Source of the DNA: a virus
Length of the DNA: 64,000 nucleotides
Virus record (IMG/VR): IMGVR_UViG_3300045988_076436
Direction: 5' to 3' (one strand)
In this document: positions 1 to 64,000 of the stretch, piece after piece
Position numbering within the stretch: position 1 is the first letter of the stretch
Layout: each line of letters begins with the position of its first letter
The notes under the pieces: generated by a model
Told to the model about the DNA's origin: nothing
Databases searched by the model: none
The model's input: only the letters and a program-made list of their open reading frames with translations
Made by a program: the position numbers and the translations under genes

Positions 1-792
1 GTACACTACGCTGCAATTCTCGTCCGTTGAAGATTTGCTGATTGACTGGTATTGCGCGGTAATGCCCGATACGATGCCGCCAAACTCCAGCGCATCGTCC
101 ACATATCCAGGCAGATACTGCGAGGGTACTTGTCCGTTCTCGTCCAAAGGTGCAAGTCCATCTGCAGTTCCCTTGGTGTTCTTGAATGCGGTGAGGTCTT
201 TCTGCACACCGCTGATGCTGTTTGCCAGCTCGCTCTTGTTGTCGCTGACGGTTTTCTTCAGATTAGCAATGTCGGTCTGTGCCGTTCCCATCTGCGAGTT
301 GAGGGTGTTAAGGCTGTCCGTGTGCGAGGTCTGCGTGCTGCGCAGGCTCTTGATGTCCTCCTTGTTTTGGTTCACATCTACTTTCACGGCTTCGAGGTCT
401 GCAGTCATTTCCTCCACGGCCTCCATATACTCTGTGCTGTCCACGGTGGGGTTGCCTTTCAGCAATGGATTTCCGCTGCTGTCCACCTGCGCCACCCATG
501 TGCCGCCGTCTGCCACATAGAGCTGTCCCAAGTGGTCTGATGATGCGCTGCCCTCCACGGTCACCAGTGCCCACCAACCCTCGTGTGGGTTGGGGTATGC
601 CTCGCGCAGTTGCGCTGCGGTCTTGAACAGACCTTTGTTCGGTCCCTTGATGTTCTTGGCTTCAAGCCAACCCTCAACCGTCAGGTTGTGGCCTACGGTC
701 ATGGAGCCACGCACCGTACCCGAACCGCCCATGCTGACGTTGCGGCCTACGGCCACATCACCGTCTATCTGTTTTGTTGGTATTGAACTCAT
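1..792 (-). CDS. Tail-fibre-like structural protein, N-terminal 264 codons (gene runs off the window start)
   Basis: Absent from the ORF track because it has no stop in the window. My reverse-complement translation stays open for all 264 codons from ATG 792-790 (MSSIPTKQIDGDVAVGRNVSMGGSGTVRG...). The start overlaps the stop of 789..1424 (ATGA). The middle looks coiled-coil (DLEAVKVDVNQNKEDIKSLRS). LAPLDENGQVPSQYLPGYVDDALEF is a motif I recognise from phage fibre proteins. Confidence 0.7.
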   Translation of the reverse strand, partial: MSSIPTKQIDGDVAVGRNVSMGGSGTVRGSMTVGHNLTVEGWLEAKNIKGPNKGLFKTAAQLREAYPNPHEGWWALVTVEGSASSDHLGQLYVADGGTWVAQVDSSGNPLLKGNPTVDSTEYMEAVEEMTADLEAVKVDVNQNKEDIKSLRSTQTSHTDSLNTLNSQMGTAQTDIANLKKTVSDNKSELANSISGVQKDLTAFKNTKGTADGLAPLDENGQVPSQYLPGYVDDALEFGGIVSGITAQYQSISKSSTDENCSVVY

Positions 793-1424
793 TCCATTAT
801 TGATTTTGCCAAGGCGTTCAACTGCTCTGCTTTGACGGTCGCGCCAAAGGCGGTTAGTACTAATGCTGCCGTGGTATAGACTACGGCTGTGTAACAACGC
901 TCGGAGATGTCGATGCCGTCCTCATCGTCTATCTTGGGATAGGGTATGTAGGTGGCTCGCTTGACGTAAGCGTCCTCGCTGTTGCAGCTGAAGAACTCCA
1001 ACGCCTTGCCCTCGGCTCGGTTCACCACCGCGCACACTGGTTTCTGCACGCTGCCTCTCACGCCCTTGTATCTTGACGATTGCAGGTCATAGAGTGGGTC
1101 GTCCACCGAAATGGCATTGTAGCAAGTGCGCTCCCAGTCGCTCATGCGGAATGCTATCAACCGCATGAAGTCATCGGGGAGCAGCACCCAACCGCTGCCG
1201 TTGTCCTCCCAATACACGGCCTCGCCAAACTCGTGTCCCTCTTCCAAGAGATACACGGGAGCTGTGGTCTCAACCCTGCGCACGGCTTCCTCTATCTTCG
1301 AGCGTATCACTTCATTCAACGACAAGGTGTCAATATCCTCATCGCTGATGAGCTGCTCACTGGTCTTGTTCTCGTCTATGGCGATGCGAACATCTTGCTC
1401 CACGACTTCGATTTTGTACACCAT
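789..1424 (-). CDS. Hypothetical virion-module protein (211 aa)
   Basis: Clean ORF on the head-module strand, translationally coupled to the fibre-like gene downstream. No recognisable motif. A connector or adaptor role is only a positional guess. Confidence 0.6.
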   Translation of the reverse strand: MVYKIEVVEQDVRIAIDENKTSEQLISDEDIDTLSLNEVIRSKIEEAVRRVETTAPVYLLEEGHEFGEAVYWEDNGSGWVLLPDDFMRLIAFRMSDWERTCYNAISVDDPLYDLQSSRYKGVRGSVQKPVCAVVNRAEGKALEFFSCNSEDAYVKRATYIPYPKIDDEDGIDISERCYTAVVYTTAALVLTAFGATVKAEQLNALAKSIME

Positions 1425-1435
1425 ATCGTCATTCC

Positions 1436-2167
1436 TTACTTCTCGTTGACAAACGTGATTTTCACTCCGTAGGTCGCGCCAACGGCCTTGATGTCCTCAC
1501 GGTTGCGCATCGAGCCGGGCTTCACGCCAAAGTTCTTGAAGATGTAGTCCTTGGCCTCTTGGTTGTCGGTGAACTCCACCTCGGTCTTGCCCTCTGCCGT
1601 ATTGTCCTCGGCTGCGGTTTCTTCGCTTGTGGTGTCCTCTTCGGCCTCCTCTTCTGTGATGTCAGCCACCTCGTCCTCGATAGTTTCCGCATCTGCCTCG
1701 TCCGTTGGTGTTACAACACCTGCGTTTACCTCCTCTGTCGGCTCGTCTGCCGTTTCCTTGGTGTCAGCGTCCTCCGTCACAGGCGTAGTATGGCTTGAAA
1801 AGGCTTCAGTAGGCTTATTGTCAATCACAGCCTTTGCCGCAACCTTTGCCGTCCGTGTGCTCGGCTTGGCAGGGTTGCGCTCAATATGCAGCTCCTCGTC
1901 AAGCTCAATGGTGCTCACCACATGTATGCGGCCTTTCTTGAAATCGCTGCTGTTCTCTATCGCGTGCTGCACGATGAAGTCGCTTGTCGTGTACTGTGCA
2001 GGGTTCTGTCCCATGGCGGTAATGGAGCCGTCCGTGAACATTACTTTGAGTGTGGCTCTGCCTATCTTGATAATGGCTTGGTATTCCATCATGCCGTACA
2101 CTCCGTAGGTTATTCTCTTCTTTTTCATTTTTGTTGTCTGATTATTATAAATAAAGGCGGACGGCAT
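1436..2167 (-). CDS. Hypothetical head-associated protein with an acidic low-complexity C-terminal half (243 aa)
   Basis: ORF directly downstream of the putative capsid gene, with an alternative ATG at 2128. The C-terminal half is rich in E/D/T (EDADTKETADEPTEEV, EEEAEEDTTSEETAAED). Confidence 0.6.
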   Translation of the reverse strand: MPSAFIYNNQTTKMKKKRITYGVYGMMEYQAIIKIGRATLKVMFTDGSITAMGQNPAQYTTSDFIVQHAIENSSDFKKGRIHVVSTIELDEELHIERNPAKPSTRTAKVAAKAVIDNKPTEAFSSHTTPVTEDADTKETADEPTEEVNAGVVTPTDEADAETIEDEVADITEEEAEEDTTSEETAAEDNTAEGKTEVEFTDNQEAKDYIFKNFGVKPGSMRNREDIKAVGATYGVKITFVNEK

Positions 2168-2218
2168 TGCTACCTATCCGCCTCTATTGGTTGATGATTG
2201 GTTTAATTAAACTTCGGA

Positions 2219-3736
2219 TTACTCGGTGGCCATCACATCACCTGCATACTCCACCCATGCTGCGCTCTTGTACTGCCACATCTGGCCGCACACGGCTTCC
2301 GCGTTGATGGCAGGGCAGTCCTGCAACAGATAGTACACGCCACCCTCAACAGGGCTTTCGGGTGCTTCCGCGCTGTCCCAAAGGTGGATTTGCGTTGCGC
2401 TGGTGTTCTCGCTGTCACCCTCACCGTTGATCCAGATATGGCACGAGCCTTTGAGTGCGAGTGCGTCCCACACAAGCATCGACTCGCGTGTTGCCTCCTC
2501 GCCCTCCATGCGGTCTTTCGATGAGTGCTCGGCCGAGTACTGGTAGTGTACGAGGCGGTCGGGCGCAACGATGAACGCAGAGTTGCTCCACTTCAAGCGG
2601 TCAAGTGTCGGGTCGTGCTTGAACTCGATGTCTCCGAACACGGTGTGGAAGTTGGTCACTACCCAGCCTACAGGGTTGGTCTTGGTCGAAATCTGAATTT
2701 CCGGGTGCTTAGAGTAGTCGATGCACTGGATGTTCTCCAAGAAGTTCTTGCCTGCAAGGGCTATCACGCTCTTGGGCACGTCCTCGCCTGTAAAGGTCAT
2801 CTTCGCCAAGGCGATGATTTCCTCAATCGTCCACTTGCCTGTGTGCTGGATTTCCTTCTTCACTTGGTAGCGCACACCCTCGGTACAGTACACATACTGC
2901 ACTCCTGCCTTTTCGGTCTGCACCTTGAACTTGCCCTTGCGTCCTGCGTAGAGCGTGCGGTTGCCGCGCACCTTGAAGTTGGTGATGGCGGCCTCTGCAA
3001 TCACAGCCTTGCCGAATGGAATTTTCTTCTTCTGCGCCTCGTAGTAGTCAGATACAATCTGGTTCATGCCGCGCTTCTGAAGATACACCGTCTGTCCCTG
3101 TGGAACGATGAGGTCGGGGTCAACCTCTTTCTGCGTCTCGTAGAGGGCGTTGGAGAGGATGATGAATGTTGTGCCCTGCGGAATTTCGGGCGTAGTGCAA
3201 TACTCGTCCGTGCTGTTGGTCTTCGGACCGTTCACGGCTCTGCAGATGGGGTTGCCCGATGCAGGGTCGTGGCCTGTCACGAACAGCATGAGGTCTTTGC
3301 CCGGTGTCTTGGTCGTTCCGTCCTCGGCATAGCCGTCCACGCCCTTGGCGAGCAGCGTGCCGTAAGGTCTGGGAATTTCCGCATCGTTGGAGAGCAACGG
3401 CAGGATGAACTGCTTGGCTGTTCCTGCGGTCACCTTGGTTGTCGATGTCACGCTGGAGCGCGGCTCGTCAATCATGTAGTGCTCCACCTCGGGCGAATTC
3501 ACCTTTACTTTCTTCGCTTTCAGCATGAGCTGCATAAGCGGTGTGTCGTCACTCTTGAACTTGTAGAGTTCCTGGTCGAGGTCGCTCTGTACGAGGTTGC
3601 CCGGACCGACTCCGCCAGTCGCATCTGCCACTCCGCTGATGGTAGTGGGTGCTCCCGACACTTGGCTTGCTACACCGGCTGTGCCCGGTGTTGGGGTGAG
3701 ATTTTTACCACCTACTTGTACGGTTTCTCCGTCCAT
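2219..3736 (-). CDS. Putative major capsid protein (505 aa)
   Basis: Largest ORF of the head module, downstream of a scaffold-like gene. Its size is typical of HK97-fold capsid proteins and the first ~50 aa are G/A/T-rich. The call rests on size and gene order; no HMM was run. Confidence 0.6.
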   Translation of the reverse strand: MDGETVQVGGKNLTPTPGTAGVASQVSGAPTTISGVADATGGVGPGNLVQSDLDQELYKFKSDDTPLMQLMLKAKKVKVNSPEVEHYMIDEPRSSVTSTTKVTAGTAKQFILPLLSNDAEIPRPYGTLLAKGVDGYAEDGTTKTPGKDLMLFVTGHDPASGNPICRAVNGPKTNSTDEYCTTPEIPQGTTFIILSNALYETQKEVDPDLIVPQGQTVYLQKRGMNQIVSDYYEAQKKKIPFGKAVIAEAAITNFKVRGNRTLYAGRKGKFKVQTEKAGVQYVYCTEGVRYQVKKEIQHTGKWTIEEIIALAKMTFTGEDVPKSVIALAGKNFLENIQCIDYSKHPEIQISTKTNPVGWVVTNFHTVFGDIEFKHDPTLDRLKWSNSAFIVAPDRLVHYQYSAEHSSKDRMEGEEATRESMLVWDALALKGSCHIWINGEGDSENTSATQIHLWDSAEAPESPVEGGVYYLLQDCPAINAEAVCGQMWQYKSAAWVEYAGDVMATE

Positions 3737-3764
3737 GTCTTGAAATTTTAGTTTGTGAATAATG

Positions 3765-3935
3765 TTATTTGCTATCGGTCTGTGCGAGGTTGCCGGGGGC
3801 TATACCGCCTGTCGCGCTCGCGAGATTGCTTACTGATGCCATTGCGCCCGGCAATTGGGTGCAAAGTCCTGCGCTACCCTTGGTGGAGCGCAGCGTCTTT
3901 CCCTCCGGGGGAAACTTCACGACTTCTCCTTTCAT
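3765..3935 (-). CDS. Small ORF (56 aa) between the scaffold and capsid genes
   Basis: Below the ORF-track size cut-off. My translation is MKGEVVKFPPEGKTLRSTKGSAGLCTQLPGAMASVSNLASATGGIAPGNLAQTDSK. The ATG lies 3 nt after the scaffold stop. Its C-terminus resembles the capsid N-terminus (ATGGVGPGNLVQSD). Confidence 0.45.
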   Translation of the reverse strand: MKGEVVKFPPEGKTLRSTKGSAGLCTQLPGAMASVSNLASATGGIAPGNLAQTDSK

Positions 3936-3938
3936 GGG

Positions 3939-4679
3939 CTACATCGCTTCATTAGCAAGGTCAAATATGCTCTGTTGCTTCTTCTGCTGTGTGGGTGAGC
4001 CTCCGTTCTTTCCGTTGAGCGGTGCTGTGCCGTCTCCCTTGTCGCGCTTGCGCAGTCCCTCCACAATCTTGTCGTTTCGTCCTGCCACACGTCCCTCCTC
4101 GCCAGCGTTGGCTACATCGGCATCATGGTTGATGGCATTCACAAACAGCTCCAAGGTCTCGCGTGAGAACTTGCCCATCACTCCGTCCTTGACAACGGTG
4201 AGCATAGCATTGGCCACCTCGTCTATCTGCTCGTCTGTCATGCCGCGCTCCTCTTGGAACTGGCGCAGGGTCTCAAGCGTTGCGTCCATGTTCTTCTCAT
4301 ACTCTTCATCGAGCTGTTTCGACTTGGCCACACGCTCCACATACTCCTTGTTAGCCTCGGCTATCTTGTCCTGCATCTCGGGGTCGTCAAGCACGTCCTT
4401 GATGTCCACTCCGAAATTCTTCACAAGGCCGAGCACAGGGTCTTGGCCGTTGTGCATGTCGGCAAGAAACTGCGCACTCCTCGGGTCTGCGGCAAACATG
4501 TCGGACATGGCTTTCTCCCTGCCCTTGTAGCCGTCAAGGTCGTGCTCGTATTGGTCGTAATCATCGGAGATCTGACCATAGATTTCCTCATCGTCCTCGA
4601 ACTTCTTGTCGGGGTATTTCTTTCTCAGCCGCTCCAGCTGCTGGTCGCGTCTGCTCTTAACTCCATTGTTTTCAGCCAT
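3939..4679 (-). CDS. Putative scaffolding protein (246 aa)
   Basis: Highly charged, helix-prone sequence (DEEYEKNMDATLETLRQFQEERGMTDEQIDE) immediately upstream of the capsid gene. It is the first gene of the minus-strand head operon. Confidence 0.6.
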   Translation of the reverse strand: MAENNGVKSRRDQQLERLRKKYPDKKFEDDEEIYGQISDDYDQYEHDLDGYKGREKAMSDMFAADPRSAQFLADMHNGQDPVLGLVKNFGVDIKDVLDDPEMQDKIAEANKEYVERVAKSKQLDEEYEKNMDATLETLRQFQEERGMTDEQIDEVANAMLTVVKDGVMGKFSRETLELFVNAINHDADVANAGEEGRVAGRNDKIVEGLRKRDKGDGTAPLNGKNGGSPTQQKKQQSIFDLANEAM

Positions 4680-4716
4680 TATCTTAACTTTCTTATGATT
4701 GTGTAATATTCGTATG

Positions 4717-4724
4717 CAAAAATA
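4717..4724 (-). promoter_or_regulatory. Bacteroides-type -7 box (TATTTTTG) for the head operon
   Basis: The reverse complement of 4717-4724 is TATTTTTG, which matches TAnnTTTG. It lies 38 nt upstream of the scaffold ATG (4679). Confidence 0.5.
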
Positions 4725-4743
4725 GCCATATAAGAGGTGGACT

Positions 4744-4759
4744 GACTTTTAACTTTTGT
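4744..4759. promoter_or_regulatory. 16-bp element GACTTTTAACTTTTGT, copy 1 (copy 2 at 30554-30569)
   Basis: Exact 16-mer found in both divergent late-promoter regions, 65 and 62 nt upstream of the first minus-strand gene. Confidence 0.5.
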
Positions 4760-4772
4760 GAGTTGCGTTGAG

Positions 4773-4780
4773 TACCTTTG
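4773..4780 (+). promoter_or_regulatory. Bacteroides-type -7 box (TACCTTTG) for the terminase genes
   Basis: TACCTTTG matches TAnnTTTG and lies 24 nt upstream of ATG 4804. Confidence 0.55.
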
Positions 4781-4803
4781 TATAGAACAGAACCGTGATT
4801 TTT

Positions 4804-5253
4804 ATGAAATACTTTGGCAGCATATTGGATTTTACAAGGGAGCGCAATGCCGACCTTATGAGGGTGTACCGCGACAGACTTGCCGAGGCAAGCATCATCA
4901 TCATGCCTGTTATCTTTCAGTTGGTGGCCGACTCTCCAGCTTCGCGTTTCTGGGTGAGCGAGGAGCGCGCGGCCATTGTCATTTCCGCTATGGCGGCAGG
5001 AAAGCCCATGCCGCGAATGAGGAGCAACAAGCGTGAGATGTTCGAGGAGATTTACCGCAGATACCTCCTCATGCGTGAGGATTATCCCGACAAGTCGGTC
5101 TATGAGTTGGTTACGAAGATAGTCAATCAACCTGCGCCCAAGTTCTACCTCACGCCTCGCACGGTCGGGGAGTTTATTTACCGCATAAAGAATGGATGGT
5201 ATGACAACCAATACGATAGATACAGAGATTGCCGCACTGCTTGCGGAGAATGA
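4804..5253 (+). CDS. Putative small terminase / DNA-packaging accessory protein (149 aa)
   Basis: The ORF-track entry is 4795..5253. I prefer ATG 4804 (MKYFGSILDF...) because it lies downstream of the -7 box. The gene directly precedes and overlaps the large terminase. Function is inferred from position only. Confidence 0.5.
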   Translation: MKYFGSILDFTRERNADLMRVYRDRLAEASIIIMPVIFQLVADSPASRFWVSEERAAIVISAMAAGKPMPRMRSNKREMFEEIYRRYLLMREDYPDKSVYELVTKIVNQPAPKFYLTPRTVGEFIYRIKNGWYDNQYDRYRDCRTACGE

Positions 5254-7321
5254 CAGGCGCAATGAAATCATGTTCGCCAAGTTTGACCCTGTTACTGGTG
5301 AGGGGTCTATTGGTAAACGTGTCCGTGTCAGCATTGCCGACTTTGCCATTCCTGTTCAGTGGTTGCCTGTGGAGATGATGGATATTCCGCTTGTCAAGAA
5401 GTTGGTCAAGGCTGGCTCTATCGACAAGTTTCTCTCGTCCGTGATGCACGTTGAGCCGAATGACGATGACTTCATCAAGGTGTCGCGCACGCTCATACGC
5501 TTGCGCTACAAGCACGACTTTCCTTTTTGGACGGCTACGCTCGTCTATATCCACAACAAGGATGCAGGAAAGGACGTGCTTTTTCGTCTGTGGTATCCGC
5601 AGCGCATCCTCGTGTCGCGCTTTGAGGCGAAACGAAAGGCAGGATTACCTATCCGTCTTATTCTCTTGAAAGCGCGTCAGTGGGGCGGCTCCACGACTGT
5701 GCAGCTCTACATGGCATGGTTGCAGTTCTTCCACAAGAAAGGTCTCAACTCACTCATCATCGCCCACCAAGGCACGGCATCGGACGAAATCAAGGATATG
5801 TTCGACCTCATGATTAAGAAACACCCGGTGGAATTTCTTCACAAGTTGGGTGAGGTCTATTCGGAGAACGAGCCTAAGTTGGTCGGTGTCGGCAAGTCGG
5901 GTTCTACGTACCGTGTGCCACAACGAGACTGCAAGATTAAGGTGGGTACTGCCGAGCGTCCTAACGGTTGCCGTGGCGGTGCTTACTCGTTGGTGCATCT
6001 TTCCGAGGTAGGTCTGTGGAAAAAGACGGAGGGCAAGTCGCCCGAAGATATTGTGCGTTCCGCTTGCTCTGGTATTCTTGCACGACCTTACACAATGATT
6101 GTCATGGAAAGTACTGCCGATGGTGTTGGCACTTACTTTGATGCAGAATATACGGCCGCTGCTGACCCTACTGTCAAGTCACAGTTTGAGGCACTTTTTA
6201 TTTCTTGGTTTCAGATTGAGCATTACTCGCGTCCTTTCGACTCTGCCGAAGAACTACGCGCCTTTGCCAAATGGCTTTGGGAGAACCGCAACAATGCCTA
6301 CACTCCGTCCAATCGTGAGGAGAGTGGACGCTATCTGTGGTCGTTGTGGGAAAAGGGGGCTACACTGGAGGCTATCCATTGGTATATATACGAGCGTGCT
6401 GGTAAGAATGACTTTGCGGTGATGGCTGCGGAGTTTCCGTCTGACGATGTGGAGGCGTTTGTTCATGCAGGTACAATGGTGTTCGACAAGTATCTTGTCA
6501 AGCAGTTTGAGCCATATTGCCGCAAGCCTAAGTTTGTTGGCGAGGTCTATGCCGATGCCGACGAGGGCGAGGAGGCTCTTTCCAATCTCCGTTTCCGTGA
6601 GGACAGGCAGGGCTTACTTTCCATTTGGGCTATGCCCGAGAAGTTTGACGATTACGAGGTTACCGACCGCTACCTTACCGTGGTCGATGTGGGCGGACGC
6701 TCCAACAAGGCGGACTGGTCTGTCATCGTGGTGTTCGACCGTCTGAGCATGATTGACGGCAGTGAGCCTCCGTCTGTCGTGGCGCAGTGGTACGGCCATT
6801 GCGACATCGACCGCCTCGCATGGCGTGCCGCGCAGATTGCTGCTTTCTACAACGACTCGCTGTTGGTCATCGAGTCCAACACCTTGGAGACGCACGACAA
6901 GGAGCGACAGGTGGAGGGTGGCGACCAGTCGCAGTATATCCTCAATCAGATTTCAGACATCTATCCCAATCTCTACGCTCGCAAGCAGTCCGAGGACGAG
7001 ATACGCGAGGGTGCGCCTCGCAAGTATGGTTTCCACACGAATGTGGCCACCAAGCCGATGATTATCTCTACCTTGGTCAAGGTCATTCGCGAGCGTCTGT
7101 ATATCGAGCGCGATAAGCGGTGTCTTGACGAGTACGACACTTATGAGCGCAAGCCGAATGGCGCGTATGGTGCTATTGTCGGCAAGCATGACGACTTGCT
7201 TATGACGCGTGCCATCGGTCTGCACATCTGCTATCGCGAAATGGAGATGCCCGAATTTGTGCCTATCACAAACCGCACACTCCGAAAAGACAGAAGCCCC
7301 GTCTCCGAGGCTTCCATATAG
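5192..7321 (+). CDS. terL: Terminase large subunit (709 aa)
   Basis: The N-terminal ATPase region has a P-loop-like LLKARQWGGSTT. The C-terminal RNaseH-like nuclease carries acidic motifs VVDVGGRSNKADWSVIVVFD and GKHDDLLMTRAIGL. Size and position next to the portal fit. Later Met starts are possible. Confidence 0.85.
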   Translation: MDGMTTNTIDTEIAALLAENDRRNEIMFAKFDPVTGEGSIGKRVRVSIADFAIPVQWLPVEMMDIPLVKKLVKAGSIDKFLSSVMHVEPNDDDFIKVSRTLIRLRYKHDFPFWTATLVYIHNKDAGKDVLFRLWYPQRILVSRFEAKRKAGLPIRLILLKARQWGGSTTVQLYMAWLQFFHKKGLNSLIIAHQGTASDEIKDMFDLMIKKHPVEFLHKLGEVYSENEPKLVGVGKSGSTYRVPQRDCKIKVGTAERPNGCRGGAYSLVHLSEVGLWKKTEGKSPEDIVRSACSGILARPYTMIVMESTADGVGTYFDAEYTAAADPTVKSQFEALFISWFQIEHYSRPFDSAEELRAFAKWLWENRNNAYTPSNREESGRYLWSLWEKGATLEAIHWYIYERAGKNDFAVMAAEFPSDDVEAFVHAGTMVFDKYLVKQFEPYCRKPKFVGEVYADADEGEEALSNLRFREDRQGLLSIWAMPEKFDDYEVTDRYLTVVDVGGRSNKADWSVIVVFDRLSMIDGSEPPSVVAQWYGHCDIDRLAWRAAQIAAFYNDSLLVIESNTLETHDKERQVEGGDQSQYILNQISDIYPNLYARKQSEDEIREGAPRKYGFHTNVATKPMIISTLVKVIRERLYIERDKRCLDEYDTYERKPNGAYGAIVGKHDDLLMTRAIGLHICYREMEMPEFVPITNRTLRKDRSPVSEASI

Positions 7322-7332
7322 AATCAGTAAAG

Positions 7333-7384
7333 CCCCACAACGTCCCTTTGGCTTAGTCGCCTAAGGAGGCTTAGTGAGGCTTAT
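7333..7384. repeat. CCCCAC...GGCTTAG...GGCTTAGTGAGGC...TTAT element, copy 1 (copy 2 at 50951-50993)
   Basis: Lies in the 66-bp gap between the convergent terL and portal genes: CCCCAC 7333-7338, GGCTTAG 7350-7356, GGCTTAGTGAGGCTTAT 7368-7384, then a T6 run. The same architecture follows the 895-aa gene. Confidence 0.55.
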
Positions 7385-7387
7385 TTT

Positions 7388-9400
7388 TTATGTCGGTTGC
7401 ATCATCTGCTGTGCCTGGTTCACGGCTTGCATGTTCGCTCCCTGCTGAACCTGCTGTGCAAGTTCTGGCGACATTCCGTCCGGCACTTGCCCTTGCTCCA
7501 ACTGCTCCCTCTGCGACTTGATGCTCTGCAGCAACTCGTCTGCAAATGGGAAATCTCCGTGTTCAAGCAACTGCTCCACACTGATTGCCTTGGCTTGCCA
7601 CAACTGCATGAGCATGTCGTTGGTCAAGGCGCGGTAGGCTGGCGTGGCGGTGCTTTCCACAATGCTTAGGTCAAACTCCACATCGCGTATCTTCCGTGGA
7701 TCGTACTCCACGATGGTGGAGTTCTTTCCTGCAATGTTGAATACGCGCGGTGTGTCGTAGAACTGCTGTATGTTCTTCACGTCCTTGTACGCTCCGTCTC
7801 TGATGAATGCCGAGAACGTGTCGAGCAGGTCAAGCAGCGAGGTGGTGGCGTTCTGCGCCTGTTGGTTATACAGACTGGCTGACATGCCCGAATAGCCGGG
7901 CTTGCCCTGCAACGCTCCGTTCACGCCCGATATGTCCTCGAAGAACTTCAGCTGCATGTTCAGCAACTCCGAGATGCCTATCTGCGTGCAGTTGTTGGCT
8001 ATCTGCTGCGGCAGTGCCTGTCCTGCCTTGGGCTGCTTTATCATGATGATGCCGTTGAACCTTGCCCACTCGTCCGCAACATCTTCCATCGACATGCCCT
8101 TGGGCAGACATTCTTCCGGGAACAGCAGCACACCCTTGGCTGACGCTCGCATTATCCAGTCGTACATCGTTATCAAGCGGTTGGTGTACCGCTGCTGGTC
8201 TATCACGTTGCTCACAAACGAGTGTATCTCTCCGTCTATGAATGGGTATGCCTTGAACACATAGGGGTGGCTCTTGTGCTCGTAGGGTGTCTCGCCCTCT
8301 TCAAGTATGTCTCCGAATGGGGTGAGCATGTAGTAGTACCAGTATGAGTCCATGAACCACTCATAGCGGATAAGCGGCACATCGTCCTCGCTCATGCCCA
8401 ACTCTCGCGCCTGTTGCAGTCGCTTCTCATTCTCGTCAAGCACAAGTTCCTTGAAGTCCTCCATGTCCACCTTGAACACGTCTCCGTTGTTCACGTCATG
8501 GCAGCGCACTCTCTCCTTGCTTTCCTTGCGCCACACCTCAATTACCCTGCATCGGCTCTGGTCGTAGGGCACGAGGAAGTCGTAGTAGCCTTGCAGGGGA
8601 TAGCCGAAGTTGTCATACATGGCACTGAGATACGATTTGTCCTTGGCATACTTGTATATCTCGGCCAGTCGGTCGTAGTCGGCCTTGCTGTGGGCAAAGC
8701 GTCCGCACAAGTCCTCAAACGAGATGTCGTGTATCTCGCCCAAGCAACTGCAATCCCAACCTCTAAAGTCCCTCATGTTGTTGTCGATGAAGAAATTGTT
8801 GGGCTGCACATAGTCCGTCCAGCAGTCCAGCTTGTTTTCTCGCCAGCCGTACCACTTCCGCTGCACCACAAATCCCGATATGAGGAACTCTTCCATGCAC
8901 CTTGCGTTTATCTCGGTCATGCGGTTCAGCTGCATGTTGCATTGCAGCACGGTACTCATGGTTTCGCCATACCGTTGCTCGTCTCTGTCTCTTGCCGTGC
9001 AGGTCGGCTCTTTGGCTTGGCTGCGGTACACGCCAAGCACGGCTTGCACCATGCGTCTGATGAGGTTGTTCTTCAGCGGCACGTTGCCTTGTTTCTTGAT
9101 GAGTTCCTCTTCCTTCATCATCTTGCCGTTCACGCATACATAGTCATCCCACTGTCTACCGTAGGTGTAGTTTTTGTTCCTCTCACGGTCTCTGCGGAAT
9201 GTCTCCATCGCAAGCCAATACTGCTGTGCTTGCCACAACACCTCAAAGGCACGGTTATTGCCCATCGTGCGCCTTGCATGGCTCACGCTGTCCAATTCCT
9301 TTTGCGGCATCACACGGCTCATTCTATGTAGTTTCTTTGTTGCCATATTCATTGTGTAATTTGGGACGATGCAAAGGTAATCCCTTGCACCGTCCCTCAT
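7388..9400 (-). CDS. Putative portal protein (670 aa; alternative ATG at 9352)
   Basis: The size and the position beside the terminase, at the end of the virion-protein operon, fit a portal. The C-terminus is Q-rich. The assignment is by size and synteny rather than a diagnostic motif. Confidence 0.6.
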   Translation of the reverse strand: MRDGARDYLCIVPNYTMNMATKKLHRMSRVMPQKELDSVSHARRTMGNNRAFEVLWQAQQYWLAMETFRRDRERNKNYTYGRQWDDYVCVNGKMMKEEELIKKQGNVPLKNNLIRRMVQAVLGVYRSQAKEPTCTARDRDEQRYGETMSTVLQCNMQLNRMTEINARCMEEFLISGFVVQRKWYGWRENKLDCWTDYVQPNNFFIDNNMRDFRGWDCSCLGEIHDISFEDLCGRFAHSKADYDRLAEIYKYAKDKSYLSAMYDNFGYPLQGYYDFLVPYDQSRCRVIEVWRKESKERVRCHDVNNGDVFKVDMEDFKELVLDENEKRLQQARELGMSEDDVPLIRYEWFMDSYWYYYMLTPFGDILEEGETPYEHKSHPYVFKAYPFIDGEIHSFVSNVIDQQRYTNRLITMYDWIMRASAKGVLLFPEECLPKGMSMEDVADEWARFNGIIMIKQPKAGQALPQQIANNCTQIGISELLNMQLKFFEDISGVNGALQGKPGYSGMSASLYNQQAQNATTSLLDLLDTFSAFIRDGAYKDVKNIQQFYDTPRVFNIAGKNSTIVEYDPRKIRDVEFDLSIVESTATPAYRALTNDMLMQLWQAKAISVEQLLEHGDFPFADELLQSIKSQREQLEQGQVPDGMSPELAQQVQQGANMQAVNQAQQMMQPT

Positions 9401-9407
9401 TGTTTAA

Positions 9408-12400
9408 CTATTGTTGCTTTCCGTTCCTTATCTCATTCACGGCATCCACAAGTTCTTTCTTCTTCTCATTGAGTTCGGCTTCAAGTTCCTTACGTTCATC
9501 GTCCCTCAAAGTCTGGTCTTTCAACTCCTCGTTGATGTCGTCAATGTCACCCGAATACTCCTCGTAGGTTTCCAAGATGCGGTACTCTGGCGAGTTGTTC
9601 AGCCATGCTATCTTGTCGGCATAGTCAAACACTCCGTCTGCCGTATCGTTCTCGTAGTGGTTCAACCGGGTGCGCAACCGCTCGCTTTCGTTCTTTATTC
9701 TGAAATACTCGTTGTTGATTGCACGGTACTCTGTACGCTCGTCACCACTCTTGACAAGTCGGTTCAGCAACAGGAAACTGCGAGGGTCATACTCTCGGTC
9801 GCCAAAGACGGTTTCTCCCATCTTTGTGAGTTTGTCAACCGTTGACGATACTCCGCCAAAGACACCGTTCAGCAGGTATTCCACCTGCGCAGGGTTTATG
9901 TCAATCTTGCCGCTTGTATAGGCATCGCCACCAGTGGCTTCGTTCAGAGCCTTTGAGAGTCCTACCAAATATTTGTTGGCACTCTTGTACGCCTTAGTCC
10001 ATTCGGGCATTTCCTTGTTGAAAGGAGTGTCCTTGTATATCGGCATACCAGTCCATCCCTCGTTGGTCATTACTTCCGCAACAGGCTTGACGGCACTCGG
10101 AATGAAAGACTTGAAGCTGCCGCCTCCCTCCATGAAGTCGATAGGCAACATCTGGCTCACTTGACTTGCAATTTGATTGGCAAGTTCACCTGCGGTGTAG
10201 TGTTCCTTGCCGCTCATCGCGCTCACCATCAGCTCACCCATGCCATACATGGCTCTGTATTCCACAGGGAGAGGAATGCTTATCCACGACTCTTTCATGC
10301 CCGGTGTGCGGAATACGATATTGCTCCTGCGCACATATTCGGGCAAGTTATAGTAGTCGTTCTTGTTCTCATCGTCTCCATCATCACCGCCAATTCCTGC
10401 CATCAATGCACCGAGCAGGAACATTGTGGCGGCTCCTGCAACCGCTTTCTTCGGGTGTCGCTTTGCTTGCCGTCCGAAGTTGGTTGTGCCTTGTATGGCG
10501 GCATTCCAGAACACATAGAAACTGCGGCCAAGTCCCGAGGTGAATGCGGCTACATTGCCGACCTTTTTCTGACCATTCGCACCCATGAACTTTGCGCCAC
10601 TGCCTTTCTTGTTGAAATTCACGCTTATCTCCTTGGCATCATAGATGCTGCGGTCAATGGAGCGTTTCATCTGCCGTGAGGTCATAAAGGCGACAAAACG
10701 TGCGCAGTTCTCCACTGCCCGGTTGTACTCGTCAAGACGCTCACCCAACAAGTCCCAAGCCTTTCTGACTGGCATCTGTCCGCTGTTCTTCTTCAACTCA
10801 CGCTTGATGTCGTTCTTGCGCTGCTCAATGTCACGGATGTTGGCATAGCCTGTCTCACCGCCATTCATCATGAACTGGTGGAACATCTTTTCCGTATCAT
10901 CGTTCATGTCAAGTGTGCCATTGCGCAACTTGGCAAGGAGCGACTTCATCTTGGCAGGGTTCACCTTGGCAAAGTTCTTGTGGAAACGCCATGCGTAGTT
11001 TGGGCTTTCCTTTACCCATACCATTGTGTTGGCATAGAGCGCATCCCTTACAAAGTTCGACACCACGAAGTCGGGGTTTCGTGTGGTGTAGAATGCGGAC
11101 AACTGGCGGTTTATGGTTTCTCCCACACGCAGGATTGCACCGATTGCGCCCGATGTGTCATTGTCGGGGTTGGTCTGTCCGTTCAACGCTTGCGCGGCTC
11201 TCGGGTTGCCATTGATGGTGAGGATGATGTCCCTGCCGTTTCTTTTCACAAGCACTTGGTGCTGTCTGAGGTCGCGGCTCTCCAAGACTCTGTACGGAAA
11301 TTCGGGATTGTCCTTCTGTTTCTTGAAGTGCGCGGGGTCGTTATATGCGGCTTGCCGTATTGCGTCCTCGAAGTCACGCATCTTGCGCTCCACATCGCGA
11401 GGGCTGTCGTCCTCCTCAATGCGCTCCGTGCCTTGCAGGTCACCCGAGTTGATGGGTTGCCACTCGTCAGTCGCGTCATTGTGCCACAGCCACAAGTCGC
11501 TCACACTCACAAGGTCGCTCGGGTGGTTTAGCGCGAAGTTCAAGAATTTCTGCTTCACTAATGTATTGCGGTTGCCCTGCATTATCGCGCTCTCGGCCAT
11601 CGCCTCCATGTTGGCAAACGGGTCGTCGGCCTTGCTCTTGCGTCCCTTGGCGGTTTTGATGGGAGCGTTGAATGCGCTGTGCTTGTCAGAAAGATAGGCA
11701 TACGCCTCGTCACTCGTCTTGTCGTCAAAGCCACGCAACGGTATGTAGTTCTTGTACATTCCGCTGATGTCATTGTATGTGGCCTTGCTGATAAGTCCGC
11801 TCTCGTAGGTTTTCAGCAAGGTGGCATAGTTCACTGCGTTCACCTTGTCCCACAAGTCGTTTGTGGCGTGCCGTCCCTCGTAGTCCGTTACCATGCGCTG
11901 TGCCTCATTCTCCGCGTCCACAACATTGTCAGTACCTGTCAAGGCGGTAAGTCCTGCATAGTCGCGTCCTCGGTTCTCAAAGTATAACTCCTCCTCACGG
12001 TCGTGTTTGCGCTGCTTCACATCGTCAAGCGTGTCTGCCGCATCTTGATCGAGTGGGTCTATGGCTGCGGCTCGCTCAGCCTTGCGCAACTCTATCCTAA
12101 ACTCCTCACCAGCTTGCTTCTCGGCTGATCTGCGTGCCATTACCTCGTTACGCTCCAATCCGTGCTTAGCCATCATATAGTCAGTCAACTCAGCACGCTC
12201 GTCCGCTGTCTCAGCAAGTTTCGCCACCTCCTCAAGCATAGGTTTGAACAATGTCTGCGCAAATGCTGTACACTCTGCTTGGTTTACAGAAGAAAGGCGA
12301 TTTTCACCAAGATAGGCGTTCTCATATCCAGCTACGTCCTCTATGTAAGCCTTTTTGCCCTCTGCTTTGAGTATTGCGTCCATAGCCTCTTTCAGACCGA

Positions 12401-15400
12401 GCATACTATCTTGCAGAGCCTCCTGCGTCTGGTACATTCCACGGCTCACACGCTGCTCGTATATGTCACGTGCCATTGCCTTGTTGTACTCCACACTGTC
12501 GCCATCGCGGAACTTCATGCCCCCATCGGGGTCGGTCTCTGGACTATGGTTGTCCTTTGCAAGTCCTGTCTTGTCGTGATACTCGCCAGTATCAAGCAAA
12601 TCAGAAATACTTTCTGCAATGGCACTCAATGTTCCCGCAGGTGCTTTGCGAATATCCTCTTTGAAGTAAACATACTCGTTTGCAAACTTCCCATCTTCTG
12701 CATGAAATCTGTTAGGACTTCGTTTAGTCTTGATAACAATGCTTTCGACAGGCTCATCACCGACATTTGCTGCGTTGATGTTATGGTTGCTCACTCTGAT
12801 AGTAAACACCTTGCCATTGGGCGTTTCAAATGAGCCATACCCACTTCCAGTGCTGCCTCTTGTCAGACCAAGACTATTGCTTAAATCTGATATAAAGCCC
12901 TTGCTGTCAGTTGTATTCTTGTATGTTTTTGCAACATTTGCAAGTGCTTCTTTGGCTTTCTCACGTTTTTGCTGTACCTTTGCAGCGTGTTCAACATCAG
13001 TAGGCTCTAAGTGCTTAAGTGCTGCCTCATTGAGTTGGGCACTTTTTTTATGTCCATCACTGAACTTCGTCTCACCAAACCCTGTCTTTCTCCGCATTAC
13101 CTCGGTATCGGCTGCGTCAAACACATCGGGCTTACCTCCGTTCTTTTTGCGCTTGTATGCTTCGTGCAGGACAAACGCCCATTCCTTATCACCCCATTTC
13201 TTCTTGCCAGGGATTTTCAATCCGTCAAGCAACTTTTGAAGGGCTTTTTGGAGCATGGACTTCAACTTGCCCCAGAACGTAAGTTCCTCGGCACTCATCT
13301 TCTCAAAGCCTTTCTCACCGATGCGCCCTGCAAGGTCTGCTCCGTATTCCTCCGTGGCATCACGTTTGAACTGCTCGCGCTTCTTGCTTGCCTCGGCATG
13401 AGCCTCTGCCATGTCCGCATAGTAGGAGGCGTTGCTGTCCTCGCCATTGGCCTCATGCTCCTTGCGCTTCTTCTCGCGGAGTCTGTCCACCTCGGCATCG
13501 TACATCTTCTGCGCCATGCGGTCAATGCTGTTCCGTATCTCGTCTTTCGACACGCGGTAGAGTTCATCGAGCGCATTGTTCAGTTTCTCCTCTTCGGGGA
13601 ACAGCACACGCAGTCCGTCATGCCCCACAACCTCATGGATAAACGTGTTCTCCACATCTGCCATGTTTGCGTTGTTCGGCACAACAATGGTTACTTCACC
13701 AGTCAAAGGATTAAAGCTGCCTTTCATTCTGCGCTGGCGTGTACTCGGCAATGCGGCCACCTCCTCGTCCGTGCGGATAATGCGCACAGGTGTATGGAGC
13801 CGCTCTGCCAACTCGTTCACACGCTCGGCCATCGCATTGTTCATCGCCTCCTTGGGTTCGCCCACCCACTTGCCAGACATCTTGGCATTGATGCGTGCAA
13901 TGTCCTCGTTGGTCATGAATGGTGCGTGTCCCTCGCGTCCGGGGATAACATCACGGTTCTCCATATTCTGCCTGTCAAGTGCAAGGCTTTCTTCGGGAGT
14001 GAGTTCTTTACCGTCCAACTCAAAGCGGTAGCCCATCTTCTCCAACTCTCTGCGCACCTGCGGCACAAAGCGGTTGTAGTCGCGGTGGCTCTTCAATGCC
14101 TCACGCTTGCCGGGGTGTTTCTTCCAATATTCGTCAATGAGTTTGGCTTCCTCCTCGCGCGTGAGCACTTTGTCTATCTTGCTCCAGCGTGAGAGGTAGA
14201 GCGTGCGGCCGTTGTTCCACTGATGCGCTCCTGTGGGCAGTAGGGCATAGTCGGTATGGAATGGTTCGTCAATCTCCGATTTCGGAATGAGGCTGCGCAC
14301 CACAACAAGGTTCGGACGCTTGTACGCCTCGCCAAACTGGGTGTTAAGCGGTGTCTCGATGGCATGGTCATAGGGGTCGTATGCCGCCCACAAGCCTTTG
14401 TCCTCGGGGTTCTTCTTCAAGAAGTATTGCAGCTGTGCGTCCTTGGTCTTGGGTTTCACGAACTTCAATCCGTCATTTATCTGCAACTCTGTGGTTTTCT
14501 TGCCGTCCACCACGATGTAGCCGTTCTTGTTGAGTTCGTCCAACTTGCGCTGCTGCTCCTCGGTGAGTTCCACCTTTGGAGGTGCAGAATAGTTCCAACG
14601 TCTGCCTTCCAATGTTCTGCGCTCGCCTGTCTCGGCATCGGTAAATGCCATAGGTGAACCCAGTGCATCATCCTCAAAGGCTTGCACATTGCGATATACA
14701 GGCACAAGCTCGCTGTCGGGCAATGCCTCCAATTCCTGCGCCTTTGGATCATCGTCCTCAAGCAAACGGAACTTGGTCTTGTCTTCCGTTGTATCGTCCT
14801 CATCGTCTGTGACAATATCGGTTGCTGCCTCCACACTTGCGTCCATCTCGGCATACTTCTTTTCCTTTTCTGCCAACTCCTGTTTCATGGCCTCGGTGTA
14901 TTCCTCCAACTGACGCTCGGCTTCTTCGAGTTCCTTACCAAACTCAAACGGTTTGCCCTCACGTGCTTTCAGTTGTTCCAACTCTGATTTGCCACGTTTC
15001 GCCATGCGTGCGGCAATGTCAAAACGCTCTGCGAAGTCCTTACCTGTGATTACATTCTCGGTGATGTCCTCCACGGCATTGCGCAAGAGGGACTGCTTGA
15101 CAGGTATGTCGGTCAGTCCGAGTTCGGGGCATGAGTAGGTCATTTTGCGGTGTACCTCGGCAAAGAGCGAACCGCCATTGTTCACCGTTTCACGCGACAT
15201 CTCGGTCTTGACAACGAAGTCATAACCGCCCAACGACAGGGTGAGCGTGTTGGTCTGTGCCGAATTGCCGGGGTTCTCTTTCATGGCCTTTACCGCATCG
15301 AGGATTTTCTTGTTGTGTTCCTTGATGAAGTCTGCCATGCCGTCCACGGAAGTGAATTTCTGCTTGCCGATGGTTATGTCCGTAAACTTGCCACCAGGGA

Positions 15401-18400
15401 ATGCTTTCTGCACGGCAAGCAGATGGGCATTGGCTTCCTCGGCACGCTGCTCTGCCGTCTTTATCTTTCCCTCCAACTTGGGTTTGGCATTGTGGATATA
15501 GGTCTGGTCGGCCTCCCACTGCCTCCTGCGGCTCTCGTACTTGCGCACGTTCTTCTCCGCGTTGTTCTTCAGCAGGGCATACTCACTGCCCGAAAGCTGC
15601 GCCACGGTATCACCGAACACATCTTCTTCCTCTTCAAGCACACGGTTGTTCATGCTGTCCTGCATGAGGCGGTCGCCCTCCATCACGCTGTCGGCAATCG
15701 CTCCCTTGGTTTTGAGTCGCTGATAGGCGGTTACGTCAAGGCTGTCCTCCACACCAAAGCGAAGAACACGCACAGGCTTTCCCCATTTCTTGTGCAGGTT
15801 GCCTTGTCTGAGGATACGTCCGTTGCGCTGCGTGTAGTCCATCGGTCTGTTGGGCGCGTCAAGGTGGATAAGGGTGTGCAGACGCTCCTGAATGTTCACG
15901 CCTGTACCGAGGGTGGCGGTACTGCCGAGTACCACACGCACCTCGCCACGGTTCACCTTGTCGAAGATGTCAAGTTTCTGCTTTATCTTCATACCTGCTT
16001 TCATTACAACCACTTCATTGGCTGGCACACCCTGCTCAATGAGTTTCCGCTTGATGTCCTCATACAGGTTGAAACCGCTGCGCTTATTCTCGTAGTTGTC
16101 GGCAAATATGGCCACCGTTCCCTTGTAGTCGTTCGTTTCTTTCAGCGAGCGCAGAGTTTGGCGCACGGCCTCGTTGGTCTTGCTCCTTGGGTCATCCTCC
16201 GCATCCACCTGTACCAACCGTGCATCCACTGCCGCTCTTTGCGCTATGCCATACATGGTGAGGGGGATGCTGCTGTTCGCCTTTTTCTCCTTGCCGCTCA
16301 TTTCATCAAAGCGTTTGAGTTCATCGCGCACATACTTCATCACGCTGCGCAGGGCGCGTGTCTGTGGCAGATAGATGTCTTGTGCCTTGCCGCCCTCCAT
16401 TTCGGGTATTTTCTTCACCAACTCGGTTTGCTCCTTGGTCAGCGCAGTGTCTGAAACACTTGACCAGATACGCACCAGTTCGGGCATATTTGTATATCCT
16501 GCAAAACGGTTCACCTCCTCAAATCTGCCACTTGTCTTGAATTCGGGCATCTGCTGTATGTTGCCGAAGTTGCGCACGAAGTCGTCAAAGTAGTAGATAC
16601 CGTACTCCTTCATGGTGTCCTTTGGCATGAGGTAGCGCATGAAAGTCCATATCTCTGCGGCTGTGTTGCTGATAGGCGTACCAGTGGCGAAGATGACGTT
16701 ACGTCCGTTGTTCTTCTCCAACACGGCCTGTGTCTTTAGATACACGCCTTGCGACTTCTTGCTGTACGATGGGTCAACGCCTTTCACACCGTGCTGCATG
16801 GCTGTGGCAAATCCGAGGTGCTTGTATTCGTGCGCCTCGTCAATGAGCAGTGCGTCAATACCCATATCGTCAAAGTTCTCCACATCGTCCGTCCTGCGGT
16901 CGAGCATTTCCTGTGCCTTGACTGCCGCATTTTGCTTGGCTACGGCTTTCTTCTTCTCGTTGTTGGCGGTGCGCTTCTTCGATATGTCGTCCGACAATGC
17001 GGCCATTTCCGCTTGCAGGTCGGCCAACTCCTTTTCGGCTCGTCTCGTTATCGGGTCTCTGCCGCTGGTGTCTGCTTCACGCATCTGTTCAAGCACAAGC
17101 ATCTTCTCGTCTATCTTGTCTTGGATAAACTGCATCTGACGCTCATCGCTGTCGGGGATTTTATCCAACGTACTTTGTGGAATGATTACCATGTCCCAAT
17201 CATTGTACTTTATCTTGGCATAGAAATTCTTTCGTCCCTCCGCGTTGCGGTCATTATCATCAAGCACAAGCACCTTGGCATTGGGGTATAGTTCCTTGGC
17301 CGAGGCAGCAAACTGGCCTACGGTGGCGTTCTGTACCACAATCATAGGTTTGTGTGCCGTGCCGAGTCTGCGCATCTCCATAGCGGTGGAGATAAGGGTG
17401 AAGGTCTTGCCCGTGCCTACCTCATGGGCGAGCAACAGCGGCTGCATGGTGCCGCGCACGATGGCCTTGCCTTGGTGTGGGCGCATCTTGAACTTGTGGG
17501 TCGCGCCTCCGAAGTATTCGGGTACGAAGTCATCGGGGATGCTCATTGGCACATAGTTGTTGAAGCGGTCGTTATACTCTTGCTCCATGCGTGCCGACAA
17601 GTCCGCATCGCTCTGCATCTTCTGTCGTGCCCAGTCCTTGAAGTCCTGCCGTATCTCGTCTATCTTGGCGGCACACGCTGATGTGGCCTCGCGGTCGGTG
17701 ATGGTCTCCGTTGTGCCGTCATAGTGTTTCTCTGTGCGTGATACGACAATCGTTTTGTTCTGTATGGCGGCTCCGATGAGTTCATGTCCCATGACGGTTT
17801 TCTTCAGCATCTCGCTCACCACACCCATTGCACGGTTCTTCTCTCCGCTCACATCGTAGGACAGTTCTTTCATGAACCATGTGCCGCCAGCTGCCGTAAA
17901 CTGCACGTCTATGTCGGTGCGGTCTTTCACATACTCGTTATAGAGTTTGGGGTCAAGCCATGACGAGCCGAGCGTGAAGTCTATCAAGTGGGCAGGGATA
18001 TTCATCGGCACGACTTCCTGCAATGCCTTGATATTCTTGTCATACTCGCCATTCTCGTTGTTGGCCTCTGCCTGTTTCAGTTTCTCGCGCACATTACCGC
18101 TCAGATACTGATACGACACTTCCATCTGACGTGAGGTTGGGTCTTCAAAGCCAAGGCCGCTTTCGATGATTTCACGTTTCACCGCATCCTCGCCCATACC
18201 GAGCTGCCCGGCAATGTAGGGTACATCAATGCGTCCGTTCTTGAACATGCTCACAACAACTCCGTCCTTGACGTTTTCGGGATGCGGCTCGTTCTCTTTC
18301 TCCACGACACGGCCTTTCATCACGTCTGCCTTGTCGTAGGTCTTGACAACACCGCCCTTACCGTCTCCCTGCTCGTTGTACACTTCCAACGAGAACACGT

Positions 18401-21400
18401 TAGGATAGTCCACATCGTTGCGCAGCCATGCCAACTGGTTGTTCTTGGTGAAGTGGCCGTAGGTGTTCACAAAGTTGTCGTATGCCTTGTTGAGTTTGTC
18501 TATCAGCGGCCTAAGTCCTGCATCGCCCTCGTTCTCGGTCTGATACTTCATCACATCGGTCAAGGCGGTCTTGATGGCTGAATAGGCGGTGAAACACTCC
18601 TGCTTGGTGTGTCCCTTTATCTTCTTGTCGTTCACATCAAGCGGATAGTAGCCGCCAAAGCCAGCGGTTACGAGTTTGCCGTCTTTCAGATACATCTCGC
18701 CCAATCGCTTGCCGTCTGCCGAGGCATCATTTACATAAGATGTCTTGTGGCTGTCTGTGGTCTCCACACTGCCGCGTTCTTCTTCCTTGAACGACTGCAC
18801 GAAGTCCGTCAGCATCTTGCCTTGGTCTTTACCGCTTACCGGGTAGAGTCCCTTGCTCGTTGGTCTGAACGTGTCGCCCTCCTCAAAGGCAAAGCGCATT
18901 TCTCCTGCCATGTGGTCGGGGTACTCGATGAAATACTTGTTGTAGTCCATTGAGAGCGGCTTGGCCCTGCGTGCGCCTGGCTCTTGGTATTCTGCTGTGC
19001 GCTCTCCGCTGATGGTGCTTACGTCTATGGCGTTGGCAGACTTCTGACCGTTTACGCGCTTGCGGATAACGATGATGTCCGAGGTTACGGTAGTGCCGCC
19101 AAAGGTCTTGTTGTTCATGCGGAATGCTCCGATAAAGTCCGAACCTCCCTCGTTCACCACCCAGTCACGCAGTGCCTTGCTGTTGTCGAGTGTGCCGTTT
19201 GAGGATATGAAGATACCTAAACCGCCCTCGCGCAACTTGCGCACGTTCTTGGCAATGCAGAAGTCATGGATATTGTGGAACTTCTTTGAGAGGTCGCTGT
19301 CGCCTGTGGTATCGTTCACGCGCAACCCGGTAACGAATGGCACATTGGTGATGGCCAAGTCCACACTGCCGTTGGGTATGCGTGTCTGCTCAAAGCCTTG
19401 TATATCCACCTTGGCATCGGGATAGAGCAATGAGAGAATGCCGCCCGATGTGCCGTCTATCTCGATGGCGTGAATGTCGCTGCGCTCGCTCATGTCGGTA
19501 GGCATCTGGCCGAGGATATTGCCGATACCTGCCGAACCCTCCAAAATGTTGCCGCCCTTGAAACCGAGTTTTCCTGCAATGTCCCAAAGGGTATCGACAA
19601 CATAGGCAGGGGTGTAGTATGCGCTGTTGGCACTCATCACGGCTTGCTCGTAGGCTTCCTCACCAAGCAACTCGCGTATTTTCTTGTTGCGCTCACGCTG
19701 TTTCCAGTCGTAGCCTCCGTCACTGAAAGCGGCTCCAAGTCCGCCCCAACCGCTGAATTGTCTGAGCACACTCATCTGCTCGGAAGTGGCTGTCTCACCG
19801 CTCTCAAGTAATTCGTGTGCCAACTCAATGGCCTTGATATTGGCTTCTATGCGTCCACCTACTGATGTAGGGGCATGGTCTGCACCGCGTTCCGAATGGT
19901 TGTTGCGCGTGTTCTTAGGCTCTGTCAGTCCATGAAGTCCAGCGGACTCAGCCCGATTTGTGCCAGTGCCTTGTCCTCCTCGGCCGCCGTCAGGTCTTCC
20001 ACTTTCTTGTGCAGCAGCTTTGCGAGTCGCTCTTTCGCCTCTTCGTAGTCCTTGCTGTTGTCCACTATTGTCGGCTTGCACCCCTTGGGAGCGTACCGCA
20101 TCATCATTTCGTTGTAATCCATTTTCTTCTGTTTCATCGAACAGCCCGGCAAACAAGTTGCCCACCGTCTGCTCTGGTTTCACTTTCTTCTTCGATGTCT
20201 TTTTCTTCGTTGCTGGTTTTGGCTGCTCTGCCGATGCTGGAGTAGTGGTAGGCTCTGTTGTAGCCTTGGCTGCATTTTTCTCTCGCGCTTCCTTGGCAAT
20301 GCGCTCCGCCTTTTGGAAGATGTCCTCATTCTGCGGCTCTGCTTGCGTCTTGTGTCGCAACTGGTCGGGGTGAGCATTTACCCACATGACAGGTGCTTGG
20401 CCTGTGTCTATGCGTATGCCGTCCAACTCGTTAGGCTGTGCCACTACCGCATCATGCCATGTATTGCCATCTGAAGAATACTGCACCTTGTCGCCAACTT
20501 TGTATTCACCCTTTTTGACATCGCCACGCTCGGGGATATACTTGTATGTGGCACGCTGCACATTCTTCAGCAAGTCGTCATAGGTAACATCTTCTGCAAA
20601 CCACATGTTTTGTCCGTAGCGGTCATTACCGCTTGCGTTCGGGTTCTCCACACGGCACATGATACCTGTCACTTCAAGATTATCACCTCTTCTGTCTGTA
20701 TCGCCCTTATCGAAAGCTGGTTCAAGTTGGATATTCACATACAACTCCCTGCCCTCGGCCAACGGCAAGTGTATGGTTACATCGCCTCCTGCCGGGGCAA
20801 TGTTCGCTACTGCCAACGGCTTTGCCTTGCGGTTGCCTTTCTTGTCGGTCTTGTCGGAATGGGTAGCCTCGTACAGGTCAAGTCCGAGGTCGTCCACCAA
20901 CTGCCCGGCAAGTCTGGCGGCATCGTTCACTGCTTTCTTCTCGGCATTGCGCATATAACCGTATGCCTCGTTGAAGTCTTTCTCCACATGGTCGGCCTCA
21001 TAGTAGCCAAGCAGGGCAAGCTGTTCGTTCACCTCTTCGAGGCTGTCATCTACTCTCTCTGCGGCTGCGCTGAGTTCGTGTCTGTCGCTTGAAGTTCCTG
21101 CGAGAGTTTCTGCTTCGCTTGCAGTAGCCTCTGCTTTTTCTGCAACAGCAGCTGTATCTGCTTCTGTTTGCTTGTCATTTTCTTTTCGTTGCTCATTTCT
21201 TATTGCTTTGAGTTCGTTATTTGCTTTGTCGGCTGCGGTCTGTGCCTTGCCCTCCTCAACAATCATGTCGGCTTGGGCAAGCACATCGTGTTGCGGTTTG
21301 TCGAAGTTCTCCACATCAAAGGCTTTCACCTCCTCGTATGTGGTAAGGGCATATTTATCGTAACCGGGAACATACTCCAATCCACCATAGAAAGCCTTTA

Positions 21401-24400
21401 ACCACGGACGCACCTTGTCGCCAAGTGCCTTTACCATCATGGAGGCATAGTCACCGAATGACTCGTTGCCACGCTCCACCATTGCCATAGCCAGACGCTG
21501 ACCAACGGACATGAGTTTCTGACGCTGCTCTGCGGTCAGTTCTTCGGGATCACGGAACTTCAGCCCTGCATCGCCCTCGTCTGCACCAATGCCGAGAATA
21601 TCACGGATGTCATTCATCAATCCGTTCATTTCCTCGTCACTCACCTCATACTTAGGCTTTTCTGCCTCCTTGGTCGGCTGTTTGGGTTCTTCCTTGGTTG
21701 GCTCTGTCGGCTTTTGTTCTGTCACATCGGCCACCTCAACCTTGTTGGCAGGTTTCTTAGCTATGGTTTTCTTCCGTGTTGCAGGCTTCTTCGGCTCTAC
21801 GGCATCGCGCAACTCTTGTGCGGTCAGTGGCTGTGCGTCTGCCACGGCATCGGCATTGCCCACCATGTCTGCTGCTTTCTTCGCGTCCTCCTCACTGCGG
21901 AACATCCAGCCTCCGCTCTTGCGGTCTTTCCAACCGCGTGCAGGAGAAAAGCGTCCCTCGCCAAGTCTCTCCTTGGCAAATTCACTTACGGCACGCTCTT
22001 GGTCGGCTGTCAGTGCGCCATCAAACGTAAGCAGGGATACATCGCTCGCCTTACCTTTCTTATTAGTATAGGTGGTAGGAGTGATGGTATAAGCTGCATT
22101 GTCTGCATTTCCCGTTGTCGGTGCTGCCGTATCTTCCTTTGCAGGAGAACTTGCCACGGTCTCTTTCTTCACCCCGGCATACTCCGCAAACGGCTTGGTC
22201 TTGCGGTGGCTGCTGTCTATCCACTTCTCGAAATCTTCGAGGTTCGTTGTGGACACGATAATCCTGCGCCCATCTTCCCAACCTTTCTCATAGTTGGCCA
22301 GATAGTCGCTCTTCGCCTCGTCCATGTCGTTAAAGCCAAGCATCACCTTGTGCTCGTCAAACGTGCCATCGGGATTGTACTGGTCCACCACATACACCTT
22401 GCGCCCGTTCCAACCGTCAATATCATTGGAGAGGAACACATCTATGTGGTCTCCGTCCACGCCCACTGCACCACGAATGTAGCCGTAAGTGTTGTTCATC
22501 TTGCTTTCCCATTGTTTGCCGTTGGCATCCGTGCCTTTGCGCACACTGCCCTCTGGCTGCTCAATGGTAATGTCGAACGTGCCGACCTGCACATGACCTT
22601 TCTTGTAGTTGCCGGCCTCTTTCTGTGCCTCGGTGGGTTCGGTGTTCACATCGGCTGATGCGGTCTTTATCTTGGCTGACAACGGCTGCTCCGCTCCGTC
22701 AAGGTGTTTGACAACCTCTTGGAGGTCGCCAAACTGCTTGCCGTCCACCTCATAGTAAGTACCGGGATAGTTCTTGCTCTCGTCTGGAGCGTCCACTTTG
22801 ATTACTTCCTTGCCGTCAATGAGGAGTTTCTGCTTGTAGATGTCGCCATTTGCGCTTGGCTCTGTCCACTCCTCATCGGTTTCGGTAATGCGCTTGCGCA
22901 ATGCCTCTTCCTCTGCCTCGGCAAGTGTGTCAGTATTTGGTTCTTCTGCCTGTGGAGTATTATCCTGCTTGGCAGGTTCGGTCTCGGCTACTGCTGGCTG
23001 TTGAGGCTCTGCACTGCGTTGTACAGCATCCGCAGTTTGTTCAGTTGCCTCGTTTCCTCCACGCTGTTCTGCCTCGGCTTCTGCGGTGCGCTTGCGTTCT
23101 GCAATGGCTGCATCGACGAGGGCTTGTTGTTCTCTTGGTGTTGCATTTCTGAATAATTCATTTACGTCATTAAGTATTTGTTCCTTGGAACGTACATCGC
23201 CAGTAAACATATCCAACTGACCACCAGCTGGAGCTACTGCGGCACTATTATAGGTAGAGAGTACTTTGCGCAGGTCACTTGGCTTACCGCTGTTCAGTAT
23301 GTCGGCAAGCATCAATACCGTGCCGTCCGTCACTCGGCTGTCTCCGTATTCATCATCAAACAGACCTTGCTCCCTGCCGAATGGCGACACAGGCATTCCG
23401 TCCTTGAAGATGTCGGGGTGTGCGCTCTTGGCTCTTGCCACGAGGTCAACGGCTGCACCCAACTCATTGCTTAGGTCGTAGCCACTTTTGGCGAGTGTGC
23501 GGTTATGGGCTATCTCGTTCAAGCCCATAATGACCGACTGGCGCAATGTGGGTGTACTGATGATATGGCGCACGGCATCGGGCGAAGTCTGAAAGACCTT
23601 GCCTATAAGCGTGTTCTCGATAAGTTCCTTTCCTGCTGCCGACAACGAATTGCCTGTGCGCATTTCGGGCAGCTGCATCTCGTTGATGACTCCTGCACCG
23701 AGCAACTGACTGATAGCCGAAGATACTGCCTTGTCGTCTGCGTAGTAGTCTGAAAGGCGGTCAAAGCGGCTTATGTCATTGGTGATGCTCGTGAAAACAT
23801 TGTCGGGGACAATCTTGCCGAGTTTCACCGCGTGCTCTGGCTTGCTCTGTTTCTTCTGCTGTTCAGCGTTGAAACGTGCGAATGTGGTTGCATCGTAGGG
23901 CAGTTGCTCGTCCGGGACAAACACCACACGCGGATGTTTCATACCGTCTATCTGCTCGGGAGTGAAACCGTACATCTGTCCGAACTCGCGCAGATGGTCG
24001 ATATACGCCTTGTCTGTTCCCTGCTGAGCTGCAATGTCGCCCGACATGGTGCGGTTGTTGCCCGAAAGCACTACACCGTCCTTGCTCACGATGACAGGCG
24101 ACTGCAAGGCGCGGCTGTCGTAATTGTTGGCAATGTCCCTCACTATCCGCTGTGCGTCCGTGTCGCGCTTGTAGTCGCGGTCGTTCACGCTCTCTCCGTT
24201 CTCGTCAATGGGGAAACCCTCGGTCGGTTCAAAGGCGTTGTTGATGTCGTGGCTTGCTGACGCGGCTCCTGCCTCGGTGAGGACGTAATGCCCACGAATG
24301 GTAGAACCGTCCGCAAGGGTGAGTGCGTTGGGATTGCCCTCCACCTTGGCGGCACCGTTCCACTTGGCCTTTATCTTCGGGTTCACGGCATGAGTGCCTA

Positions 24401-27400
24401 CCTCGGCTTGCTCGGCAGCTTTCTGTGCCGCAATGCGTTTCTGCTCCCCGACCTGCGCCACGGCTGCATCGTGCATCTGCTTGTCGCGCTCACGTTGCTC
24501 TGCCTCACGCTGTTCACGAATTGCACGCTTACGCTCGTTCATAAGGGCGTAAATCCTCGACCATGCGCCCAGTGTCTCCTCTGCCTCCGCCACTTGTGCG
24601 TTGTACTGCTCCATGGCGGCATTGTAGTTGGCATCGGCCTCCTGCTGTGCCTTGACCATCGCCATAGGCGAACCTTTGAGGGACGGTGCTTTCTTGGTCG
24701 GCTGTTTCTTCTTCAGCGCATCGAGTGTCTTTTGCGCTTGCTCCACCTGCGCATTGACAATGGCGGTGGTGTTGGCCTCGTTGCCGCCTGTAACCTCGTT
24801 GAGCGCGTCAAGGGCAGTCTCCTTGTCGGCCTTCTCAAACATGGGTTCGCCAGTCTCCTCATTAAGAGGAACACGCTCCAGTGCAGTCGGCTGGCGGTTG
24901 GCCTCTTTCCACTGCACGCCTTGCGCTTCAAGTTGGTGCTGGGCAAGCTCATTTCCTCCACGCGCCATCTGTACAAGTTCTTCAGTTGTCGGAGAGGCAG
25001 GAGCAACAACATCATTGTCTTGCGGTGCGGAATTATCTGAAGCCTCCTCGGTCGCATCCGCATCTTCGGCATATTCTCTCGTCCATACCGGATTACCATC
25101 CGCATCATTAATGCTCTCGACCATATTCTCAAACTCCTCGACAGGGATAATCTGCACACGCTTTCCGTTTAACGGCTCGTCTGTGCGTATCTCTACACCG
25201 TCATCGCTGATATTCTGCACCTCGCCATGAACGTTTGCACCATCACCGTCAAGGAGTGTAAAGGTGTCATTCACGCCATATTGTACACCCTCGAGCGTTT
25301 TTTGTACACTTTCGCCATCATTCTGTACATTTTCATCCGATTTTGGTACGCTTTCACCATTTTCCATACCACCAAGCACGGCCTCATGCTCAGCTTGAAT
25401 GTTGGCATAAGCCTCGTCAAGTTCGGCTTGTGGGTCAATGGCATCACCGAGATTGAAGATTTGGTCGGGACTGGTAAACTTGTATTCGCCTGTCTCGGCA
25501 TCGCATATCACAATGCTTTGGTCGGAGTTCTGTGTGTCTATGCCTGTACCATCGGGAAGTACTGCGACATTACCTTTTACAATGTACACAGGCTTGTCGT
25601 CCACCTTCATGGTAGCTGGTTGCACCATGCCGTTGTCCTTGTGGGTGTGTCGCTCCACATTGGCGGCTACCTCCCTGCGCTTATTCTCCATCGCATCGTT
25701 GGACGCATCCTGCACACCGTCCATCGCTGCCTTGGCATTGATGTAGTAGAGTACCGCATTCTGCTGGTCTTCCGTCAGTTCGGGGTCGTTGGCCAATGCC
25801 CACGGATTATCCTGTATCTCGGCCATGCGCATTTCTGCGTCCGTGCCGAAAGCGTCCTCACATTCCTGCAAGGCTTCTTTCATGCGAATGGATATGGCAT
25901 CAATATCGGCTTTCGCGTCCGCGTCTCCTTGCTCCATTTTGTCCCACAACAGGCGAGACTGGTCGTAAACGGCTGAGGCTCCTGCCTCCTCGTCCGACAT
26001 GGGTTGCTCGGCTTCCTTGCTTTGCTCCGGGAACAACCGCTCTATGTAGTCCTGCACAGCAGCCTTTTCAGGGTCAGTACGCTTGCTCGGCTCTTTTTTG
26101 ATGGCCGCGTCCACATCTACGCCTGTCTCTTCCTTGATGGCTGCACGGATAGCCTCTGGACGTTCTGCGTCTGCCATGCCTCTGTTCTCTTCCATGAACT
26201 TGTCAATGGCATCGACCATCTGCCCATAGTTGGCGATTGCGTCCTTGTCGCCCTCCTTTGCAGCTTGGTAGTTGCGCTTGACGGTTTCGGGGTCAGCACC
26301 GGGGGCAACGGCTTCAACAGCTGCGTCCCACACCTTGTTGTCGGCTTTAGCCTCGGTGTAACGCTCACCTACATCAACGCTGTTGAGTTCGGCCTGTCGC
26401 ATGATTTTGTCCTGCTCCCTCTTGGCTGATGCCTCGTCTGCAAAGCGTCTGTTCGTTACGACCTCGCCATTGGCTGTAACGGACTTCACGAAGATATTGC
26501 CGTGTTCGTCCTTTTCGGTGGTGTACCCGGTAACAGTACCCATCGGCAACTGATGCCCGGTGAGGATATAATATGCCTTGGCTCTTGCGCTCTGGCTCAC
26601 ATTCGGGTCTTGCATGAGGCGTTCCATAGTCTCGTAACCGTCAAACTCGGGGTGTGTCTTGAGCCACTGCTTGCCCAAATCCTCAACCTCGGCTTCGGGA
26701 ATGTCAAAGTTCATTACCTTTCCGTCCGTGGTTGTCGGCTGTTTTGCCTTGGCTTTGGGCTGCTGTTTTGGTGTACGCGTGAAGAGTGCCGCAAGGTCGC
26801 CATAGCCGTACTTCTGCAACTCCTCGCGCTCTTCCTTGGTGAATACCATGTCGCGCGGACTTGCGTCCAACTGCTTACGCAACAATTCACCAAAACTCAT
26901 GCGGTTGTGATTGCGCTCCTGCATGGTCTTGGGGTTCTCGATAGGGCGCAACCCTGCAATAACCCTCGGAGCGGACTTCACCATGTGCTGACCCTTGAAA
27001 CCGAGCATCATCGCCATGTTGTCCGTCCACACGTCCCATGCACTGCGCTTATTGGGATTGCCATCTTCCAACTTGGAATTTTCAATCCATTCGGGAGTAG
27101 AGAAGATTGTCCCCTCGGCAACGGTTGATGTCGCAAGTTCTCCAAAACGGATACCTCCCTTACCATACACGTTTGATGTACTTTTTACCCATTTGTCGGC
27201 AACATTGCCCAACAATGGGGAGATAGTGCCAGTTACAGAGCCAAGGATAGTGCCTCGTCCTGTCGATTTCAAGATGTCCTCTGCCGAATATCCCTCATTC
27301 TCGCCTGTCTGCGGATTGATGTGTCCGCCATGCAGCCACTGGCTCTCGCCCTCCTTGATGCCCTCGTATGTGCCGAAGTTCAAGCCTCCACCAACCGAGC

Positions 27401-28754
27401 CAGCCACGACACGCCCTGCCAATGTGTTGCCGAACAACCGTGCACCCACATTGGTGGCTGCTTTCTTTGCAACAATGCGACCTCCTTCATTCAAGGCCAT
27501 CTTGCCGCCAAATGAGCCGATACCGCCCGAAATGTAGGTGGTAGGGTCGAAGAACATACCTGCTACCGTGCCGCCCACCTGCGCCCAGCGGTGGTTCTTG
27601 CCGTAGTCGCTCATGGCTCTCTCATACGCATCAAGGTCTCCAGTCGTTCCTGCCTCGCTCCGTGCCAATCCCTTGGTGATGGTGCGCAACAGGTTCATGT
27701 CGGCTGCGGTCTTGGCGAAGAACTCCAAGGTGCTCTTGGGCGTGTTCTTTGCCACGGCATACTTGTACACGGCATTGTCAGATAACTGACGAGCCATAGC
27801 CGATGCCGAGTTCTGCAACTGCTGTTCGCTTGCGGTTGGGTATTGCTTTTTCAACTGCTGATAGCAAGATGTGGTCATCTGCTTGCCGACACGTCCCCAC
27901 GCATTGTCCATCATCTTTTGCAGGTCAAAGCGTGTGAGGCGCGACACCTCATTCTTGTGCGAGTTGGTGGCTGCATCGACAATGTGCATCTCACGCCCTC
28001 CATGTAGCCACGGATTGCCACTGTACACTTCCTCCGCGTTCTTGTTGCGGTCGGCCGCATAATTCGCCTCAGCCTCTTTCCACAAGGCTGCAACAGCTGC
28101 ACTGGCTGGTTTCTGTGCCGCATCAACCTGCTGGTCGTTCATGTTAAGGCCAAGAGGCTTGCTTGTCTCCTGCCGAAAGCGCGTACTTTCCATGTCTGCC
28201 AACGCCTTGCTGCTATATCGGTTGCCTGTCGGTGTAATATAGGTCCGCTCGAACTTCTTTGTGCGAGGATTGTACTTTATACCACCTTTCTTTGTCTGAC
28301 CGAAGCCAAGCCCGAACCCATACTGCTTCATGTTCTTCATGCGCTCGTTGTTGTCGGCTATCATGGCTTGCGTCTGCTGCTGCATCTGCTGCACTTGGTC
28401 AATCATCGCCTGTCGCTGTGCCGGGGTGAGCGGCTTGTCTTTCTGCTGTGCAGGAGCCGCACTTGGCGCACTTGCAGGTTTCTGTTGCAGTGTTGCCGCC
28501 TGTGGCTTTTGCTGCTGAGGCTTGGGTGCAGGTGCGGTGTTTACCGCATGAAGTCCCAACCGTTTGCCAAACTCCTCATAGGTAGGACTATCAATGGCTC
28601 CGTCCGCTTTCAGTGCATTGTATAACTGCAAGCGGTTCTGATAGCCCTCCTTTCCGGGAGCAAGCATCTTACTGCGAAAATTCTCTCGGCTCTTGCTGAC
28701 TGCACCGTCTTTTTTCAGTGCGTCATAGAGTTGGTCTATTTTATCGTATGGCAT
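9408..28754 (-). CDS. Giant polyvalent virion/effector protein (6,448 aa): ParB-like nuclease, pyrophosphatase-like, N6-adenine DNA MTase, SNF2 helicase, HExxH metallopeptidase, membrane-like C-terminus
   Basis: Single uninterrupted frame. Motifs read directly: VLSGNNRTMSG (24039-24065, ParB-superfamily-like); GVDGDHIDVF (22444-22473, pyrophosphatase D-x-D-x-x-D signature-like); MTase motif I LEGSAGIG (19521-19544) and motif IV NVPF (19335-19346); helicase GTGKT (17403-17417), DEAH (16830-16841) and QRNGRILRQGN (15798-15830); HEVVGH (13620-13637); hydrophobic AGAATMFLLGALMAGIGG (~10384-10440). Confidence 0.85.
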   Translation of the reverse strand: MPYDKIDQLYDALKKDGAVSKSRENFRSKMLAPGKEGYQNRLQLYNALKADGAIDSPTYEEFGKRLGLHAVNTAPAPKPQQQKPQAATLQQKPASAPSAAPAQQKDKPLTPAQRQAMIDQVQQMQQQTQAMIADNNERMKNMKQYGFGLGFGQTKKGGIKYNPRTKKFERTYITPTGNRYSSKALADMESTRFRQETSKPLGLNMNDQQVDAAQKPASAAVAALWKEAEANYAADRNKNAEEVYSGNPWLHGGREMHIVDAATNSHKNEVSRLTRFDLQKMMDNAWGRVGKQMTTSCYQQLKKQYPTASEQQLQNSASAMARQLSDNAVYKYAVAKNTPKSTLEFFAKTAADMNLLRTITKGLARSEAGTTGDLDAYERAMSDYGKNHRWAQVGGTVAGMFFDPTTYISGGIGSFGGKMALNEGGRIVAKKAATNVGARLFGNTLAGRVVAGSVGGGLNFGTYEGIKEGESQWLHGGHINPQTGENEGYSAEDILKSTGRGTILGSVTGTISPLLGNVADKWVKSTSNVYGKGGIRFGELATSTVAEGTIFSTPEWIENSKLEDGNPNKRSAWDVWTDNMAMMLGFKGQHMVKSAPRVIAGLRPIENPKTMQERNHNRMSFGELLRKQLDASPRDMVFTKEEREELQKYGYGDLAALFTRTPKQQPKAKAKQPTTTDGKVMNFDIPEAEVEDLGKQWLKTHPEFDGYETMERLMQDPNVSQSARAKAYYILTGHQLPMGTVTGYTTEKDEHGNIFVKSVTANGEVVTNRRFADEASAKREQDKIMRQAELNSVDVGERYTEAKADNKVWDAAVEAVAPGADPETVKRNYQAAKEGDKDAIANYGQMVDAIDKFMEENRGMADAERPEAIRAAIKEETGVDVDAAIKKEPSKRTDPEKAAVQDYIERLFPEQSKEAEQPMSDEEAGASAVYDQSRLLWDKMEQGDADAKADIDAISIRMKEALQECEDAFGTDAEMRMAEIQDNPWALANDPELTEDQQNAVLYYINAKAAMDGVQDASNDAMENKRREVAANVERHTHKDNGMVQPATMKVDDKPVYIVKGNVAVLPDGTGIDTQNSDQSIVICDAETGEYKFTSPDQIFNLGDAIDPQAELDEAYANIQAEHEAVLGGMENGESVPKSDENVQNDGESVQKTLEGVQYGVNDTFTLLDGDGANVHGEVQNISDDGVEIRTDEPLNGKRVQIIPVEEFENMVESINDADGNPVWTREYAEDADATEEASDNSAPQDNDVVAPASPTTEELVQMARGGNELAQHQLEAQGVQWKEANRQPTALERVPLNEETGEPMFEKADKETALDALNEVTGGNEANTTAIVNAQVEQAQKTLDALKKKQPTKKAPSLKGSPMAMVKAQQEADANYNAAMEQYNAQVAEAEETLGAWSRIYALMNERKRAIREQREAEQRERDKQMHDAAVAQVGEQKRIAAQKAAEQAEVGTHAVNPKIKAKWNGAAKVEGNPNALTLADGSTIRGHYVLTEAGAASASHDINNAFEPTEGFPIDENGESVNDRDYKRDTDAQRIVRDIANNYDSRALQSPVIVSKDGVVLSGNNRTMSGDIAAQQGTDKAYIDHLREFGQMYGFTPEQIDGMKHPRVVFVPDEQLPYDATTFARFNAEQQKKQSKPEHAVKLGKIVPDNVFTSITNDISRFDRLSDYYADDKAVSSAISQLLGAGVINEMQLPEMRTGNSLSAAGKELIENTLIGKVFQTSPDAVRHIISTPTLRQSVIMGLNEIAHNRTLAKSGYDLSNELGAAVDLVARAKSAHPDIFKDGMPVSPFGREQGLFDDEYGDSRVTDGTVLMLADILNSGKPSDLRKVLSTYNSAAVAPAGGQLDMFTGDVRSKEQILNDVNELFRNATPREQQALVDAAIAERKRTAEAEAEQRGGNEATEQTADAVQRSAEPQQPAVAETEPAKQDNTPQAEEPNTDTLAEAEEEALRKRITETDEEWTEPSANGDIYKQKLLIDGKEVIKVDAPDESKNYPGTYYEVDGKQFGDLQEVVKHLDGAEQPLSAKIKTASADVNTEPTEAQKEAGNYKKGHVQVGTFDITIEQPEGSVRKGTDANGKQWESKMNNTYGYIRGAVGVDGDHIDVFLSNDIDGWNGRKVYVVDQYNPDGTFDEHKVMLGFNDMDEAKSDYLANYEKGWEDGRRIIVSTTNLEDFEKWIDSSHRKTKPFAEYAGVKKETVASSPAKEDTAAPTTGNADNAAYTITPTTYTNKKGKASDVSLLTFDGALTADQERAVSEFAKERLGEGRFSPARGWKDRKSGGWMFRSEEDAKKAADMVGNADAVADAQPLTAQELRDAVEPKKPATRKKTIAKKPANKVEVADVTEQKPTEPTKEEPKQPTKEAEKPKYEVSDEEMNGLMNDIRDILGIGADEGDAGLKFRDPEELTAEQRQKLMSVGQRLAMAMVERGNESFGDYASMMVKALGDKVRPWLKAFYGGLEYVPGYDKYALTTYEEVKAFDVENFDKPQHDVLAQADMIVEEGKAQTAADKANNELKAIRNEQRKENDKQTEADTAAVAEKAEATASEAETLAGTSSDRHELSAAAERVDDSLEEVNEQLALLGYYEADHVEKDFNEAYGYMRNAEKKAVNDAARLAGQLVDDLGLDLYEATHSDKTDKKGNRKAKPLAVANIAPAGGDVTIHLPLAEGRELYVNIQLEPAFDKGDTDRRGDNLEVTGIMCRVENPNASGNDRYGQNMWFAEDVTYDDLLKNVQRATYKYIPERGDVKKGEYKVGDKVQYSSDGNTWHDAVVAQPNELDGIRIDTGQAPVMWVNAHPDQLRHKTQAEPQNEDIFQKAERIAKEAREKNAAKATTEPTTTPASAEQPKPATKKKTSKKKVKPEQTVGNLFAGLFDETEENGLQRNDDAVRSQGVQADNSGQQQGLRRGERATRKAAAQESGRPDGGRGGQGTGTNRAESAGLHGLTEPKNTRNNHSERGADHAPTSVGGRIEANIKAIELAHELLESGETATSEQMSVLRQFSGWGGLGAAFSDGGYDWKQRERNKKIRELLGEEAYEQAVMSANSAYYTPAYVVDTLWDIAGKLGFKGGNILEGSAGIGNILGQMPTDMSERSDIHAIEIDGTSGGILSLLYPDAKVDIQGFEQTRIPNGSVDLAITNVPFVTGLRVNDTTGDSDLSKKFHNIHDFCIAKNVRKLREGGLGIFISSNGTLDNSKALRDWVVNEGGSDFIGAFRMNNKTFGGTTVTSDIIVIRKRVNGQKSANAIDVSTISGERTAEYQEPGARRAKPLSMDYNKYFIEYPDHMAGEMRFAFEEGDTFRPTSKGLYPVSGKDQGKMLTDFVQSFKEEERGSVETTDSHKTSYVNDASADGKRLGEMYLKDGKLVTAGFGGYYPLDVNDKKIKGHTKQECFTAYSAIKTALTDVMKYQTENEGDAGLRPLIDKLNKAYDNFVNTYGHFTKNNQLAWLRNDVDYPNVFSLEVYNEQGDGKGGVVKTYDKADVMKGRVVEKENEPHPENVKDGVVVSMFKNGRIDVPYIAGQLGMGEDAVKREIIESGLGFEDPTSRQMEVSYQYLSGNVREKLKQAEANNENGEYDKNIKALQEVVPMNIPAHLIDFTLGSSWLDPKLYNEYVKDRTDIDVQFTAAGGTWFMKELSYDVSGEKNRAMGVVSEMLKKTVMGHELIGAAIQNKTIVVSRTEKHYDGTTETITDREATSACAAKIDEIRQDFKDWARQKMQSDADLSARMEQEYNDRFNNYVPMSIPDDFVPEYFGGATHKFKMRPHQGKAIVRGTMQPLLLAHEVGTGKTFTLISTAMEMRRLGTAHKPMIVVQNATVGQFAASAKELYPNAKVLVLDDNDRNAEGRKNFYAKIKYNDWDMVIIPQSTLDKIPDSDERQMQFIQDKIDEKMLVLEQMREADTSGRDPITRRAEKELADLQAEMAALSDDISKKRTANNEKKKAVAKQNAAVKAQEMLDRRTDDVENFDDMGIDALLIDEAHEYKHLGFATAMQHGVKGVDPSYSKKSQGVYLKTQAVLEKNNGRNVIFATGTPISNTAAEIWTFMRYLMPKDTMKEYGIYYFDDFVRNFGNIQQMPEFKTSGRFEEVNRFAGYTNMPELVRIWSSVSDTALTKEQTELVKKIPEMEGGKAQDIYLPQTRALRSVMKYVRDELKRFDEMSGKEKKANSSIPLTMYGIAQRAAVDARLVQVDAEDDPRSKTNEAVRQTLRSLKETNDYKGTVAIFADNYENKRSGFNLYEDIKRKLIEQGVPANEVVVMKAGMKIKQKLDIFDKVNRGEVRVVLGSTATLGTGVNIQERLHTLIHLDAPNRPMDYTQRNGRILRQGNLHKKWGKPVRVLRFGVEDSLDVTAYQRLKTKGAIADSVMEGDRLMQDSMNNRVLEEEEDVFGDTVAQLSGSEYALLKNNAEKNVRKYESRRRQWEADQTYIHNAKPKLEGKIKTAEQRAEEANAHLLAVQKAFPGGKFTDITIGKQKFTSVDGMADFIKEHNKKILDAVKAMKENPGNSAQTNTLTLSLGGYDFVVKTEMSRETVNNGGSLFAEVHRKMTYSCPELGLTDIPVKQSLLRNAVEDITENVITGKDFAERFDIAARMAKRGKSELEQLKAREGKPFEFGKELEEAERQLEEYTEAMKQELAEKEKKYAEMDASVEAATDIVTDDEDDTTEDKTKFRLLEDDDPKAQELEALPDSELVPVYRNVQAFEDDALGSPMAFTDAETGERRTLEGRRWNYSAPPKVELTEEQQRKLDELNKNGYIVVDGKKTTELQINDGLKFVKPKTKDAQLQYFLKKNPEDKGLWAAYDPYDHAIETPLNTQFGEAYKRPNLVVVRSLIPKSEIDEPFHTDYALLPTGAHQWNNGRTLYLSRWSKIDKVLTREEEAKLIDEYWKKHPGKREALKSHRDYNRFVPQVRRELEKMGYRFELDGKELTPEESLALDRQNMENRDVIPGREGHAPFMTNEDIARINAKMSGKWVGEPKEAMNNAMAERVNELAERLHTPVRIIRTDEEVAALPSTRQRRMKGSFNPLTGEVTIVVPNNANMADVENTFIHEVVGHDGLRVLFPEEEKLNNALDELYRVSKDEIRNSIDRMAQKMYDAEVDRLREKKRKEHEANGEDSNASYYADMAEAHAEASKKREQFKRDATEEYGADLAGRIGEKGFEKMSAEELTFWGKLKSMLQKALQKLLDGLKIPGKKKWGDKEWAFVLHEAYKRKKNGGKPDVFDAADTEVMRRKTGFGETKFSDGHKKSAQLNEAALKHLEPTDVEHAAKVQQKREKAKEALANVAKTYKNTTDSKGFISDLSNSLGLTRGSTGSGYGSFETPNGKVFTIRVSNHNINAANVGDEPVESIVIKTKRSPNRFHAEDGKFANEYVYFKEDIRKAPAGTLSAIAESISDLLDTGEYHDKTGLAKDNHSPETDPDGGMKFRDGDSVEYNKAMARDIYEQRVSRGMYQTQEALQDSMLGLKEAMDAILKAEGKKAYIEDVAGYENAYLGENRLSSVNQAECTAFAQTLFKPMLEEVAKLAETADERAELTDYMMAKHGLERNEVMARRSAEKQAGEEFRIELRKAERAAAIDPLDQDAADTLDDVKQRKHDREEELYFENRGRDYAGLTALTGTDNVVDAENEAQRMVTDYEGRHATNDLWDKVNAVNYATLLKTYESGLISKATYNDISGMYKNYIPLRGFDDKTSDEAYAYLSDKHSAFNAPIKTAKGRKSKADDPFANMEAMAESAIMQGNRNTLVKQKFLNFALNHPSDLVSVSDLWLWHNDATDEWQPINSGDLQGTERIEEDDSPRDVERKMRDFEDAIRQAAYNDPAHFKKQKDNPEFPYRVLESRDLRQHQVLVKRNGRDIILTINGNPRAAQALNGQTNPDNDTSGAIGAILRVGETINRQLSAFYTTRNPDFVVSNFVRDALYANTMVWVKESPNYAWRFHKNFAKVNPAKMKSLLAKLRNGTLDMNDDTEKMFHQFMMNGGETGYANIRDIEQRKNDIKRELKKNSGQMPVRKAWDLLGERLDEYNRAVENCARFVAFMTSRQMKRSIDRSIYDAKEISVNFNKKGSGAKFMGANGQKKVGNVAAFTSGLGRSFYVFWNAAIQGTTNFGRQAKRHPKKAVAGAATMFLLGALMAGIGGDDGDDENKNDYYNLPEYVRRSNIVFRTPGMKESWISIPLPVEYRAMYGMGELMVSAMSGKEHYTAGELANQIASQVSQMLPIDFMEGGGSFKSFIPSAVKPVAEVMTNEGWTGMPIYKDTPFNKEMPEWTKAYKSANKYLVGLSKALNEATGGDAYTSGKIDINPAQVEYLLNGVFGGVSSTVDKLTKMGETVFGDREYDPRSFLLLNRLVKSGDERTEYRAINNEYFRIKNESERLRTRLNHYENDTADGVFDYADKIAWLNNSPEYRILETYEEYSGDIDDINEELKDQTLRDDERKELEAELNEKKKELVDAVNEIRNGKQQ
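19925..20137 (-). CDS. Candidate embedded +1-frame ORF (70 aa) inside the giant gene
   Basis: The ORF-track entry is 19925..20152; the first ATG is at 20137 (MKQKKMDYNEMMMRYAPKGCKPTIVDNSKDYEEAKERLAKLLHKKVEDLTAAEEDKALAQIGLSPLDFMD). It has non-repetitive composition and G/C-ending codons, while the host frame here is an R/G/Q-rich stretch using A/T-ending codons. Speculative. Confidence 0.3.
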   Translation of the reverse strand: MKQKKMDYNEMMMRYAPKGCKPTIVDNSKDYEEAKERLAKLLHKKVEDLTAAEEDKALAQIGLSPLDFMD

Positions 28755-28758
28755 ATCC

Positions 28759-29994
28759 TTATAATCCTAATGCTTTTGTATTCTTATATGATGACCCCTG
28801 CTGCGGTCTCGGTGCTGGTTTTGTGGCAGGTTTCGCCTGTGGCTGCGCTGCGGCAGGTTTCTTCCTAATTCCGGGATAGAACACCTTCTTTGATGTTGTC
28901 TTCTTAGTATTCTTCTTCTCGCCCGTAACTTTACCACGACGCACCACATCGCTGTCTGTGCTGTCCGTTGTGTCAACAGTCACGCTATCAAGTGTTCCAT
29001 GCTGGCGAGCCTTGGTAATAGCTTCGCTTTCGGTCTTGGCATAATGCATGTTTCCGTTCTCGTCCCACCACTGGAAACGTCCACGTGCATTAGTACGATG
29101 TTCTTCAGCCGAAGCGTAAGAGTTAACCGCTGATGCATGGCTTGCTTCTGCCGATGCAGCCGCTGCCTTGCTACGGTTTCTCTCCGTGTTTACCTTAGCC
29201 TTGTAGAGGTCAGGAGCATTGTCTGCTTCCGCCTTTGCGGTAATGCCTTCTTGCTCGGCTTTCGTGGCCTTTCCTGCTTGCTCACGCAGTTTGTCGGGTT
29301 GCAATGCAGCAAGCCAACCGTGCTCCTCCTGCTCTCGCTGTGCCTTTTCCCTAGCCAGTTTCCTACGCTCCTGCTCGGCCTCCATTTCGCGGAGTGTCTT
29401 GGCTCTGTCGTTCTGTAGGTCGCCTATTTTGAGGGAATACTGCAAATACTTGTCGGCATTGGCCTCACGCTCGGCTTTGAGTTTGTCGAGCTGCGCTTGC
29501 AGCGGTGTCTGCTGGCTCATGGTCTTGTGGTCGTACATGTTGGGCGCACCTCGTGTCGTGAAGTAGAGGTTGCTCAACGCCATCAGACCGTCACCAACGG
29601 CTGCGATTATCTTCTTCGACTTCTCCCTGCGCTCGCGTTTCTTGCGCTCCTCCTCGGTTTCGGGCTTGGTTTTGTTGGCCGCCTCCTGCAATGCCGCTAT
29701 CTGTTGGTCGTAGCCCATGACGGCATCGGCATTGTTCTGTGGCGACACGCCCAAGCCCTTGTCGGCAGGTGGGGCGACATCTGTCTGCGGTGTCGGCTTG
29801 CTCTCTGTCGGTGCAGGGGCGTTCTCTCCGCTGTGCTGCTCCGTCCATGCCTCCGTACCTTTCGGTGCAGGTTCGGGCTGTGGAGGCTGCTCCGTCCATG
29901 CTTGCGTACCTTTGGCAGGTGGAGTGGTGTTGTCCGCTCCGTCCTGCTCTGCAAGCCAGTCGGCACTGCCTTTAGGTGGATTTCCTGTGCTCAT
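28759..29994 (-). CDS. Hypothetical virion-operon protein (411 aa), P/Q/A-rich ends and a coiled-coil centre
   Basis: ORF 4 nt upstream of the giant gene. It contains a 17-aa tandem duplication (KGTQAWTEQPPQPEPAP / KGTEAWTEQHSGENAPAP) and a charged helical core (REMEAEQERRKLAREKAQREQEE). Confidence 0.6.
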   Translation of the reverse strand: MSTGNPPKGSADWLAEQDGADNTTPPAKGTQAWTEQPPQPEPAPKGTEAWTEQHSGENAPAPTESKPTPQTDVAPPADKGLGVSPQNNADAVMGYDQQIAALQEAANKTKPETEEERKKRERREKSKKIIAAVGDGLMALSNLYFTTRGAPNMYDHKTMSQQTPLQAQLDKLKAEREANADKYLQYSLKIGDLQNDRAKTLREMEAEQERRKLAREKAQREQEEHGWLAALQPDKLREQAGKATKAEQEGITAKAEADNAPDLYKAKVNTERNRSKAAAASAEASHASAVNSYASAEEHRTNARGRFQWWDENGNMHYAKTESEAITKARQHGTLDSVTVDTTDSTDSDVVRRGKVTGEKKNTKKTTSKKVFYPGIRKKPAAAQPQAKPATKPAPRPQQGSSYKNTKALGL

Positions 29995-30012
29995 ATTCGT
30001 TGTGCTTTAAGT

Positions 30013-30492
30013 TTAGAACGGCATGGACGATGCCGCGCTTGCCACACCCTGCACGGCTCCTGCAATGGCTTGTGCCTTGCCTTGCTCGATGGCGTTGAGC
30101 TGGTTCACATACTCATCGTCCTTGGCTCTGTACGTCTGTTCTATCTGGTCTTTGCGTGCGTCCGCATTGACGGCAATCTGCGATGTGGCGTCTGCCAAGG
30201 CTTGGTTGTTGGCGGCTTTGGCCGCTGCCATACTCTCGTCCGTGCCACCCATCACGGCTTGCGCTCCTGCCGCCTGTTGGTTGCGGTTCTTGATGCTCTG
30301 CTCCGTCTGGGTGAGTATCCTCTGCGCGTCAGCCCTCTGTGTGGCGTCCTCGTTATACCTGCGGTCATACCAGTCTTGGTTGGCCTTGCGCTGTGCCTCG
30401 ACATTCTTCTTCATGCGCTTCATCGCCTTGCTCGCGCTGATGCCACCGAAGATGCTTCCTGCGGCTCCTACCGCTGCTCCTATCAGTCCCAT
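30013..30492 (-). CDS. Hypothetical protein (159 aa) with a glycine-zipper-like N-terminus
   Basis: First gene of the long minus-strand operon. It starts MGLIGAAVGAAGSIFGGISA, followed by a Q/A-rich helical region. Confidence 0.6.
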   Translation of the reverse strand: MGLIGAAVGAAGSIFGGISASKAMKRMKKNVEAQRKANQDWYDRRYNEDATQRADAQRILTQTEQSIKNRNQQAAGAQAVMGGTDESMAAAKAANNQALADATSQIAVNADARKDQIEQTYRAKDDEYVNQLNAIEQGKAQAIAGAVQGVASAASSMPF

Positions 30493-30540
30493 AATCGTTT
30501 GTATTTCAAAAGTTATAATTCGTGCGCTAAATTAATAAGG

Positions 30541-30548
30541 TATCTTTG
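30541..30548 (+). promoter_or_regulatory. Bacteroides-type -7 box (TATCTTTG)
   Basis: TATCTTTG matches TAnnTTTG in the divergent region between 30492 (-) and 30631 (+). Confidence 0.4.
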
Positions 30549-30553
30549 CCCAC

Positions 30554-30569
30554 GACTTTTAACTTTTGT
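30554..30569. promoter_or_regulatory. 16-bp element GACTTTTAACTTTTGT, copy 2
   Basis: Exact repeat of 4744-4759. It lies 62 nt from both flanking start codons. Confidence 0.5.
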
Positions 30570-30630
30570 ATCACAAGGCCGTGGACGCTCCATCAACGCC
30601 CACGCCACAACAAGATAAGAAGAATAGAAC

Positions 30631-30969
30631 ATGAAAGGTATGAAAACAGGAGGGCGCAAGAAAGGCACGCCCAACAAGGAGAACCCTCTGAAAGGGTTTA
30701 TCCGCGCACATTCTTTGAGTTACTTCGAGCCTAAGAACGTCAAGTTCAACGGAAAAGCCACAATCATGTCCGACTTTGAACTTGACATGGCGGAACTCGC
30801 CCCGGACGACCGTGTGAATGCCGAACTGCGCTTGCTGGAGTTCCACACACCGAAGATGAAAGCCGTTGATGTGGATATGTCTGCCAAAATCAACGTCCGC
30901 ACCATCGAGGACAAACTTTCCGCCCTCTGTGGCGAGGACGCTGACGAAGATGATGACGAGGACGACTGA
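30631..30969 (+). CDS. Hypothetical protein (112 aa), basic N-terminus and poly-acidic C-terminus
   Basis: N-terminus MKGMKTGGRKKGTPNK; C-terminus GEDADEDDDEDD. A packaging or DNA-binding role is possible but unsupported. Confidence 0.55.
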   Translation: MKGMKTGGRKKGTPNKENPLKGFIRAHSLSYFEPKNVKFNGKATIMSDFELDMAELAPDDRVNAELRLLEFHTPKMKAVDVDMSAKINVRTIEDKLSALCGEDADEDDDEDD

Positions 30970-31082
30970 CCCCTCACCACACCTCACCGTCTATCACATC
31001 TACTTTTAGACCCGACTATTCGCGATTTTCACTCATAGTTTTAGCGACCCATCCGCGAGGACAGGCCGCTATTTTTATACCC

Positions 31083-31465
31083 AAACCTAACCTCAACAAA
31101 ACCTCAAAGCGCATTTTCAAAAACCTCAAAGAAACCCCAAGGGGTTTTATTTCAAAACCCTAACAAAACCCTATGGGGTTATTAAACAAAACCTCAAAGG
31201 GTTATAAAAACAGCATAAAAACGACCCTAATTTTAACCTCACTTTTTCTCCGTTTTCCTCTGACACCCTTAGAAAACTCGTTGAAAAAGGCTTATTCAAA
31301 CTAATCGGAAAGCGATAAAGAACGGAAAAGTACAGTAATTTTGTTTTACCCTTATATTCAATGGATTACAACATTTTCAAAACCTCAACAAAACCCTAAC
31401 AAAGCCCTATGGGGTTTCTGAAATGTAGAAAACTCGAAACCTCAACAAAACCTCAAAGGGTTTTC
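31083..31465 (+). repeat. Iteron-like array: seven exact AACCTCAA units plus two longer imperfect direct-repeat blocks
   Basis: AACCTCAA occurs at 31089, 31100, 31122, 31190, 31381, 31438 and 31449, all in the same orientation. AACCTCAACAAAACCTCAAAG is repeated exactly (31089-31109 and 31438-31458). AAAACCCTAACAAA(A/G)CCCTATGGGGTT is repeated with one mismatch. CGCGCGCG (31467-31474) and an A+T-rich stretch follow. Confidence 0.6.
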
Positions 31466-31691
31466 TCGCGCGCGTAACGATGACAATATATAGAATATGG
31501 AATAAGGATAAGGAATATATATTTACTCCTAACGTCGTAAATATAGACGACGACAACGACAAAAAACGACTTCGGATTTTGATTTTCTTTTTTTTGTTTT
31601 GGAGAAAAGTAGAGAAGAAAAGTTGGGGCGAAAAGAAAGCCCGACCTTGCGGAGTTGCAAAGCCGGGCGTGTCGCAAAAGATAAATGGTAG

Positions 31692-31943
31692 TTGAAGTTC
31701 TTGTTTGATACCTTTGCCGTGAATTCAAATTACGAAAACATTGCCATGCTTTTGCAGAATGGCACGTCTGTGAAAATTTATGCGGACAATTTCTCCGTTT
31801 CAAACATTAGACTGCTGGCACAAACTGCTGTCAAGCATGGAGCGGTATTGCATCTTGTTGTCAATCCCGACAACATTCTTGCAGACAACCTCAAGCTCAT
31901 TTCGCAGGATGGACGCAAAAACATCTTTGTTGAGTTTGTCTAA
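31692..31943 (+). CDS. Hypothetical small protein (83 aa from TTG, or 65 aa from ATG 31746)
   Basis: Non-repetitive sequence (SVKIYADNFSVSNIRLLAQTAVKHGAVLHLVVNPDN). A TACCTTTG box at ~31710 would favour the ATG 31746 start. The gene ends tail-to-tail with the integrase. Confidence 0.35.
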   Translation: MKFLFDTFAVNSNYENIAMLLQNGTSVKIYADNFSVSNIRLLAQTAVKHGAVLHLVVNPDNILADNLKLISQDGRKNIFVEFV

Positions 31944-33433
31944 AACCCTTTACCCTTAGTTCTTTCGTACACCGCTTCTCTGTCGGTGTCCACGTTCTTG
32001 ATGCGGAACTGCACGGCACACCTGTCCGGGATAGTGTCGGGCAGTTTCGCTGCAAGTCGGACAATCACCTCATCAATGTTGCTGAAACCAATGTCGCTCA
32101 CCTCGGCCAACACCTCACCACGGAAGTACGCCCTTGCATAAATCATGTACTTTGGCGCAATACGGAACATCGTGTCCTTGCGTTCTTCCACATCGTGCGC
32201 CAAGCCCTGCTTGCTCTTTGCCGTGCTGAAGAAGATGAAGTCAATCACTTTTGCGTTCAGTTCCCATGCAGGGGAGAAGTCCAGCTTGATGTAGCCGCGC
32301 GTGATGGTGCGTCCGTGCGAGTGGTTCATGGCAAAAGCCACCTCGTCAATGGTCGCTCCGCAGTCGTTCTGCGCCACCGTTCCCCAAGTATGGCGGAATG
32401 TGTACGCCCTGTATTGCTTTTCCTTGGGTATGCCCAGACTCCTGCAAATCTGCTTGATGCCGTTGTTCACACCTGCACAGAACGAGTCGCTGTCGCAAAA
32501 ACGCTTGTGGAAACGGAACAGGTAAGGGTCGTTAGGCTCTGCCAAGTATTTCTCCACCAACGGCTGTATCACTGGCTCAACCCTCATTTCGATGTACGCA
32601 TCATCGGTGCGCGTCTTTTTCGTCTTGGCTCTGTTGTAGCACAAGCAGCCGTTTCGGTAGTTCTCTTTCCGCATCTCGAAAAGGTCAACCGTGTTGATAC
32701 CTGCAAGGCAAAGTATCATCTTCGACACGTCACGCCCAATCTCGGGCAATGGATCAATCATTTTCGTCTCGGGCAATGGGGCAGCGAAGAACACGCGGCA
32801 CTCCTCTGGGCTGATGGCAATCTTTGCCGTGCGGTCAGCCTGTGGTATCTTCACCTTGCCCCAAGGGTTCGTCTTGATGCGGATAACTCCGTTGTCGTAG
32901 TCGTTGTATTCCGCCACGGCAGCACGGAACACCTGCCTCATGCATACCGGGTACATCTCCTTTGCCCTGTGCGTCTGTTCCAACGACTGCACCCACAGGT
33001 TCACGAAAGTGGAGGTGAGTTGCCCGAACATCACCCTCGTTGTCACTGCAAACCGCTCCATGTGCTGGAGTGCCAGCTTGTAGTTCTTCGCATTCCTCAA
33101 CTGTCCGTTGTCAATCATGCGGTTTATGTGCAGGTGCGCATAGTCCGAAAAGCACAAGTCCTCGTCCTCCTTGGTCACATACTCGATTATCTGCTTGACC
33201 GTCCACTTTGAACTATCCACACGGTTGAGCAGTTCTGTGAAACGGAGTATGCGCCTCATGCAATACTCGTTCACGAAAGGGTCGGTGATGTCATTGTTCT
33301 TGTCGAGATAGTCTTTCGTAACAACCTTGTCGGTCTTGATGTATCCGGGCTTGCGGTTCTGCATCACCCGAATGTACACTTGGAAGAAACCGTCTTTGCG
33401 CGGTCTCCTGGTTACTGGTTTGAACATTGCCAT
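31940..33433 (-). CDS. int: Tyrosine recombinase / phage integrase with an unusual C-terminal extension
   Basis: The catalytic region reads AYTFRHTWGTVAQN...AFAMNHSHGRTITRGYIKLD (R...HxxR...Y pattern). About 115 residues follow the Tyr. I chose ATG 33433 (MAMFKPVTRRPRKDGFF), not the TTG at 33460 listed in the ORF track. Confidence 0.85.
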   Translation of the reverse strand: MAMFKPVTRRPRKDGFFQVYIRVMQNRKPGYIKTDKVVTKDYLDKNNDITDPFVNEYCMRRILRFTELLNRVDSSKWTVKQIIEYVTKEDEDLCFSDYAHLHINRMIDNGQLRNAKNYKLALQHMERFAVTTRVMFGQLTSTFVNLWVQSLEQTHRAKEMYPVCMRQVFRAAVAEYNDYDNGVIRIKTNPWGKVKIPQADRTAKIAISPEECRVFFAAPLPETKMIDPLPEIGRDVSKMILCLAGINTVDLFEMRKENYRNGCLCYNRAKTKKTRTDDAYIEMRVEPVIQPLVEKYLAEPNDPYLFRFHKRFCDSDSFCAGVNNGIKQICRSLGIPKEKQYRAYTFRHTWGTVAQNDCGATIDEVAFAMNHSHGRTITRGYIKLDFSPAWELNAKVIDFIFFSTAKSKQGLAHDVEERKDTMFRIAPKYMIYARAYFRGEVLAEVSDIGFSNIDEVIVRLAAKLPDTIPDRCAVQFRIKNVDTDREAVYERTKGKGF

Positions 33434-33467
33434 TGTCTCTGTATTTTTTTTGTTATTCAAAAATCAT

Positions 33468-33718
33468 GTGTAAGCATTGGTAAGCGCATCATGCCGATTT
33501 GGTGTAAGTTTTGGTAAGCAAACCCTGCACATTCTGCACGATAATCATGCAGAATGTGCAGACCCCCTAAAAACAACTTAGGCGGCAAGCCTCTTTATTG
33601 TCAGAGACTTACCGCCTAACTCGTTAGTTACGAGGGCTTATCGTGTTATTCCTCAACCGCAGCCTGCGCAGCAGTTCGTACCCTCTTATTTTGAGGGCTT
33701 ATCGGAATATTGGTAAGC
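33468..33718. promoter_or_regulatory. attP-like structured non-coding region upstream of int
   Basis: G(G)TAAG(C/T) direct repeats at 33468, 33478, 33502, 33512 and 33711. A perfect 14-bp inverted repeat CTGCACATTCTGCA-N9-TGCAGAATGTGCAG (33525-33561). An imperfect 42-nt hairpin (33578-33619). A CTCGT/ACGAG hairpin (33620-33634). GAGGGCTTATCG direct repeats (33632 and 33693). Confidence 0.45.
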
Positions 33719-33869
33719 CTTACACTATGGCATGGCAAATTCCTCTGCTTTTATATCTTTTCTTGTTCGTCTAATTTTATATTTTCGCTACTCTTGTCGT
33801 CATCGTTAAATACCAAAATAAGCCATTTCTTTGCCCCTCTGACGGATTTTCTATACTCCGATGAGGGTT

Positions 33870-34241
33870 TTATTGTTTTGAAGAAATAACGCCCTCCAAA
33901 CGCTTTATTTCGCGCTTTGCCTCAACAAGCAGGTCGTAGAGTTCCACCGACCGCTCCGTGGCGAAGTATTCTGCCCAATCCCGAAACGTGTAGCACAAAT
34001 CCGTTATGCCATCATCATAGCCCATGCTGTCCCACCAGTCGGATAATTCCGCAAAGACTTCTGGAGGGTTCGTGCCGAGTGCGTCCACAACTTCGGTCGG
34101 ATATTGCTCGATGAGCATCATCTTCCAATTCTCCAAATCCGTATCTGGGTTCTCATGGAGAATGTTCCATGCAGCTTCTTTCAGTTCGGCATTGAATTCG
34201 TCCTCCGTGCAACCACCATTCCAAAACTTAAAATCGTTCAT
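33870..34241 (-). CDS. Hypothetical strongly acidic protein (123 aa)
   Basis: D/E/W-rich ORF (EDEFNAELKEAAWNILHENPDTDLENW...SDWWDSMGYDDGITD) lying between the attP-like region and the repressor operon. Confidence 0.6.
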   Translation of the reverse strand: MNDFKFWNGGCTEDEFNAELKEAAWNILHENPDTDLENWKMMLIEQYPTEVVDALGTNPPEVFAELSDWWDSMGYDDGITDLCYTFRDWAEYFATERSVELYDLLVEAKREIKRLEGVISSKQ

Positions 34242-34469
34242 AATTCTATTTCTGCTAACTTTGTCCGCATGAAGAATTTACTCAAACACATACGGAATTG
34301 GCATTATCGCAGATTGTACACACGGTTGGTCTTTGCTTATCTGAAGCACGAAAGTACCAGTTGCGGTGCGTACAATTATGCAGAAGATGCATTCAAGGCA
34401 ATCACTGGTCGTTGGTATTATGAAATTCGCGACGAGTGATGTCCTTATGCCTTTCTCCGTCTTTTACTA

Positions 34470-35051
34470 CTACTTTATTTTCTTACGCAATAGTTCCAAC
34501 ATTTTATTGAAATCATCTGTTCTCATTGTTGTTGGCACAAGTTCCAAAGTGCGAATGTTGTCTTCTGCCTTTTCTTTATCGTAAGGAATTGCGTCATCCC
34601 ATATTGCAAGAAAATTTCTAATTGCAGACTCCATCATTTGATATGCTTTTAATTCAGAACACATTTCAATCTCAAAAATTCGATAAGTAATGGAAGCGTA
34701 ATAGTCAAGACTTTCACCTGCCAACTTATCAGAATATCTGATAGCAAAGAAATCTGCGAGTCCATGATTTGTATGCATCAAATTATATTTAGATTGCCGT
34801 AACATTTCTTCTTTTGCACTTACGGTCTGTTCCTTAATTTTTTCCAATTTTATGGCATTGTATATTTGCCACCCAATGAGCACTGCGGTTGGTATAGAAA
34901 TAACAGTAGCAATGCTAACTAATAAAGCAGAGTCAAAATCAATTGTAAATGGATTGTTTCTTACTGAACAACCTAAAGCAATTCCAGAAAGTATTAATGC
35001 AACCCCAGAAATGCCCATATTGATTTTTTGCCACACGTTCACGTCTTTCAT
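34470..35051 (-). CDS. Membrane protein (193 aa, two predicted TM helices plus a helical C-domain) co-transcribed with the repressor
   Basis: Hydrophobic segments ISGVALILSGIALGC and LLVSIATVISIPTAVLIGW. The start overlaps the repressor stop (ATGA). The locus is visibly more A+T-rich than its flanks. Confidence 0.7.
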   Translation of the reverse strand: MKDVNVWQKINMGISGVALILSGIALGCSVRNNPFTIDFDSALLVSIATVISIPTAVLIGWQIYNAIKLEKIKEQTVSAKEEMLRQSKYNLMHTNHGLADFFAIRYSDKLAGESLDYYASITYRIFEIEMCSELKAYQMMESAIRNFLAIWDDAIPYDKEKAEDNIRTLELVPTTMRTDDFNKMLELLRKKIK

Positions 35052-35410
35052 TTGCTCAACACTTGAATAACCTTATCCTTTAATCCCATTTTGATGAACT
35101 CATCGGGAGTAACATCAAGTTCAACCACAACTTTAGTGGACTTTCTCTGATTGTCCAATAAAGTTTGAAGCCGCTTAATTTCTTTCTCATAGATATTCAA
35201 GTTCTCATCGTTGACATCATTGTCAGCACCAAAGAACACGCTTGGACTAACCCCAAGTACATTAGAAAGGCTTTCAATCGTAGAAATCTTAATGTCAGCA
35301 CCATTCAGCGCATTATCAAGCGTAGTTCTCGAAATCTTAGCCATCTCAGCAATCTGAGCCTTGCCCATTTTACTTTTCTCGACAAGCGAGTTTAATAGAC
35401 TGAAATCCAT
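35048..35410 (-). CDS. XRE/cI-like HTH repressor (120 aa)
   Basis: HTH GKAQIAEMAKISRTTLDNALNGADIKISTIESLSNVLGV, with a C-terminal coiled-coil-like region. It is divergent from the early operon, the classical immunity-region layout. Confidence 0.75.
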   Translation of the reverse strand: MDFSLLNSLVEKSKMGKAQIAEMAKISRTTLDNALNGADIKISTIESLSNVLGVSPSVFFGADNDVNDENLNIYEKEIKRLQTLLDNQRKSTKVVVELDVTPDEFIKMGLKDKVIQVLSK

Positions 35411-35533
35411 ATACTTACAAATTTTACGTTCATTAAACTTTAATTTTCTTCAAAAATAATGCCCAATAAACTTGTATATTTGTCCATTAAACACTACCTT
35501 TGCACAATAAAGTTATAAATAAATATCGAAACA
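35411..35533. promoter_or_regulatory. Divergent immunity-region promoters with CATTAAAC operator-like repeats
   Basis: Minus-strand -7 box TATTTTTG (reverse complement of 35452-35459). Plus-strand -7 box TACCTTTG (35496-35503). CATTAAAC at 35432-35439 and 35486-35493, the second just upstream of the plus-strand -7 box. Confidence 0.5.
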
Positions 35534-35740
35534 ATGAACGAAACATCTAAAAATCAGCGCAAAAAGTCTCTGCTCGGGCAACTTTCAAACCTTGCAGTTG
35601 GCGAAGAACTGACAGTACCTGTTAGCCGTTCCAGCTATCTCAAATCAATCTGCGTCAGTTTCGGCTTGCAATGGGACAAGAAATTTTCAACATCGACAAA
35701 CCGCGAACAGCGCACAATCACAGCAACAAGAATTTTATAA
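35534..35740 (+). CDS. Hypothetical first early-operon protein (68 aa), in the Cro position
   Basis: Position opposite the repressor. I could not see a clear HTH. Confidence 0.5.
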   Translation: MNETSKNQRKKSLLGQLSNLAVGEELTVPVSRSSYLKSICVSFGLQWDKKFSTSTNREQRTITATRIL

Positions 35741-35753
35741 CGCTTACACTACA

Positions 35754-35999
35754 ATGAGAAAATCAATCATCACCTCCGTACTCCTCCTTGCAAGCCTCAT
35801 CAGCTGCAACACCACAACCCAATTGTCTAACGAGGAACTCGACCGCATCAGTTGGTCGGCATTCTGCAAGGACTTCGGCTATAACGAACTGGCCGACCGC
35901 AACAACGAGCAAGCCATCAACGACTATCTCGATGCTTGGCGCGGCTCCGTGTCCGAAAAAGAGGCATTTGCAAAACTCGGTATCACGCAAAGCTACTAA
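35754..35999 (+). CDS. Small lipoprotein (81 aa)
   Basis: Signal peptide plus lipobox: MRKSIITSVLLLASLISC. Confidence 0.65.
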   Translation: MRKSIITSVLLLASLISCNTTTQLSNEELDRISWSAFCKDFGYNELADRNNEQAINDYLDAWRGSVSEKEAFAKLGITQSY

Positions 36000-36002
36000 G
36001 CC

Positions 36003-36137
36003 ATGCCCAACCAGTTCTGCAAATCCTGCAAGCAGTCATACAACGCCCTCAACGGCTGTTACTGCACGCTGCTCAATCGTTATGTCGAGCACGCAAACAC
36101 CCCTCCATGTTCAACCCCTAAAACAGAAAAGAAATGA
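36003..36137 (+). CDS. Cys-rich mini-protein (44 aa)
   Basis: Below the ORF-track cut-off. My translation is MPNQFCKSCKQSYNALNGCYCTLLNRYVEHANTPPCSTPKTEKK (CxxC...CxC...C). Its stop overlaps the next ATG (ATGA). Confidence 0.5.
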   Translation: MPNQFCKSCKQSYNALNGCYCTLLNRYVEHANTPPCSTPKTEKK

Positions 36138-36370
36138 AAAAAGCAATCTCAATTTTCCGCATTGCCATTCTCGCCCTCATGGGCAGTGTTGGCGTACTCT
36201 TCCTCCTCGGTGAGGAACAGGACGAAGCACCCTTCACGTTCTTCCTGCACTTCCTTTTCGACAAAGTGTTTGCCTTTGCCATGCTTGCGGCCATGGTATA
36301 TCTTGCAGCCCGGTGGATAGATAAAGACAAATGGCTCAAAGCCATTGTAGAATGGTGTTGCGCTGATTAA
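36134..36370 (+). CDS. Small membrane protein (78 aa, two hydrophobic helices)
   Basis: Hydrophobic helices IFRIAILALMGSVGVLFLL and FAFAMLAAMVYLAA. Translationally coupled on both sides. Confidence 0.6.
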   Translation: MKKAISIFRIAILALMGSVGVLFLLGEEQDEAPFTFFLHFLFDKVFAFAMLAAMVYLAARWIDKDKWLKAIVEWCCAD

Positions 36371-36642
36371 TGGACTACCTCAACTTCTCTGACATGTGCG
36401 TCAAGTATTCTACATTCCTCGATGATGTGGCCGCAAGGGTCGTGCATCTGCTCAAGCAGGATGCCAACGACCCGGAGTTCATCAGCCAGAACAAAGCATT
36501 TGAAATGTTCGGGCGCGGAAATGTGGAGCGTTGGCGCAAGCAGGGAAAGGTAACAGCCTACAAGCGTCCGGGCAAGGTCGAATACCGAACAGCCGACCTG
36601 CGGCTCTTGCAGCGGATACAGCAAGATTATCTTGGCAAGTAG
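36370..36642 (+). CDS. Putative excisionase-like / HTH DNA-binding protein (90 aa)
   Basis: ISQNKAFEMFGRGNVERWRKQGKVTAYKRPGKVEY resembles Xis/MerR-type winged HTH domains. Confidence 0.45.
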   Translation: MDYLNFSDMCVKYSTFLDDVAARVVHLLKQDANDPEFISQNKAFEMFGRGNVERWRKQGKVTAYKRPGKVEYRTADLRLLQRIQQDYLGK

Positions 36643-36774
36643 CCTCAACTGCCGCAGATAGCGTGCTAATCGGATAGGTACGAACGATAAAGCGTAGGAC
36701 ATTAGGTAGGTTCAACTCCTCCCTGCGGCTCCAAAACTGAATAAAAATTTAATCACATTCAATTTCATACAACT

Positions 36775-37782
36775 ATGAGTCAAATAGAAATTACAGTCAA
36801 GCTGCTCAACGAATTGCAGCCGACAGAAATCGTCCGCAACGACAACGTGCGCGACAAGTTCATTCAGATTTACGATGCCATGTGGTCGCAGTCCACTGGC
36901 GTGTCGGGCGAAGCTGCCTACGAGAAAGAGGCTCGCAACTTCAACCGTCTGCTTTCCGAGAAAGAGGACGTGCGCAAGAAATGCAGCCATTTTTCCCTCT
37001 TCACCTCGTTTCTTGATGTGGCTATCTCTGGCCTCACCCTCGACCCCGGCACCAAGGCGCAAGCCTACCTCCTCGCACGCTCCATCGCTGTTGACTCCTA
37101 TGTGGACGACCACGGACAGAAGAAGAACCGCTACGAGACGCAGTGCGTCCTCACCGTCAGCGGCTATGGCGAGTTGGTGTTTCGCGCTCGTTGCGGTCAG
37201 ATACGCCATGCCGACAACCCTGTCATCGTCTATGAGGAGGACAGCTTTGAGTTTGGCGAGCGCAACGGACAGAAGTTCGTCAATTACACCTGCCGTCTCC
37301 CTCACCAGTCCGGGCGTATCGTGGCTTGTTTCATGAAGATTACACGTGCCGATGGCTCTGCCGACTATGCCGTCATGCAGCCCGAAGATTGGGCGCGGCT
37401 CTCCAACTACTCCGCTCGTCAGAACTCAAAGTTCAACTATCAGACCAAGCAGTGGGAGAACGGCAAGCCCAACGCCCTCTACACCGCACAGGGCGGACAG
37501 ATAGACCCCGGCTTTCTCGTTGCCAAGTGTATCAAGCACGCTTTCAAGACTTATCCCAAGGCGCGTATCGGCCATGCCACACAGTTGGAGTCACAGCAGG
37601 TTGACGAGACAGAAATCTCTGACGACATCTACGGCATCACCGACAATGGCGAACAGGTAGATACTGCCACAGGCGAGATTATTACCGACCGTCAGCCCGA
37701 ACAATCCTTTGCTCCTGCCGACAACACAGCGGCTGGCGTAACCGTTGATCCTGCGGCAAATGATGATGACGACACTTTCTAA
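36775..37782 (+). CDS. recT: RecT-family single-strand annealing protein (335 aa)
   Basis: The RecT-like core (FLDVAISGLTLDPGTKAQAYLL...TVSGYGELVFRARCGQI) is followed by an acidic tail. It lies in a module with a PD-(D/E)XK exonuclease. Confidence 0.7.
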   Translation: MSQIEITVKLLNELQPTEIVRNDNVRDKFIQIYDAMWSQSTGVSGEAAYEKEARNFNRLLSEKEDVRKKCSHFSLFTSFLDVAISGLTLDPGTKAQAYLLARSIAVDSYVDDHGQKKNRYETQCVLTVSGYGELVFRARCGQIRHADNPVIVYEEDSFEFGERNGQKFVNYTCRLPHQSGRIVACFMKITRADGSADYAVMQPEDWARLSNYSARQNSKFNYQTKQWENGKPNALYTAQGGQIDPGFLVAKCIKHAFKTYPKARIGHATQLESQQVDETEISDDIYGITDNGEQVDTATGEIITDRQPEQSFAPADNTAAGVTVDPAANDDDDTF

Positions 37783-37801
37783 TCCCTAACAACCGACAAC
37801 T

Positions 37802-39028
37802 ATGAGTGAACAAGCAACAAATACCGATTTGACCATCGTGCGCAAGGAGAACGTGCAGATGATAGCGCAGACTGCGCCCGAGGTGTACAAGAACAACACC
37901 ATTTCTTGCCAGAAGTGTACCGACTTCGGCAAGCGGCTCCTCGCCCAAATCAAGGAGCACGGCATGACTGACGAACTGGATATGCAGTGCGCCACCTACA
38001 TCAACAAGGCTCGCAACACGGTGAAGAAGATGAACACCAGCCGTTCTGCCATCACTAAAATCTTTGACCAGATACGCTCGGAGTTCACAGGCATGGAGAA
38101 TGCCATCGACCCCACCAAGACCAACTCTGTCCCTTACCAGATACAACAGGCTCGCAATGTCTACGCTGCACAGAAACGTGCCGAGGAGGAGCGCAAGCGC
38201 AGGGAGGAGATGCTGCGCCAACAGCGTGAGCAAGCCCTCGCTCGCTACAAGGCTGACGTGGAGGACGACTACAAGCGGTCATTCAACACCCACACCACCA
38301 ATGCCATCAACTCCCTTACCGAACTTAACGCTGCCATCACGCTCGACAACTACGAGGCGCAGTGCAAGGCTATCAAGCAGTTTCCTGTCAAGCTGCCCGA
38401 TGATTGGGCTGCAAAGACTCCCTCCAATGTCCGCATTCCTGCCGAACTTGCCGACATGCAGGACAAACTCCGTGAGGTGCGCACATCTATCGCCCTCAAA
38501 CTCATGGAGCAGTTTGCCAAGCAGTACGAGTTTGAGGTGGGCGACTACCGCGACAACATTCTCGACACACTACCGTCCAAGAAAACCGAATTGGAGCGTA
38601 TGCAGAAAGCCAATGAGGAAGAAAAGGCTCGCATGGCTGCTGAACTGAAAGCGCGTGATGAGGCCGAGGCAAAACGCATTGAGGCTGAACGCAAGCGCAA
38701 GGAGGAGGAAGAGACGGCAAAGAAGAAGATGCAGCAGGAAGCGGCCGAAGTGGGCAACCTCTTTGGACAACAGGCCATCGTTACCCCTGCCGGGTATCAG
38801 CCCAAGACTTCCGTCAAGAAACGTCTTGTGTTCCACGATGCGCAGGGTGTCCTCGCTGCCTTGTCTCTTTGGTGGTCAAAGGAGGGACAATACCAGTCTG
38901 TCGAAGACCTTTCCAAGGTGTTCAAGAAACAGATTACCTACTGCGAGAAACTCGCAAACGACAAAGACCACCCCGAATTTATCAGTTCAACATCTGTCTC
39001 TTACGAGAACGAAGTTAAAGCAAAGTAA
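37802..39028 (+). CDS. Hypothetical coiled-coil protein of the recombination module (408 aa)
   Basis: Long charged helical regions (KRAEEERKRREEMLRQQREQALARYK; EAKRIEAERKRKEEEETAKKKMQQE). No catalytic motif seen. Confidence 0.6.
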   Translation: MSEQATNTDLTIVRKENVQMIAQTAPEVYKNNTISCQKCTDFGKRLLAQIKEHGMTDELDMQCATYINKARNTVKKMNTSRSAITKIFDQIRSEFTGMENAIDPTKTNSVPYQIQQARNVYAAQKRAEEERKRREEMLRQQREQALARYKADVEDDYKRSFNTHTTNAINSLTELNAAITLDNYEAQCKAIKQFPVKLPDDWAAKTPSNVRIPAELADMQDKLREVRTSIALKLMEQFAKQYEFEVGDYRDNILDTLPSKKTELERMQKANEEEKARMAAELKARDEAEAKRIEAERKRKEEEETAKKKMQQEAAEVGNLFGQQAIVTPAGYQPKTSVKKRLVFHDAQGVLAALSLWWSKEGQYQSVEDLSKVFKKQITYCEKLANDKDHPEFISSTSVSYENEVKAK

Positions 39029-39034
39029 ACGATT

Positions 39035-39346
39035 ATGTACGAAAGTGGATATTACCCGGCTGGCGCGGAGTACGACCCTCGCGCCCCATGGAATGAGCGT
39101 GAGCCTACAATGATTGAGTGTGCGGCTTGTGGCGGCAAAGGCTATCACTGGCACGCCTACGACTTTGAGGCCGACCGCGAAACGGAATGTACCGAGGAAA
39201 CGTGGGAGTTGCTCCCCGAAACGGAAGAGGAGGCCATTGCCAAGCGCATGCACTTCATCAAGGGCGAAAAGGAGACCTGCGAGGTGTGCAATGGTGAGGG
39301 CGAAGTGGAATATGAACCCGATTACGATGATTATGACGAAGATTAA
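39035..39346 (+). CDS. Acidic zinc-ribbon protein (103 aa) with two DnaJ-type CxxCxGxG motifs
   Basis: CAACGGKG and CEVCNGEG, then a C-terminal EYEPDYDDYDED. Confidence 0.6.
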   Translation: MYESGYYPAGAEYDPRAPWNEREPTMIECAACGGKGYHWHAYDFEADRETECTEETWELLPETEEEAIAKRMHFIKGEKETCEVCNGEGEVEYEPDYDDYDED

Positions 39347-40010
39347 GCCTATCATCAACCCGGACGAATACTATCAGCGCAGTGAGGTCAGCAATTCTGA
39401 CCTTACTGAACTGAAGAACCAGCTCCACCCACACATGCAGTATGGCGACCGTGAGGCGGCATTCCGCTTTGGCTCTATCGTGGATGCCATCATCACCGAA
39501 CCCTCGCGTGTGGACTTCCTCCACATGACGATTGATGGTGAGCAATGCTCCGAGGAGGAGTTTCTCCACGCTCGCGAAATGCAGCGTGCGCTCCGTGCCG
39601 AGGCTCGCAGAGACCCATTCCTTGCCAAGGTGCTGGAGTTGTCCGAGACGCAGTGCTTTATGGTCAACAAGCAGCAGCCTTTCGACAATGGCGGTTTCCA
39701 TTTCACGCTCGACACGCGCTGCAAGTGGGACTGGTGGCTACCGTCCTGTCATTTCGGTGGCGACCTAAAGACCACATTCGCCTCCACACAGGCTGAGTTC
39801 GACAACGCTGTCGATTTCTTCGATTGGGACAGGTCGCGTGCCTGGTACATGGACATAGCCCATTCCGACCGCGATTTCATCTATGCCATCAGCAAGAAGA
39901 ACTGCCGCATCTTCAAGAAGTTCATCAAGCGTGGCGATGATACTTATCTCCGTGGTTTCGACAAGTACAACGAACTTGCTTTCCAGTATTGGGCTTTCTC
40001 TCTCGCATAA
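39333..40010 (+). CDS. PD-(D/E)XK-family exonuclease (225 aa), partner of RecT
   Basis: The ORF-track entry starts at 39114, but the sequence before MTKIKPIINPDEYYQRSE is junk-like. ATG 39333 overlaps the previous gene. The ...RCKWDWWLPSCHFGGDLKTT motif is D-x-K type, as in RecE/DUF3799-like nucleases. Confidence 0.6.
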   Translation: MTKIKPIINPDEYYQRSEVSNSDLTELKNQLHPHMQYGDREAAFRFGSIVDAIITEPSRVDFLHMTIDGEQCSEEEFLHAREMQRALRAEARRDPFLAKVLELSETQCFMVNKQQPFDNGGFHFTLDTRCKWDWWLPSCHFGGDLKTTFASTQAEFDNAVDFFDWDRSRAWYMDIAHSDRDFIYAISKKNCRIFKKFIKRGDDTYLRGFDKYNELAFQYWAFSLA

Positions 40011-40029
40011 TCACATAAAGAACAAAGTT

Positions 40030-40290
40030 ATGACAAAGATACTTTCACCGACCGCACAAATCAATCTGCTCAAACGCCTCAGACGTATGTGTCCCTTTGC
40101 CGTCTGGTCGGGACAATACGGCTACACCTGTGGCGGCATGAAGAATGGTGTGCGCTCGTCCTCTGGTATGGGGGCGCAGACAAAGGAGGCTCGCCACTGC
40201 CATTTGAATTGCATTTACCTGCGCAAGGCTGCGTTTCGCAATGGCTACGACATCACACTATCAACCCACAAACTCAATGCGTATGGCTGA
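40030..40290 (+). CDS. Hypothetical protein (86 aa)
   Basis: MTKILSPTAQINLLKRLRRMCPF... Its stop overlaps the helicase start (ATGGCTGA). Confidence 0.45.
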   Translation: MTKILSPTAQINLLKRLRRMCPFAVWSGQYGYTCGGMKNGVRSSSGMGAQTKEARHCHLNCIYLRKAAFRNGYDITLSTHKLNAYG

Positions 40291-41746
40291 AACACTCCAA
40301 CATCACCTCCGTGTCGAACCCTACGACTACCAAAAGGAGGGCATTCTTGCCGGGCTGCGCTGGCATCGTTTCCTCATCGGTGACGAGCCGGGGCTTGGCA
40401 AGACGCTCCAAAGCATCGGTGTCGTGGATTGTGCCAACGCTTACCCCTGCTTGGTCATTTGTCCGTCCTCGCTCAAAATCAACTGGCAGCGTGAGTTCGA
40501 GAAGTTTACCGACAAGCACGCTCTTGTGCTCGACAACTCCGTGCTTACCACATGGCCGTACCTCCTCAAAATGGGTATGCAGCAGGTGACCATCGTCAAT
40601 TACGAGTCCCTGCGCAAGTATTTCGTGTGGGACATCAAGGGCGGCTCGCGTGGCGGTTTCCGCTTGAAAGATGTTGTGTTTACTCCCGACATCAAGTTGT
40701 TCAAGTCTATCATCATTGACGAGAGTCACCGTGTCAAAGACCCGTCCGCACAGCAGACCATCTTTGCGCGTGGCATTGCCGAGGGAAAGGAATACCGCAT
40801 CTTGCTGTCTGGTACGCCTGTGGTCAATCGCCCTGCCGACCTCATCGCGCAGCTCTCCATCATGGGACGCTTGCCCGAGTTCGGCGGACGATCCAAGTTC
40901 CTTGCCGAGTATGGCGGTGGAGAGATTACTAAGGAGAGGCGCAACAAGGAGGAGGAAGATGCTCCGCGCAACCTCGAGCGGCTCTCTGCCGAACTCTACT
41001 CGCGCTGCATGATACGCCGCGAAAAGGCTAAGGTGCTTACACAGCTGCCCGACAAGACGCGCACCGACCTCATCGTGGATATTTCCAACCGTGACGAGTA
41101 TATGCTTGCAGAACACGACCTTGCCGAATACCTGCGCCAGTACACCGAGTGCGACGACCTCGATATTCGCAGGAAGATGCGCATGGAGGCTTTGGTCAAG
41201 TTCATGACGCTGCGCTCGCTCTCTGCCAAAGGCAAGGTGAAACAGGCTATCGACTTCACGCGCACATTCCTCGCCAACGGCAAGCCGCTCATTCTCTTCT
41301 GCTCCCTGCATGAGATTGTGGACGAGATTAAGAAAGCGTTCCCCAAGGCGGTCTCCGTTACTGGGCGCGACTCCATGATGATGAAACAGGCGGCTGTCGA
41401 TGCTTTCCAGTCGGGCAAGGCGCAACTCATCATCTGTTCCATCAAGGCGGCTGGCGTGGGTCTCACGCTCACGGCATCTTCCAACGTGGCTTTCGTTGAG
41501 TTTCCATGGACTTATGCCGACTGCTGCCAGTGCGAAGACCGTGCCCACCGCATCGGGCAAAAGGACAACGTTACGTGCTACTACCTGCTTGGCCGCTCCA
41601 CCATCGACAGCACGCTCTATTCCATCATCCACAAGAAGAAGTCCATCGCCAACCAGATAATGGCCACCGATGACGACATTCCGCAAGATGAAATGTACTT
41701 CGATGAACTTGCAAGTCTGTTCCTCAATCCTGTGCAAGATGGCTGA
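40283..41746 (+). CDS. SNF2/RAD54-family helicase (487 aa)
   Basis: YQKEGI...GDEPGLGKTLQSI (motif I), IIIDESHRVKD (motif II), LLSGTPVVNRPADL (motif III), C-terminal QCEDRAHRIGQ (motif VI). Start chosen at the ATG coupled to the upstream stop. Confidence 0.85.
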   Translation: MAETLQHHLRVEPYDYQKEGILAGLRWHRFLIGDEPGLGKTLQSIGVVDCANAYPCLVICPSSLKINWQREFEKFTDKHALVLDNSVLTTWPYLLKMGMQQVTIVNYESLRKYFVWDIKGGSRGGFRLKDVVFTPDIKLFKSIIIDESHRVKDPSAQQTIFARGIAEGKEYRILLSGTPVVNRPADLIAQLSIMGRLPEFGGRSKFLAEYGGGEITKERRNKEEEDAPRNLERLSAELYSRCMIRREKAKVLTQLPDKTRTDLIVDISNRDEYMLAEHDLAEYLRQYTECDDLDIRRKMRMEALVKFMTLRSLSAKGKVKQAIDFTRTFLANGKPLILFCSLHEIVDEIKKAFPKAVSVTGRDSMMMKQAAVDAFQSGKAQLIICSIKAAGVGLTLTASSNVAFVEFPWTYADCCQCEDRAHRIGQKDNVTCYYLLGRSTIDSTLYSIIHKKKSIANQIMATDDDIPQDEMYFDELASLFLNPVQDG

Positions 41747-41903
41747 CCTCTGCAAGACCGACCTGCAAAAGGTCATTTCCTACCTCGATGAGGCTGCGAA
41801 GATTTACGATGCGCTGCCCATGCAGAAGTGCAAGTGCCGCGCTTACATGATAACTCAATTAACAAACAAATTAAAATCAAAACTCAATCATGACAAAAAA
41901 TGA
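41739..41903 (+). CDS. Hypothetical small protein (54 aa)
   Basis: MADLCKTDLQKVISYLDEAAKIYDALPMQKCKCRAYM... It shows the same ATGGCTGA start/stop overlap as at 40283. Confidence 0.4.
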   Translation: MADLCKTDLQKVISYLDEAAKIYDALPMQKCKCRAYMITQLTNKLKSKLNHDKK

Positions 41904-42189
41904 ATTGGCAAAGGAGGTTGCGGTTTCCGAGAAACTCCACCTCTCCACTACGTTCCAAGCCGTTGACGGCATTCTCCGTGTCATCAAGCAGACACTCGCC
42001 AAGGGTGAGCCTGTTATCATCCGTGGTTTCGGCACGTTCCAACCCACCGAGTGCAAGGAGCGTCCTGCACGCGATTTCAAGACTGGCAAGCCTGTCGTTA
42101 TCCCGGCACACAAGTCCGCAAAGTTCCGTGTGAGCAAGGACTTCATCAAGTTTCTCAACGCTGAAGCAGGAAAGGAGGCTACCGTATGA
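41890..42189 (+). CDS. HU/IHF-family DNA-binding protein (99 aa)
   Basis: MTKNELAKEVA...VIIRGFGTFQPTECKERPARDFKTGKPVVIPAHKSAKFRVSK is the classic HU fold signature (RGFG.F....R.ARNP.TGE...IPA...FK). Confidence 0.85.
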   Translation: MTKNELAKEVAVSEKLHLSTTFQAVDGILRVIKQTLAKGEPVIIRGFGTFQPTECKERPARDFKTGKPVVIPAHKSAKFRVSKDFIKFLNAEAGKEATV

Positions 42190-42632
42190 TGCTCTATGAA
42201 TGTGGTGTCCGCTACGAGCGGACTATGGAGAACGGCATGACAAAGAAAGTCACCGAGCTGTACCTTGTCGATGCACTTTCCTTTGCCGAGGCTGAGGGAC
42301 GCATCACAAATGAGATGGAGCCGTACATTTCGGGCGACTTCGATGTGGTTACTATCAAGCGCACCAACATTTCCGAGATTGTAGAGGGGCTGTCCACTGC
42401 CGACAAATGGTTCAAGGCTAAACTCATGTACATCACCATTGACGAGAAAACAGGCAAGGAGAAGAAACAAGCGGTTCACTTCATCGTCCGTGCCTCCGAC
42501 ATCAACAACGCCCACATCTGTGTTGTCGAGCACATGAAAGGTTCTGTGATGGACTACGAGATTGCCACGCTTGACGAAACCAAGATTATGGATTTGTTCC
42601 GCTACAAGGTTAATACAAGCGACAATGGCTAA
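42186..42632 (+). CDS. Hypothetical protein (148 aa), resembles DUF4494-type Bacteroidota phage proteins
   Basis: MMLYECGVRYERTMENGMTKKVTELYLVDALSFAEAEGRI... The family is recalled from memory and not verified. Confidence 0.55.
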   Translation: MMLYECGVRYERTMENGMTKKVTELYLVDALSFAEAEGRITNEMEPYISGDFDVVTIKRTNISEIVEGLSTADKWFKAKLMYITIDEKTGKEKKQAVHFIVRASDINNAHICVVEHMKGSVMDYEIATLDETKIMDLFRYKVNTSDNG

Positions 42633-43008
42633 GTTTTCTTCATTTGCTTTCCAAGGCCGGAATAAGTACGGCAACGAGCGTGTGGGCGGTCATGCCTCCA
42701 AAAAAGAGCACTACCGCGCTGCCCAGCTCCGCCTCATGGAGCGTGCCGGACTTATCTCCGACCTGCGGGAGCAGGTGTCCTACGAGTTGATACCTGCCCA
42801 GTATGGCGAGTGTGGCAAGGATTTCAAGGGGCGCGACACGCGCGTTCTCCTCGAGCGTCCCTGCCGTTATGTTGCCGATTTCGTCTATACCGACCGCGCG
42901 ACAGGGCAGACCGTTGTCGAGGACACGAAAGGCGTTCGCACTAAAGAATATATCATCAAGCGGAAACTCATGCTCCACGTTCATGGCATCCGCATAAAAG
43001 AGGTTTGA
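42625..43008 (+). CDS. DUF1064-like PD-(D/E)XK endonuclease (127 aa)
   Basis: ATG 42625 (MAKFSSFAFQGRNKYGN...). YVADFVYTDRATGQTVVEDTKG matches the D...E-x-K pattern of DUF1064 resolvase-like nucleases. Confidence 0.55.
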   Translation: MAKFSSFAFQGRNKYGNERVGGHASKKEHYRAAQLRLMERAGLISDLREQVSYELIPAQYGECGKDFKGRDTRVLLERPCRYVADFVYTDRATGQTVVEDTKGVRTKEYIIKRKLMLHVHGIRIKEV

Positions 43009-43010
43009 TT

Positions 43011-43604
43011 ATGGCACGAGACAGTTTTGTTTTCTATCGCAGTTTCTTTGAGGCTATCAGCCTTATGCCGCCAGAAGTACAGACAGAGGTCTATCCTGCG
43101 CTTGTTGAGTATGCGCTTAACGGCAAAGAGCCGAAAGGACTTACCGACATCGCCAAGGGCGTGTTCATTCTCATCAAGCCCAACATTGATGCAAGCATCA
43201 CACGCTATGAGAATGGGAAGAAATGTGCCAAATACGGCAAACTTGGCGGTCGCCCTGCTAAAGAACGCAAGACTGCCTCATCTGCCGAGCTGCCGTCCAA
43301 TCCCGAATACACCTTGTCATTTGAGGAAGAGATTGAACAGATGCGTTCCGACCGCTCTTGGAATGAGCCTGTCTGCATGAAGTTCCACCTCTCTGCCGAC
43401 GACCTCTCCAAGCGGCTGTCCGATTTTCTCACCCATTGCAAGAGTGAGTATGTGGGCAAGTCTCATTCCGACATCAACGATGCCAAGCGTCATTTCTGCT
43501 CATGGATGCGCAAGGCTTACGCGCCTGTCGAGCATGACAGCGATGCGGAGCTGCCGCCTCCCTCGTATGAGTTCAACGGTGGCTTTGGCGGTCAGGACAT
43601 TTAA
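43011..43604 (+). CDS. Hypothetical replication-module protein (197 aa)
   Basis: MARDSFVFYRSFFEAISLMPPEVQTEVYPALVEYALNG is an N-terminal domain common upstream of phage helicase-loader genes. Function not established. Confidence 0.55.
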   Translation: MARDSFVFYRSFFEAISLMPPEVQTEVYPALVEYALNGKEPKGLTDIAKGVFILIKPNIDASITRYENGKKCAKYGKLGGRPAKERKTASSAELPSNPEYTLSFEEEIEQMRSDRSWNEPVCMKFHLSADDLSKRLSDFLTHCKSEYVGKSHSDINDAKRHFCSWMRKAYAPVEHDSDAELPPPSYEFNGGFGGQDI

Positions 43605-43616
43605 TCTGTATGAGTT

Positions 43617-44474
43617 ATGAACAATAAGCCATATCCCAAGACTCTCGTCACCGAACTTGCCAAGTTCGGCAAGCGGCCTACTGGCGATGCCGAATGGGAC
43701 GCTTGCATCTTGCAGGCGTGCCGCAACAATCGCAAGAGTGCTCCTACATGGCTGTCGCTCCACGATGCTGCCCTGCGGTTTCGCGAGGAGGCGGAGAAAG
43801 TGCGTAAGCAAGCCTACAATCTTGCCGACCCCGATGTGTATTCAGCACACAGCGCATTCGTCATGCACATTGCCAACAACATTGTGCTTGCTCCGCAAAG
43901 GCGCAAGTTCATCGTTGACGACAACAACCGTGATGTGCTGCGTTTCCTGCTTTACTATTTCAACAACTGCCCTCTGGCAGAGGAGGTCTTTCCCGGTCGT
44001 GGCTACAAGCTGCACAAGAGCATCCTCATACAGGGCGGTGTCGGTGTGGGCAAGACGCTCCTCATGCAAATCTTCAGCGAGTATCTCCAGCGCACCAACA
44101 ACCCTCGTTTCTTCTGGAACTTGTCGGTCACTCAGATGGTCAACTACTACACCATTCACAACAACCTCGACCGTTTCACCTACAACGAGGAGGAGTGCCG
44201 TGGTTTCAAGTGCAACCCTCAGAACGTGTGCCTCAACGACATCGGCATACAAGACCGCACATTCTTCGGCATGGACACTGGTCTCCTCACAGATGAGTTC
44301 CTGCACGCTCGCAACGAGATTTGGACGCAGTACGGCAAGTTTGCCCACCTCACCACAAACCTCGACAACAACGAACTTCAAAAGCGTTTCAAGCGCAATG
44401 ACGGTTTCGGCCGTCTCGTTGACCGTTTCAAAACTTACAACGTAATACCCCTTATGGGAAAGAGTAGAAGATAA
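43617..44474 (+). CDS. DnaC/IstB-like AAA+ ATPase (285 aa), putative helicase loader
   Basis: Walker A ILIQGGVGVGKTLL; Walker B-like VCLNDIG. Confidence 0.65.
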   Translation: MNNKPYPKTLVTELAKFGKRPTGDAEWDACILQACRNNRKSAPTWLSLHDAALRFREEAEKVRKQAYNLADPDVYSAHSAFVMHIANNIVLAPQRRKFIVDDNNRDVLRFLLYYFNNCPLAEEVFPGRGYKLHKSILIQGGVGVGKTLLMQIFSEYLQRTNNPRFFWNLSVTQMVNYYTIHNNLDRFTYNEEECRGFKCNPQNVCLNDIGIQDRTFFGMDTGLLTDEFLHARNEIWTQYGKFAHLTTNLDNNELQKRFKRNDGFGRLVDRFKTYNVIPLMGKSRR

Positions 44475-44475
44475 T

Positions 44476-44643
44476 ATGGACGCAAAATCATTTTTCATGC
44501 TTGTGCGTGAAATGCGTACTGTGCAAAAAGAATATTTCCGCCTCCGTTCACATGAGGCATTGACTAAGAGTGTGGAGTTGGAACGGAAAGTTGATACAGA
44601 AATTCACAGAGTGGAGGACATCCTTGGACTTGACTCTCTATAA
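44476..44643 (+). CDS. Small ORF (55 aa)
   Basis: Below the track cut-off. My translation is MDAKSFFMLVREMRTVQKEYFRLRSHEALTKSVELERKVDTEIHRVEDILGLDSL. It starts 2 nt after the previous stop. Confidence 0.45.
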   Translation: MDAKSFFMLVREMRTVQKEYFRLRSHEALTKSVELERKVDTEIHRVEDILGLDSL

Positions 44644-44654
44644 AAATGTAGAAT

Positions 44655-45020
44655 ATGAAATACAGACATAGAACAACTGGAGAAATAATCAATGTTCTCC
44701 GACATAACGAGAGAGGCGATTTTGCCGAATGTACAGACAACAACGGCAAAGTGTATGGTTTGCAAGCAAACCTGTTCAGAGATTATGAGCAGGTCATTGA
44801 GGACAAAACCATCAATTGGGAGCAGCGTAGATACGAAATTGCCAAAGCAATGCTCCCTGCAATCTATATGGACGATGGCAATGCACAACGTGCAGACCAC
44901 TCGCCAATCAATGGCTTTGAGTACAAAACGCCACAAGGCTGTGCAAAAGAGGCAGTCAGTTTGGCTGATGCACTAATCAACGAACTTCAAAAGAAAGGAG
45001 CAAGCAATGAGAACAATTGA
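44655..45020 (+). CDS. Hypothetical protein (121 aa)
   Basis: Clean ORF in an A+T-richer run of small genes. Confidence 0.55.
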   Translation: MKYRHRTTGEIINVLRHNERGDFAECTDNNGKVYGLQANLFRDYEQVIEDKTINWEQRRYEIAKAMLPAIYMDDGNAQRADHSPINGFEYKTPQGCAKEAVSLADALINELQKKGASNENN

Positions 45021-45393
45021 TTTTCGTGGTAAAGCCGTAGGCAGTGGCCGCTGGATACATGGTGATTTGGTTTGGAATGGTCGCACTCCTGCCATTTTTG
45101 AAGATGCCAATCAAGAAAATGGTTGCATCACCGTAAAGGAAAGCACGCTCGGCATGAACACCGGGCTGAAAGACAAGCACGGCCACGAAATATACAATGG
45201 CGACATTCTCGCCCATGGAGCAAACATCATCGGTCATGTGGTCGATGGCGTGCGTGGCTACTGCTTTGATGTGGTCTATATAACGCCAGAAGGAGAAAAA
45301 TCATGTCCACTTTTCGAAATGGTTACCAACTTTAACGATAAGTTGGAGATTGTCGGAAACATACATGATAAAGGAAATGGAGGTGCAGTATGA
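45007..45393 (+). CDS. YopX-family protein (128 aa)
   Basis: FRGK...WIHGDL...GLKDKHGHEIYNGDIL...EIVGNIHD matches the YopX pattern. Confidence 0.7.
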   Translation: MRTIDFRGKAVGSGRWIHGDLVWNGRTPAIFEDANQENGCITVKESTLGMNTGLKDKHGHEIYNGDILAHGANIIGHVVDGVRGYCFDVVYITPEGEKSCPLFEMVTNFNDKLEIVGNIHDKGNGGAV

Positions 45394-45587
45394 ATAATGT
45401 AATTCCGAAACTCTCGGTCTTGTTAAGATTACTACTTGTTGCTCCTATTTACATTGTTGCTCTCGTTCTGTTTGTTCCATACGGAATATTCAGAGGTCTT
45501 ACAGAGTCTGACATAATCCGAGATTACTTAGACCTGTTTGATGAGTTCCTTGGTAAAATATACTTTCACTATTTCAAGAAAAAGTAA
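45390..45587 (+). CDS. Small membrane protein (65 aa)
   Basis: Hydrophobic LSVLLRLLLVAPIYIVALVLFVPYGIF. Confidence 0.5.
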   Translation: MNNVIPKLSVLLRLLLVAPIYIVALVLFVPYGIFRGLTESDIIRDYLDLFDEFLGKIYFHYFKKK

Positions 45588-45590
45588 AAG

Positions 45591-45863
45591 ATGCGTTCCC
45601 GACAAGCAAGAAAAATCTTCAAGGCATATTACAGCCCTAAGAAGAACTATTGGAATAAATACCAAGGTTTTACTCTTGGAACGTGCTTTATTTGTTTCGC
45701 TTACAAAAACCCACGTTTGCTTCATGCTCTGAATATAGCATACAAATATGAGAAGCGGTATGTGCCAATACCAACAAAACCAAGAGCAATACAAGGTACA
45801 ACTTCCATACGTCATCCCCAATATGGCCTTTGGGCTATTTTGGAAAGCAAGAATAATATTTAA
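45591..45863 (+). CDS. Hypothetical basic protein (90 aa)
   Basis: ORF in the series of tightly packed small genes. Confidence 0.45.
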   Translation: MRSRQARKIFKAYYSPKKNYWNKYQGFTLGTCFICFAYKNPRLLHALNIAYKYEKRYVPIPTKPRAIQGTTSIRHPQYGLWAILESKNNI

Positions 45864-45875
45864 TCAACAAAGACA

Positions 45876-46316
45876 ATGAAAACTTACATCGGAACAAAAC
45901 AGGTAAAGGCCGAACCTATGGACGAATTGGCCGCAGTTGAGAAAGGCTACGCTCGTAAGAACGAGGACAGCCACGAATGGCGGCAGGGCTACCACGTTCA
46001 GTACGCCAACCCGGACGGTAGCACCTACGACTCATGGTCTCCCAAGGACGTGTTTGAGCGTTCGTACAACGTGTGTGATGAGGAACAGATTGCAATGGTA
46101 TGTTTTCCTCTGACAAATCGAAGCATCAACAAGGCTGTATCGCTCCTAACTATTGGAGGTGCAGATGACAAGACTTTGGAAGAGGTCGCAGCCAAGATGG
46201 AGGATTTGAAAAAGAAAGGGTTTGCAATTGTGCCCTCAAAAATATACAACACTGGCGATGAGGGACAGCAATTTGAAATGATGGTGCCATTATTAGCATT
46301 AGGCATCAGCTTGTAA
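45876..46316 (+). CDS. Hypothetical protein (146 aa)
   Basis: MKTYIGTKQVKAEPM...GYHVQYANPDGSTYDSWSPKDVFERSY. The N-terminal domain recurs in many phages; function unknown. Confidence 0.55.
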   Translation: MKTYIGTKQVKAEPMDELAAVEKGYARKNEDSHEWRQGYHVQYANPDGSTYDSWSPKDVFERSYNVCDEEQIAMVCFPLTNRSINKAVSLLTIGGADDKTLEEVAAKMEDLKKKGFAIVPSKIYNTGDEGQQFEMMVPLLALGISL

Positions 46317-46318
46317 GT

Positions 46319-46495
46319 ATGCGCCAACCCAAACGCAGGGCTAACCTGCTCTACAAACTCCGTAGGAGAGGTATCCGATGCGACACCAAGCAGCGTTGCA
46401 TCTACCTCCCCTATATGGAGTCTCCTAAGAAGTATCCACAAATACCACGGCTCTGCCGTGAGTTCCACTTCTATGTTCAATTCATCATCACATGA
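46319..46495 (+). CDS. Small arginine-rich ORF (58 aa)
   Basis: Below the track cut-off. MRQPKRRANLLYKLRRRGIRCDTKQRCIYLPYMESPKKYPQIPRLCREFHFYVQFIIT. The stop overlaps the MTase ATG. Its rare Arg codons make it uncertain. Confidence 0.35.
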   Translation: MRQPKRRANLLYKLRRRGIRCDTKQRCIYLPYMESPKKYPQIPRLCREFHFYVQFIIT

Positions 46496-47848
46496 GCAAC
46501 AATACAATCCGTGTCTTTGAAGCCTTTGCAGGTTACGGCTCGCAGTCTATCGCCCTCCAACGGCTTGCCAACGATTTTGCCGACTTCCGCTTTACGGTGG
46601 TCGGCATTTCCGAGATTGACAAGCACGCCATCGCTGCCTACCGTGCCATTCATGGCGACCATGCCCCCAACTTCGGAGACATCATGCACATTGACTGGCT
46701 GCAAGTTCCCGACTTCGACCTGCTCACATACTCTTTTCCATGTCAAGATATATCCTCGGCTGGCCGTCAGCGTGGCTTTGCGCAGGGTAGCGGCACGCGC
46801 TCTTCCTGTCTGTGGGCTTGTGCCGACGCTATCTCTGCCAAGCATCCCAAGTGGCTGCTCATGGAGAATGTCAAGGCTCTCACACAAAGGAAGTTTGCCA
46901 AGGACTTCTACAAGTGGCGCGAATGGCTTTCCGACCAAGGCTATACAAGTTACTTCCAAGTCCTCAATGCCAAGGAGTACGGCATACCGCAAAACCGTGA
47001 GCGTGTCTTTATGGTGTCCTGCCTGGGCGAACACCCTCGTTTCTTCTTTCCCAAGACGTTCCCTTTGGAGTACCGACTGAAAGATATTCTTGAGGACAAT
47101 GTGGACGAGAGTTATTACTTGAAGCCTCAGCAGGTGGAGAGTATCATCAGGCATTGCGAGCGCAAGGTGGCAGAGGGGTGCGGTTTCAAGGTAAACTTCC
47201 AGTCGCCCGATGACATCAGCGGTGCAATCAAGACCAAGGAGGGGCAACGTGAATACGACACCTACATCAAGGAGCCGCTCAACACCGATATGCAGGGCAA
47301 CTCTCGCACCATCACTGCCCATTACCATAAGTTGGGCTACACCGACTTTTCAAGCGACCTCTGTCCGCATACTGGTGTCATGGAGTATTCGCCTCTCTTC
47401 TTGGGCTACACTCGCGACCACAAGGGCAAGGTGGTGTCCCACAACCTAAAGGACATCAGCAACACAATTGTCGCATCCAACCATGGGCGCAATGGCAGCT
47501 CAGCGCAGTATCTCGTAGAGCCGATGATTTACAGCAGTCCTCACGGGTTTAATTTCGGGGGGGGGTAAAAATTTAGCACCTACCGTAACTTCTTCCGCCT
47601 ATGCCGACAATAACTTTCTCGTCAAGGACTTCCGCATCCGCAAACTCACGCCTCGCGAGTGTTTCCGTCTTATGGACGTGGCCGACTCCGACATCGACAA
47701 GATACAGCAAGCGGGCATTTCCAAGACGCAGCAGTACAAACTCGCTGGCAACTCAATCGTGGTCTCCTGCCTCTACCATGTGTTCCGCAAGATGTTCATC
47801 GACCATTCCAACGAACAGAAAGGATATGTGCAGCTCTCACTCTTCTAA
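46492..47848 (+). pseudogene. dcm: DNA (cytosine-5)-methyltransferase interrupted by a frameshift in a G9 tract (47557-47565)
   Basis: Frame 1 (46492..47568) carries motifs I FAGYG, IV FPCQDIS, VI ENVKAL and VIII QNRERVF, and stops at TAA right after the G9 tract. The next frame continues ...KNLAPTVTSSAYADNNFLVKDFRIRKLTPRECFRLMD...YKLAGNSIVV (motifs IX and X) to the stop at 47846-47848. Removing one G restores a single ORF. Confidence 0.8.
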
Positions 47849-47878
47849 ACTTAAAACATCAACAATGTCTCAACTTTA

Positions 47879-47886
47879 TATCTTTG
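47879..47886 (+). promoter_or_regulatory. Bacteroides-type -7 box (TATCTTTG) only 4 nt before ATG 47891
   Basis: TATCTTTG, then CAAC, then ATG. Confidence 0.4.
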
Positions 47887-47890
47887 CAAC

Positions 47891-48259
47891 ATGATAAAAC
47901 TTTTGGAACGTACACGCCGCCCCGACATCACATTCTGCCGCAATGGACGCATATTCATCACGGCAAGGGTGGTGCGTCTCCTCTCGCTCCAGCCGGGTGA
48001 CAGCATCAACATTGCTTTTCATCTTGGCGAGTGCTACCTGCTGGCATCCCGACATGAGAATGCCATCGGTCGCCACATCGCCCAATGTTACCCCACGAAG
48101 AAAGGCTCACGCAACTATTGCGCCAACTCCGTAATGCTCTGTCGGCTCATGCTCGATAACTGCCGCATCCGTGAGCAGCGTGCCTCTTTCATGGTGGGCA
48201 AGGAGGAAATGCGGAATGGTGAAGTGTACCTCCCCATAATCTATAAAATGCCGTTATGA
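47891..48259 (+). CDS. Hypothetical protein (122 aa), possible AbrB/SpoVT-like N-terminus
   Basis: RNGRIFITARVVRLLSLQPGDSINI resembles swapped-hairpin DNA-binding domains. This is a weak call. Confidence 0.5.
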   Translation: MIKLLERTRRPDITFCRNGRIFITARVVRLLSLQPGDSINIAFHLGECYLLASRHENAIGRHIAQCYPTKKGSRNYCANSVMLCRLMLDNCRIREQRASFMVGKEEMRNGEVYLPIIYKMPL

Positions 48260-50943
48260 ACCAAGAAATCAAATACAGCGGATTTTCTGCCGTGCCGTCC
48301 GACTACGAATGTTCTGACGGCTCTCTTGCCGTGTCCATCAACCTGCTGCCCGAAGATGGTGCTTTGCAGCCAGTCCTGCCTCCGTCTGTTGAGGTACAGC
48401 TTGCTGCCGAAACAGGCAGTTGCGTGTACATTCACGAGACGTCAAGTTTCACACATTACATAGTGGCCAATGGCAACACTTATAGTTGGTTCGACAAAGG
48501 AAAGCCAGATACGATTGTCTCTATTGGCAATGTTTCCAGTTGCATAAAGATTACATCAGTTGGCAATACGCTAATTTTTCTTACCGGGAATGGTATGCAA
48601 TACTACCTGTGGAAAGGCGGCTCCACAGGCTACCTGTATCTTGGCTCGCATATTCCAGAATGTCCGCTGTCATTTGGTTTGCAGGGAGAATTAGTCCGCA
48701 CAGACGAGTTCTCTATCAGTTTCAACGGCATCAGCGAGGGCGACATTTGGAAAGAGTTTTCTGACGACAACAAGACTAAGATAACAGACCAAGTATTGGC
48801 CAAGGTCAATAAGTTCATCGCAGAGGAGAGCACCAATAAGGGACGGTTCATCTATCCGTTCTTTGTCCGTTATGCCTATCGCCTGTATGACGGCACACTG
48901 ACTATGCACTCCGCACCCATTCTAATGATTGCATCTTCCGACCTCTCACCACAGGTTTTTTGGAACCATATCAAGGGTAAGGGGTCTTACAAAGATGCTA
49001 CGATGCGTGTTGTCGGCATGGTGCATAAGTTGGATTATGCGGTTATTGAACAGTCCTACATAGACAATCTCTCCAATTGGAAAGACATTGTGCGCTCCGT
49101 TGATATTTTTTGTTCTAAGCCTATCTACACCTACGACCAGAACGGAAAGTGTGAACGGTTTGCACAATCATCCGACATTGACTCTTATTGTGTGTGCAAG
49201 CATACCAATCAAGCAGCATCTACCACTACATATCCATTGCGCTATCAAAAGCATACGTTCAACAAACTTTATGCGTTCACTTTCGACCCTACAAACCTCA
49301 CTTATCCTGCCGGGCGTTTGATTTTGCCGCGTAGGTCGGTTGATGCTGTAAAGGAGGACATCAAATCTACATCGCAGTTTTACCTGCTCGAAAGCATAAA
49401 GATTGAGGCACTCACCACCACACGCACATTGCTCAACATCGAAGAGGATTATCTTCAGTCATTGGTAACTCGCGAGGTTATGACTGACGATTATGACAGC
49501 CACGACACGCTCATTCCTCGCTATGCGTTTGCCTACAACTCACGCCTCAACATTGCGAACATGAAGAAAATGTTGTTTGCTGGCTACAATGCGGCATCTG
49601 TATTTTGTTATACAGATGGATATGTCGTCAATTGGAATGATGACCACATGACCCCTACATACTTTGACGACAAAGCTGCCTATTCTGTATACATTTACAT
49701 CAAGCAGGACGGCAGGGATATTATTGTAAGAGGGGATGCATATCAAATGGGCAACTATGATGCTCCAATGCTGTTCATATTCTATCCGAATGTCAATGCT
49801 TACAAGGCTGTTATTGTTAAGTGGTTCGTTTGGGGTATGCCATACGAGGTGCAACTTGAACAGCATGGTTTCCTTAATGGTTCATTCTATTTTGGCGGTT
49901 GGGACAATCCCGAACAGAAAGGTTCTGTTCCAACGGTATCAAATATTGTCGACCGTATGATTGACGTACCCAACAAAATCTACACCTCCGAAGTCAACAA
50001 CCCTTTCTATTTCCCTCTTCTCGGCATCAACACCGTTGGTACAGGCGAGATAAAGGGCATCTGTTCCGCAGCCAAGGCTCTCTCGCAAGGTCAGTTCGGC
50101 CAGTTCCCTCTCTACGCTTTCACCACCGAGGGCGTATGGGCGTTGGAGGTGTCAAGCACAGGCACTTACTCCGCTCGCCAACCCATCACGCGCGATGTCT
50201 GCATCAATCCCGATGGCATCACACAACTCGACTCTGCCGTTCTCTTCCCAACCGACCGGGGCATCATGCTCATCAGCGGCTCGCAGACGCAGTGCATATC
50301 CGAGGCTATCAATTCCGAATATCCCTTTGACGCTACGCAGTTGCCGGGCTTCACTAAGCTGCACGCCATGCTCGGCCATGAGCCAGCCACCGACAAGTGC
50401 TTGCCAACACTGCCTTTCACGGAGTTCCTCAAAAAGTGTCAGATGATTTACGACTATGTACATCAGCGTGTCATCGTCTATGCGCCCTCCATCACTTACG
50501 CTTATGTGTATTCGCTCAAGACGCAGCAGTGGGGCATGATATTCTCTCGCATTGCCTCGCACCTCAACTCCTATCCCGATGCGCTGGCGGTGGACGCAGA
50601 CAATGCCGTCCTCAACTTCTCCGTGCCAAAGGCGGAGGCTGTCAAGTGCCTCTACACTACGCGCCCTCTCAAACTCGAAGCGGCCAATGTCCTCAAAACC
50701 ATCGACTGCATCATTCAGCGTGGTTTCTTCTGCAAAGGCAATGTCGCCACGGCTCTGTATGGCTCGCGCGATTTGGTCAACTGGCATTTGGTATGGTCAA
50801 GCAAAGACCACTATCTGCGCGGTTTTCGTGGATCACCCTACAAGTATTTCCGCATTGCAGGTGTCGCCACCCTCAATGCCGATGAAAATATCTTCGGTGC
50901 GTCCGTGCAGTTCACTCCACGACAGAACAACCAGCCACGCTGA
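48256..50943 (+). CDS. Large hypothetical structural protein (895 aa)
   Basis: Long clean ORF with beta-rich composition and no enzymatic motif. A tail or baseplate role is inferred from size only. Confidence 0.65.
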   Translation: MNQEIKYSGFSAVPSDYECSDGSLAVSINLLPEDGALQPVLPPSVEVQLAAETGSCVYIHETSSFTHYIVANGNTYSWFDKGKPDTIVSIGNVSSCIKITSVGNTLIFLTGNGMQYYLWKGGSTGYLYLGSHIPECPLSFGLQGELVRTDEFSISFNGISEGDIWKEFSDDNKTKITDQVLAKVNKFIAEESTNKGRFIYPFFVRYAYRLYDGTLTMHSAPILMIASSDLSPQVFWNHIKGKGSYKDATMRVVGMVHKLDYAVIEQSYIDNLSNWKDIVRSVDIFCSKPIYTYDQNGKCERFAQSSDIDSYCVCKHTNQAASTTTYPLRYQKHTFNKLYAFTFDPTNLTYPAGRLILPRRSVDAVKEDIKSTSQFYLLESIKIEALTTTRTLLNIEEDYLQSLVTREVMTDDYDSHDTLIPRYAFAYNSRLNIANMKKMLFAGYNAASVFCYTDGYVVNWNDDHMTPTYFDDKAAYSVYIYIKQDGRDIIVRGDAYQMGNYDAPMLFIFYPNVNAYKAVIVKWFVWGMPYEVQLEQHGFLNGSFYFGGWDNPEQKGSVPTVSNIVDRMIDVPNKIYTSEVNNPFYFPLLGINTVGTGEIKGICSAAKALSQGQFGQFPLYAFTTEGVWALEVSSTGTYSARQPITRDVCINPDGITQLDSAVLFPTDRGIMLISGSQTQCISEAINSEYPFDATQLPGFTKLHAMLGHEPATDKCLPTLPFTEFLKKCQMIYDYVHQRVIVYAPSITYAYVYSLKTQQWGMIFSRIASHLNSYPDALAVDADNAVLNFSVPKAEAVKCLYTTRPLKLEAANVLKTIDCIIQRGFFCKGNVATALYGSRDLVNWHLVWSSKDHYLRGFRGSPYKYFRIAGVATLNADENIFGASVQFTPRQNNQPR

Positions 50944-50950
50944 CAACCGT

Positions 50951-50993
50951 CCCCACGGCTTAGAAAGGCTTAGTGAGGCACAGCAAGGCTTAT
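50951..50993. repeat. CCCCAC-GGCTTAG-GGCTTAGTGAGGC-GGCTTAT element, copy 2
   Basis: CCCCAC 50951-50956, GGCTTAG 50957-50963, AAGGCTTAGTGAGGC 50965-50979, AAGGCTTAT 50985-50993. It starts 8 nt after the stop of the 895-aa gene. Confidence 0.55.
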
Positions 50994-51047
50994 CAAGATA
51001 TTATTAGGTTAGTTTTTAGGTCAAGATTGTTTTTTAGGTAACACTTA

Positions 51048-51089
51048 AAGAGCCGGGATGCGTGATGCACCTCGGCTCTTGTCTTTCTT
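51048..51089 (+). terminator. Hairpin plus T-rich tail at a convergent junction
   Basis: AAGAGCCGGG (51048-51057) pairs with CCTCGGCTCTT (51070-80). That gives an 8-bp perfect stem plus 2 bp across a bulge, followed by GTCTTTCTT. Confidence 0.5.
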
Positions 51090-51615
51090 ATTCTATCCAG
51101 TGCTGCTTGATGCGTGTCCGTGCCAAGCGGCTCTGAATGGCGGTTCTTATCTCTGTCTCGGCCTCCGCTGCCTTGGCAAGCCATGTCTCGCTCTTGGCAG
51201 GGTTCGTGATGCTTAGCCAGTCGGCCACACCTCTGCACACTAAGTATTCGTGTATCAGCCTCTCCACCAATGTGAGCGTGGTCTGCGAGAATGTGGTCGG
51301 CACGTTCATCACGATTACATACTGTTGCCGCTCTTTCAGCGTGTCGTCAAAGTCCGTGTTCTCTATCTCTTTCTTCGCCCACGGATAGAGCAGCTCACGG
51401 CACATCGACACGCCCAAGTCTATCACCCTTGTCATGCGGTCCACATTGCCGTCCTCGCCCACATCGGCCACCATGTGCTTGGCGTGTTCCGTCTCGGCTG
51501 GCATCACATGGCTCTCCACATAGGCGTAGTTCTTGATGTCGTACAGCAGTTGGTCGCGCTTGAATGTGAGGGTTACTTTTAGTGTCCCTCCGTCATTTTC
51601 CACACAGCAACTCAT
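51088..51615 (-). CDS. Structural-module paralogue A (175 aa)
   Basis: Shares an N-terminal LLYDI motif with B, and a C-terminal pattern P..F.......V...IH.YL....IA.W....N...A with paralogues B and C. Confidence 0.6.
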   Translation of the reverse strand: MSCCVENDGGTLKVTLTFKRDQLLYDIKNYAYVESHVMPAETEHAKHMVADVGEDGNVDRMTRVIDLGVSMCRELLYPWAKKEIENTDFDDTLKERQQYVIVMNVPTTFSQTTLTLVERLIHEYLVCRGVADWLSITNPAKSETWLAKAAEAETEIRTAIQSRLARTRIKQHWIE

Positions 51616-51628
51616 AGGCTTCTCCTCC

Positions 51629-52135
51629 TTAGTCCGCAGGACGCTTCGGGCGGCTCCGCTTGCTCACGGCTTGCTGTATGCTCACAAGGCTCTTCTGTGC
51701 GAGTGCCACATACTGCTCCGCGTCTGCCTTGTTTGTCACCATGTACCACTCCGCAATGGCGGTGTTCTTCAGATAGTCGTGTATGGCCTCGCCAACGCCT
51801 GTCGTGGCGGCCTCATTGAAGTTGCTTGGCATCTGGAGTTTCAGCAACAGGTCGTCGCTGCCGTCATAGTGGCTGTTGTCGGTCGATGTACCATCCTCAT
51901 CAAGGTATTCAGCAAGTTCGGTCTTTACCTCGGCAAAGCCTTTCTTGATAGAGCGCAGTATCTTCTCGCGGTTCTCCTCGTCCTCCGAGGCGAACATGCT
52001 GGCCACTTCCTTGTGGTTCTCCTTGTTCTGTATCGTGCGTCCGCGAAGAAAGGTCTCGTTCATGATGTCGTACAGCAGCCAGTCTATCTTGATGGTTGCT
52101 GTTACCTCTTTCTTTGCACCTAATGTTTCTGACAT
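51629..52135 (-). CDS. Structural-module paralogue B (168 aa)
   Basis: ...MPSNFNEAATTGVGEAIHDYLKNTAIAEWYMVTNKADAEQYVALAQ...KRSRPKRPAD. Confidence 0.6.
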   Translation of the reverse strand: MSETLGAKKEVTATIKIDWLLYDIMNETFLRGRTIQNKENHKEVASMFASEDEENREKILRSIKKGFAEVKTELAEYLDEDGTSTDNSHYDGSDDLLLKLQMPSNFNEAATTGVGEAIHDYLKNTAIAEWYMVTNKADAEQYVALAQKSLVSIQQAVSKRSRPKRPAD

Positions 52136-52155
52136 ATTCTGTTTCTTTTTGTTGG

Positions 52156-52692
52156 TTAATCACTTGGGCGTGTCGGTTTCTTCCTGCTGTACAGCAGTCG
52201 TTCCGCTCCGTCCATCATTTCTCCTGCTTGGTTGAAGTAGTCGGTGGCCTCGCCCTTATTGGCCAACTTGAACCATTGGCCGATGATTGATGTGATGAAG
52301 AAGTTGCGCAGGGCTGACTGCACATTGCTTGTCAGTTCCTTGTCAAACGACTTGCTCACTTCCAGCACTGCTTCGTATGCGGTCCTCATGATGACAGGCT
52401 TGATTGGCAGACCTATGTTAGGTTGTGCCAAATCCTTTGTACCCCATATATCGGTGGACACCTGTACATCTTTGGTCGTTCCCGACACAAGCATTTCTTT
52501 CAGTCGCTCGTTGGTGGCAAGCACCGACTCTTCCCAAAATCTGCCAAGGTCGCTCAGCTCGTTGTCGGTGGCGAGTATGCGGTCTCGCGCTTTCTCGTCT
52601 CCGTCTATGAGTTTCGCACCTGTGTAGTCCGTGGCTTTTGCCACTTCCTCATACACATCGTCCTTGAATACTTGTATGGTTATCGTCTCCAT
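52156..52692 (-). CDS. Structural-module paralogue C (178 aa)
   Basis: The ORF-track entry extends to 52788, but the upstream part is H/R-rich junk. ATG 52692 (METITIQVFKDD...) abuts the stop of the upstream gene. C-terminus ...SRKKPTRPSD, as in B. Confidence 0.6.
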   Translation of the reverse strand: METITIQVFKDDVYEEVAKATDYTGAKLIDGDEKARDRILATDNELSDLGRFWEESVLATNERLKEMLVSGTTKDVQVSTDIWGTKDLAQPNIGLPIKPVIMRTAYEAVLEVSKSFDKELTSNVQSALRNFFITSIIGQWFKLANKGEATDYFNQAGEMMDGAERLLYSRKKPTRPSD

Positions 52693-53249
52693 CAGAATGA
52701 AATGATTGAATAAGTTAATCCTATGCCCACATACGGCTGCATTCCTTTCGTGCCTATGCCGTACCCGGTCGTTATGCCTATGTGCCACCGCTTAGGGGGC
52801 TGCTTCTCCTTGATGGTTACCACCTCATGCAGCGGATACACAAAGATGCTGTCGAGCCGTGCGTGTACGCCACTGACGTATGCCTTGTAGTCCGCGCTCT
52901 CATACACGCTCTGCATGATGGGCAGCTCTATTGTCGCGCTGTCCGAACCGTTGGCGGCAATGCCTTTTGCATAACCCTTTGCCGTGTCGGTGTCGGCTCT
53001 GATGGGTGGCAGTGCTGCATCGCCCATCTTGATGCAGTCCGTTGGCACTCTCACCTCGGCAGTTCCGACTGGCTGCTCGCTGGTGTACTTAGGTTCTCCC
53101 GGCACGTCTCTTACCGTGTCGCGCTTTATGATGGTGTCGGTTTGGATCACGATGTTGTGGCCGTTCCCTGCCTTGGGTTCGGGGTAGAGCAGTGCCACAA
53201 GCAGGAGCGTGAGCAACACGCCTCCTACAAAACTCAATGCGTGTTTCAT
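52692..53249 (-). CDS. Lysis-cassette membrane-anchored protein (185 aa), spanin-like position
   Basis: ATG 53249 overlaps the amidase stop (ATGA). The N-terminal TM segment is ALSFVGGVLLTLLLVALLY. The C-terminus is G/Y/I-rich (GITTGYGIGTKGMQPYVGIGLTYSIISF). Confidence 0.55.
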   Translation of the reverse strand: MKHALSFVGGVLLTLLLVALLYPEPKAGNGHNIVIQTDTIIKRDTVRDVPGEPKYTSEQPVGTAEVRVPTDCIKMGDAALPPIRADTDTAKGYAKGIAANGSDSATIELPIMQSVYESADYKAYVSGVHARLDSIFVYPLHEVVTIKEKQPPKRWHIGITTGYGIGTKGMQPYVGIGLTYSIISF

Positions 53250-53899
53250 GCTTTCGTGTGTTTGATGTAGTCCGTAATGCCTTTGTAGTGCAACTGCACG
53301 ATGCTCCGCACGCCCTCCTCGCTCAACAGATATTCCACGTCTGCCTTGTTGTCTTGGAAGAGGTTCTCCGTCAGCACGGCTGCGCACTTGGTATGCAGCA
53401 GTATGTAGAAGCGTGCCTCATAGTCGGGGTCTTTGTCGCTCCAGTCGGCACGCATGGGTTTCTGCTTGCTGTCGTAGTCGCCCTTGGCCTTGTGCACGTC
53501 AAAGCTGCCGATGTAGTCTTTCAGGCTTTCCTCGGCTGCGTTCCACAGGTCGGTGGCAAGCAGGTCGGCACTCGTCTGGCCGGGCGAGGTATATACGCAC
53601 CAGCCTCCTGCGCTCTTCCACTGGCCGTCAGCTCCTGCGGCATTGTGGTGTATCGACACGAGGAGCACGTTCTTCGCTCCGTACTTGTCGCAGTACTTGT
53701 TGGCTCGCTTGCATCGCTCGGCAAGCGACACATCGGTCTCTTCGGGTACGAGCAGGTGTGCCTCCACTCCGTTGCTCAGTAGGGTGTTCACCAACCTGCG
53801 TGCTATCTCTCTCGCTTTCTTGTATTCGCGCAACCGCTTGTCGGGGCTGCACTTGCCCGGTGTGTTCTCACCGTGGCCGTTGTCAATCAACACTATCAT
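53246..53899 (-). CDS. N-acetylmuramoyl-L-alanine amidase endolysin (217 aa)
   Basis: IVLIDNGHGENTPGK...LLVSIHHNA...AAVLTENLFQDN matches the Amidase_3 zinc-ligand pattern (H...E...H...E). Confidence 0.8.
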   Translation of the reverse strand: MIVLIDNGHGENTPGKCSPDKRLREYKKAREIARRLVNTLLSNGVEAHLLVPEETDVSLAERCKRANKYCDKYGAKNVLLVSIHHNAAGADGQWKSAGGWCVYTSPGQTSADLLATDLWNAAEESLKDYIGSFDVHKAKGDYDSKQKPMRADWSDKDPDYEARFYILLHTKCAAVLTENLFQDNKADVEYLLSEEGVRSIVQLHYKGITDYIKHTKA

Positions 53900-54404
53900 C
53901 TTTCTCTTCTTTTAGTTTGTTAAGGTTCACGTCAAAGTGTCTTGCCGTCTTGTCCACCATCACTTGCTGCAATGCTTTCCAAAAGCGGTGCTCTGCCTCT
54001 GGTCGGCAGCTGCTCTCGTTCTCCAGTATCGACCATGCCTGTTCAAAGCATATCACGCCTGTAAGGATATACGACAACGGCACTTGCATGTGTATGAACA
54101 CCCAATGCTCCGCCAAGTATGCCAGCACTATCAGCCACAACCGCTTGGGTATGGTCTGTTTCACCACCTTGCCAAAAGCGAATGAGGTAAACTTTGCTTT
54201 CTTCCTGTCGGTCTTTTCGGGATAGGCTGCGTGTACGCGCTTGTCGAGCTTGAAAGCGGTGTATGCGTCATACAATATAAAGATGATGGCTACCGCTATC
54301 AAGGGGAATGTCGGTCTGAATTCTGCCACAAGCCAGCCTACCATGCCGCCCACGGCCATGGCCGCGAACTTCCAAAGTTTGAATACTACTGCCATACTGC
54401 CCAT
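53883..54404 (-). CDS. Holin (about 173 aa; start uncertain)
   Basis: Multiple TM helices plus ...FEQAWSILENES, typical of LL-H/phage_holin_4-type holins. It lies immediately upstream of the amidase. The track ORF extends to 54476. Confidence 0.65.
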   Translation of the reverse strand: MGSMAVVFKLWKFAAMAVGGMVGWLVAEFRPTFPLIAVAIIFILYDAYTAFKLDKRVHAAYPEKTDRKKAKFTSFAFGKVVKQTIPKRLWLIVLAYLAEHWVFIHMQVPLSYILTGVICFEQAWSILENESSCRPEAEHRFWKALQQVMVDKTARHFDVNLNKLKEEKDDSVD

Positions 54405-54625
54405 CTTATTAAGCGTCCTACAACTACTCCTGCCACCGTGCAGCCGAAGTCTATCCAATCCCACTTGCCGCCCCACAACTCATCTTTGAGTTCCAAGGCT
54501 GCGGCTACGCCCACTCCTGCATACGCTGCGCAATAGGTGCTGTTCGCTCCAAGTCCTATCACCACACCGCCAACAAAGTGCTTGTATCGGTTGCTCGCTC
54601 CGAGCCATTTGATAATCTTCTTCAT
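54386..54625 (-). CDS. Small membrane protein (79 aa), first gene of the lysis cassette
   Basis: FVGGVVIGLGANSTYCAAYAGVGVAAAL and FGCTVAGVVVG hydrophobic segments. Confidence 0.55.
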   Translation of the reverse strand: MKKIIKWLGASNRYKHFVGGVVIGLGANSTYCAAYAGVGVAAALELKDELWGGKWDWIDFGCTVAGVVVGRLIRWAVWQ

Positions 54626-54648
54626 GTCAATAAGAATTTAGTTCATGG

Positions 54649-54656
54649 CAAATTTA
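54649..54656 (-). promoter_or_regulatory. Bacteroides-type -7 box (TAAATTTG) for the lysis cassette
   Basis: The reverse complement of 54649-54656 is TAAATTTG, 24 nt upstream of ATG 54625. Confidence 0.45.
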
Positions 54657-54699
54657 CTTACAGGCATGGTTCTTTCCCTTTTATCTGTTGTGGCACACT

Positions 54700-54731
54700 A
54701 AAAAAGGGACACAAGATTGCTCCTGCGTCCC
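54700..54731 (-). terminator. Weak hairpin plus T6 after the 157-aa gene
   Basis: The minus strand reads GGGAC-N16-GTCCC followed by TTTTTT. The stem is only 5 bp. Confidence 0.35.
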
Positions 54732-54752
54732 TCTGATAGGTTCTCGTTTCCC

Positions 54753-55226
54753 TTACTGGAGGTCAAACACGCTCCAGTCTATGTTGTCTTTTTCTTTCCA
54801 ACCGTCCATGATGGCGTTGAGAATGTAGGCTGATGCCTCCTTGCTGAACTTGATGAAGTCCTCTCTTGTCTCAAAGGTGTAGTACACTGGCGTTGCGTCC
54901 GCCTCCTCGTTGAGTTTCAGCGTGAGCGGATAGGCTATGCTCTCGTTGTTTTCCAAAGATGCGTAGTTGCGCTGCTTCTCGTCCGACAGCCATACCTTGA
55001 TGCCGTCATACTCAAAGCGGTTCACAATCTTGTCCTTGGTCTCTGCGTCTATCGTGTCTCTGACAAGCTGCTTTATCTCGTCCATCGTGGGCTTGCGGCT
55101 GAACGTGTGGCGGTATTCATAGTTGCCGTCCTCGGTCTCGTAATAGCCGAAGTAGAGCAGCCATTTGTTCTTGCCTATGCGTTGCAGTCCATCTTGCCGT
55201 TGGGTTGTGCCGTATATCTTCTCCAT
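54753..55226 (-). CDS. Hypothetical protein (157 aa) downstream of the RT
   Basis: Clean ORF with no motif recognised. Confidence 0.6.
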   Translation of the reverse strand: MEKIYGTTQRQDGLQRIGKNKWLLYFGYYETEDGNYEYRHTFSRKPTMDEIKQLVRDTIDAETKDKIVNRFEYDGIKVWLSDEKQRNYASLENNESIAYPLTLKLNEEADATPVYYTFETREDFIKFSKEASAYILNAIMDGWKEKDNIDWSVFDLQ

Positions 55227-55301
55227 GTCGTTATGAATTTGTTACGCTGCAAAGATACACCGACACACCGCACATCGCCTTTTATCTTTAGTGAGCTGCC
55301 A

Positions 55302-56792
55302 TTAAGTGAAGTTATACTTGCGCTTGCTGCCGTCAAACACCTCACACTTGATGATGGTCTCGAATGGAAAGCCGTCCTCTATGTCGCTTATCTGGTCAAG
55401 TATGCCTTTCATCTCCAACGAGGCGGTGAAGAACTTGCCCCATTCCGAGTTGGCTGGATTGCGGAATGACACCAAATAGCGGTCTTCGCCCTCTTTTGTG
55501 TCTATGCCTGTCTCAAAGTCGTGAATTTCTATCGGTATGTTCACGATGTCACCGAGGCGTGTCACCTTGCCGGGAAAGCGTTTCTTGCCGTCAGCAGGTG
55601 TATAGGTTACGCCCATTTCTGAAAACTTCTTCATGTGTTTACCTGTTAATGTATAATATAGATGTTTACAATCTGCGTGGCAAGCCATTCCCTTGAATGA
55701 CCCTATTATCTGTTGCCGCCTCTTGCGCGACTTTATCTTGGCGAGTTTCCGTGCAGCGTTCACCTTGGTACGCTTTCTCAGCAGGGAGTAGTCCCCATAA
55801 TCAACAAAGCCGAGTGCGTCCATTCCTGCACTGATGGGTGCAACTTTCTCACTCGGCTTTATTATCAGATTGTAGGGTTTGCATAGTCTATGCAGGGTGT
55901 CCCTGTGTTTCCACAACTCTTTCTTGTTGTCTCCAAGTATGTATATGTCGTCACAAAAGCGGTTGTAGTTGTCTTTTCCACATTCCTCTATCATGGCATG
56001 GTCTATGTCGTTGTGGTACAGGTTGCCGAAAAACTGCGAGGAGCGTAGTCCCTTGCTGATGCCTACGTTGTCATTCGGGTGCAGAGCCTTTACAAAGTCT
56101 ATGAGTATGGGCAGCAGCACTGGGTCGGCAATGTAGCGTTTTATTATCTCTATCAGTCGGTCATGCAGTATGTGGTCGTAGTAACCTTTGTAGTCGCTTT
56201 GATAGTAGTATATGAGTTTCGGATTGTTCCGCCTTGCCTCCTGCATCTTGTGATACAATCCGTGTGGCCCTCTTCCCTCTATCGAGGCTGCGGTGTTCTC
56301 TATCAGTATGGGCGCAAGGTGTTTTTCCACTATCTCCATGATGGCGTTGCTGCCCACACGCTCTATGACGGACGGTGCTTGCACGGTTCTTATCTTCGGG
56401 CCGTCTGCCGTCTCAAACGATTTAAGGTGCTTGATGCGGAATGTGCCGTTGGCTATCTGTGCCTTTAGCATGGCGATGATGTCCGCCTTGCGTTTCATGT
56501 AGCGCACCATGCGTGGCGTGCATTCCACTCCGTCTATAACAATATTCTCCCTCCACCGTAGGCCGTTGCGAGTATCTGCGTTGTGCAGGTTCGACATGAC
56601 GCGCTTGAACGAGCGTTCCATGTTCTCGTCCGCTATGATTTCGGGGATAAGGTCTAATAACGGAAAACAGATAGAAGTCTTTTCTTCTACCTGCCCCAAT
56701 AGTTCTTCCAATGTATTGACAGCCTTCCTGTCCTGTGGGGAGATACTTGCGCACTCCCCACATGTGGTTAATGTCGTGTTCCGGCTTTCCAT
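55302..56792 (-). CDS. DGR-type reverse transcriptase with an extra C-terminal domain (496 aa from ATG 56792; track ORF from GTG 56855)
   Basis: RT motifs: YYYQSDYKGYYDHI (catalytic Asp), GISKGLRSSQFFGNLY (the GxxxSQ hallmark of DGR RTs, cf. Bordetella IGNLTSQFFANVY) and RFCDDIYILG (xxDD). It lies adjacent to the TR. Confidence 0.9.
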   Translation of the reverse strand: MESRNTTLTTCGECASISPQDRKAVNTLEELLGQVEEKTSICFPLLDLIPEIIADENMERSFKRVMSNLHNADTRNGLRWRENIVIDGVECTPRMVRYMKRKADIIAMLKAQIANGTFRIKHLKSFETADGPKIRTVQAPSVIERVGSNAIMEIVEKHLAPILIENTAASIEGRGPHGLYHKMQEARRNNPKLIYYYQSDYKGYYDHILHDRLIEIIKRYIADPVLLPILIDFVKALHPNDNVGISKGLRSSQFFGNLYHNDIDHAMIEECGKDNYNRFCDDIYILGDNKKELWKHRDTLHRLCKPYNLIIKPSEKVAPISAGMDALGFVDYGDYSLLRKRTKVNAARKLAKIKSRKRRQQIIGSFKGMACHADCKHLYYTLTGKHMKKFSEMGVTYTPADGKKRFPGKVTRLGDIVNIPIEIHDFETGIDTKEGEDRYLVSFRNPANSEWGKFFTASLEMKGILDQISDIEDGFPFETIIKCEVFDGSKRKYNFT

Positions 56793-56886
56793 ATTTATAT
56801 GCTGTTGCCGAGGCTCTAATCCCTCGGAGTATGTTTGTGGCAATCCTCGTGCCACGTCAGAGACCTCCGATTAAACTTAACCAAGA

Positions 56887-57002
56887 GAATTTCAGCCGCC
56901 CACCGTAGTTCGTGTTCGAGTTCGAAGAAGCGTTGTTCGCGTTCGCATAGGCGAGACCGCTGTTCGCATTCGAGTTGTTGCCAGACCGCAGAACACAGCG
57001 GC
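56887..57002 (-). repeat. DGR template repeat (TR)
   Basis: 116 bp homologous to 57842-57957. In coding orientation it is AAC-rich: ...GGC AAC AAC TCG AAT GCG AAC AGC...AAC GCG AAC AAC...AAC TCG AAC ACG AAC TAC GGT GGG CGG CTG AAA TTC. Confidence 0.9.
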
Positions 57003-57033
57003 GCGTGGGATTTTCTGCCTTTTGTTCCTTTGC

Positions 57034-57336
57034 TTACATAATCGGACGCACTATGTCCACTTTCAGACCAAGCGCATCAATGATGCGGAAGAACATGCCG
57101 ACACCCGGCTCTATCACGCCTTTCTCTATGCGTGAGATATAGGTTTTGTCTGTTCCCACTTTCTTGGCAAGGTCTGATTGCGTCATGTGCTCTTGCTTTC
57201 TTGCGTCAAGGATTATCTGACCTACACAATAGTTGGTTGCCTCCTTTCTGAACGCTTCTCTTTCTGCAGTTCCTACTGCGCCATACTTGGCATCAAGAAT
57301 GGCATCGAAACTGCTAATGTCATTTCTTTGCTGCAT
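57034..57336 (-). CDS. XRE-family HTH antitoxin, HigA-like (100 aa)
   Basis: HMTQSDLAKKVGTDKTYISRIEKGVIEPGVGMFFRIIDALG. ATG 57336 overlaps the toxin 3' end by 17 nt. Confidence 0.75.
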   Translation of the reverse strand: MQQRNDISSFDAILDAKYGAVGTAEREAFRKEATNYCVGQIILDARKQEHMTQSDLAKKVGTDKTYISRIEKGVIEPGVGMFFRIIDALGLKVDIVRPIM

Positions 57337-57655
57337 AATATTCCTTTTTAAGTTCAAGTGCTTTCTCTATCTCCTTTGAGGGCGTCTTTTGGGTTTTCTT
57401 CTGAAAGCCGTTGAACAGCATCACGATGTTGCCCTCATCAAAGATGAAGAATGCACGGTATATATTCCCATTGTAACTGGCTCTAATCTCATAGAGTCCG
57501 TCCTTGATGAACTTCACAAATTTCTCACTCACTCTCTCCTGCATCTTCAGCACATCAAGCACATAGTCTATCTTCTTCTGTGCGCCCATTTCCAAAGAGC
57601 GGTAGAACGTGAGGAAGTAGTCTTTGTAAAGTAATATCTTCCTCTCTGAATTCAT
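57320..57655 (-). CDS. RelE/HigB-superfamily toxin, Gp49 (DUF891)-like (111 aa)
   Basis: ...FIKDGLYEIRASYNGNIYRAFFIFDEGNIVMLFNGFQKKTQKTPSKEIEKALELKKEY matches the Gp49/HigB-type pattern (LYELR...R.FY.F..g..ivll.gF.KKtqKTP..EI..A). The toxin-first order matches higBA. Confidence 0.75.
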   Translation of the reverse strand: MNSERKILLYKDYFLTFYRSLEMGAQKKIDYVLDVLKMQERVSEKFVKFIKDGLYEIRASYNGNIYRAFFIFDEGNIVMLFNGFQKKTQKTPSKEIEKALELKKEYYAAKK

Positions 57656-57659
57656 GCTG

Positions 57660-57667
57660 CAAAGGTA
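57660..57667 (-). promoter_or_regulatory. Bacteroides-type -7 box (TACCTTTG) 4 nt before the toxin ATG
   Basis: The reverse complement of 57660-57667 is TACCTTTG. It is the only such box I found between the VR and the RT. Confidence 0.45.
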
Positions 57668-57720
57668 ATACTTAAAGTTGATATATCCTACAACTTTTGC
57701 AATTATTTTGCATCACTCAT

Positions 57721-57740
57721 AAAAAACTCGCTTACGCGAG
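57721..57740 (-). terminator. Rho-independent-type terminator after the DGR target gene
   Basis: The minus strand reads CTCGC-GTAA-GCGAG followed by TTTTTT. Confidence 0.5.
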
Positions 57741-57749
57741 AAAGCAGGG

Positions 57750-57784
57750 AGAGGGAGCAGCCTCCTATCGTCGGCTCTCCCTCT
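57750..57784 (-). other. Strong GC-rich hairpin 58 nt downstream of the VR
   Basis: 12 bp with one bulge: 57750-57762 pairs with 57773-57784 (AGAGGGAG(C)AGCC / GGCTCTCCCTCT), with a 10-nt loop. Confidence 0.55.
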
Positions 57785-57814
57785 GACGCTTTTTTCGTGG
57801 CTGCGCTTGCCGCT

Positions 57815-60800
57815 TTATCCGACTATTACGAATTTGCCGCGGAAGGCCAGCCGCCCACCGAAGCCCGTGAGCGAGAACGAAGAAGCGAAGTTCGCGACCG
57901 CAAAGGCGAGACCGCTGTTCGCATTCGAGACGCCGCCAGACCGCAGAACACAGCGGCCTCTGCTGCCGGGAAACCACAAACCTGCCGCATAGTGGGTGGT
58001 GTACTTGCTCGTGTCGGTCTGATGCACCTTGCTTGGCAAGATGTCGCACTTCGCTCCATGCACCACTCTCACAACGCAGTTGCCGTTAGAGTTCACACTC
58101 TGCACCACACGCTCGGTTTTCTTCACCGGGTCATAGATGTGGAATTTGTAGTCTATGGGGTCATCGTTGGTCTCCACACAGCGGTTCTTGTAGAACGTCT
58201 CGTAGCTCTGCACGTTTCCTGCTATGTAGTCCATCCATTCCGAGTCGCAGCCCACATAGTGTTTGAGTCCCATGATGGAGTTCATTGCGTTGCCCACATA
58301 CGAGGTGTCGGCCATACCTATGTTGTCGAGGCTGTTCAGCGTGGCATCGTGTGCGCCATTGCCAACAACAGACTGCTCGTTGGTCGTGCCGTGGGTCGCC
58401 CACCACAGGTTGCTGATTTCCTTGTGCTGCTCGTAGTCTTGGAGCTGGTAGCCCTCTCCGCGCATGTGCGCACTGTTTTGGAAGTCCTTTGCCGTGTAGT
58501 GTATCGTCCCGGTCGGTGTCTCTGTCGGGTTGCCGTCAGTGTCGTATGCCCATTCTGCCGAGGTCTGCGAAGTGCCGTCTCCCTTGCGTGAGCGCACCGC
58601 GCCCGATATGCTCCTTGGTCGTTTCAGTCCGTCTATGGTGATGGGGTATGTTCCCAAGAGGCTGTCGTTCTCGCCAACGGTGTGCTCCGTCCATTCGGGT
58701 TCTATGGCCTCTATATGCTCGCTATCAACGGCAAGACACAGGCTGTCCTCTATGTCGCGGTACGAGGTGAAGTACATCCACTTCGCTCCGCCAGGCACAT
58801 CGCAGAACACGTAGTTGCCTATCGAGAAGTCGAAGTAGGTGTGGCTCACCATCATGTTGAACTTGCCTACTATCTGTCCGTTCTCGTCCGTGAACACGGC
58901 TCCGAGCCTTGCGTGGTTCAGTCCCGGCCATCTCACCTGCTTCATGCCCTCCACGTCCATGCGGTAGGCGTTCACGTTGGCAGCGGTGGTGATGATGTTC
59001 TCGTCTATCACCGTGCCTACCTCTGCCTCGTCAGCATACACGCCTGTGTTCTCCGCATAGAGCAGTGCCGATAGCATGGCCTCGCGCTTGTTGTTCACGG
59101 TGGATAGCGGCTCGTTCTCCGTGGTCGAATAGACGATGTACTTCTGTTGGTTCTTGTAGTCGTTCACGCCCTTGTACCAGTGGTGGGGCAGATGGTGGAA
59201 GATGTCAAAGCCCTCTCCTGCGCTATCGCCCACATCGAAACTCTCGCCTGTGGCAAGATAGTTGAAGTCGCTGTCGCTCAGTTGCACGCCCTCCATCTGT
59301 TTGAGTTTGGAGTTGTAGGTACACTTGTAGGCGTGGGTCTCCTGCAATATCTTCAGTGTGTGTCCGCTCGCCACAAAGGTCTTGTCGTAGTCCGAACCTG
59401 TCTTGTTTTCGGGGTTGCTGTATCGCTCACAGAAGTCTCCGCTCACGATGTCGTCTATCTTCACCACCGAGAACTGCGAGTTGATGACGGTCAGTTTCGG
59501 GAAGTATTTCTGCAATGCCTCCACCTCGCTGTCCTCCACAAGTTCTGTCAGTATCCATCGGCCGATGATGCCGCTGCACTGCCCGGTCTCATCGTAGGTG
59601 CTGCCGTTCGCGTCTATGCCCACGGCTTCGCTCTGCATGATGCCGCGCAGCATCTCCACGCTGGCGGTGGCGTTCACGCCCGGTATGCGCACGCTCTTCA
59701 GCTGTCCTGCCGTGGTTATCTGCCGCAGCAGGGTCATGGTGTCGATGTGCGGACACTCGTCAAGGAACATTTTCTTCACGTTCGTCATTCCTGCTATGGT
59801 CAGTCCGCCAGGATAGGTCAGCTTGGGCAGGTTCTTGAAGTAGAGCGTGGTCATGGTGGCTGGCAGTTCAAGGGTCTCTATCGGGGCTGTCTCGGCAAGG
59901 TCTATGCTCGACAGTTGCGAACCGCTCGCCAACACCTCTTTCAGTCTCGGGCAGTACGAGGCGATGATGCTTGTTACCTTGGTGTTGCGTGCGTCTATGC
60001 GTCTGAGGAAACTCTTGTTGCCCATGTTGAGCTGCGTGATTGCTCCGCTTTCCTCGGCTGGCGTGTAGTCCGCTCCGCCAAGTATCAGTTCTTGCAGCAT
60101 CGTGCAGTTCGAGATGTCCCAACCCTCGGCTTTCGGGGTGCAGCCGCTGATGTCAAGACTGGCAAGGCGTGTCGCTCCGAACACGTAGAGCATCGTTCCT
60201 GCGCCTGTGGCGGTCATGCCGCTCTTCAGCGTGTAGCTTTCTCCTGCTTTCAGATAGCAGCTGTCCACACAAGCGTCCGCACGGTCCACTCCTAATCCGA
60301 AGAAGCCGTCCTGCACTGCCGTTATCTTGATGCTGATGTCCGTACCCACGGCACGCATCTTGAACGGATTAGTGTACAGCTCGCCCACTTGGTAGTAGCC
60401 GTCACGGTAGGCAAAGCGTTTCTCAAACGTCACGGGCAAGTCCTCATATCGCAATCCGTGTACGGCATAGTAGTAGTTTGCACCTGCCTTGGAGTTCTCG
60501 ATGTACTTGCGCTCTCCGTCAAACGAGCTGGTTATCTTCGCCCACTTCGCTATGCGGTCGGTGATCCAGAGTTTCTTGCAGCCGTCTGCGGAGAATATCT
60601 TGATGCCGTCTGCCTCCGCGCTGCGCATATCGCCCGCTATGTCGTGCAGCGTGATGGTGGTCTTGCCCTCATCTTCAAGCCAGAACTTGTCAGCTGCATA
60701 ACCTTGCTTGAACATTACAGAATTCCAACCTTGGTAATAATGCTTAGTGTCTGTCACGCTGTCCAAATCCCATGGCACAGTAATACCGCAGTCATTGTCA

Positions 60801-63800
60801 GCAAGCCAACAACAGTCTCCGTCATACCAATGGTTGAAGTAGGCGCGTATGCTGCCGTTGATGTCAAGATAGAACGAAATCATCATGTTCTTGCTTCGTT
60901 GGTCAACAGCAAGCACATAATCAGTACCTATAATGTAACAACCCGTAGAACGAACGTTGGCATAAAGGTAGAGTTCCTCGCAGAACTTTTTCAATCGGTT
61001 CTCCTTTGTTCCTGCCACGCTCTTGCCGTGCAGGGTGATGTTTCCGTCTGCCTCGGTACGGTCTTGCGAGCATTGCTGTGTCCATAGCAGCCACTTGTAT
61101 AGGTTGTACGGCACTTTCTTTCCCTTGGCGTAGAGGTCGTTCAAGTCGTCATCGTCGGGGTATCGGCTCTCGTAGTAGCCGAGCCACACGGGTTCGCCTG
61201 TCGATTGGTCTATGCGCATGAGGTCGTCCACGCTGTTCACGCCTTGCAGCCAACAGAACGAGTCGTATTTCAAGTACTCAAAGCACTCTACCGGGTTCAG
61301 CACCCTGCCTGTCACGCCCCATTTCTTGGTGCTCGTGTCATACTGCATCTTGCCTGTGGTGTCTTTCCACTTGCCTCCGCTGTATTTCACATACTTGTAG
61401 TCGTTCGTCAGGTACACCGTTCCCCAGTCGTAGTTGTTCACATCGTCTGCCAGCACCTCGGCAAGGCTCTTGTCCACTTCCGTGGGGTCGGCTGTGGCGG
61501 TGGTCTCCTGCATCGTGCCTGTGCCGTCATTCTCCAAGAAGATGTGCTTCTCTCCGCAGTTTTCGCTCAGCATGTAGATGTTCGAGGCTATCAGCTCTTC
61601 GCTCTTCGCCAAGGTCTGCACCTTGAAGATGTTGAGGTCTTGGTTTTTCTCGGCCACGAGTTCCACAAAGTCGCCATAGTTCAAGCAGTCGCTGTTGTAG
61701 CCGCTCACTTTCTCGAAGCCGAAGAACGATGGGTTGCCCTTGTCCACGTTGAAGTTGGCCTTGGCATGGAAGTAGGCGTAGGTCTCGTTGGTCGCGTCCA
61801 CGCTCTGCTGGTCGGTGCGGAATAGGGCGCACGTCACGCTGTCGATGCTGGTGTTCATCGTGTCGCCTCCGTTGTAGGCATTCTGCGCTGGGGTCATGTA
61901 GTCCGCTCCCATGGCTCGCTGGGTCTTGTTCATCAGCTCCATGGTCGCTCCGTTGTTCGCGCCTGTCGAGTCGGAGTAGTCCACCTTGATGGTGATGGTC
62001 TTTACCCACAAGCCTCCGTCTATCACCTGCACTTGGCTCTTCGCGGCCATCTTCTTGGCCTTTTGGAACTTGGCCAGTGCCACTGGGTCGTTCTTGAAGT
62101 CCTCCTCTGTGTGGAGCATCTCTATCTTGCAGCCTTTGAACTTGCCTTTCTTGTTCTTCACGGGCCGCAGCGATGAGGTCGTGCCTTGGTTTGTGGTCGG
62201 CACGTTGTACACCTTGCAGTCCTGCCATGGCCTGTCGGGGAAACGGATTACCCAGTCAAAGTATGCCTTGGTCTTTTTGTCTCCGTCCAGCTTGTCGAGG
62301 TAGCCGGGGTAGCTCTGCTCGATGTCGGGGGTGTCGGCATTCTTCAGCAGGGTCACGCAGCATAGTCCTGCGTTCATGCACGCTTGCATGGTCGGCCTGT
62401 CCTTGGTTGTTCCCTCTGCGGTCTGCGAGGCCATCACTTGGTTCTTCTCGTACTCCGTCAGCATGGCTGCGGTGTCTTTCTGTCCCACCAAGTAGTTGTT
62501 GAATGCCTGTCGGTAGTTGTAGTAGGTGGCCCAGCCGATGGCACGGTACAGGTAGATGTCGGCTTTCGTGCCGTCAAACTTTATCTGCATGTCGTTGTGG
62601 GCAAACTTCCCGGCATTGTAATAGGTGGCTGCGGCCTCGTCTCCGTTCACATATATCTTGATGGAGCCTATGCCGCTGTATGGGGCTATGCTGGTCGGCT
62701 CTATCACAATGTCGAAACGTGTCTCCTTGTCAGTGGCATACAGGGCTACGGCTGTCTGCTGTGCGCCCAAGTCATCGGGGTTGGCTGCGGTTGCTCCATC
62801 ACAGGTGAACACGAGTTTCTCGCCTGTCAAGTAGAAGCCGAGCTGGTTGTCGCCCAGGCAGTCGATGATGCGTGCCGTGCGGTCTTCCACATTTTTCACC
62901 TTTACCGTGAAACTCAGTGCCATGCCGTTCTGTTCGATGCTGGTGTTGGCGAATGGCTTGAACGAGCACACGGCTTTCATGTCCTCGGCTATGCGGAGTG
63001 CCATGCGTCCCTTGTCGTTCTCCGTGCCGTAGGTGGGCGTGCCGTAGGTGTCCTTGACAAATCCGTTGCTCGACCAGTTGCAGTTCTCAACGGTGATTTC
63101 CACTCCTCCGTCCTTGATGGTCTTGTCGGTCTCTCCGTTGCTGCGTGAGTCCATCGTGATGTTGAACTCGCGCATGGTAGTCACTTCCTCCACATCTACA
63201 AGCGAGCCATCAACAATGAATGTGGCGGTTTCTGATGCGCTGTCTCCGCACGTCACTTTCACCGACACGCTCTTTGTGCCGTCATGCACGCTCTCCTGCA
63301 CTTGCTTGGTGAACGTGTTGGTCTGTCCCCGGTAGGCCACAGTGGTGGTCTCCTGCGCTCCGTCATACCACACCACGGCTTGCGGCTCGTCCGTGTCGGC
63401 TGCATACACGGCATAGTCCACCTCGATGTTCTCATAGAGTTTTCTCTTGCCTTGCAGCTGCTCGGTGTACCAGCGCATGCCCACTATCGGGGTGTTGTTG
63501 CCGCTCTCCACCACCATGACGGCAGTGTGGAGGTAGTTGCCCACCACGCCCGAACCTACATCTTCTCCGTGTATGCGCAGGGGGTATGCGCCATGTGTCA
63601 GTGTCTCGCCCAAGCAGCTCTTCGGGTCTATGGTGATGGAGTGCGAGTAGGTGTCGAGAACTACGCTTGTGCCGAGTGTCTGCCACTCTCCGTTTATGTA
63701 TATCTCGGTTACTACCTTGATGCCTTTGTCCGATGCGTTGTTGGCAAACTTGTACATCGGTATGCTCTTGGCGGCTCCTCCTGCGGCAAGGGCGGTGCTT

Positions 63801-63997
63801 GCCGTGTAGTTGAGGGTCTGCACACTGCTGATGGTAACATCTACACCGCTCACGTTGATGTTCCTGCTGCCTGTGTTTCCTGCATCATCATAGGCGATAA
63901 GTTGGAAACGCTTGGTGGTGGCGGTTACGAAGTAGCTGCTCACGTCCATTTCGAAGTCGTAGGTGTCTCCGCTTGCCGATGACGCTCTGTTGAACAT
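57815..63997 (-). CDS. DGR target: very large receptor-binding/tail-fibre-type protein (at least 2,060 aa; may continue beyond the window) with a C-terminal variable lectin-like domain
   Basis: The VR encodes the last ~45 residues (...CVLRSGGVSNANSGLAFAVANFASSFSLTGFGGRLAFRGKFVIVG), resembling CLec-fold DGR variable proteins. There is an internal leucine-rich-repeat-like block (~59650-60180). The ATG at 63997 may be internal, since the 3 nt upstream are still open. Confidence 0.8.
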   Translation of the reverse strand: MFNRASSASGDTYDFEMDVSSYFVTATTKRFQLIAYDDAGNTGSRNINVSGVDVTISSVQTLNYTASTALAAGGAAKSIPMYKFANNASDKGIKVVTEIYINGEWQTLGTSVVLDTYSHSITIDPKSCLGETLTHGAYPLRIHGEDVGSGVVGNYLHTAVMVVESGNNTPIVGMRWYTEQLQGKRKLYENIEVDYAVYAADTDEPQAVVWYDGAQETTTVAYRGQTNTFTKQVQESVHDGTKSVSVKVTCGDSASETATFIVDGSLVDVEEVTTMREFNITMDSRSNGETDKTIKDGGVEITVENCNWSSNGFVKDTYGTPTYGTENDKGRMALRIAEDMKAVCSFKPFANTSIEQNGMALSFTVKVKNVEDRTARIIDCLGDNQLGFYLTGEKLVFTCDGATAANPDDLGAQQTAVALYATDKETRFDIVIEPTSIAPYSGIGSIKIYVNGDEAAATYYNAGKFAHNDMQIKFDGTKADIYLYRAIGWATYYNYRQAFNNYLVGQKDTAAMLTEYEKNQVMASQTAEGTTKDRPTMQACMNAGLCCVTLLKNADTPDIEQSYPGYLDKLDGDKKTKAYFDWVIRFPDRPWQDCKVYNVPTTNQGTTSSLRPVKNKKGKFKGCKIEMLHTEEDFKNDPVALAKFQKAKKMAAKSQVQVIDGGLWVKTITIKVDYSDSTGANNGATMELMNKTQRAMGADYMTPAQNAYNGGDTMNTSIDSVTCALFRTDQQSVDATNETYAYFHAKANFNVDKGNPSFFGFEKVSGYNSDCLNYGDFVELVAEKNQDLNIFKVQTLAKSEELIASNIYMLSENCGEKHIFLENDGTGTMQETTATADPTEVDKSLAEVLADDVNNYDWGTVYLTNDYKYVKYSGGKWKDTTGKMQYDTSTKKWGVTGRVLNPVECFEYLKYDSFCWLQGVNSVDDLMRIDQSTGEPVWLGYYESRYPDDDDLNDLYAKGKKVPYNLYKWLLWTQQCSQDRTEADGNITLHGKSVAGTKENRLKKFCEELYLYANVRSTGCYIIGTDYVLAVDQRSKNMMISFYLDINGSIRAYFNHWYDGDCCWLADNDCGITVPWDLDSVTDTKHYYQGWNSVMFKQGYAADKFWLEDEGKTTITLHDIAGDMRSAEADGIKIFSADGCKKLWITDRIAKWAKITSSFDGERKYIENSKAGANYYYAVHGLRYEDLPVTFEKRFAYRDGYYQVGELYTNPFKMRAVGTDISIKITAVQDGFFGLGVDRADACVDSCYLKAGESYTLKSGMTATGAGTMLYVFGATRLASLDISGCTPKAEGWDISNCTMLQELILGGADYTPAEESGAITQLNMGNKSFLRRIDARNTKVTSIIASYCPRLKEVLASGSQLSSIDLAETAPIETLELPATMTTLYFKNLPKLTYPGGLTIAGMTNVKKMFLDECPHIDTMTLLRQITTAGQLKSVRIPGVNATASVEMLRGIMQSEAVGIDANGSTYDETGQCSGIIGRWILTELVEDSEVEALQKYFPKLTVINSQFSVVKIDDIVSGDFCERYSNPENKTGSDYDKTFVASGHTLKILQETHAYKCTYNSKLKQMEGVQLSDSDFNYLATGESFDVGDSAGEGFDIFHHLPHHWYKGVNDYKNQQKYIVYSTTENEPLSTVNNKREAMLSALLYAENTGVYADEAEVGTVIDENIITTAANVNAYRMDVEGMKQVRWPGLNHARLGAVFTDENGQIVGKFNMMVSHTYFDFSIGNYVFCDVPGGAKWMYFTSYRDIEDSLCLAVDSEHIEAIEPEWTEHTVGENDSLLGTYPITIDGLKRPRSISGAVRSRKGDGTSQTSAEWAYDTDGNPTETPTGTIHYTAKDFQNSAHMRGEGYQLQDYEQHKEISNLWWATHGTTNEQSVVGNGAHDATLNSLDNIGMADTSYVGNAMNSIMGLKHYVGCDSEWMDYIAGNVQSYETFYKNRCVETNDDPIDYKFHIYDPVKKTERVVQSVNSNGNCVVRVVHGAKCDILPSKVHQTDTSKYTTHYAAGLWFPGSRGRCVLRSGGVSNANSGLAFAVANFASSFSLTGFGGRLAFRGKFVIVG
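57842..57957 (-). repeat. DGR variable repeat (VR)
   Basis: Offset exactly 955 bp from the TR. There are 19 mismatches, every one at a plus-strand T of the TR (A in coding sense). They affect 10 codons (7 AAC, TAT, TAC, AAA). Confidence 0.9.
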
Positions 63998-64000
63998 GAA

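Follow-up and report, generated by a model that had tools for sequence, protein, structure and literature searches.

The window (the whole stretch of DNA analysed, 64,000 nt) carries on its minus strand a single ATG-to-stop open reading frame (ORF) of 6,448 codons, whose translation contains one stop, at its terminus. The gene takes up 19,347 nt, or 30.2%, of the window, and its product, referred to here as the giant, has a calculated mass of 718.8 kDa and a pI of 5.28. The features of the giant and of its neighbours are listed in Table 1. A sequence-only reading of the same DNA had described an uninterrupted 6,448-codon frame filling 30% of the window and carrying eight short motifs, all of which stands: the frame recurs in independent assemblies, and a scan of the translation found each motif once, in the order given, at residues 1562 (VLSGNNRTMSG), 2098 (GVDGDHIDVF), 3071 (LEGSAGIG), 3137 (NVPF), 3780 (GTGKT), 3972 (DEAH), 4309 (QRNGRILRQGN) and 5040 (HEVVGH).

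Table 1. Coordinates of the giant gene, its domains and the adjacent genes
Feature	Residues	Position (nt)	Strand	Basis and remarks
Whole giant gene	1-6448	9408..28754	-	6,448 aa, ~719 kDa; classed as a phage-type large polyvalent protein; ORF listing
N-terminal region	1-960	25875..28754	-	Largely lineage-specific, no family match
Conserved domain, no assigned function	~1000-1200	25155..25757	-	Occupancy map, alignment A6
DdrB-like ParB-superfamily domain	1483-1608	23931..24308	-	Pfam PF18763; VLSGNNRTMSG inside
InPase domain, polyvalent-type, inorganic-pyrophosphatase-like	2042-2179	22218..22631	-	Pfam PF18823; GVDGDHIDVF inside
Optional P1 DarB-type cassette	2811-4654	14793..20324	-	Methyltransferase, SNF2 helicase and C-terminal extension
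Gamma-class N6-adenine DNA methyltransferase domain	~2966-3260	18975..19859	-	Profile A4; LEGSAGIG = motif I, NVPF = motif IV
SNF2-family superfamily-2 helicase	~3755-4330	15765..17492	-	Pfam ResIII, SNF2-rel_dom, Helicase_C
Conserved HExxH domain	~4975-5230	13065..13832	-	HEVVGH; putative zincin-like autoprocessing peptidase
Hot-swap slot	5241-5410	12525..13034	-	Directly upstream of C-terminal module; ~170-aa segment without assignment
C-terminal module	5411-6448	9411..12524	-	Family-defining, ~1,000 aa, mostly alpha-helical, contains LPD38
Pfam LPD38 core	6131-6321	9792..10364	-	PF18857, E = 7e-42
TM-like hydrophobic helix	6104-6122	10389..10445	-	Kyte-Doolittle scan
411-aa protein, function unassigned		28759..29994	-	4-nt gap upstream of giant
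159-aa T7 gp14-like protein		30013..30492	-	Pfam T7_gp14, weak match
P22-type portal		7388..9400	-	7 nt downstream of giant; Pfam P22_portal E = 2.8e-44, PHROG 156 portal E = 5e-97

An open frame of this length cannot have arisen by chance. That sequencing or assembly errors joined adjacent genes into one frame is highly improbable, and we have rejected this explanation. It might be argued from the relatives L008, L009 and L005/L007, in which the locus is called as two to four genes, and from some Bcep22-like phages, in which the C-terminal module is truly a separate gene. However, errors usually break frames, and would seldom join 6,448 codons; moreover, a 63.6-kb contig from an independent sample (L014) has a 6,440-aa version without interruption, a contig from a third sample (L012) has at least 4,856 aa of unbroken frame running into the contig end, three cultured relatives have unbroken genes of 5,553, 5,391 and 3,633 aa, and lengths of 3,000 aa or more are found in 122 of 143 family representatives. 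The breaks themselves comprise a 1-nt change in an A-run (L008), three frame changes (L009) and a single frame change inside the helicase (L005/L007); they fall inside collinear homology and are indels within one gene rather than boundaries between genes. Across the first 3,300 codons, dN/dS relative to L014 and L012 lies between 0.04 and 0.26, and, therefore, the unannotated regions that were tested are constrained protein.

Nor is the giant exceptionally long, as had been claimed. Among the best 150 representatives, 16 are longer than 6,000 aa, three of them (6,460, 6,743 and 6,927 aa) also surpassing the 6,448 aa of the giant, and the median length of 143 newly returned family representatives is 4,718 aa. 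The idea that the gene is usually split, which came from a word-indexed protein database that gave matches of at most 1,851 aa, was discarded, as giants are the norm in an exhaustive library; evidently, the word-indexed database under-represents very long proteins. With relatives of 4,000-6,900 aa being normal, the giant is a large but fairly ordinary member of a very common family.

Domain organization of the giant

The giant was scanned against Pfam in ten overlapping chunks (E ≤ 5) and against PHROGs (E ≤ 1), and domain presence was mapped over 122 giant relatives (the occupancy map). The occupancy map, together with a four-phage comparison, distinguishes a constant frame, consisting of the domain at residues ~1000-1200, the InPase domain, the HExxH domain and the ~1,000-aa LPD38 module, from the cassettes that lie between these parts, which in this case are the DdrB-like ParB domain, the P1 DarB-type N6-adenine methyltransferase plus SNF2 helicase, and a small unassigned domain. 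At the level of the whole protein, PHROG 10089 ('DarB-like antirestriction') and phrog_14770 match residues ~1885-6443.

In the N-terminal part of the giant, residues 1-1480 have no Pfam match at E ≤ 5 and only noise in a single-sequence PDB search, and no PHROG matches residues 1-1400 at E ≤ 1. Residues 1-960, which include a Gly-rich segment (~400-560), are common to only 5-23% of the 122 relatives; relative to L014 and L012, their dN/dS is 0.10-0.16. The domain that follows at ~1000-1200 is found in 61-81% of relatives, at a distance from the N-terminus that is always ~700-1,100 aa. It is matched by 104 relatives, and a profile of this domain yields no PDB or Pfam match.

The DdrB-like ParB domain exceeds its Pfam cutoff by a small margin (28.7-31.4 bits versus 27.6), has a weak ParB-like PHROG match and is present in ~40% of relatives. 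The InPase domain matches its Pfam family at E = 1.3e-52; it occurs in all four Bacteroides-phage giants compared and in 55-66% of the 122 relatives. It also matches residues 637-763 of the portal protein gp19 of Pseudomonas phage Pa193 (E = 1.2e-23), in which the same domain is covalently joined to the end of the portal that faces the capsid interior (PDB code: 9b41).

The DarB-type block is an optional cassette, being present in 17-19% of the 122 relatives. It is 68% identical to the equivalent part of gp55 from Bacteroides phage BKO1-TP3, and shares 27-30% identity with the giants of, among others, Bcep22, VvAW1 and Pavtok; a tblastn search with the block matched P1/P7 darB (28.5% identity, E = 1e-13) over 24% of the 1,801-aa query. 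Within the block, the helicase proposed by the sequence-only reading is confirmed by Pfam matches above cutoff, and further by INO80 matches in the PDB and a DrmD-like SNF2 match in NCBIfam; indeed, the NCBIfam scan of the giant gave only SNF2-type matches, and INO80-type helicases were the only matches in a single-sequence PDB search with residues 2900-4700. The N6-adenine methyltransferase, likewise proposed, is supported by a profile search (M.BseCI, 4.7e-6; M.TaqI, 1.3e-5; EcoKI M, 7.7e-4; BrxX, 0.017), but not by any direct Pfam match, even at E ≤ 5. Its motifs are kept across six homologous segments, with NPPF or NWPF at motif IV in relatives. The block is absent from BS-TP4 gp3 and BF1-TP2 gp68: in the former, the same slot holds a different N6_Mtase together with a Strawberry-notch-type helicase, whereas the latter has ART-PolyVal and PBECR5 as a cassette. 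Phages swap the contents of the effector slots, and the functional equivalents exchanged need not even be orthologous; the 'DarB-like antirestriction' label fits a minority cassette only.

The HExxH domain is present in all four Bacteroides-phage giants compared and in 73-87% of the 122 relatives. The motif residues, His5040, Glu5041 and His5045, are invariant in 194 of 195 homologous segments; there is a second invariant acidic motif, ATEEY (Glu5136), with an invariant E487 in alignment A3. In an AF2 model, the core of this region has block-mean pLDDT values mostly of 70-92 and places the motif in a helix following a small β-sheet; the last ~190 residues of the model are unreliable because MAFFT spread the tail of the query over the C-terminal module. 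The peptidase suggested by the sequence-only reading is a putative one, at the level of the invariant motif: the region has no Pfam MPTase-PolyVal match at E ≤ 5, a profile of it together with the C-terminal module has no PDB match at E ≤ 1, and Foldseek returned no match to the model.

The slot between the HExxH domain and the C-terminal module is occupied differently in different relatives: by PBECR3 in L008 and P0001, by MuF_C in P0003 and by LPD3 in P0017. The version in the window has neither a Pfam match (E ≤ 5) nor a PHROG match (E ≤ 1), and this segment is found in 27-34% of the 122 relatives.

The C-terminal module is shared far more widely, with 6,201 protein clusters at E ≤ 1e-3 and 335 deposited phage genomes; among the best 150 of these clusters, it almost always ends at or near the end of the protein. 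As an autonomous unit, it is encoded separately, by an overlapping gene, in L010 and L011, and is fused in Bcep22 gp75 (E = 5e-36). The AF2 model has a pLDDT of 81.6 and a pTM of 0.78, and Foldseek relates it to LPD38 proteins in the BFVD (81 among the matches listed, with TM-scores mostly of 0.4-0.7; best matches 0.5-0.71). Against the PDB, only meaningless transporter-like matches were obtained (E ≥ 0.8, TM-score ≤ 0.14), and there is no fold similarity to the solved ejection proteins (T7, P22 and N4-type) or to anything else therein. The module also contains the sole strongly hydrophobic helix of the giant, and in all five giants scanned (the window's own, BKO1-TP3, BS-TP4, BF1-TP2 and Bcep22 gp75) a single such region occupies an equivalent position, ~314-345 aa before the C-terminus.

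Gene context and known relatives

The source is a circularly permuted temperate phage of ~65 kb, whose host probably belongs to the Prevotellaceae. The giant does indeed lie immediately upstream of the portal gene, as had been noted, although the further statement that this slot is usually held by MuF-like head proteins does not hold: MuF genes are normally found on the downstream side of the portal, whereas the giant gene lies upstream, and the Pfam scans gave no Phage_Mu_F match; a separate MuF_C nuclease-like domain is carried only by relatives. Neither BF1-TP2 nor Bcep22 retains the adjacency to the portal. Other products encoded nearby in the window are TerL, an SU10-type capsid protein and a gp14-like protein. 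The window additionally encodes a separate SNF2 helicase and RecT, and no separate Dar proteins were recognized among its scanned genes.

Within the Bacteroidales lineage, the giant is the last member of a conserved three-gene unit, preceded by a ~160-aa gp14-like protein and a ~400-aa protein. The first of these, 159 aa long in the window and with a Gly-rich, hydrophobic N-terminus, falls just below the Pfam T7_gp14 cutoff (26.2 bits versus 27; E = 8.4e-6; profile positions 5-161 of 187); two of three homologues match the same family, and in four further relatives the match is flagged as weak. The second, of 411 aa, has no Pfam, PHROG or PDB match (a single-sequence PDB search gave noise), and none of its >1,500 relatives carries a Pfam annotation; its homologues hold the same position in BKO1-TP3, BS-TP4 and BF1-TP2. 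A similar order of a small protein, a ~400-500-aa protein and a giant in JC1, Bcep22 and Stx phage PA28 was considered as a homologous unit and rejected, the parallel being one of size and order only: upstream of these giants there is neither a T7_gp14 match nor significant BLAST similarity to the three-gene unit.

By its domain content, the giant is a phage-type large polyvalent protein, a class in which 2-15 effector or enzymatic domains share one polypeptide (Iyer et al. 2017, J Bacteriol; PMC5512222). InPase, DdrB-ParB and LPD38 are restricted to the phage-type proteins (PMC5512222), and Pfam detects all three in the giant. Of the four Pfam families named by the sequence-only reading, three match above their cutoffs, with MPTase-PolyVal giving no match at E ≤ 5; the broader description given there, of a multi-effector phage polyvalent protein among virion genes, is sustained by the domain set and the portal neighbourhood. 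An origin from a conjugative element was rejected, as both domain set and context are phage-type. In common with the proteins described by Iyer et al., the giant has many effectors, a methyltransferase-helicase pair and a portal/capsid gene context; it differs in being longer than the family median (6,448 versus 4,718 aa), in having an HExxH domain that falls outside the Pfam MPTase-PolyVal model, and in that residues ~1-960 and the slot preceding the C-terminal module match no described LPD or effector family.

Close cultured relatives are the giants of Bacteroides phages BKO1-TP3 (gp55; 5,553 aa; GenBank PQ571269) and BS-TP4 (gp3; 5,391 aa; GenBank PQ571277), which are not discussed in the paper describing these phages. 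Both have the same constant frame, a portal 70% identical to that of the window and the same synteny (a small protein, of 159 aa in BKO1-TP3, a ~370-390-aa protein, the giant and the portal). They differ in host (Bacteroides rather than the likely Prevotellaceae) and in being ~900-1,050 aa shorter; BKO1-TP3 shares the DarB-type block, outside of which identity drops to 23-52%, and BS-TP4 has its own methyltransferase-helicase pair in that slot. More distantly, the giants of the Lessievirus podophages Bcep22 (gp75; 4,602 aa) and JC1 (gp69; 4,515 aa) share with the window giant both the C-terminal module and, in collinear order, the methyltransferase-SNF2 block (28% identity), and in these phages and the window phage alike the giant accounts for 22-30% of a genome of ~60-65 kb. 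However, these proteins start with a lytic transglycosylase, show no InPase or ddrB-ParB homology by BLAST and are encoded at the end of the structural module, adjoining the lysis genes and not the portal; in relatives of this type, the locus can be three separate genes. No SLT, lysozyme or lytic transglycosylase domain was found in the window giant by the Pfam scans, unlike the Bcep22-type giants and T7 gp16. The LPD38 proteins of phi24B (gp47) and other Stx phages (~2,800 aa) and PTXU04_00025 (2,198 aa), from podophages of ~60 kb, share the module at 24% identity over ~62-86% of its length (tblastn), but are much shorter, have other N-terminal domains (LPD5, LPD1 and MuF-C) and lack the DarB-type block.

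Proposed packaging, ejection and cargo

The reading that we favour, and consider likely, is that the giant is a capsid-internal protein of a temperate short-tailed phage, serving as carrier and cargo at once. The evidence for packaging comes from relatives. JC1 gp69 was identified through 51 unique peptides in CsCl-purified virions, in which the two proteins encoded just upstream of it were also detected (PMC9144972). Similarly, phi24B gp47 (2,811 aa) is abundant in virion proteomics, yet invisible in cryo-EM maps, and its authors proposed that it is a packaged ejection protein (bioRxiv 10.64898/2026.04.10.717836). Moreover, PTXU04_00025 of an Escherichia phage, a protein with LPD38 only, is required for efficient infection. 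The InPase domain at the interior end of the Pa193 portal is in keeping with this reading. Against it stand the lack of fold similarity between the C-terminal module and solved ejection proteins, the gp14-like match that is below the Pfam cutoff and does not recur upstream of the JC1, Bcep22 and PA28 giants, the absence of a lytic transglycosylase from the Pfam scans of the window giant, and a peptidase assigned by its motif. The C-terminal module is, therefore, linked in relatives to an essential, probably ejection-related, role, and we infer that in the giant it mediates incorporation into the virion and ejection.

By analogy, the giant would be a late product, synthesized along with the portal, the 411-aa protein and the gp14-like protein; it would be built into the procapsid and, at infection, would exit by way of the portal and tail. 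An essential function, in incorporation or ejection, would reside in the C-terminal module and its single hydrophobic helix, which may form part of a trans-envelope conduit; the N-terminal enzymatic modules would act inside the newly infected cell. There, the methyltransferase-helicase block would shield the incoming DNA from restriction, in the manner of P1 DarB, while nucleotides or nucleic acids would be the targets of the InPase and ParB-like domains. Cleavage of the polyprotein into working pieces may fall to the HExxH domain; a role in processing has been proposed for this domain of polyvalent proteins (PMC5512222). In overall logic, the arrangement may be likened to T7 gp14-gp15-gp16, capsid-internal proteins that are ejected and are likewise encoded by three consecutive genes of rising size, the first of which the 159-aa product resembles below the Pfam cutoff; neither the giant nor its C-terminal module has any sequence or fold similarity to gp15 or gp16.

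An obvious point of reference is P1 DarB (2,255 aa), which is packaged into the head, shields incoming DNA from type I restriction and similarly combines an N6-adenine methyltransferase with a superfamily-2 helicase. Could the giant simply be a scaled-up DarB, that is, dispensable anti-restriction cargo in which LPD38 is a mere packaging tag with no part in ejection? The homology of the block to P1/P7 darB and to 'DarB-like' giants, weak as it is in the former case, is consistent with this, as is the presence of a DdrB-like domain upstream of the block in the same polypeptide, an arrangement that matches P1, in which ddrB precedes darB; relatives are also labelled 'DarB-like antirestriction' in PHROGs and GenBank. 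Nevertheless, we regard it as unlikely. The DarB block is a feature of fewer than one in five of the 122 relatives, and of neither BS-TP4 gp3 nor BF1-TP2 gp68, whereas all have the C-terminal module, and a protein with LPD38 only proved necessary for a laboratory host to be infected efficiently; furthermore, 1,000 constrained residues would be large for a packaging tag. P1 DarB itself is a stand-alone protein without LPD38, InPase or HExxH domains, and its packaging depends on separate proteins (DarA, Hdf, DdrA, DdrB and Ulx); in the window, the block is an internal cassette and the DdrB-like domain is fused in cis. The description of the giant as pure counter-defence cargo was overstated, leaving out the most conserved part of the protein, namely, the ~1,000-aa C-terminal module.

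Less probable still is that the giant is not packaged, but is a late cytoplasmic protein whose task, in the producing cell, is to methylate and remodel progeny DNA or to manipulate the metabolism of the host, with its adjacency to the portal reflecting timing only. Methyltransferases, helicases and pyrophosphatases can act on replicating DNA, and the separate SNF2 helicase and RecT of the window show an investment in DNA transactions. Against this, homologues are found in purified virions of two unrelated phage groups (JC1 and phi24B), the domain set is restricted to phage-type polyvalent proteins with a virion context, and the gene sits within a head-gene operon with the gp14-like protein.

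Beyond the carrier-plus-cargo role, we tentatively raise the possibility that the LPD38 module is the core of a distinct, structurally uncharacterized genome-delivery apparatus and a universal carrier for interchangeable injected effectors. Such an apparatus, which in this lineage would work with the gp14-like and ~400-aa upstream proteins, would be common to a very large supergroup of ~60-kb short-tailed phages, including Stx phages, Lessievirus, many Vibrio and Ralstonia phages, and Bacteroidales/Prevotella prophages; the recombined effectors would include non-orthologous methyltransferase-helicase pairs. If true, polymorphic toxin systems would have a phage counterpart in the LPD38 carrier, by which, in this case, a chain of 719 kDa would pass through the portal.

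The giant gene itself adds little to what is known: the class has been defined since 2017, is covered by Pfam and PHROG models and includes longer members, and cultured relatives have been deposited. What the analysis contributes, for those working on polyvalent proteins, is an organizational picture, in which what stays invariant is a large C-terminal module without a solved structure, tied by data from relatives to virion packaging and efficient infection. Since the human gut commonly harbours these phages, and the module is also found in Shiga-toxin phages, its structure or genetic dissection would explain a widespread step in infection. The constrained but unannotated regions (residues 1-960, ~1000-1200 and 5241-5410) are candidates for new injected effectors.

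Continuity and length of the giant gene

The giant gene opens with an ATG codon and runs for 6,448 codons to its only stop, the terminal one (ORF listing and translation), encoding a protein with a calculated mass of 718.8 kDa and a pI of 5.28. It occupies 30.2% of the window, in agreement with the 30% given by the sequence-only reading, and all eight motifs quoted there lie in this uninterrupted frame, each once and in the order given (aa 1562, 2098, 3071, 3137, 3780, 3972, 4309 and 5040). Its GC content (0.51–0.55) is similar to that of the adjacent structural genes.

Continuity of the frame was judged from independent assemblies, close relatives being located via the neighbouring 411-aa protein, in which they are 93–98% identical. 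A 63.6-kb contig from a separate sequencing run carries an unbroken 6,440-aa gene at the same position; in a third sample, the gene is unbroken as far as the contig reaches (at least 4,856 aa); and three cultured Bacteroides temperate phages have syntenic, unbroken genes of 5,553, 5,391 and 3,633 aa. The giant of some relatives is called as several genes (L008, L009 and a B. ovatus prophage remnant); homology continues straight across every break, and the breaks are indels within one gene, either real or arising from assembly errors. In L008 (Logan ERR4562376 contig, 9900–10010), an A-run (TTTGAAAAGCC) that differs in length by one base splits the gene into 5,272 and 1,184 aa; candidate explanations are an assembly error, a true inactivating mutation and a slippery site. 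The C-terminal module (the ~1,000-aa end part) of this relative is 87% identical to that of the window. L009, an ENA scaffold, departs three times from the frame of the window protein (4900–5400 and ~10000); two of these changes, ~450 nt apart, flank 148 aa where the methyltransferase begins, and they could be compensating frameshifts or low-quality assembly. The remnant, on a 6.0-Mb Bacteroides ovatus contig (GCA_024788605.1), is a decayed prophage with fragmented integrase genes preceding a giant reduced to its last ~1,900 aa, with one frameshift within the helicase, as on matching metagenome contigs; several metagenome contigs encode an identical 1,644-aa product.

Scored in 300-codon windows against the two closest relatives, all of the first 3,300 codons give dN/dS values of 0.04–0.26; the first 1,480 aa, which are wholly without annotation, give 0.10–0.16. 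In the same comparison, dS is uneven along the gene (0.005 to 0.6), a variation indicative of recombination within it.

The gene is long among phage genes and of normal length within its own family. The earlier description of it as exceptionally long does not hold: among the best 150 family representatives, 16 exceed 6,000 aa and three are longer than the window protein (6,460, 6,743 and 6,927 aa), and the 143 newly returned ones have a median length of 4,718 aa. No homologue above 1,851 aa was found in a word-indexed protein database, as against many of 4,000–6,900 aa in an exhaustive library; the word-indexed database seems to lack or under-sample proteins of such length, and so can falsely suggest that giant genes are split.

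Domains and architecture

The interpretation of the product as a phage polyvalent multi-effector protein is borne out by its Pfam domains (see table) and by the phage-type polyvalent class defined by Iyer et al. (2017), in which InPase, DdrB-ParB and LPD38 are listed as phage-type-restricted; its placement in the slot of MuF-like proteins was not upheld. The giant is, then, a further member of an already described class. One syntenic cultured relative already carries the annotation 'DarB-like antirestriction', and the paper describing the cultured Bacteroides-phage isolates does not discuss the gene.

Features of the window and of the giant protein, with occurrence among 122 giant relatives (each ≥3,000 aa, selected on the C-terminal module)
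Feature	Position	Strand	Source	Occurrence
Giant gene	9408–28754	minus
N-terminal segment	aa 200–900			5–10%
Domain without annotation	aa ~1000–1200			61–81%
ddrB-ParB	aa 1483–1608		Pfam	~40%
'DarB-like antirestriction' family (4,647 positions)	aa ~1885–5270		PHROGs
InPase	aa 2042–2179		Pfam, E 1e-52	55–66%
DarB block	aa 2811–4654			17–19%
ResIII/SNF2/Helicase_C	aa ~3755–4330		Pfam
HExxH domain				73–87%
C-terminal module	aa 5411–6448			~100% (selection criterion)
phrog_14770	aa 5414–6443		PHROGs
LPD38	aa 6131–6321		Pfam, E 7e-42
Reverse transcriptase	55302–56855	minus	RVT_1
Template/variable repeat pair (110 nt, 85% identity)	56893–57002 and 57848–57957
Second giant gene (~2,400–2,640 aa)	57815–63997 and 1–792	minus

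Compared pairwise with its three counterparts in Bacteroides phages and with gp75 of the Lessievirus podophage Bcep22, the giant shows a constant frame with swappable cassettes. The DarB block, a methyltransferase–SNF2 helicase cassette of the P1 DarB type, is 68% identical to that of BKO1-TP3; the same slot holds another N6_Mtase and a Strawberry-notch-type helicase in BS-TP4, and ART-PolyVal and PBECR5 in BF1-TP2. Directly before the C-terminal module, relatives carry PBECR3, MuF_C or LPD3, and the window a segment without assignment.

A direct Pfam search gave no match for the methyltransferase region; a profile of six homologous segments, in which motifs I and IV are conserved, matches the gamma-class N6-adenine methyltransferases M.BseCI (4.7e-6), M.TaqI (1.3e-5) and EcoKI M (7.7e-4). 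Motif IV (window 18975–19859, aa 3137) reads NVPF in the window, BKO1-TP3 and L008, and NPPF (canonical) or NWPF in distant relatives; because the NVPF variant is conserved, it is probably functional. Of 195 homologous segments, 194 keep the HExxH residues unchanged, and ~95 residues further towards the C-terminus there is a second invariant motif, which is acidic. The sequence-only reading had named an HExxH peptidase here; a recognizable MPTase was not upheld, and since the domain matches neither Pfam peptidase models, nor the PDB by profile, nor anything in a fold search, its assignment as a putative peptidase stays at the level of the motif. For the InPase domain, the match is to the end of the Pa193 portal protein (E 1e-23), a C-terminal part unresolved in the structure; in that phage, the same domain is thus attached to the portal on the side facing the capsid interior.

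The C-terminal module and a proposed carrier-plus-cargo model

The C-terminal module, almost always at the extreme C-terminus of its protein, defines a family of 6,201 clusters (50% identity) at E ≤ 1e-3, or 2,172 at E ≤ 1e-30. Deposited phage genomes with the module number 335, are mostly of ~56–67 kb, and belong to Vibrio, Stx-converting and other Escherichia, Ralstonia and Burkholderia phages. Its AlphaFold model is confident and largely helical (pLDDT 81.6, pTM 0.78) and has no fold match in the PDB (best E 0.8); 81 BFVD entries match at E ≤ 0.001, those listed being LPD38-type polyvalent proteins (best TM 0.5–0.71). Five giants each carry a single strongly hydrophobic stretch, equivalently placed ~314–345 residues before the C-terminus.

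On two Bcep22-like contigs, the module is a gene of its own, overlapping a ferritin-like gene that also overlaps an SLT–methyltransferase–helicase gene. This ferritin-like gene, lying between the DarB-type and LPD38 genes (L010 9523–9999 and L011 9513–10004), encodes a ferritin/rubrerythrin-like protein of ~160 aa. Together, the three genes are about as long as their fused counterpart, Bcep22 gp75, which suggests that a ferritin-like sequence is internal to gp75.

Taken with the architecture, data on homologues support a carrier-plus-cargo model. Gp69 of the Lessievirus podophage JC1 (4,515 aa) was detected in purified virions together with the products of the two genes directly upstream (PMC9144972); phi24B gp47 (2,811 aa, LPD38), an abundant virion protein by proteomics that the cryo-EM maps do not show, was proposed by its authors to be a packaged ejection protein; and efficient infection depends on PTXU04_00025 (2,198 aa, LPD38 only). 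The C-terminal module would provide for incorporation and an essential, ejection-related function, the N-terminal cassettes would be injected effectors, and the HExxH domain might release them. Any analogy with T7 gp14–gp15–gp16 is functional at most: gp15 and gp16 have neither fold nor sequence similarity to the giant, and the gp14-like signal, in a 159-aa protein, is sub-threshold (26.2 bits; cutoff 27) and restricted to the window's lineage.

Genome context and the second giant gene

The source is a circular or circularly permuted phage genome of ~65.2 kb, of which the window (~64.0 kb) lacks ~1.2 kb, as both its ends encode parts of one ~2,600-aa gene (the N-terminal ~240 aa in 1–792 and aa 645–2601 in 57941–63994). 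The minus-strand order is integrase, 159-aa protein, 411-aa protein, giant gene and P22-type portal, the last four separated by gaps of 18, 4 and 7 nt, respectively; TerL is convergent on the opposite strand, with a SU10-type capsid gene next.

Integrated or binned relatives of the 411-aa protein (L016–L024) are mostly from Prevotellaceae: Prevotella spp., Leyella stercorea and Prevotellamassilia timonensis (1.2-Mb contig). Two lie in bins labelled Eggerthellaceae and Lachnospiraceae, and are probably mis-binned phage contigs. Elsewhere in the window, 36775–41746 (plus strand) encodes RecT, a PD-(D/E)XK-like protein and a stand-alone 501-aa SNF2-family helicase, separate from the SNF2 of the giant. 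GC content is low at 34001–36000 and 44001–46000 (0.40 and 0.44, versus ~0.53 elsewhere), and these stretches may be recently acquired accessory genes.

The window also contains a complete diversity-generating retroelement, comprising a reverse transcriptase and template and variable repeats. All 16 differences between the repeats fall at a template T on the plus strand, i.e. A on the coding strand, and the variable repeat lies at the 3' end of the second giant gene. The latter is without a Pfam domain and is homologous to BS-TP4 gp14 and BKO1-TP3 gp44; the two giant genes combined make up ~40% of the genome.

Follow-up and report, generated by a model that had tools for sequence, protein, structure and literature searches.

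A small gene probably nested in the +1 frame of an inter-domain linker of a giant DarB-like phage gene

Introduction

In a giant gene of a Bacteroidales phage, the stretch that precedes the methyltransferase (MTase) domain reads more like a protein in the +1 frame than in the frame of the gene itself. The original prediction, which drew attention to this stretch, left three explanations side by side: a small gene overprinted on the linker, a +1 recoding event, or two compensating frameshifts. To decide among them we analyzed the embedded frame in the window, that is, the whole 64,000-nucleotide stretch of DNA, and in homologous loci. The comparative evidence favors the first of the three explanations, and positions 20122 to 19925 are very probably a genuine, independently initiated 65-codon gene, nested, in the +1 frame, within a linker between two domains of a DarB-like gene.

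Gene callers skip same-strand open reading frames (ORFs) that are nested in longer ORFs, and as a consequence a widespread family of small proteins has stayed largely unannotated. No earlier description of the embedded gene was found in full-text literature searches or in the paper on polyvalent proteins discussed below.

Results

The host gene and its linker

The embedded frame lies inside a gene whose relevant features are the following.

9408..28754, minus strand: host gene, DarB-like polyvalent anti-restriction gene of 6,448 codons
20136..20159, minus strand: conserved host-frame motif NLFAGLFD, just upstream of the linker
19926..20132, minus strand: host-frame linker, residues 2875-2943 of the giant protein, G/R/Q/A-rich
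19896..19922, minus strand: host-frame motif EPKNTRNNH, onset of the DarB-like MTase-helicase module
19541-19518 and 19352-19335, minus strand: MTase motifs EGSAGIGN and ITNVPF, respectively, in the downstream module

The source of the window is a temperate Bacteroidales phage. The host gene is flanked by a 411-codon ORF and by the portal gene, which is immediately downstream, while the large terminase and integrase genes are also located nearby. The Pfam domains detected in the host gene were ddrB-ParB, InPase, ResIII/SNF2-rel_dom/Helicase_C and LPD38, and its homologue in Bacteroides phage BKO1-TP3 is annotated as 'DarB-like antirestriction'. BLASTP comparison with P1 DarB gave an E value of 2e-19 with 29% identity for the MTase region and an E value of 7e-21 for the helicase region. 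Judged by its sequence, the host gene is a P1 DarB homologue with a predicted N6-adenine MTase and an SF2/SNF2 helicase, and its additional domains and its position in the head-morphogenesis region appear to be those of a typical polyvalent protein.

The border of the DarB-like module is well marked. The module, at about residues 2945-4400 of the giant protein, begins three bases past the stop codon of the embedded frame, and blastn similarity to phage BKO1-TP3 starts at 19922. The alignment to P1 DarB starts 28 residues downstream of window position 19934, at DarB residue 47, which suggests that a stand-alone darB gene would begin just past the embedded stop. The upstream modules of the host gene vary by clade, and the small ORF and the MTase module remain together.

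The original prediction described the host-frame stretch as R/G/Q-rich, and the recount agrees, with hydrophobic residues making up 19% of the linker versus 37% gene-wide. In the NLFAGLFD motif the amino acids are kept among homologues and the codons vary synonymously (TTG/TTA, TTT/TTC). The conserved nucleotide string TTTGTTTG was also considered as an internal promoter, and this reading was rejected, because the host-frame LF..LF peptide motif, with its synonymously varying codons, accounts for the string.

Extent and codon usage of the embedded frame

Two versions of the embedded ORF, and a part of its product, are referred to below.

19925..20137, minus strand: ORF as first delimited, 70 codons and TGA, from an upstream, non-conserved ATG (MKQKK...)
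19925..20122, minus strand: embedded small gene, 65 codons and TGA, +1 frame of the giant gene, product MDYNEMMMRYAPKGCKPTIVDNSKDYEEAKERLAKLLHKKVEDLTAAEEDKALAQIGLSPLDFMD
YAPKGCKPTIVDNSK: peptide stretch of the embedded-frame product

An ORF from 20137 to 19925 on the minus strand, offset by +1 relative to the 6,448-codon ORF, is present as the original prediction claimed. Its stop at 19925 was confirmed, but its start had to be moved, because the conserved ATG is at 20122 (MDY...), five codons 3′ of the ATG at 20137, and the latter is missing or replaced by a stop in homologues.

The codon usage of the two frames was compared over the same bases. G/C-ending codons accounted for 53 of 71 in the embedded frame and 20 of 71 in the host frame, in agreement with the earlier hand count of about 50 of 65 versus 20 of 66, while over the whole gene 62% of host-frame codons end in G or C. 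This inversion of third-position G/C content (GC3) is the most extreme anywhere in the giant gene. The embedded frame had a CAI-like index of 0.71, a value that genuine coding windows also give (0.744 ± 0.055) and that ranks at the 99.5th percentile among +1-frame windows. The same bases gave 0.463 in the host frame, and the minimum of all other host-frame windows was 0.573. Hence, both checks that had been proposed, on frame-specific GC3 and on codon adaptation, favor the embedded frame.

Two of these properties are weak markers of a gene when taken singly. The length of the ORF alone is not exceptional, as the +1 frame has four stop-to-stop stretches that exceed its 84 codons. A GC3 inversion by itself is not specific to hidden genes, and further inversions were present in the giant gene at about 23198-22940, 25500-25100, 21330-21100 and 13140. 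These were rejected as hidden genes, as they are compositional, A/E/Q-rich linkers with stops in their +1 frames. A second, weaker candidate for an embedded ORF is at 21196..21050.

Conservation and selection

To analyze the conservation of the embedded ORF, a pattern search of about 150 loci was used. It gave 104 ORFs of this family (type A), one per locus, and for 96 of them the surrounding host ORF is 500 codons long or longer. The collecting pattern demanded an initial Met, and hence the presence of ATG in 104 of 104 loci is by construction. The position of the stop is fixed, while its identity varies (TAA in 50, TGA in 40 and TAG in 14 of the 104 loci). The length of the ORF is 58-72 codons across loci and 65 codons in close clades. 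Copies from different clades are about 50% identical, and they keep the sequence, the length, the start and the stop without frame-breaking indels. The conservation in homologues, which had been suggested as a check, was thus observed in 104 loci.

Selection was examined in an alignment of 54 codons from 42 unique sequences. In the embedded frame the third codon position was variable in 53 of 54 codons, the first in 33 and the second in 30. The pN/pS ratio of the embedded frame was 0.34 overall and 0.24 within clades, while that of the host frame over the ORF was 1.96 overall, and 1.45 and 1.60 within clades; because these ratios are pooled pairwise proportions from phylogenetically related sequences in an overlapping region, their absolute values are rough. 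The flanking control behaved as expected, since in the 200 codons downstream the host-frame pN/pS was 0.14 and the shifted frames gave about 2.1. At the ATG, the phase of maximal variability moves from the third position of host codons to that of embedded codons, and it reverts at the stop. Consistently, the diversity at host position 3 is 0.22-0.29 outside the ORF and about 0.05 within it, so that host-frame synonymous variation, which the original prediction had proposed to examine, is suppressed exactly over the ORF. The +2 frame contains 5.4 stops per sequence. These substitution patterns demonstrate that purifying selection acts on the amino-acid sequence encoded by the embedded frame.

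The host frame leaves a different trace over the same bases. It is open across the ORF in 42 of 42 unique sequences, with a mean chance of 1.25% as estimated by synonymous re-sampling. Among embedded codons that stand before AA, AG or GA, none of 1075 ends in T, compared with 186 of 1613 elsewhere. As read from the alignment, the host frame across these approximately 200 bases is free to change in sequence with stops excluded, so that the giant protein would read through as a disordered G/R/Q-rich linker. The two sets of data together demonstrate, at the level of sequence comparison, that both frames are selectively maintained and that the region is truly dual-coding.

The start site

The sequence before the conserved ATG has the following feature.

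20123..20142, minus strand: A-rich leader (TTCGATGAAACAGAAGAAA), preceding the conserved ATG, with A at -3

The A fraction over positions -20 to -1 is 0.5, which is inside the range of the real gene starts in the window; among the 469 ATGs of the giant gene it ranks at the 97th percentile. Adenosine is found at -3 in 102 of 104 loci. The upstream sequence is otherwise variable among homologues, and no conserved purine-rich, Shine-Dalgarno-like motif is evident in this variable sequence before the ATG. Local RNA folding near the start is at only the 81st percentile of weakness. An A-rich start context without a Shine-Dalgarno sequence resembles the usual start context of Bacteroidota. The start context is suggestive, and only suggestive, of the ORF having its own initiation. 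Near the embedded stop, no host-frame ATG or GTG that could serve termination-reinitiation was read in the sequence.

Homologues outside giant genes

To find relatives of the peptide, protein databases were searched with a family profile. The search of 5.8 billion proteins gave 113 matches of 37-110 residues, and an exhaustive HMM search of 1.84 billion representatives gave 50 matches. Nearly all of these matches are 49-110 residues long, and most of them align from residue 1, while the few long matches repeatedly align over a short central stretch only. No giant protein with the peptide in-frame was found among the 5.8 billion or the 1.84 billion sequences. The entries that hold the peptide are nameless or 'hypothetical'.

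Free-standing homologues, for which the host frame is closed, were found at the loci L147/L148, L150 and L088. The L147/L148 copies are near NERD and PDDEXK genes and near genes for a C5 methylase and an AAA_5 protein. The L150 copy is located within an island with three DNA methylases, RE_NgoBV and an integrase, and the L088 copy follows a T5orf172 gene and is itself followed by a hairpin and a T-run. These homologues are few and distant (E 1e-10 to 1e-14), and judging by their sequences they behave like ordinary genes. Pfam searches on the neighbors of the free-standing copies gave nothing useful. Short relic copies without a giant gene are present in bacterial chromosomes (L084/L085/L100 and L103). 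The tblastn search of the peptide against GenBank phages and PLSDB plasmids gave no match, and so there is no cultured carrier of the exact type-A family at hand.

Other small ORFs at the same slot

At least three different families of small ORFs are found at the same slot in related phages: type A in this phage, type B in Bacteroides phage BKO1-TP3, and type C in other IMG/VR phages. In a second embedded family at this slot, which looks unrelated, the pN/pS was 0.42 versus 1.33 in the host frame. Comparison with hhalign gave a probability of 29% for type A versus type C, over a KKVEDLTxEE core, and of 1.7% for type A versus type B, and homology among the three types is not established by these hhalign comparisons. 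In BKO1-TP3, the one cultured relative examined, no CDS is annotated at the equivalent slot.

The predicted product

The AlphaFold2 model of the product has four helices and a pLDDT of 88.7. The product is acidic, with a net charge of -4, and it begins with MDYNEMM, without a hydrophobic leader. Pfam searches with the peptide and 65 family members gave sub-threshold noise only, and PHROGs gave nothing below an E value of 0.02. A Foldseek search of the model against PDB and BFVD had a best E value of about 0.8, and revealed no relative. The product is thus predicted to be a small helical protein, confidently modeled and without a known relative.

Alternative explanations

Other readings of these data were weighed against a nested, independently initiated gene. 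The one that survives best, although it is unlikely, is a programmed +1 frameshift near 20122 with termination at 19925, which would give an N-terminal polyprotein of about 2,875 residues with a 65-residue C-terminal module. The geometry would allow it, as the embedded ORF is offset by +1 and stops a few bases short of the DarB-like module, and in the relative L139 a 1-nt deletion in a C-run yields exactly the fusion product that such a frameshift would make; that fusion, however, is a single homopolymer indel. Against a shift, the embedded frame has a stop 1-8 codons before the ATG in 37 of 104 loci, and 1-2 codons before it in 4, so that a conserved shift site could not be accommodated. The sequence ahead of the ATG is variable, and no shifty motif is conserved, as judged by inspection of both ends of the ORF. 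Folding z-scores of -0.44 at the start, +0.63 at the stop and +0.36 in the body indicate no RNA structure that stands out. The use of ATG also argues against a shift, since it begins all 104 ORFs, where the search pattern required it, and also begins two unrelated families at the same slot that were found without that pattern, while the free-standing homologues and the small proteins in databases start at the same Met. The recoding event that the original prediction had placed near 20122 is therefore not supported, given the upstream stops and the lack of a shifty motif and of RNA structure.

It is still less probable that the act of translation, for example by its effect on ribosome traffic on the giant mRNA, is what matters rather than the peptide, or that the ORF is a decaying relic of a fusion. 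The short relic copies in bacterial chromosomes would fit a decaying sequence. However, amino acids, length, start and stop are kept between clades whose copies are about 50% identical, with pN/pS of 0.24-0.34, and the product has a confident predicted fold and free-standing homologues that behave like ordinary genes.

Conservation of a non-coding kind, either of a nucleotide-level element such as an RNA structure or binding site, or by compositional chance in a purine-rich linker, is hardly credible. It is true that elsewhere in this gene the low GC3 of linkers is a matter of composition only and that the length of the ORF is unexceptional, but the three-base periodicity is in the embedded register and is bounded by the start and stop codons of the ORF. 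The +2 frame, moreover, is filled with stops, no RNA folding is significant, and the peptide family is diverse yet conserved in amino acids, with a confident AlphaFold2 model.

Finally, two compensating frameshifts, either evolutionary or from assembly, by which the giant protein would truly use the embedded frame, can be practically dismissed: host-frame codon usage is indeed the worst in the gene here and the embedded frame looks normal, but the same two-frame layout recurs in 96 nested loci on separate contigs from many samples, with L139 as the sole exception, stops close the embedded frame just before the ATG in many loci and a conserved stop ends it, and the host frame stays open where chance would predict about 1%, with no large protein in the databases searched carrying the peptide in-frame.

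Discussion

The data presented here point to a small gene nested in the giant gene, and suggest how it could be expressed. The small protein would be made by independent internal initiation on the mRNA of the giant gene. Initiation would occur at the conserved ATG that follows the A-rich leader and has A at -3, and ribosomes would terminate at the conserved stop codon, which precedes the DarB-like module by three bases. The small gene may be the older partner of the overlap, which is suggested by its free-standing homologues, its confident predicted fold and its normal codon usage. The host linker frame would then have arisen when the DarB-like module fused to upstream modules and the giant frame came to read across the small gene.

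As to the function of the product, our best guess is that it assists or regulates the DarB-like methyltransferase-helicase, or acts as a factor of its own in the restriction/anti-restriction conflict. This guess is suggested by the location of the ORF, which is always at the N-terminal border of the module, whatever is upstream, and by the free-standing relatives, which sit among DNA methylase and restriction genes. A wider reading, which we consider tentative and somewhat doubtful, is that the linker before the DarB-like module is a conserved 'gene-in-a-linker' slot, in which at least three small-ORF families are carried in the +1 frame of giant, injected anti-restriction proteins. On this reading domain fusion would lead to overprinting, with the disordered linker as the new frame, and the products would serve as partners or regulators of the module or as independent anti-restriction factors, the latter in keeping with the free-standing relatives in restriction-modification islands.

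These observations could be of use in several ways. The comparative evidence is strong, as it comes from more than 100 loci with flanking and frame controls, and the locus is therefore well suited as a positive control in testing overlapping-gene detection methods. It also illustrates a rarely discussed route to overlap, in which a giant multi-domain protein apparently gains a disordered linker when its frame runs through a small gene already in place. The location of the gene, and the surroundings of its free-standing relatives, may point to a new player in the DNA-restriction conflict of gut Bacteroidales with their phages. Separation-of-function mutants can easily be designed, as the host linker is tolerant of changes.

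The host gene belongs with the polyvalent proteins of phages and conjugative elements, which carry many effector domains per polypeptide (Iyer et al. 2017, PMC5512222), and it shares with them the MTase-helicase dyad, LPD38, ddrB-ParB and InPase. The terms frameshift, overlap and linker are absent from the main text of that paper (PMC5512222), and a gene embedded in an inter-domain linker is outside the architecture described there.

P1 DarB is homologous to the C-terminal half of the host gene (MTase and SF2 helicase), and both genes adjoin a portal gene. It works with small accessory proteins encoded nearby, namely Ulx, DdrA, DdrB, Hdf and DarA (PMC12810830, PMC5512222). The embedded product may likewise have an accessory role. 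It is not Ulx, as this identity was rejected on an hhalign probability of 0.1% between the family profile and P1 Ulx, and ulx, a 146-codon gene of its own, lies downstream of darB and is not embedded.

In its architecture the locus resembles Rz1 within Rz of lambda, an embedded spanin gene of dsDNA phages. In both cases a small gene is contained entirely in a larger one, on the same strand and in the +1 frame, and the overlap is in a flexible part of the host protein; Rz1 is translated from its own start, and the gene described here probably is as well. In contrast, Rz1 is a lipoprotein with a signal sequence and lipobox, encoded in a lysis cassette, while the embedded product starts with MDYNEMMMRYAPKGC and has no hydrophobic leader. 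The gene described here is located in a 6,448-residue anti-restriction polyprotein near the portal gene, and is seemingly the older partner. An Rz1-type embedded o-spanin was rejected as its identity, since the host protein is no i-spanin, and the likeness is architectural only.

The overlaps of phiX174 and MS2 are usually put down to the compression of very small genomes, and it is the embedded gene that is taken to be new. Overprinted genes of such small phages include E in D, B in A, and K of phiX174, and L of MS2 (PMC8227390). The likeness to the present case is that of two frames, one is constrained and the other encodes a disordered or tolerant segment. The differences are that the genome here is about 64 kb, and that the novel frame is apparently the linker of the host gene, acquired through domain fusion.

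Composition and conservation of the embedded ORF

The small ORF is carried in the +1 frame of a giant gene on the same strand:

9408..28754, minus strand: giant host ORF of 6,448 codons (ORF call)
20122..19925, minus strand: embedded ORF of 65 codons (type A)

The open frame lies exactly where the original prediction had put it (20137..19925, minus strand, offset by +1 from the host frame), but the start conserved among homologous loci is the ATG at 20122 instead of position 20137. The predicted third-position bias was also found, with 53 of 71 codons ending in G or C in the embedded frame versus 20 of 71 in the host frame (62% over the whole giant gene), which makes this the strongest GC3 inversion within the giant gene. 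A CAI-like index derived from the phage's own genes was 0.71 for the embedded frame, the 99.5th percentile among +1-frame windows, as compared with 0.744 ± 0.055 for real coding windows. The host frame across the same bases, rich in G/R/Q/A residues and 19% hydrophobic, scored 0.463, under the minimum (0.573) for all other host-frame windows. This composition is a lead rather than proof, because the length of the ORF is unexceptional taken alone, and because further GC3 inversions (~22940-23198, 25100-25514 and 13050-13142, all minus strand) lie in A/E/Q/T-rich linkers using GAA, GCA, CAA and ACA codons, whose +1 frames contain stops and are not protein-like. GC3 inversion by itself is not diagnostic in the giant gene.

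The N-terminal segment of the MTase was used as a query to collect 80 IMG/VR loci with protein identity of 72-95%. A +1-frame ORF was present at the equivalent place in 80/80 loci, and in 78 of them it belonged to the same 65-codon family, while the +2 frame was filled with stops. When genome and metagenome loci were added, type A comprised 104 ORFs in 104 loci, 96 of which sit inside a host ORF at least 500 codons long. The family consensus reads MDYxEMMxxAPKxCQPTV(V/I)D..KDY.EA...(L/V)AK....K.VE.LT..E...A...IGL(C/S).LDF.., followed by the stop. The initial Met is present in all 104 by construction, since the collecting pattern demanded it; an A occupies position -3 of the ATG in 102 loci, and the embedded frame 5′ of the Met is unconserved and frequently closed. 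The stop is fixed in position and variable in codon (TAA 50, TGA 40, TAG 14).

Selection on both reading frames

The pN/pS values, calculated as pooled pairwise proportions over related sequences, were obtained from 42 unique sequences aligned over 54 codons. The embedded frame gave 0.34 overall and 0.24 inside each of two clades, while the host frame over the same ORF gave 1.96 overall, and 1.45 and 1.60 inside the clades. In the 200 codons directly downstream, used as a control, the values were 0.14 for the host frame and ~2.1 for the shifted frames. Third positions of embedded codons, which are host first positions, varied at 53 of 54 sites, compared with 33 first and 30 second positions. 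In a sliding analysis, variability peaked at host position 3 up to the ATG, at embedded position 3 within the ORF, and at host position 3 again past the stop, the sole long continuous phase flip over 7.4 kb of aligned sequence. Synonymous diversity of the host frame was suppressed within the ORF, falling from 0.22-0.29 to ~0.05.

When synonymous codons were re-drawn for each embedded peptide from the phage's codon usage, the host frame was stop-free in 1.25% of trials, versus open in 42/42 unique sequences. Embedded codons ending in T were never found before codons starting with AA, AG or GA (0/1075, versus 186/1613 elsewhere), and this avoidance explains the elevated GC3 of the embedded frame. 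The constraint on the embedded frame, together with a host frame that is held open, indicates a truly dual-coding region, encoding a constrained small protein and an unconstrained yet uninterrupted linker.

Predicted expression of the embedded ORF

Type A homologues also occur as free-standing genes, with the host frame closed, in three lineages of the collected loci:

L147/L148: between NERD and PDDEXK genes and genes for a C5 DNA methylase and an AAA_5 protein
L150: in an island that also encodes three DNA methylases, RE_NgoBV and an integrase
L088: after a T5orf172 gene, and followed by a hairpin and T-run

The A-rich tract 5′ of the embedded ATG is at the 97th percentile among the ATGs of the giant gene, like the real starts in the window, and an AlphaFold2 model from a 65-sequence alignment contained four helices with a pLDDT of 88.7. 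The free-standing homologues, the A-rich leader, the confident fold and the lack of a shift motif or structure favor independent internal initiation over +1 frameshifting, with the start context being indirect evidence. Selection on both frames and the free-standing homologues bear out the overprinted small gene of the original prediction. The +1 recoding near 20122 that was also proposed is disfavored, because an embedded-frame stop lies just 1-8 codons 5′ of the ATG in 37 of the 104 loci, and neither a conserved shift motif in the homologous loci nor significant RNA structure was found at either end of the ORF. No host-frame restart codon was read in the sequence near the embedded stop.

The third proposal, compensating frameshifts of evolutionary or assembly origin, is excluded by the free-standing homologues and by the absence of any giant protein with the segment in-frame among 5.8 billion proteins and 1.84 billion cluster representatives. 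In the former set, a peptide profile search returned 113 matches, all of 37-110 residues; in the latter, an exhaustive HMM search returned 50, nearly all of 49-110 residues and mostly beginning at residue 1, with the few long ones reflecting repeated alignment to a short central stretch only. Most database copies of the peptide are actually nested within uncalled or split giant ORFs. One locus (L139, ~1490-1500) lacks one nucleotide of a C-run (CGCCCCGG in locus L135, CGCCCGG here), which brings the giant ORF from upstream into the embedded frame and would end it at that frame's stop; a homopolymer assembly error and a natural split variant are the two possible readings.

Other +1-frame ORFs

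Two further small-ORF families occupy the same linker slot in related phages:

L001 (Bacteroides phage BKO1-TP3), about 11740-12000, and contigs L108-L129, +1 frame: type B ORF, almost invariant across 22 contigs
L047/L130-L146, about 1501-1716 in L130-L146, +1 frame: type C ORF, MSKKYTYNLAPALPSEKEDTN..RWERA..LT.EEW..

Type B, of 87 codons, is found in BKO1-TP3 and 22 near-identical contigs; profile comparison found no relation to type A. Type C has 66-71 codons in 17 contigs (nested in 16), with pN/pS of 0.42 versus 1.33 for the host frame, and its profile gave an equivocal probability of 29% against type A over a shared KKVEDLTxEE-like core.

A weaker candidate of 48 codons, MSNEKKMTSKQKQIQLLLQKKQRLLQAKQKLSQELQATDTNSAQPQRE, lies at 21050..21196 on the minus strand, in an A/E/T-rich host linker where variability is highest at host first positions. 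Its pN/pS was 0.44 versus 0.80 for the host frame (0.31 versus 1.06 in the first 24 codons). Among 19 unique close homologues, 18 keep it open and one (L021) has an internal stop; two others have lost the terminal stop. Its status is ambiguous, because the peptide is Q/K-rich and of low complexity.

Host gene and origin of the overlap

The ddrB-ParB, InPase, ResIII/SNF2/Helicase_C and LPD38 domains (Pfam) mark the giant ORF as a polyvalent protein in the sense of Iyer et al. (PMC5512222). Phage P1 DarB aligns with its C-terminal half (methyltransferase region, E 2e-19; helicase region, E 7e-21), and its nearest cultured relative is a 5,553-codon "DarB-like antirestriction" gene of BKO1-TP3. 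This relative, the portal gene directly downstream, and the large terminase and integrase in the vicinity identify the window as a temperate Bacteroidales phage or prophage. The window also contains a reverse-transcriptase gene (55302..56855, minus strand; phrog_1423, E 2e-89), and after it another very large ORF, at least 2,060 codons long (57815..63997, minus strand; phrog_14959), whose listed start is just three bases off the window edge.

The embedded stop lies three bases 5′ of a conserved EPKNTRNNH motif, at which both DNA similarity to BKO1-TP3 and strong host-frame constraint begin. The alignment to P1 DarB picks up at DarB residue 47, which would place the start of a stand-alone darB at about this motif. 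The small ORF stays with the MTase module across clades that differ in their upstream host modules, and in truncated loci the host ORF starts merely 85-230 codons upstream. This positional and modular evidence, together with the free-standing homologues, normal codon usage and confident fold, suggests that, of the two overlapping frames, the small gene came first; the linker frame may have arisen upon fusion of the DarB-like module to upstream modules.

In some relatives (L052, L062-L067, L072-L075, L080-L081) a host-frame insert of ~85 residues, ..NEQSIEGKRKKEIE..GGEHEISGI.YYELANVFHCNDNISGPF.., separates the embedded stop from the (P/S)KNT(R/H) motif, so the stop and the beginning of the MTase module are not coupled. 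Directly 5′ of an LFAGLFD motif, the stretch 20250..20354 (minus strand) is diverse at all three codon positions (0.24-0.44) among otherwise close homologues, and resembles either a junction between modules or a hypervariable K/P/T/A-rich linker. Isolated ~300-nt relics with an intact small ORF and a host frame of just 103-120 codons were seen in bacterial MAG chromosomes (L084/L085/L100, and L103 from a Parabacteroides MAG; small ORF at 10001-10195 in L084 and 6001-6195 in L103). Next to the L084 relic are a Cas1 gene and short pieces of the genes for asparaginase, peptidase S46 and SpoU methylase, a layout common to two samples.

Possible function and comparison with known systems

The embedded protein carries a net charge of -4, making it acidic, and is helical in the AlphaFold2 model. 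It had no match in Pfam, PHROGs or Foldseek (PDB, BFVD), and profile comparison ruled out identity with P1 Ulx. The fixed association with the DarB-like module and the methylase and restriction contexts of the free-standing relatives make a role in restriction/anti-restriction conflict, either alongside the DarB-like enzyme as its partner or as an independent factor, the likeliest guess, though a tentative one. The peptide had no match among GenBank phage and PLSDB plasmid records, and literature searches, together with a term search of the polyvalent-protein paper (PMC5512222), turned up no previous account of the type A gene. The architecture is like that of lambda Rz1 inside Rz and of the overprinted genes of phiX174 and MS2, although the embedded protein is unrelated to these. 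The gene likely belongs to a known kind, the embedded same-strand overlapping gene, and what is unusual is its probable origin.

Follow-up and report, generated by a model that had tools for sequence, protein, structure and literature searches.

An avd-less diversity-generating retroelement of the Hankyphage / BS-TP4 type and its putative tail-fibre-like target gene

The window, a viral DNA stretch of 64,000 nucleotides, very probably carries an intact diversity-generating retroelement (DGR), belonging to a temperate phage (Caudoviricetes) of Bacteroidales from the human gut. The cassette is of the avd-less Bacteroidales type. Its order is target gene with variable repeat (VR), hairpin, terminator-like stem-loop, promoter-like region, Gp49/XRE pair, template repeat (TR), RT-3 RNA, reverse transcriptase (RT) and 157-aa gene (Table 1). 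The window has intact copies of RT, TR, RT-3 RNA, hairpin and accessory ORF, and all catalytic motifs are conserved. The DGR belongs to the known Hankyphage / BS-TP4 type of Bacteroides phages and is genuine but not new, since this type has already been described. The phage that carries it is a very common temperate phage of the human gut. The original prediction of a DGR is supported as a whole, apart from corrections to the substitution count, the extent of the cassette and the receptor-binding label of the target. It had placed the cassette at 55302-57957; the DGR is there, but it is larger and also takes in the 157-aa gene, the RT-3 RNA, the hairpin and the target gene in full, the last of these extending beyond the window end.

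Table 1 Features of the DGR cassette in window coordinates
Feature	Coordinates	Strand	Evidence or remarks
157-aa acidic protein (pI 4.8), DUF4376-related	54753..55226	-	directly downstream of RT
DGR reverse transcriptase, 496 aa from ATG 56792	55302..56792	-	Pfam RVT_1, PDB phmmer, AF2, Foldseek
RT C-terminal extension (~residues 410-496)	55305..55565	-	phrog_19665, E 7.8e-18
Structured RNA, Rfam RF03068 (RT-3 RNA)	56727..56872	-	cmscan 61.7 bits vs gathering score 40.5, full-length match
Template repeat (TR), non-coding	56893..57002	-	110-nt core, 24 adenines; repeat search, alignment
XRE-family helix-turn-helix antitoxin-like gene, 107 aa	57034..57357	-	Pfam HTH_3, 52.1 bits; NCBIfam antitoxin-type
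Gp49/HigB-RelE-family toxin-like gene, 111 aa	57320..57655	-	Pfam Gp49, 80.9 bits vs cut-off 23.9; NCBIfam RelE/ParE-type
Promoter-like region	57660..57697	-	regex scan, coordinates
Intrinsic-terminator-like stem-loop and T-run (CTCGCGTAAGCGAG TTTTTT)	57721..57740	-	sequence, fold; conserved in relatives
GC-rich hairpin (AGAGGGAGAGCC...GGCTGCTCCCTCT), ~60 nt downstream of VR	57750..57784	-	folding
DGR target gene, 3' part	57815..64000	-	ORF list; at least 2060 aa in window
Fixed VR 3' boundary, IMH-like end of homing tract (sense GCC TTCCGCGG)	57837..57847	-	related-contig comparison
Variable repeat (VR), 110-nt diversified core	57848..57957	-	repeat search, alignment, related contigs

Adenine-specific differences between the repeats

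Re-alignment of TR (56887-57002) with VR (57842-57957, offset 955) gave 116 gapless columns with 97 identities and 19 mismatches, as originally counted. All of the mismatches fall on TR positions with T on the plus strand, hence A in the coding (minus) sense. The earlier list of ten codon changes is also correct: seven AAC codons, TAT, TAC and AAA of the TR correspond to GGC, GTC, TTT, GTC, TTC, TTC, CTC, GGC, TTC and GCC in the VR. An independent search found 56893-57002 and 57848-57957 as a 110-nt repeat, 85% identical. There is no third TR/VR copy within the window, where the next best match has 61 mismatches in 110 positions. The VR core encodes about 37 codons, ending 10 codons before the stop of the target gene (RCVLRSGGVSNANSGLAFAVANFASSFSLTGFGGRL), and a conserved leader, GGCAGAAAATCCCAC, precedes the TR at 57005-57019.

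The adenine-only pattern claimed for the 19 differences stands, but not their common origin. At 56890-56892 the sense TR reads AAA opposite GCC in the VR (57845-57847). The VR triplet is GCC with zero entropy in about 65 related contigs, which is every related locus examined, and the opposing TR triplet is AAA, ACA, GAA or AAC. The AAA/GCC triplet is a fixed boundary difference and not a product of mutagenesis. Because it is fixed across relatives, the mutagenised core is limited to the 110 nt of the repeat, and 16 of its 24 adenines, rather than 19, carry substitutions attributable to mutagenesis. The column just before the boundary (core position 110) is polymorphic and mirrored between TR and VR. 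By chance, all 19 mismatches would fall on the 27 T's among 116 positions with a probability of 7.7e-16, and all 16 core mismatches on the 24 T's among 110 positions with one of 1.1e-13.

We compared 40 related loci, defined by a TR within 4 mismatches of the window TR. They contain 39 distinct VRs versus only 5 TR alleles, and the VR is polymorphic at 24 of 24 core adenines. Mean VR entropy is 1.24 bits at TR-adenine columns versus 0.05 bits at other columns. Substitutions are present at 49.4% of A-sites (T 250, G 184, C 28) and at 9 of 3354 non-A sites (0.27%). The median adenine substitution density among related loci, 0.5, matches the ~50% reported for BPP-1 and Bacteroides DGRs. Non-A polymorphisms of the TR at core positions 53, 101, 104 and 110 recur in the cognate VR, which means that there is information flow between the repeats. 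The adenine-only pattern was also found in a further 12 contigs (10 from ENA metagenomes and 2 from MAGs).

The TR is identical in most contigs whose RT is 96-100% identical. The closest contig (L039) is 0.87% different outside the VR, compared with 17 of 110 sites (15%) inside it. The related contigs support the recent diversification that was originally proposed for the cassette, and the differences between them suggest that the window copy is active.

It could be argued that the DGR is a fossil, a copy that once worked and is now inactive, with VR differences that are old alleles, inherited and shuffled by recombination. Decay does occur in the lineage, since the TR is mutated or the RT split in a few related contigs: A-sites of the TR are changed in L007, L009, L088 and L091, the RT gene is split into two ORFs in L087 and L091, and VR and TR have collapsed into one repeat in BKO1-TP3. 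We nevertheless consider a fossil very unlikely in the window. Its components are intact, VR divergence is saturated (15-19 of 110 sites) in contigs less than 1% different elsewhere, the many VRs share essentially no intermediate haplotypes, and in culture the homologous cassette of Hankyphage is active.

It is even harder to ascribe the hypervariability to metagenome assembly, with consensus or chimeric contigs built from mixed populations across the 110-nt repeat. Some contigs are possibly chimeric, having VR-like bases in the TR (L007, L009, L088), TR indels (L004, L010) or a 57-nt VR deletion (L003). However, an artefact would neither confine the differences to TR adenines nor keep the TR invariant in ~90% of contigs, and the cultured, complete BS-TP4 genome has the same A-only pattern. 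Mixed VR populations would themselves indicate DGR activity.

The reverse transcriptase and its flanking elements

The ORF 55302-56855 on the minus strand contains the predicted GxxxSQ motif and xxDD box, in the form of KGLRSSQFF (KGLRSSQ at 56034-56054) and FCDD (55944-55958). The frame stays open upstream to GTG 56855, and the true start of the RT is uncertain because ATG 56792 falls inside the RT-3 RNA. R135 is the equivalent of R74 in bRT, the RT of Bordetella phage. This residue and the GxxxSQ signature, which stands in place of QGxxxSP, are invariant across 32 RT homologues (motif interpretation from PMC7826257). The first residue of the signature is Lys rather than Ile/Val/Leu, at a position that promotes adenine mutagenesis in bRT (PMC7826257).

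The enzyme groups with DGR RTs, in agreement with its earlier classification, and is closest to bRT by both sequence and fold. The best PDB sequence match is bRT (phmmer, 8ub7, E=1.6e-19), with group II RTs at 2e-4. The AF2 model (pLDDT 78) has its best Foldseek matches in 8ub7_A and 8ubd_A (target TM 0.81-0.83). An ordinary diverged duplication beside an unrelated RT (retron, group II intron or Abi/DRT), its A-only pattern being a coincidence, is effectively refuted: group II, DRT9 and retron RTs do follow bRT in the Foldseek list and NCBIfam gives weak matches to group II, Drt3a, retron St85 and Drt2 models, but the latter are all 6-17 times below the cut-offs, bRT is the top match by sequence and fold, GxxxSQ replaces QGxxxSP, and the A-only pattern (P ~1e-13 to 1e-15) recurs in over 60 loci independently.

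C-terminal extensions of up to ~150 aa are present in ~20% of DGR RTs (PMC5758913). In the window RT this region is beta-rich, with five strands and one helix (AF2 pLDDT 85-89), and it is very strongly conserved, with many invariant columns. It has zero Pfam matches even at E<=10. An Avd-like identity was rejected (hhalign probability 0.04%).

The RT-3 RNA lies directly 3' of the TR. In 17 of 17 related loci it occupies this position (Hankyphage scores 146.6 bits), and it lies between TR and RT in 18 of 18. Covariation is visible in the alignment made for this analysis. The BPP-1 spacer matches RF03022 at the equivalent position, and the RT-3 RNA is the positional counterpart of this DGR spacer RNA. 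As it is the sole Rfam match in the whole window, group II intron, retron and other RNA families were not detected there.

Of 56 loci, 55 retain the hairpin, and fully compensatory double changes (AAGGGAAG/CTTCCCTT and AGATGGAG/CTCCATCT) occur in two. By analogy, the hairpin may correspond to the hairpin/cruciform of DGR target sites. The adjacent terminator-like stem-loop is predicted to end the target-gene transcript. The Bacteroidetes -7 motif TACCTTTG at 57660-57667, the only TAnnTTTG between VR and TR, is preceded by the palindrome AAAGTTG..CAACTTT (57674-57697). In relatives that lack the toxin-antitoxin pair, TAnnTTTG is found 28-47 nt upstream of the TR (6 of 6 loci). It is possible that the region 57660-57697 serves as a promoter.

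Target, cargo and accessory genes

The target ORF continues past the window end, with an in-frame TTC preceding the first ATG. The full protein has ~2736-2740 aa in identical prophages (ENA contigs). Its C-terminal 261 aa match phrog_14959 (E 7.8e-80) and phrog_5302 'tail protein' (E 2.2e-10), and the C-terminus is 26% identical over 358 aa to that of the Hankyphage 'tail fibre'. The product is a putative giant tail-fibre-like or receptor-binding protein. The 'receptor-binding' label, given outright in the original prediction, comes from homology with the putative tail fibre of Hankyphage and from the PHROG tail-protein match, which are consistent with such a role. A C-type-lectin fold was not found in the variable domain, for which the AF2 pLDDT is 48, Foldseek returned nothing meaningful and there were no Pfam or PDB profile matches.

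The toxin-antitoxin pair is cargo inserted between VR and TR. Its two genes overlap by 38 nt, and the antitoxin-like gene stops 32 nt before the TR. The toxin-like gene is missing from ~40% of related cassettes, matched by the presence or absence of the antitoxin-like gene. Toxin alleles only 63-65% identical occur in cassettes that are otherwise 96% identical.

The 157-aa gene directly follows the RT in 71 of 72 loci checked, including Hankyphage, and lies 750 nt further away in L060. Its product is 30% identical (E 9e-23) to a Hankyphage ORF labelled 'Avd' in GenBank; against DUF4376 the Hankyphage protein scores 29.7 bits and the window protein 14.9 bits. No Avd homologue was found in the cassette with Pfam, and the 157-aa protein was rejected as one, having no similarity to BPP-1 Avd. 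It is a candidate accessory factor that fits the 'CH1' description of Wu et al. 2018. Judged only by their strict co-conservation, the RT-3 RNA, the RT C-terminal domain and the 157-aa protein may be replacements for Avd.

Known DGRs and the proposed diversification of the target

Hankyphage (Bacteroides phage p00, BK010646; jmh43_hp, PV107405) has a DGR for which adenine-specific VR diversification was shown experimentally and which is active in culture (PMC12135933). As in the window, a giant tail-fibre-like target has a C-terminal VR, followed by TR, RT-3 RNA, RT with C-terminal domain and a DUF4376-type 160-aa ORF, and the VR 3' flank CTGGCCTTCCGCGG is identical. However, the RTs are only ~40% identical, the hairpins downstream of the VR differ in sequence, and in Hankyphage a small ORF (hp41) between VR and TR is found in place of the toxin-antitoxin insertion. 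The Hankyphage backbone is a 42-kb Mu-like transposable phage, whereas the window phage is ~64 kb with a 6448-aa polyvalent protein.

BS-TP4 (PQ571277), a cultured Bacteroides phage with a reported DGR (Gut Microbes 2025, PMC12694917), is of the same phage family as the window, with a 64,274-bp genome and synteny across the lysis, RT and target regions. Its cassette is organised as in the window, including the RelE-type toxin and XRE regulator between VR and TR. The 110-nt TR/VR pair differs at 9 positions, all at adenines, and has the AAA/GCC boundary in common with the window. The two phages share ~72% nucleotide and 74% RT protein identity, but their toxin-antitoxin alleles are only 32-36% identical. 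BS-TP4 was isolated on B. salyersiae, while only metagenomes and prophages have yielded the window sequence.

The prototype BPP-1 (mtd-avd-TR-brt) shares the window's order: the target-VR is followed by the TR, a structured spacer RNA adjoining the TR on its 3' side, and the RT. Its bRT is the closest solved structure to the window RT. In both systems mutagenesis is adenine-only at ~50% density, the 3' boundary is fixed and a GC-rich inverted repeat lies downstream. Unlike the window cassette, which has no Avd homologue, BPP-1 needs Avd (Bbp7). The spacer RNAs belong to different families (RF03022 in BPP-1, RF03068 in the window), bRT (328 aa) lacks the ~90-aa C-terminal domain, the RT signature is IGxxxSQ instead of KGxxxSQ, and the target Mtd has 381 aa compared with more than 2700 aa.

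Wu et al. 2018 described an avd-less 'Lineage 3A / Architecture E1', restricted to Bacteroides and relatives, with a flanking gene, CH1, for an acidic protein of 160-169 aa (pI 4.7 +/- 0.2) without recognisable motifs (PMC5758913). The window resembles this lineage in its small acidic protein after the RT (157 aa, pI 4.8), the lack of avd and its Bacteroides-infecting cultured relatives, the likeness to CH1 being one of description only. The RT-3 RNA and the toxin-antitoxin insertion were not described by Wu et al.

In the proposed mechanism, a transcript would be made over the TR and the adjoining RT-3 RNA, probably starting at the promoter-like site and reading through the toxin-antitoxin genes. 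The substitution pattern suggests that the RT copies the TR into cDNA, misincorporating only at template adenines, and that this cDNA replaces the VR at the 3' end of the giant tail-fibre-like gene. Comparison of related contigs places the 3' limit of the transfer exactly before the fixed GCC/AAA triplet, and the conserved hairpin, by analogy with BPP-1, probably helps to mark the target. About 16 codons of the C-terminal ligand-binding surface, mostly AAC, would be re-drawn repeatedly in this way, which presumably alters receptor specificity.

Template and variable repeats

The hallmark of diversity-generating retroelements (DGRs) is a pair of near-identical sequences, the template repeat (TR) and the variable repeat (VR), whose differences are limited to TR adenines. 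Realignment of 56887-57002 with 57842-57957 is gapless, with a constant offset of 955, and gives 97 identities and 19 mismatches over 116 columns. Each of the 19 mismatches falls on a plus-strand T of the TR, an A in the coding (minus) sense. The adenine-only divergence of the original prediction is thereby reproduced, and the ten TR-to-VR codon changes that it listed are all correct. The confinement of 19 mismatches to the 27 T's of 116 positions has a P value of 7.7e-16. A separate repeat detection in the window returns a 110-nt direct repeat, 56893-57002 and 57848-57957, with 85% identity. For the 16 mismatches of this core, all on 24 T's of 110, P is 1.1e-13. A third TR-like copy, corresponding to a second target, is absent across the window, where the next best match has 61 mismatches in 110 positions.

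Features of the DGR cassette and its surroundings
Feature	Position	Strand	Description
Target gene	64000 to 57815, past window end	-	full protein 2736-2740 aa in identical prophages
VR	57848-57957	-	37 codons, ending 10 codons before target stop
Conserved hairpin	57750-57784	-	~60 nt past VR; stem AGAGGGAG/CTCCCTCT
Terminator-like stem and T-run	57721-57740	-	
24-nt palindrome	57674-57697	-	next to -7 motif
Promoter-like site	57660-57667	-	Bacteroidetes -7 motif TACCTTTG, downstream of palindrome
Gp49/RelE-family toxin-like gene	57320-57655	-	Gp49 80.9 bits (cut-off 23.9)
XRE-HTH antitoxin-like gene	57034-57357	-	HTH_3 52.1 bits (cut-off 23)
TR	56893-57002	-	conserved leader in front
RT-3 RNA (Rfam RF03068)	56727-56872	-	61.7 bits (gathering threshold 40.5), model positions 1-148 of 148
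157-aa acidic protein gene	54753-55226	-	directly 3' of RT, pI 4.80

All 19 substitutions had been ascribed to mutagenesis. This explanation holds for the core, where 16 of the 24 adenines in 110 nt are substituted in the window's VR, but not for the last three mismatches, which form a fixed boundary triplet. In the sense orientation the triplet reads AAA in the TR (56890-56892) and GCC in the VR (57845-57847). Because the VR triplet is GCC, with zero entropy, in every related locus examined, these three mismatches do not originate from mutagenesis; the TR triplet is AAA, ACA, GAA or AAC. Core position 110, immediately before the triplet, is G or C depending on the lineage and always identical in the TR and VR of a given locus. 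The mirrored position and the fixed triplet together place the end of sequence transfer exactly between the two. Typically in DGRs the 3' ends of VR and TR show an IMH/IMH* difference, and the VR is followed by a GC-rich inverted repeat. As judged from the alignments, the triplet marks a fixed 3' boundary and is an IMH/IMH*-type difference of this kind. Beyond it the flanks diverge, and the VR end, GGTGGGCGGCTGGCC, is GC-rich.

An IMG/VR search with the reverse transcriptase (RT) retrieved 69 loci with RTs 48-100% identical, and the TR and VR were extracted from each. Adenine-confined TR/VR differences are present in 55 related loci as well, and non-A mismatches are rare. The core comparison set consists of 40 loci, window included, whose TR has at most 4 mismatches to that of the window. 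It contains 5 TR alleles and 39 distinct VRs. All 24 core adenines are polymorphic in the VR, with a mean entropy of 1.24 bits at TR-adenine columns versus 0.05 bits at the other, essentially invariant positions. In the pooled distinct VRs, substitutions affect 49.4% of adenine sites (T 250, G 184, C 28), compared with 9 of 3354 non-adenine sites. This value and the median substitution density of 0.50 agree with the approximately 50% reported for BPP-1, the prototype Bordetella phage, in vitro and for Bacteroides DGRs in vivo. A DGR template does not code for protein, abounds in AAY codons when read in the VR frame and carries no risk of creating stops. The TR of the window is likewise non-coding and contains ten AAC and one AAT Asn codons in the VR frame, and a stop codon occurs in only 1 of the 39 VRs, caused by a non-A change. 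Differences are mostly or only at A-sites in the more distant relatives (RT 48-64% identical). Twelve more contigs have the same pattern. Ten are ENA human-gut metagenome contigs of 210-398 kb that carry the phage as a prophage and were retrieved with the exact 157-aa protein, and 2 come from metagenome-assembled genomes (MAGs).

The few non-adenine TR polymorphisms, at core positions 53, 101, 104 and 110, are mirrored in the cognate VR, indicating that the two repeats exchange information, as retrohoming requires. Transfer probably runs from TR to VR through a cDNA intermediate. Outside the VR, 0.87% of 9.4 kb distinguishes the window from its closest relative (L039), but within the VR the two differ at 17 of 110 positions. 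However divergent the background, the VR is saturated, with differences at 15-19 of 110 positions. The proposal of recent diversification is upheld by this saturation between close contigs and by the occurrence of 39 VRs with 5 TR alleles. Such a pattern is expected if the VR has been re-drawn repeatedly and recently, and the comparison between contigs suggests that the window copy is active. We are highly confident that the window contains a functional DGR of the type found in Hankyphage and BS-TP4, two cultured Bacteroides phages.

Some loci depart from the common arrangement. Among about 70 contigs, 4 have a TR that is itself substituted at adenine positions (6 in L007, 15 in L009, 16 in L088 and 12 in L091). 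The changes are common to the locus's own VR in the first three; in L091, which also has its RT split across two ORFs, they are unlike those of the VR. Such TRs either arose by gene conversion from VR to TR, with decay of the template, or are assembly chimeras. An IMG/VR locus with a 100% identical RT (L003) has a 57-nt in-frame deletion within the VR, at approximately 2950-3010, between repeated CGAAC motifs. It could be a result of template slippage during cDNA synthesis, recombination or assembly error. TR indels are present in L004 and L010.

The target is a putative receptor-binding protein, based on its homology to the putative Hankyphage tail fibre and a match to a PHROG tail protein. 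The variable residues of DGR targets are typically displayed on a C-type-lectin (or Ig) fold. The variable region of this target has no match in Pfam (E<=10) or in a profile search of PDB sequences. An AlphaFold2 model of the last 349 aa, obtained with a 23-sequence alignment, has a pLDDT of 47.8, and a Foldseek search with this low-confidence model returned nothing below E=4. Only 13 VR-encoded residues are aligned with the BPP-1 target Mtd by hhalign (FASSFSLTGFGGR with SGPSFSFAFFGAR), at a probability of 0.15%. A C-type lectin domain has been reported in the homologous Hankyphage protein (PMC6199706).

Reverse transcriptase, spacer RNA and candidate accessory protein

In DGR RTs, motif 4 is [I/V/L]GxxxSQ in place of QGxxxSP, and the catalytic box is of the YxDD type. 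The ORF adjacent to the repeats contains both KGLRSSQFF (GxxxSQ) and FCDD, as first noted from the sequence, and RVT_1 is detected in a Pfam search. Among all PDB sequences the best match is the BPP-1 DGR RT (8ub7, E 1.6e-19, residues 126-401), followed by group II intron RTs at E 2e-4. Matches to the NCBIfam group II, retron St85, Drt2 and Drt3a models are all far below the cut-offs. The AlphaFold2 model, based on 32 homologues, has a mean pLDDT of 78, and its best Foldseek matches in the PDB are BPP-1 RT structures, with a target TM of 0.81-0.83. Residues G248-L-R-S-S-Q253 (GxxxSQ), C280-D-D and R135, the equivalent of Arg74 of the BPP-1 RT (bRT), are invariant in the 32-homologue alignment; the meanings of the motifs are taken from Handa et al. 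(PMC7826257). The placement of the enzyme in the DGR clade is thus supported by bRT as the top match in both sequence and fold and by the invariant GxxxSQ motif.

Differences from bRT can be observed. The bRT signature starts with Ile181, whereas the window RT has an invariant Lys at this position, not I/V/L. The protein is also approximately 170 aa longer than bRT. Residues ~410-496 form a beta-rich domain with a pLDDT of 85-89, which is the most conserved part of the protein. This C-terminal domain has no Pfam match and matches only phrog_19665, a PHROG without annotation. In whole-model Foldseek searches of the PDB and BFVD, the RT core dominates the matches, which are uninformative on the extension.

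In BPP-1, the spacer at 2750-2882, between the TR (2887-3020) and brt (1756-2742), matches Rfam RF03022 ('Phage_DGR'), whereas the window and its relatives have RT-3 in that same position. RT-3, listed among the 'RT motifs' by Weinberg et al. 2017, scores above threshold in this position in 17 of 17 related loci tested and reaches 146.6 bits in Hankyphage. The spacer alignment contains the invariant blocks AAUCG, CGAGG...CUCGGCAAC and GGAAAGCCGGAA, and the hairpin arms covary freely (GUGGCA/UGCCAC, GCCUG/CAGGC, GUCCG/CGGAC, GAUGA/UCAUC). RNAalifold on the MAFFT alignment of the spacers missed the variable hairpin as a result of register shifts, and the structure was resolved by the Rfam model. 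Because it occupies the position of the BPP-1 spacer in the window and all 17 loci, with conserved blocks and a covarying hairpin, RT-3 is, on comparative grounds, the spacer RNA of this DGR lineage. By analogy with BPP-1, it may have a role in priming and RT binding.

The RT ORF is open from 56855. Its usual ATG (56792) falls within the RT-3 RNA, and conservation of the protein starts at approximately 56666. The ATG is part of the invariant GGAAAGCCGG block, and the first 22 RT codons overlap the RNA, including two covarying hairpins (56727-56792, minus strand). Loop indels in this overlap are multiples of 3 in close relatives; in distant relatives the RT begins only past the RNA. The overlap region may be dual-use, or the true RT start may be a downstream TTG at 56708 or 56696.

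The accessory protein Avd occurs in 74% of DGRs, so that its presence is not a universal feature of them. No Pfam, NCBIfam or PDB match to Avd was found among the cassette ORFs searched, and hhalign against BPP-1 Avd gives a probability of 0.04% for the 157-aa family and likewise 0.04% for the RT C-terminal domain. Relatives that lack the toxin-antitoxin (TA) pair have just 160-236 nt from VR to TR, which leaves no room for an avd gene. This absence does not exclude DGR membership, since avd-less DGR lineages are documented by Wu et al. 2018 (PMC5758913).

A homologue of the 157-aa protein is encoded directly downstream of the RT in 71 of 72 loci, over a range of RT identity from 100% to 40%; in L060, a TA-less locus, it is located ~750 nt further on. 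One of the 72 loci is that of Hankyphage, a phage with an otherwise unrelated backbone. Its homologue (30% identity, E 9e-23) belongs to Pfam DUF4376, and the GenBank label 'Avd' is positional. As described by Wu et al. (PMC5758913), the accessory gene CH1 encodes 160-169 aa with a pI of 4.7 and is found only in avd-less DGRs of Architecture E1, Lineage 3A, a lineage restricted to Bacteroides and relatives and with no avd, HRDC or MSL gene. The window protein is CH1-like in its described properties: it has 157 aa and a pI of 4.80, avd is absent, and the relatives of the phage infect Bacteroides.

The RT-3 RNA, the RT C-terminal domain and the acidic protein are strictly co-conserved. For this reason it is conceivable that the Bacteroidales-phage lineage carries out Avd-independent mutagenic retrohoming, in which the RNA, the domain and the DUF4376/CH1-like protein replace the Avd and Sp-RNA of BPP-1. 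We regard the chances of this reading as evenly balanced.

Elements between the target gene and the template

The stem of the conserved hairpin downstream of the VR is present in 55 of 56 loci, with fully compensatory double changes in two distant loci. Its inner stem covaries too (AGCC/GGCT to AACC/GGTT). By analogy with BPP-1, the hairpin is a candidate for the target-marking inverted repeat, although the BPP-1 repeat adjoins the VR end and the window hairpin is ~60 nt away from it. The palindrome next to the promoter-like site could be an operator.

The toxin-like and antitoxin-like genes overlap by 38 nt, with the toxin family first, and their families and order are those expected of a type II TA system (HigB/Gp49-RelE and XRE-HTH). 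The pair is cargo: ~60% of related cassettes carry it, the others lack it, and the two genes are gained and lost jointly. The VR-TR spacing is ~955 nt with the pair and 271-347 nt without it. Toxin alleles are only 63-65% identical between cassettes that are 96% identical elsewhere.

A TAnnTTTG motif is located 28-47 nt upstream of the TR in 6 of 6 TA-less loci (L020, L047, L060, L062, L066, L069), and the sole TAnnTTTG between VR and TR in the window lies just upstream of the toxin gene. From these positions, the TA pair appears to be inserted between the cassette's promoter and the TR. No terminator was found between the antitoxin stop (57034) and the TR (57002). Such an insertion means that the template RNA is probably co-transcribed with the TA pair. 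As the TA operon separates the TR from the only recognisable promoter, one could speculate that antitoxin autoregulation controls template-RNA synthesis, and hence the diversification rate, in the window variant, a less likely sub-hypothesis that we consider doubtful.

Phage context and known relatives

The window constitutes nearly the whole genome of a temperate phage of ~64 kb, and related IMG/VR contigs are 62-66 kb long. The cultured relatives BS-TP4 (64,274 bp, on B. salyersiae) and BKO1-TP3 (on B. koreensis) are ~70-72% identical across the region. At least 1000 public contigs encode the exact 157-aa protein, whose only annotation is hypothetical protein of 'Caudoviricetes sp.', and some of the copies are in prophages within contigs >200 kb. 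In a scan of genome-collection contigs, 94%-identical cassette copies are present only in Eggerthellaceae and Sphaerochaetaceae MAG bins (L073, L076), which are most likely phage contigs mis-binned into unrelated genomes. The same scan gave 49-63% matches in Prevotella and Bacteroidaceae MAGs.

A single ORF of 6448 aa (9408-28754, minus strand) covers 30% of the window. Its InPase, ddrB-ParB, SNF2/Helicase_C and LPD38 domains identify it as a phage 'large polyvalent protein'. The DGR cassette is followed on the same strand by a lysis module with an Amidase_3 endolysin (53246-53899, minus strand) and small membrane-protein-like ORFs, an arrangement also present in BS-TP4 and BKO1-TP3. BKO1-TP3 (L002, PQ571269) has a single repeat at 9709-9824 with all adenines unmutated. 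The 5' flank of this repeat is VR-type (target end) and the 3' flank is TR-type (AAATTC, then RT-3 RNA). The spacer was apparently lost through VR x TR recombination, and what is left is a collapsed DGR with a target that would end in unmutated template sequence.

DGRs of this design have been described, and the window element belongs to that kind. The Hankyphage DGR was reported by Benler et al. 2018 (PMC6199706), its activity was shown in culture and virions in a 2025 PLoS Biology study (PMC12135933), and the BS-TP4 DGR was reported with myDGR in 2025 (PMC12694917). Direct demonstration of RT-dependent cDNA synthesis and VR replacement is confined to the homologous Hankyphage cassette. Two links were not met in the literature searched: Rfam RT-3 as the TR-RT spacer of the lineage, and the TA pair between promoter and TR. 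The RT-3 assignment and the TA placement are modest additions.

The phage is very common, and temperate phages of gut Bacteroidales are expected to carry a DGR. The putative receptor-binding tip of this phage keeps changing, which bears on host prediction, strain tracking, contig assembly and any phage use. With its dozens of TR/VR pairs, its natural variants with and without the TA pair and one natural VR x TR collapse, the lineage constitutes a clean data set. It could serve to study Avd-less retrohoming and to find out what the orphan Rfam motif RT-3 does.
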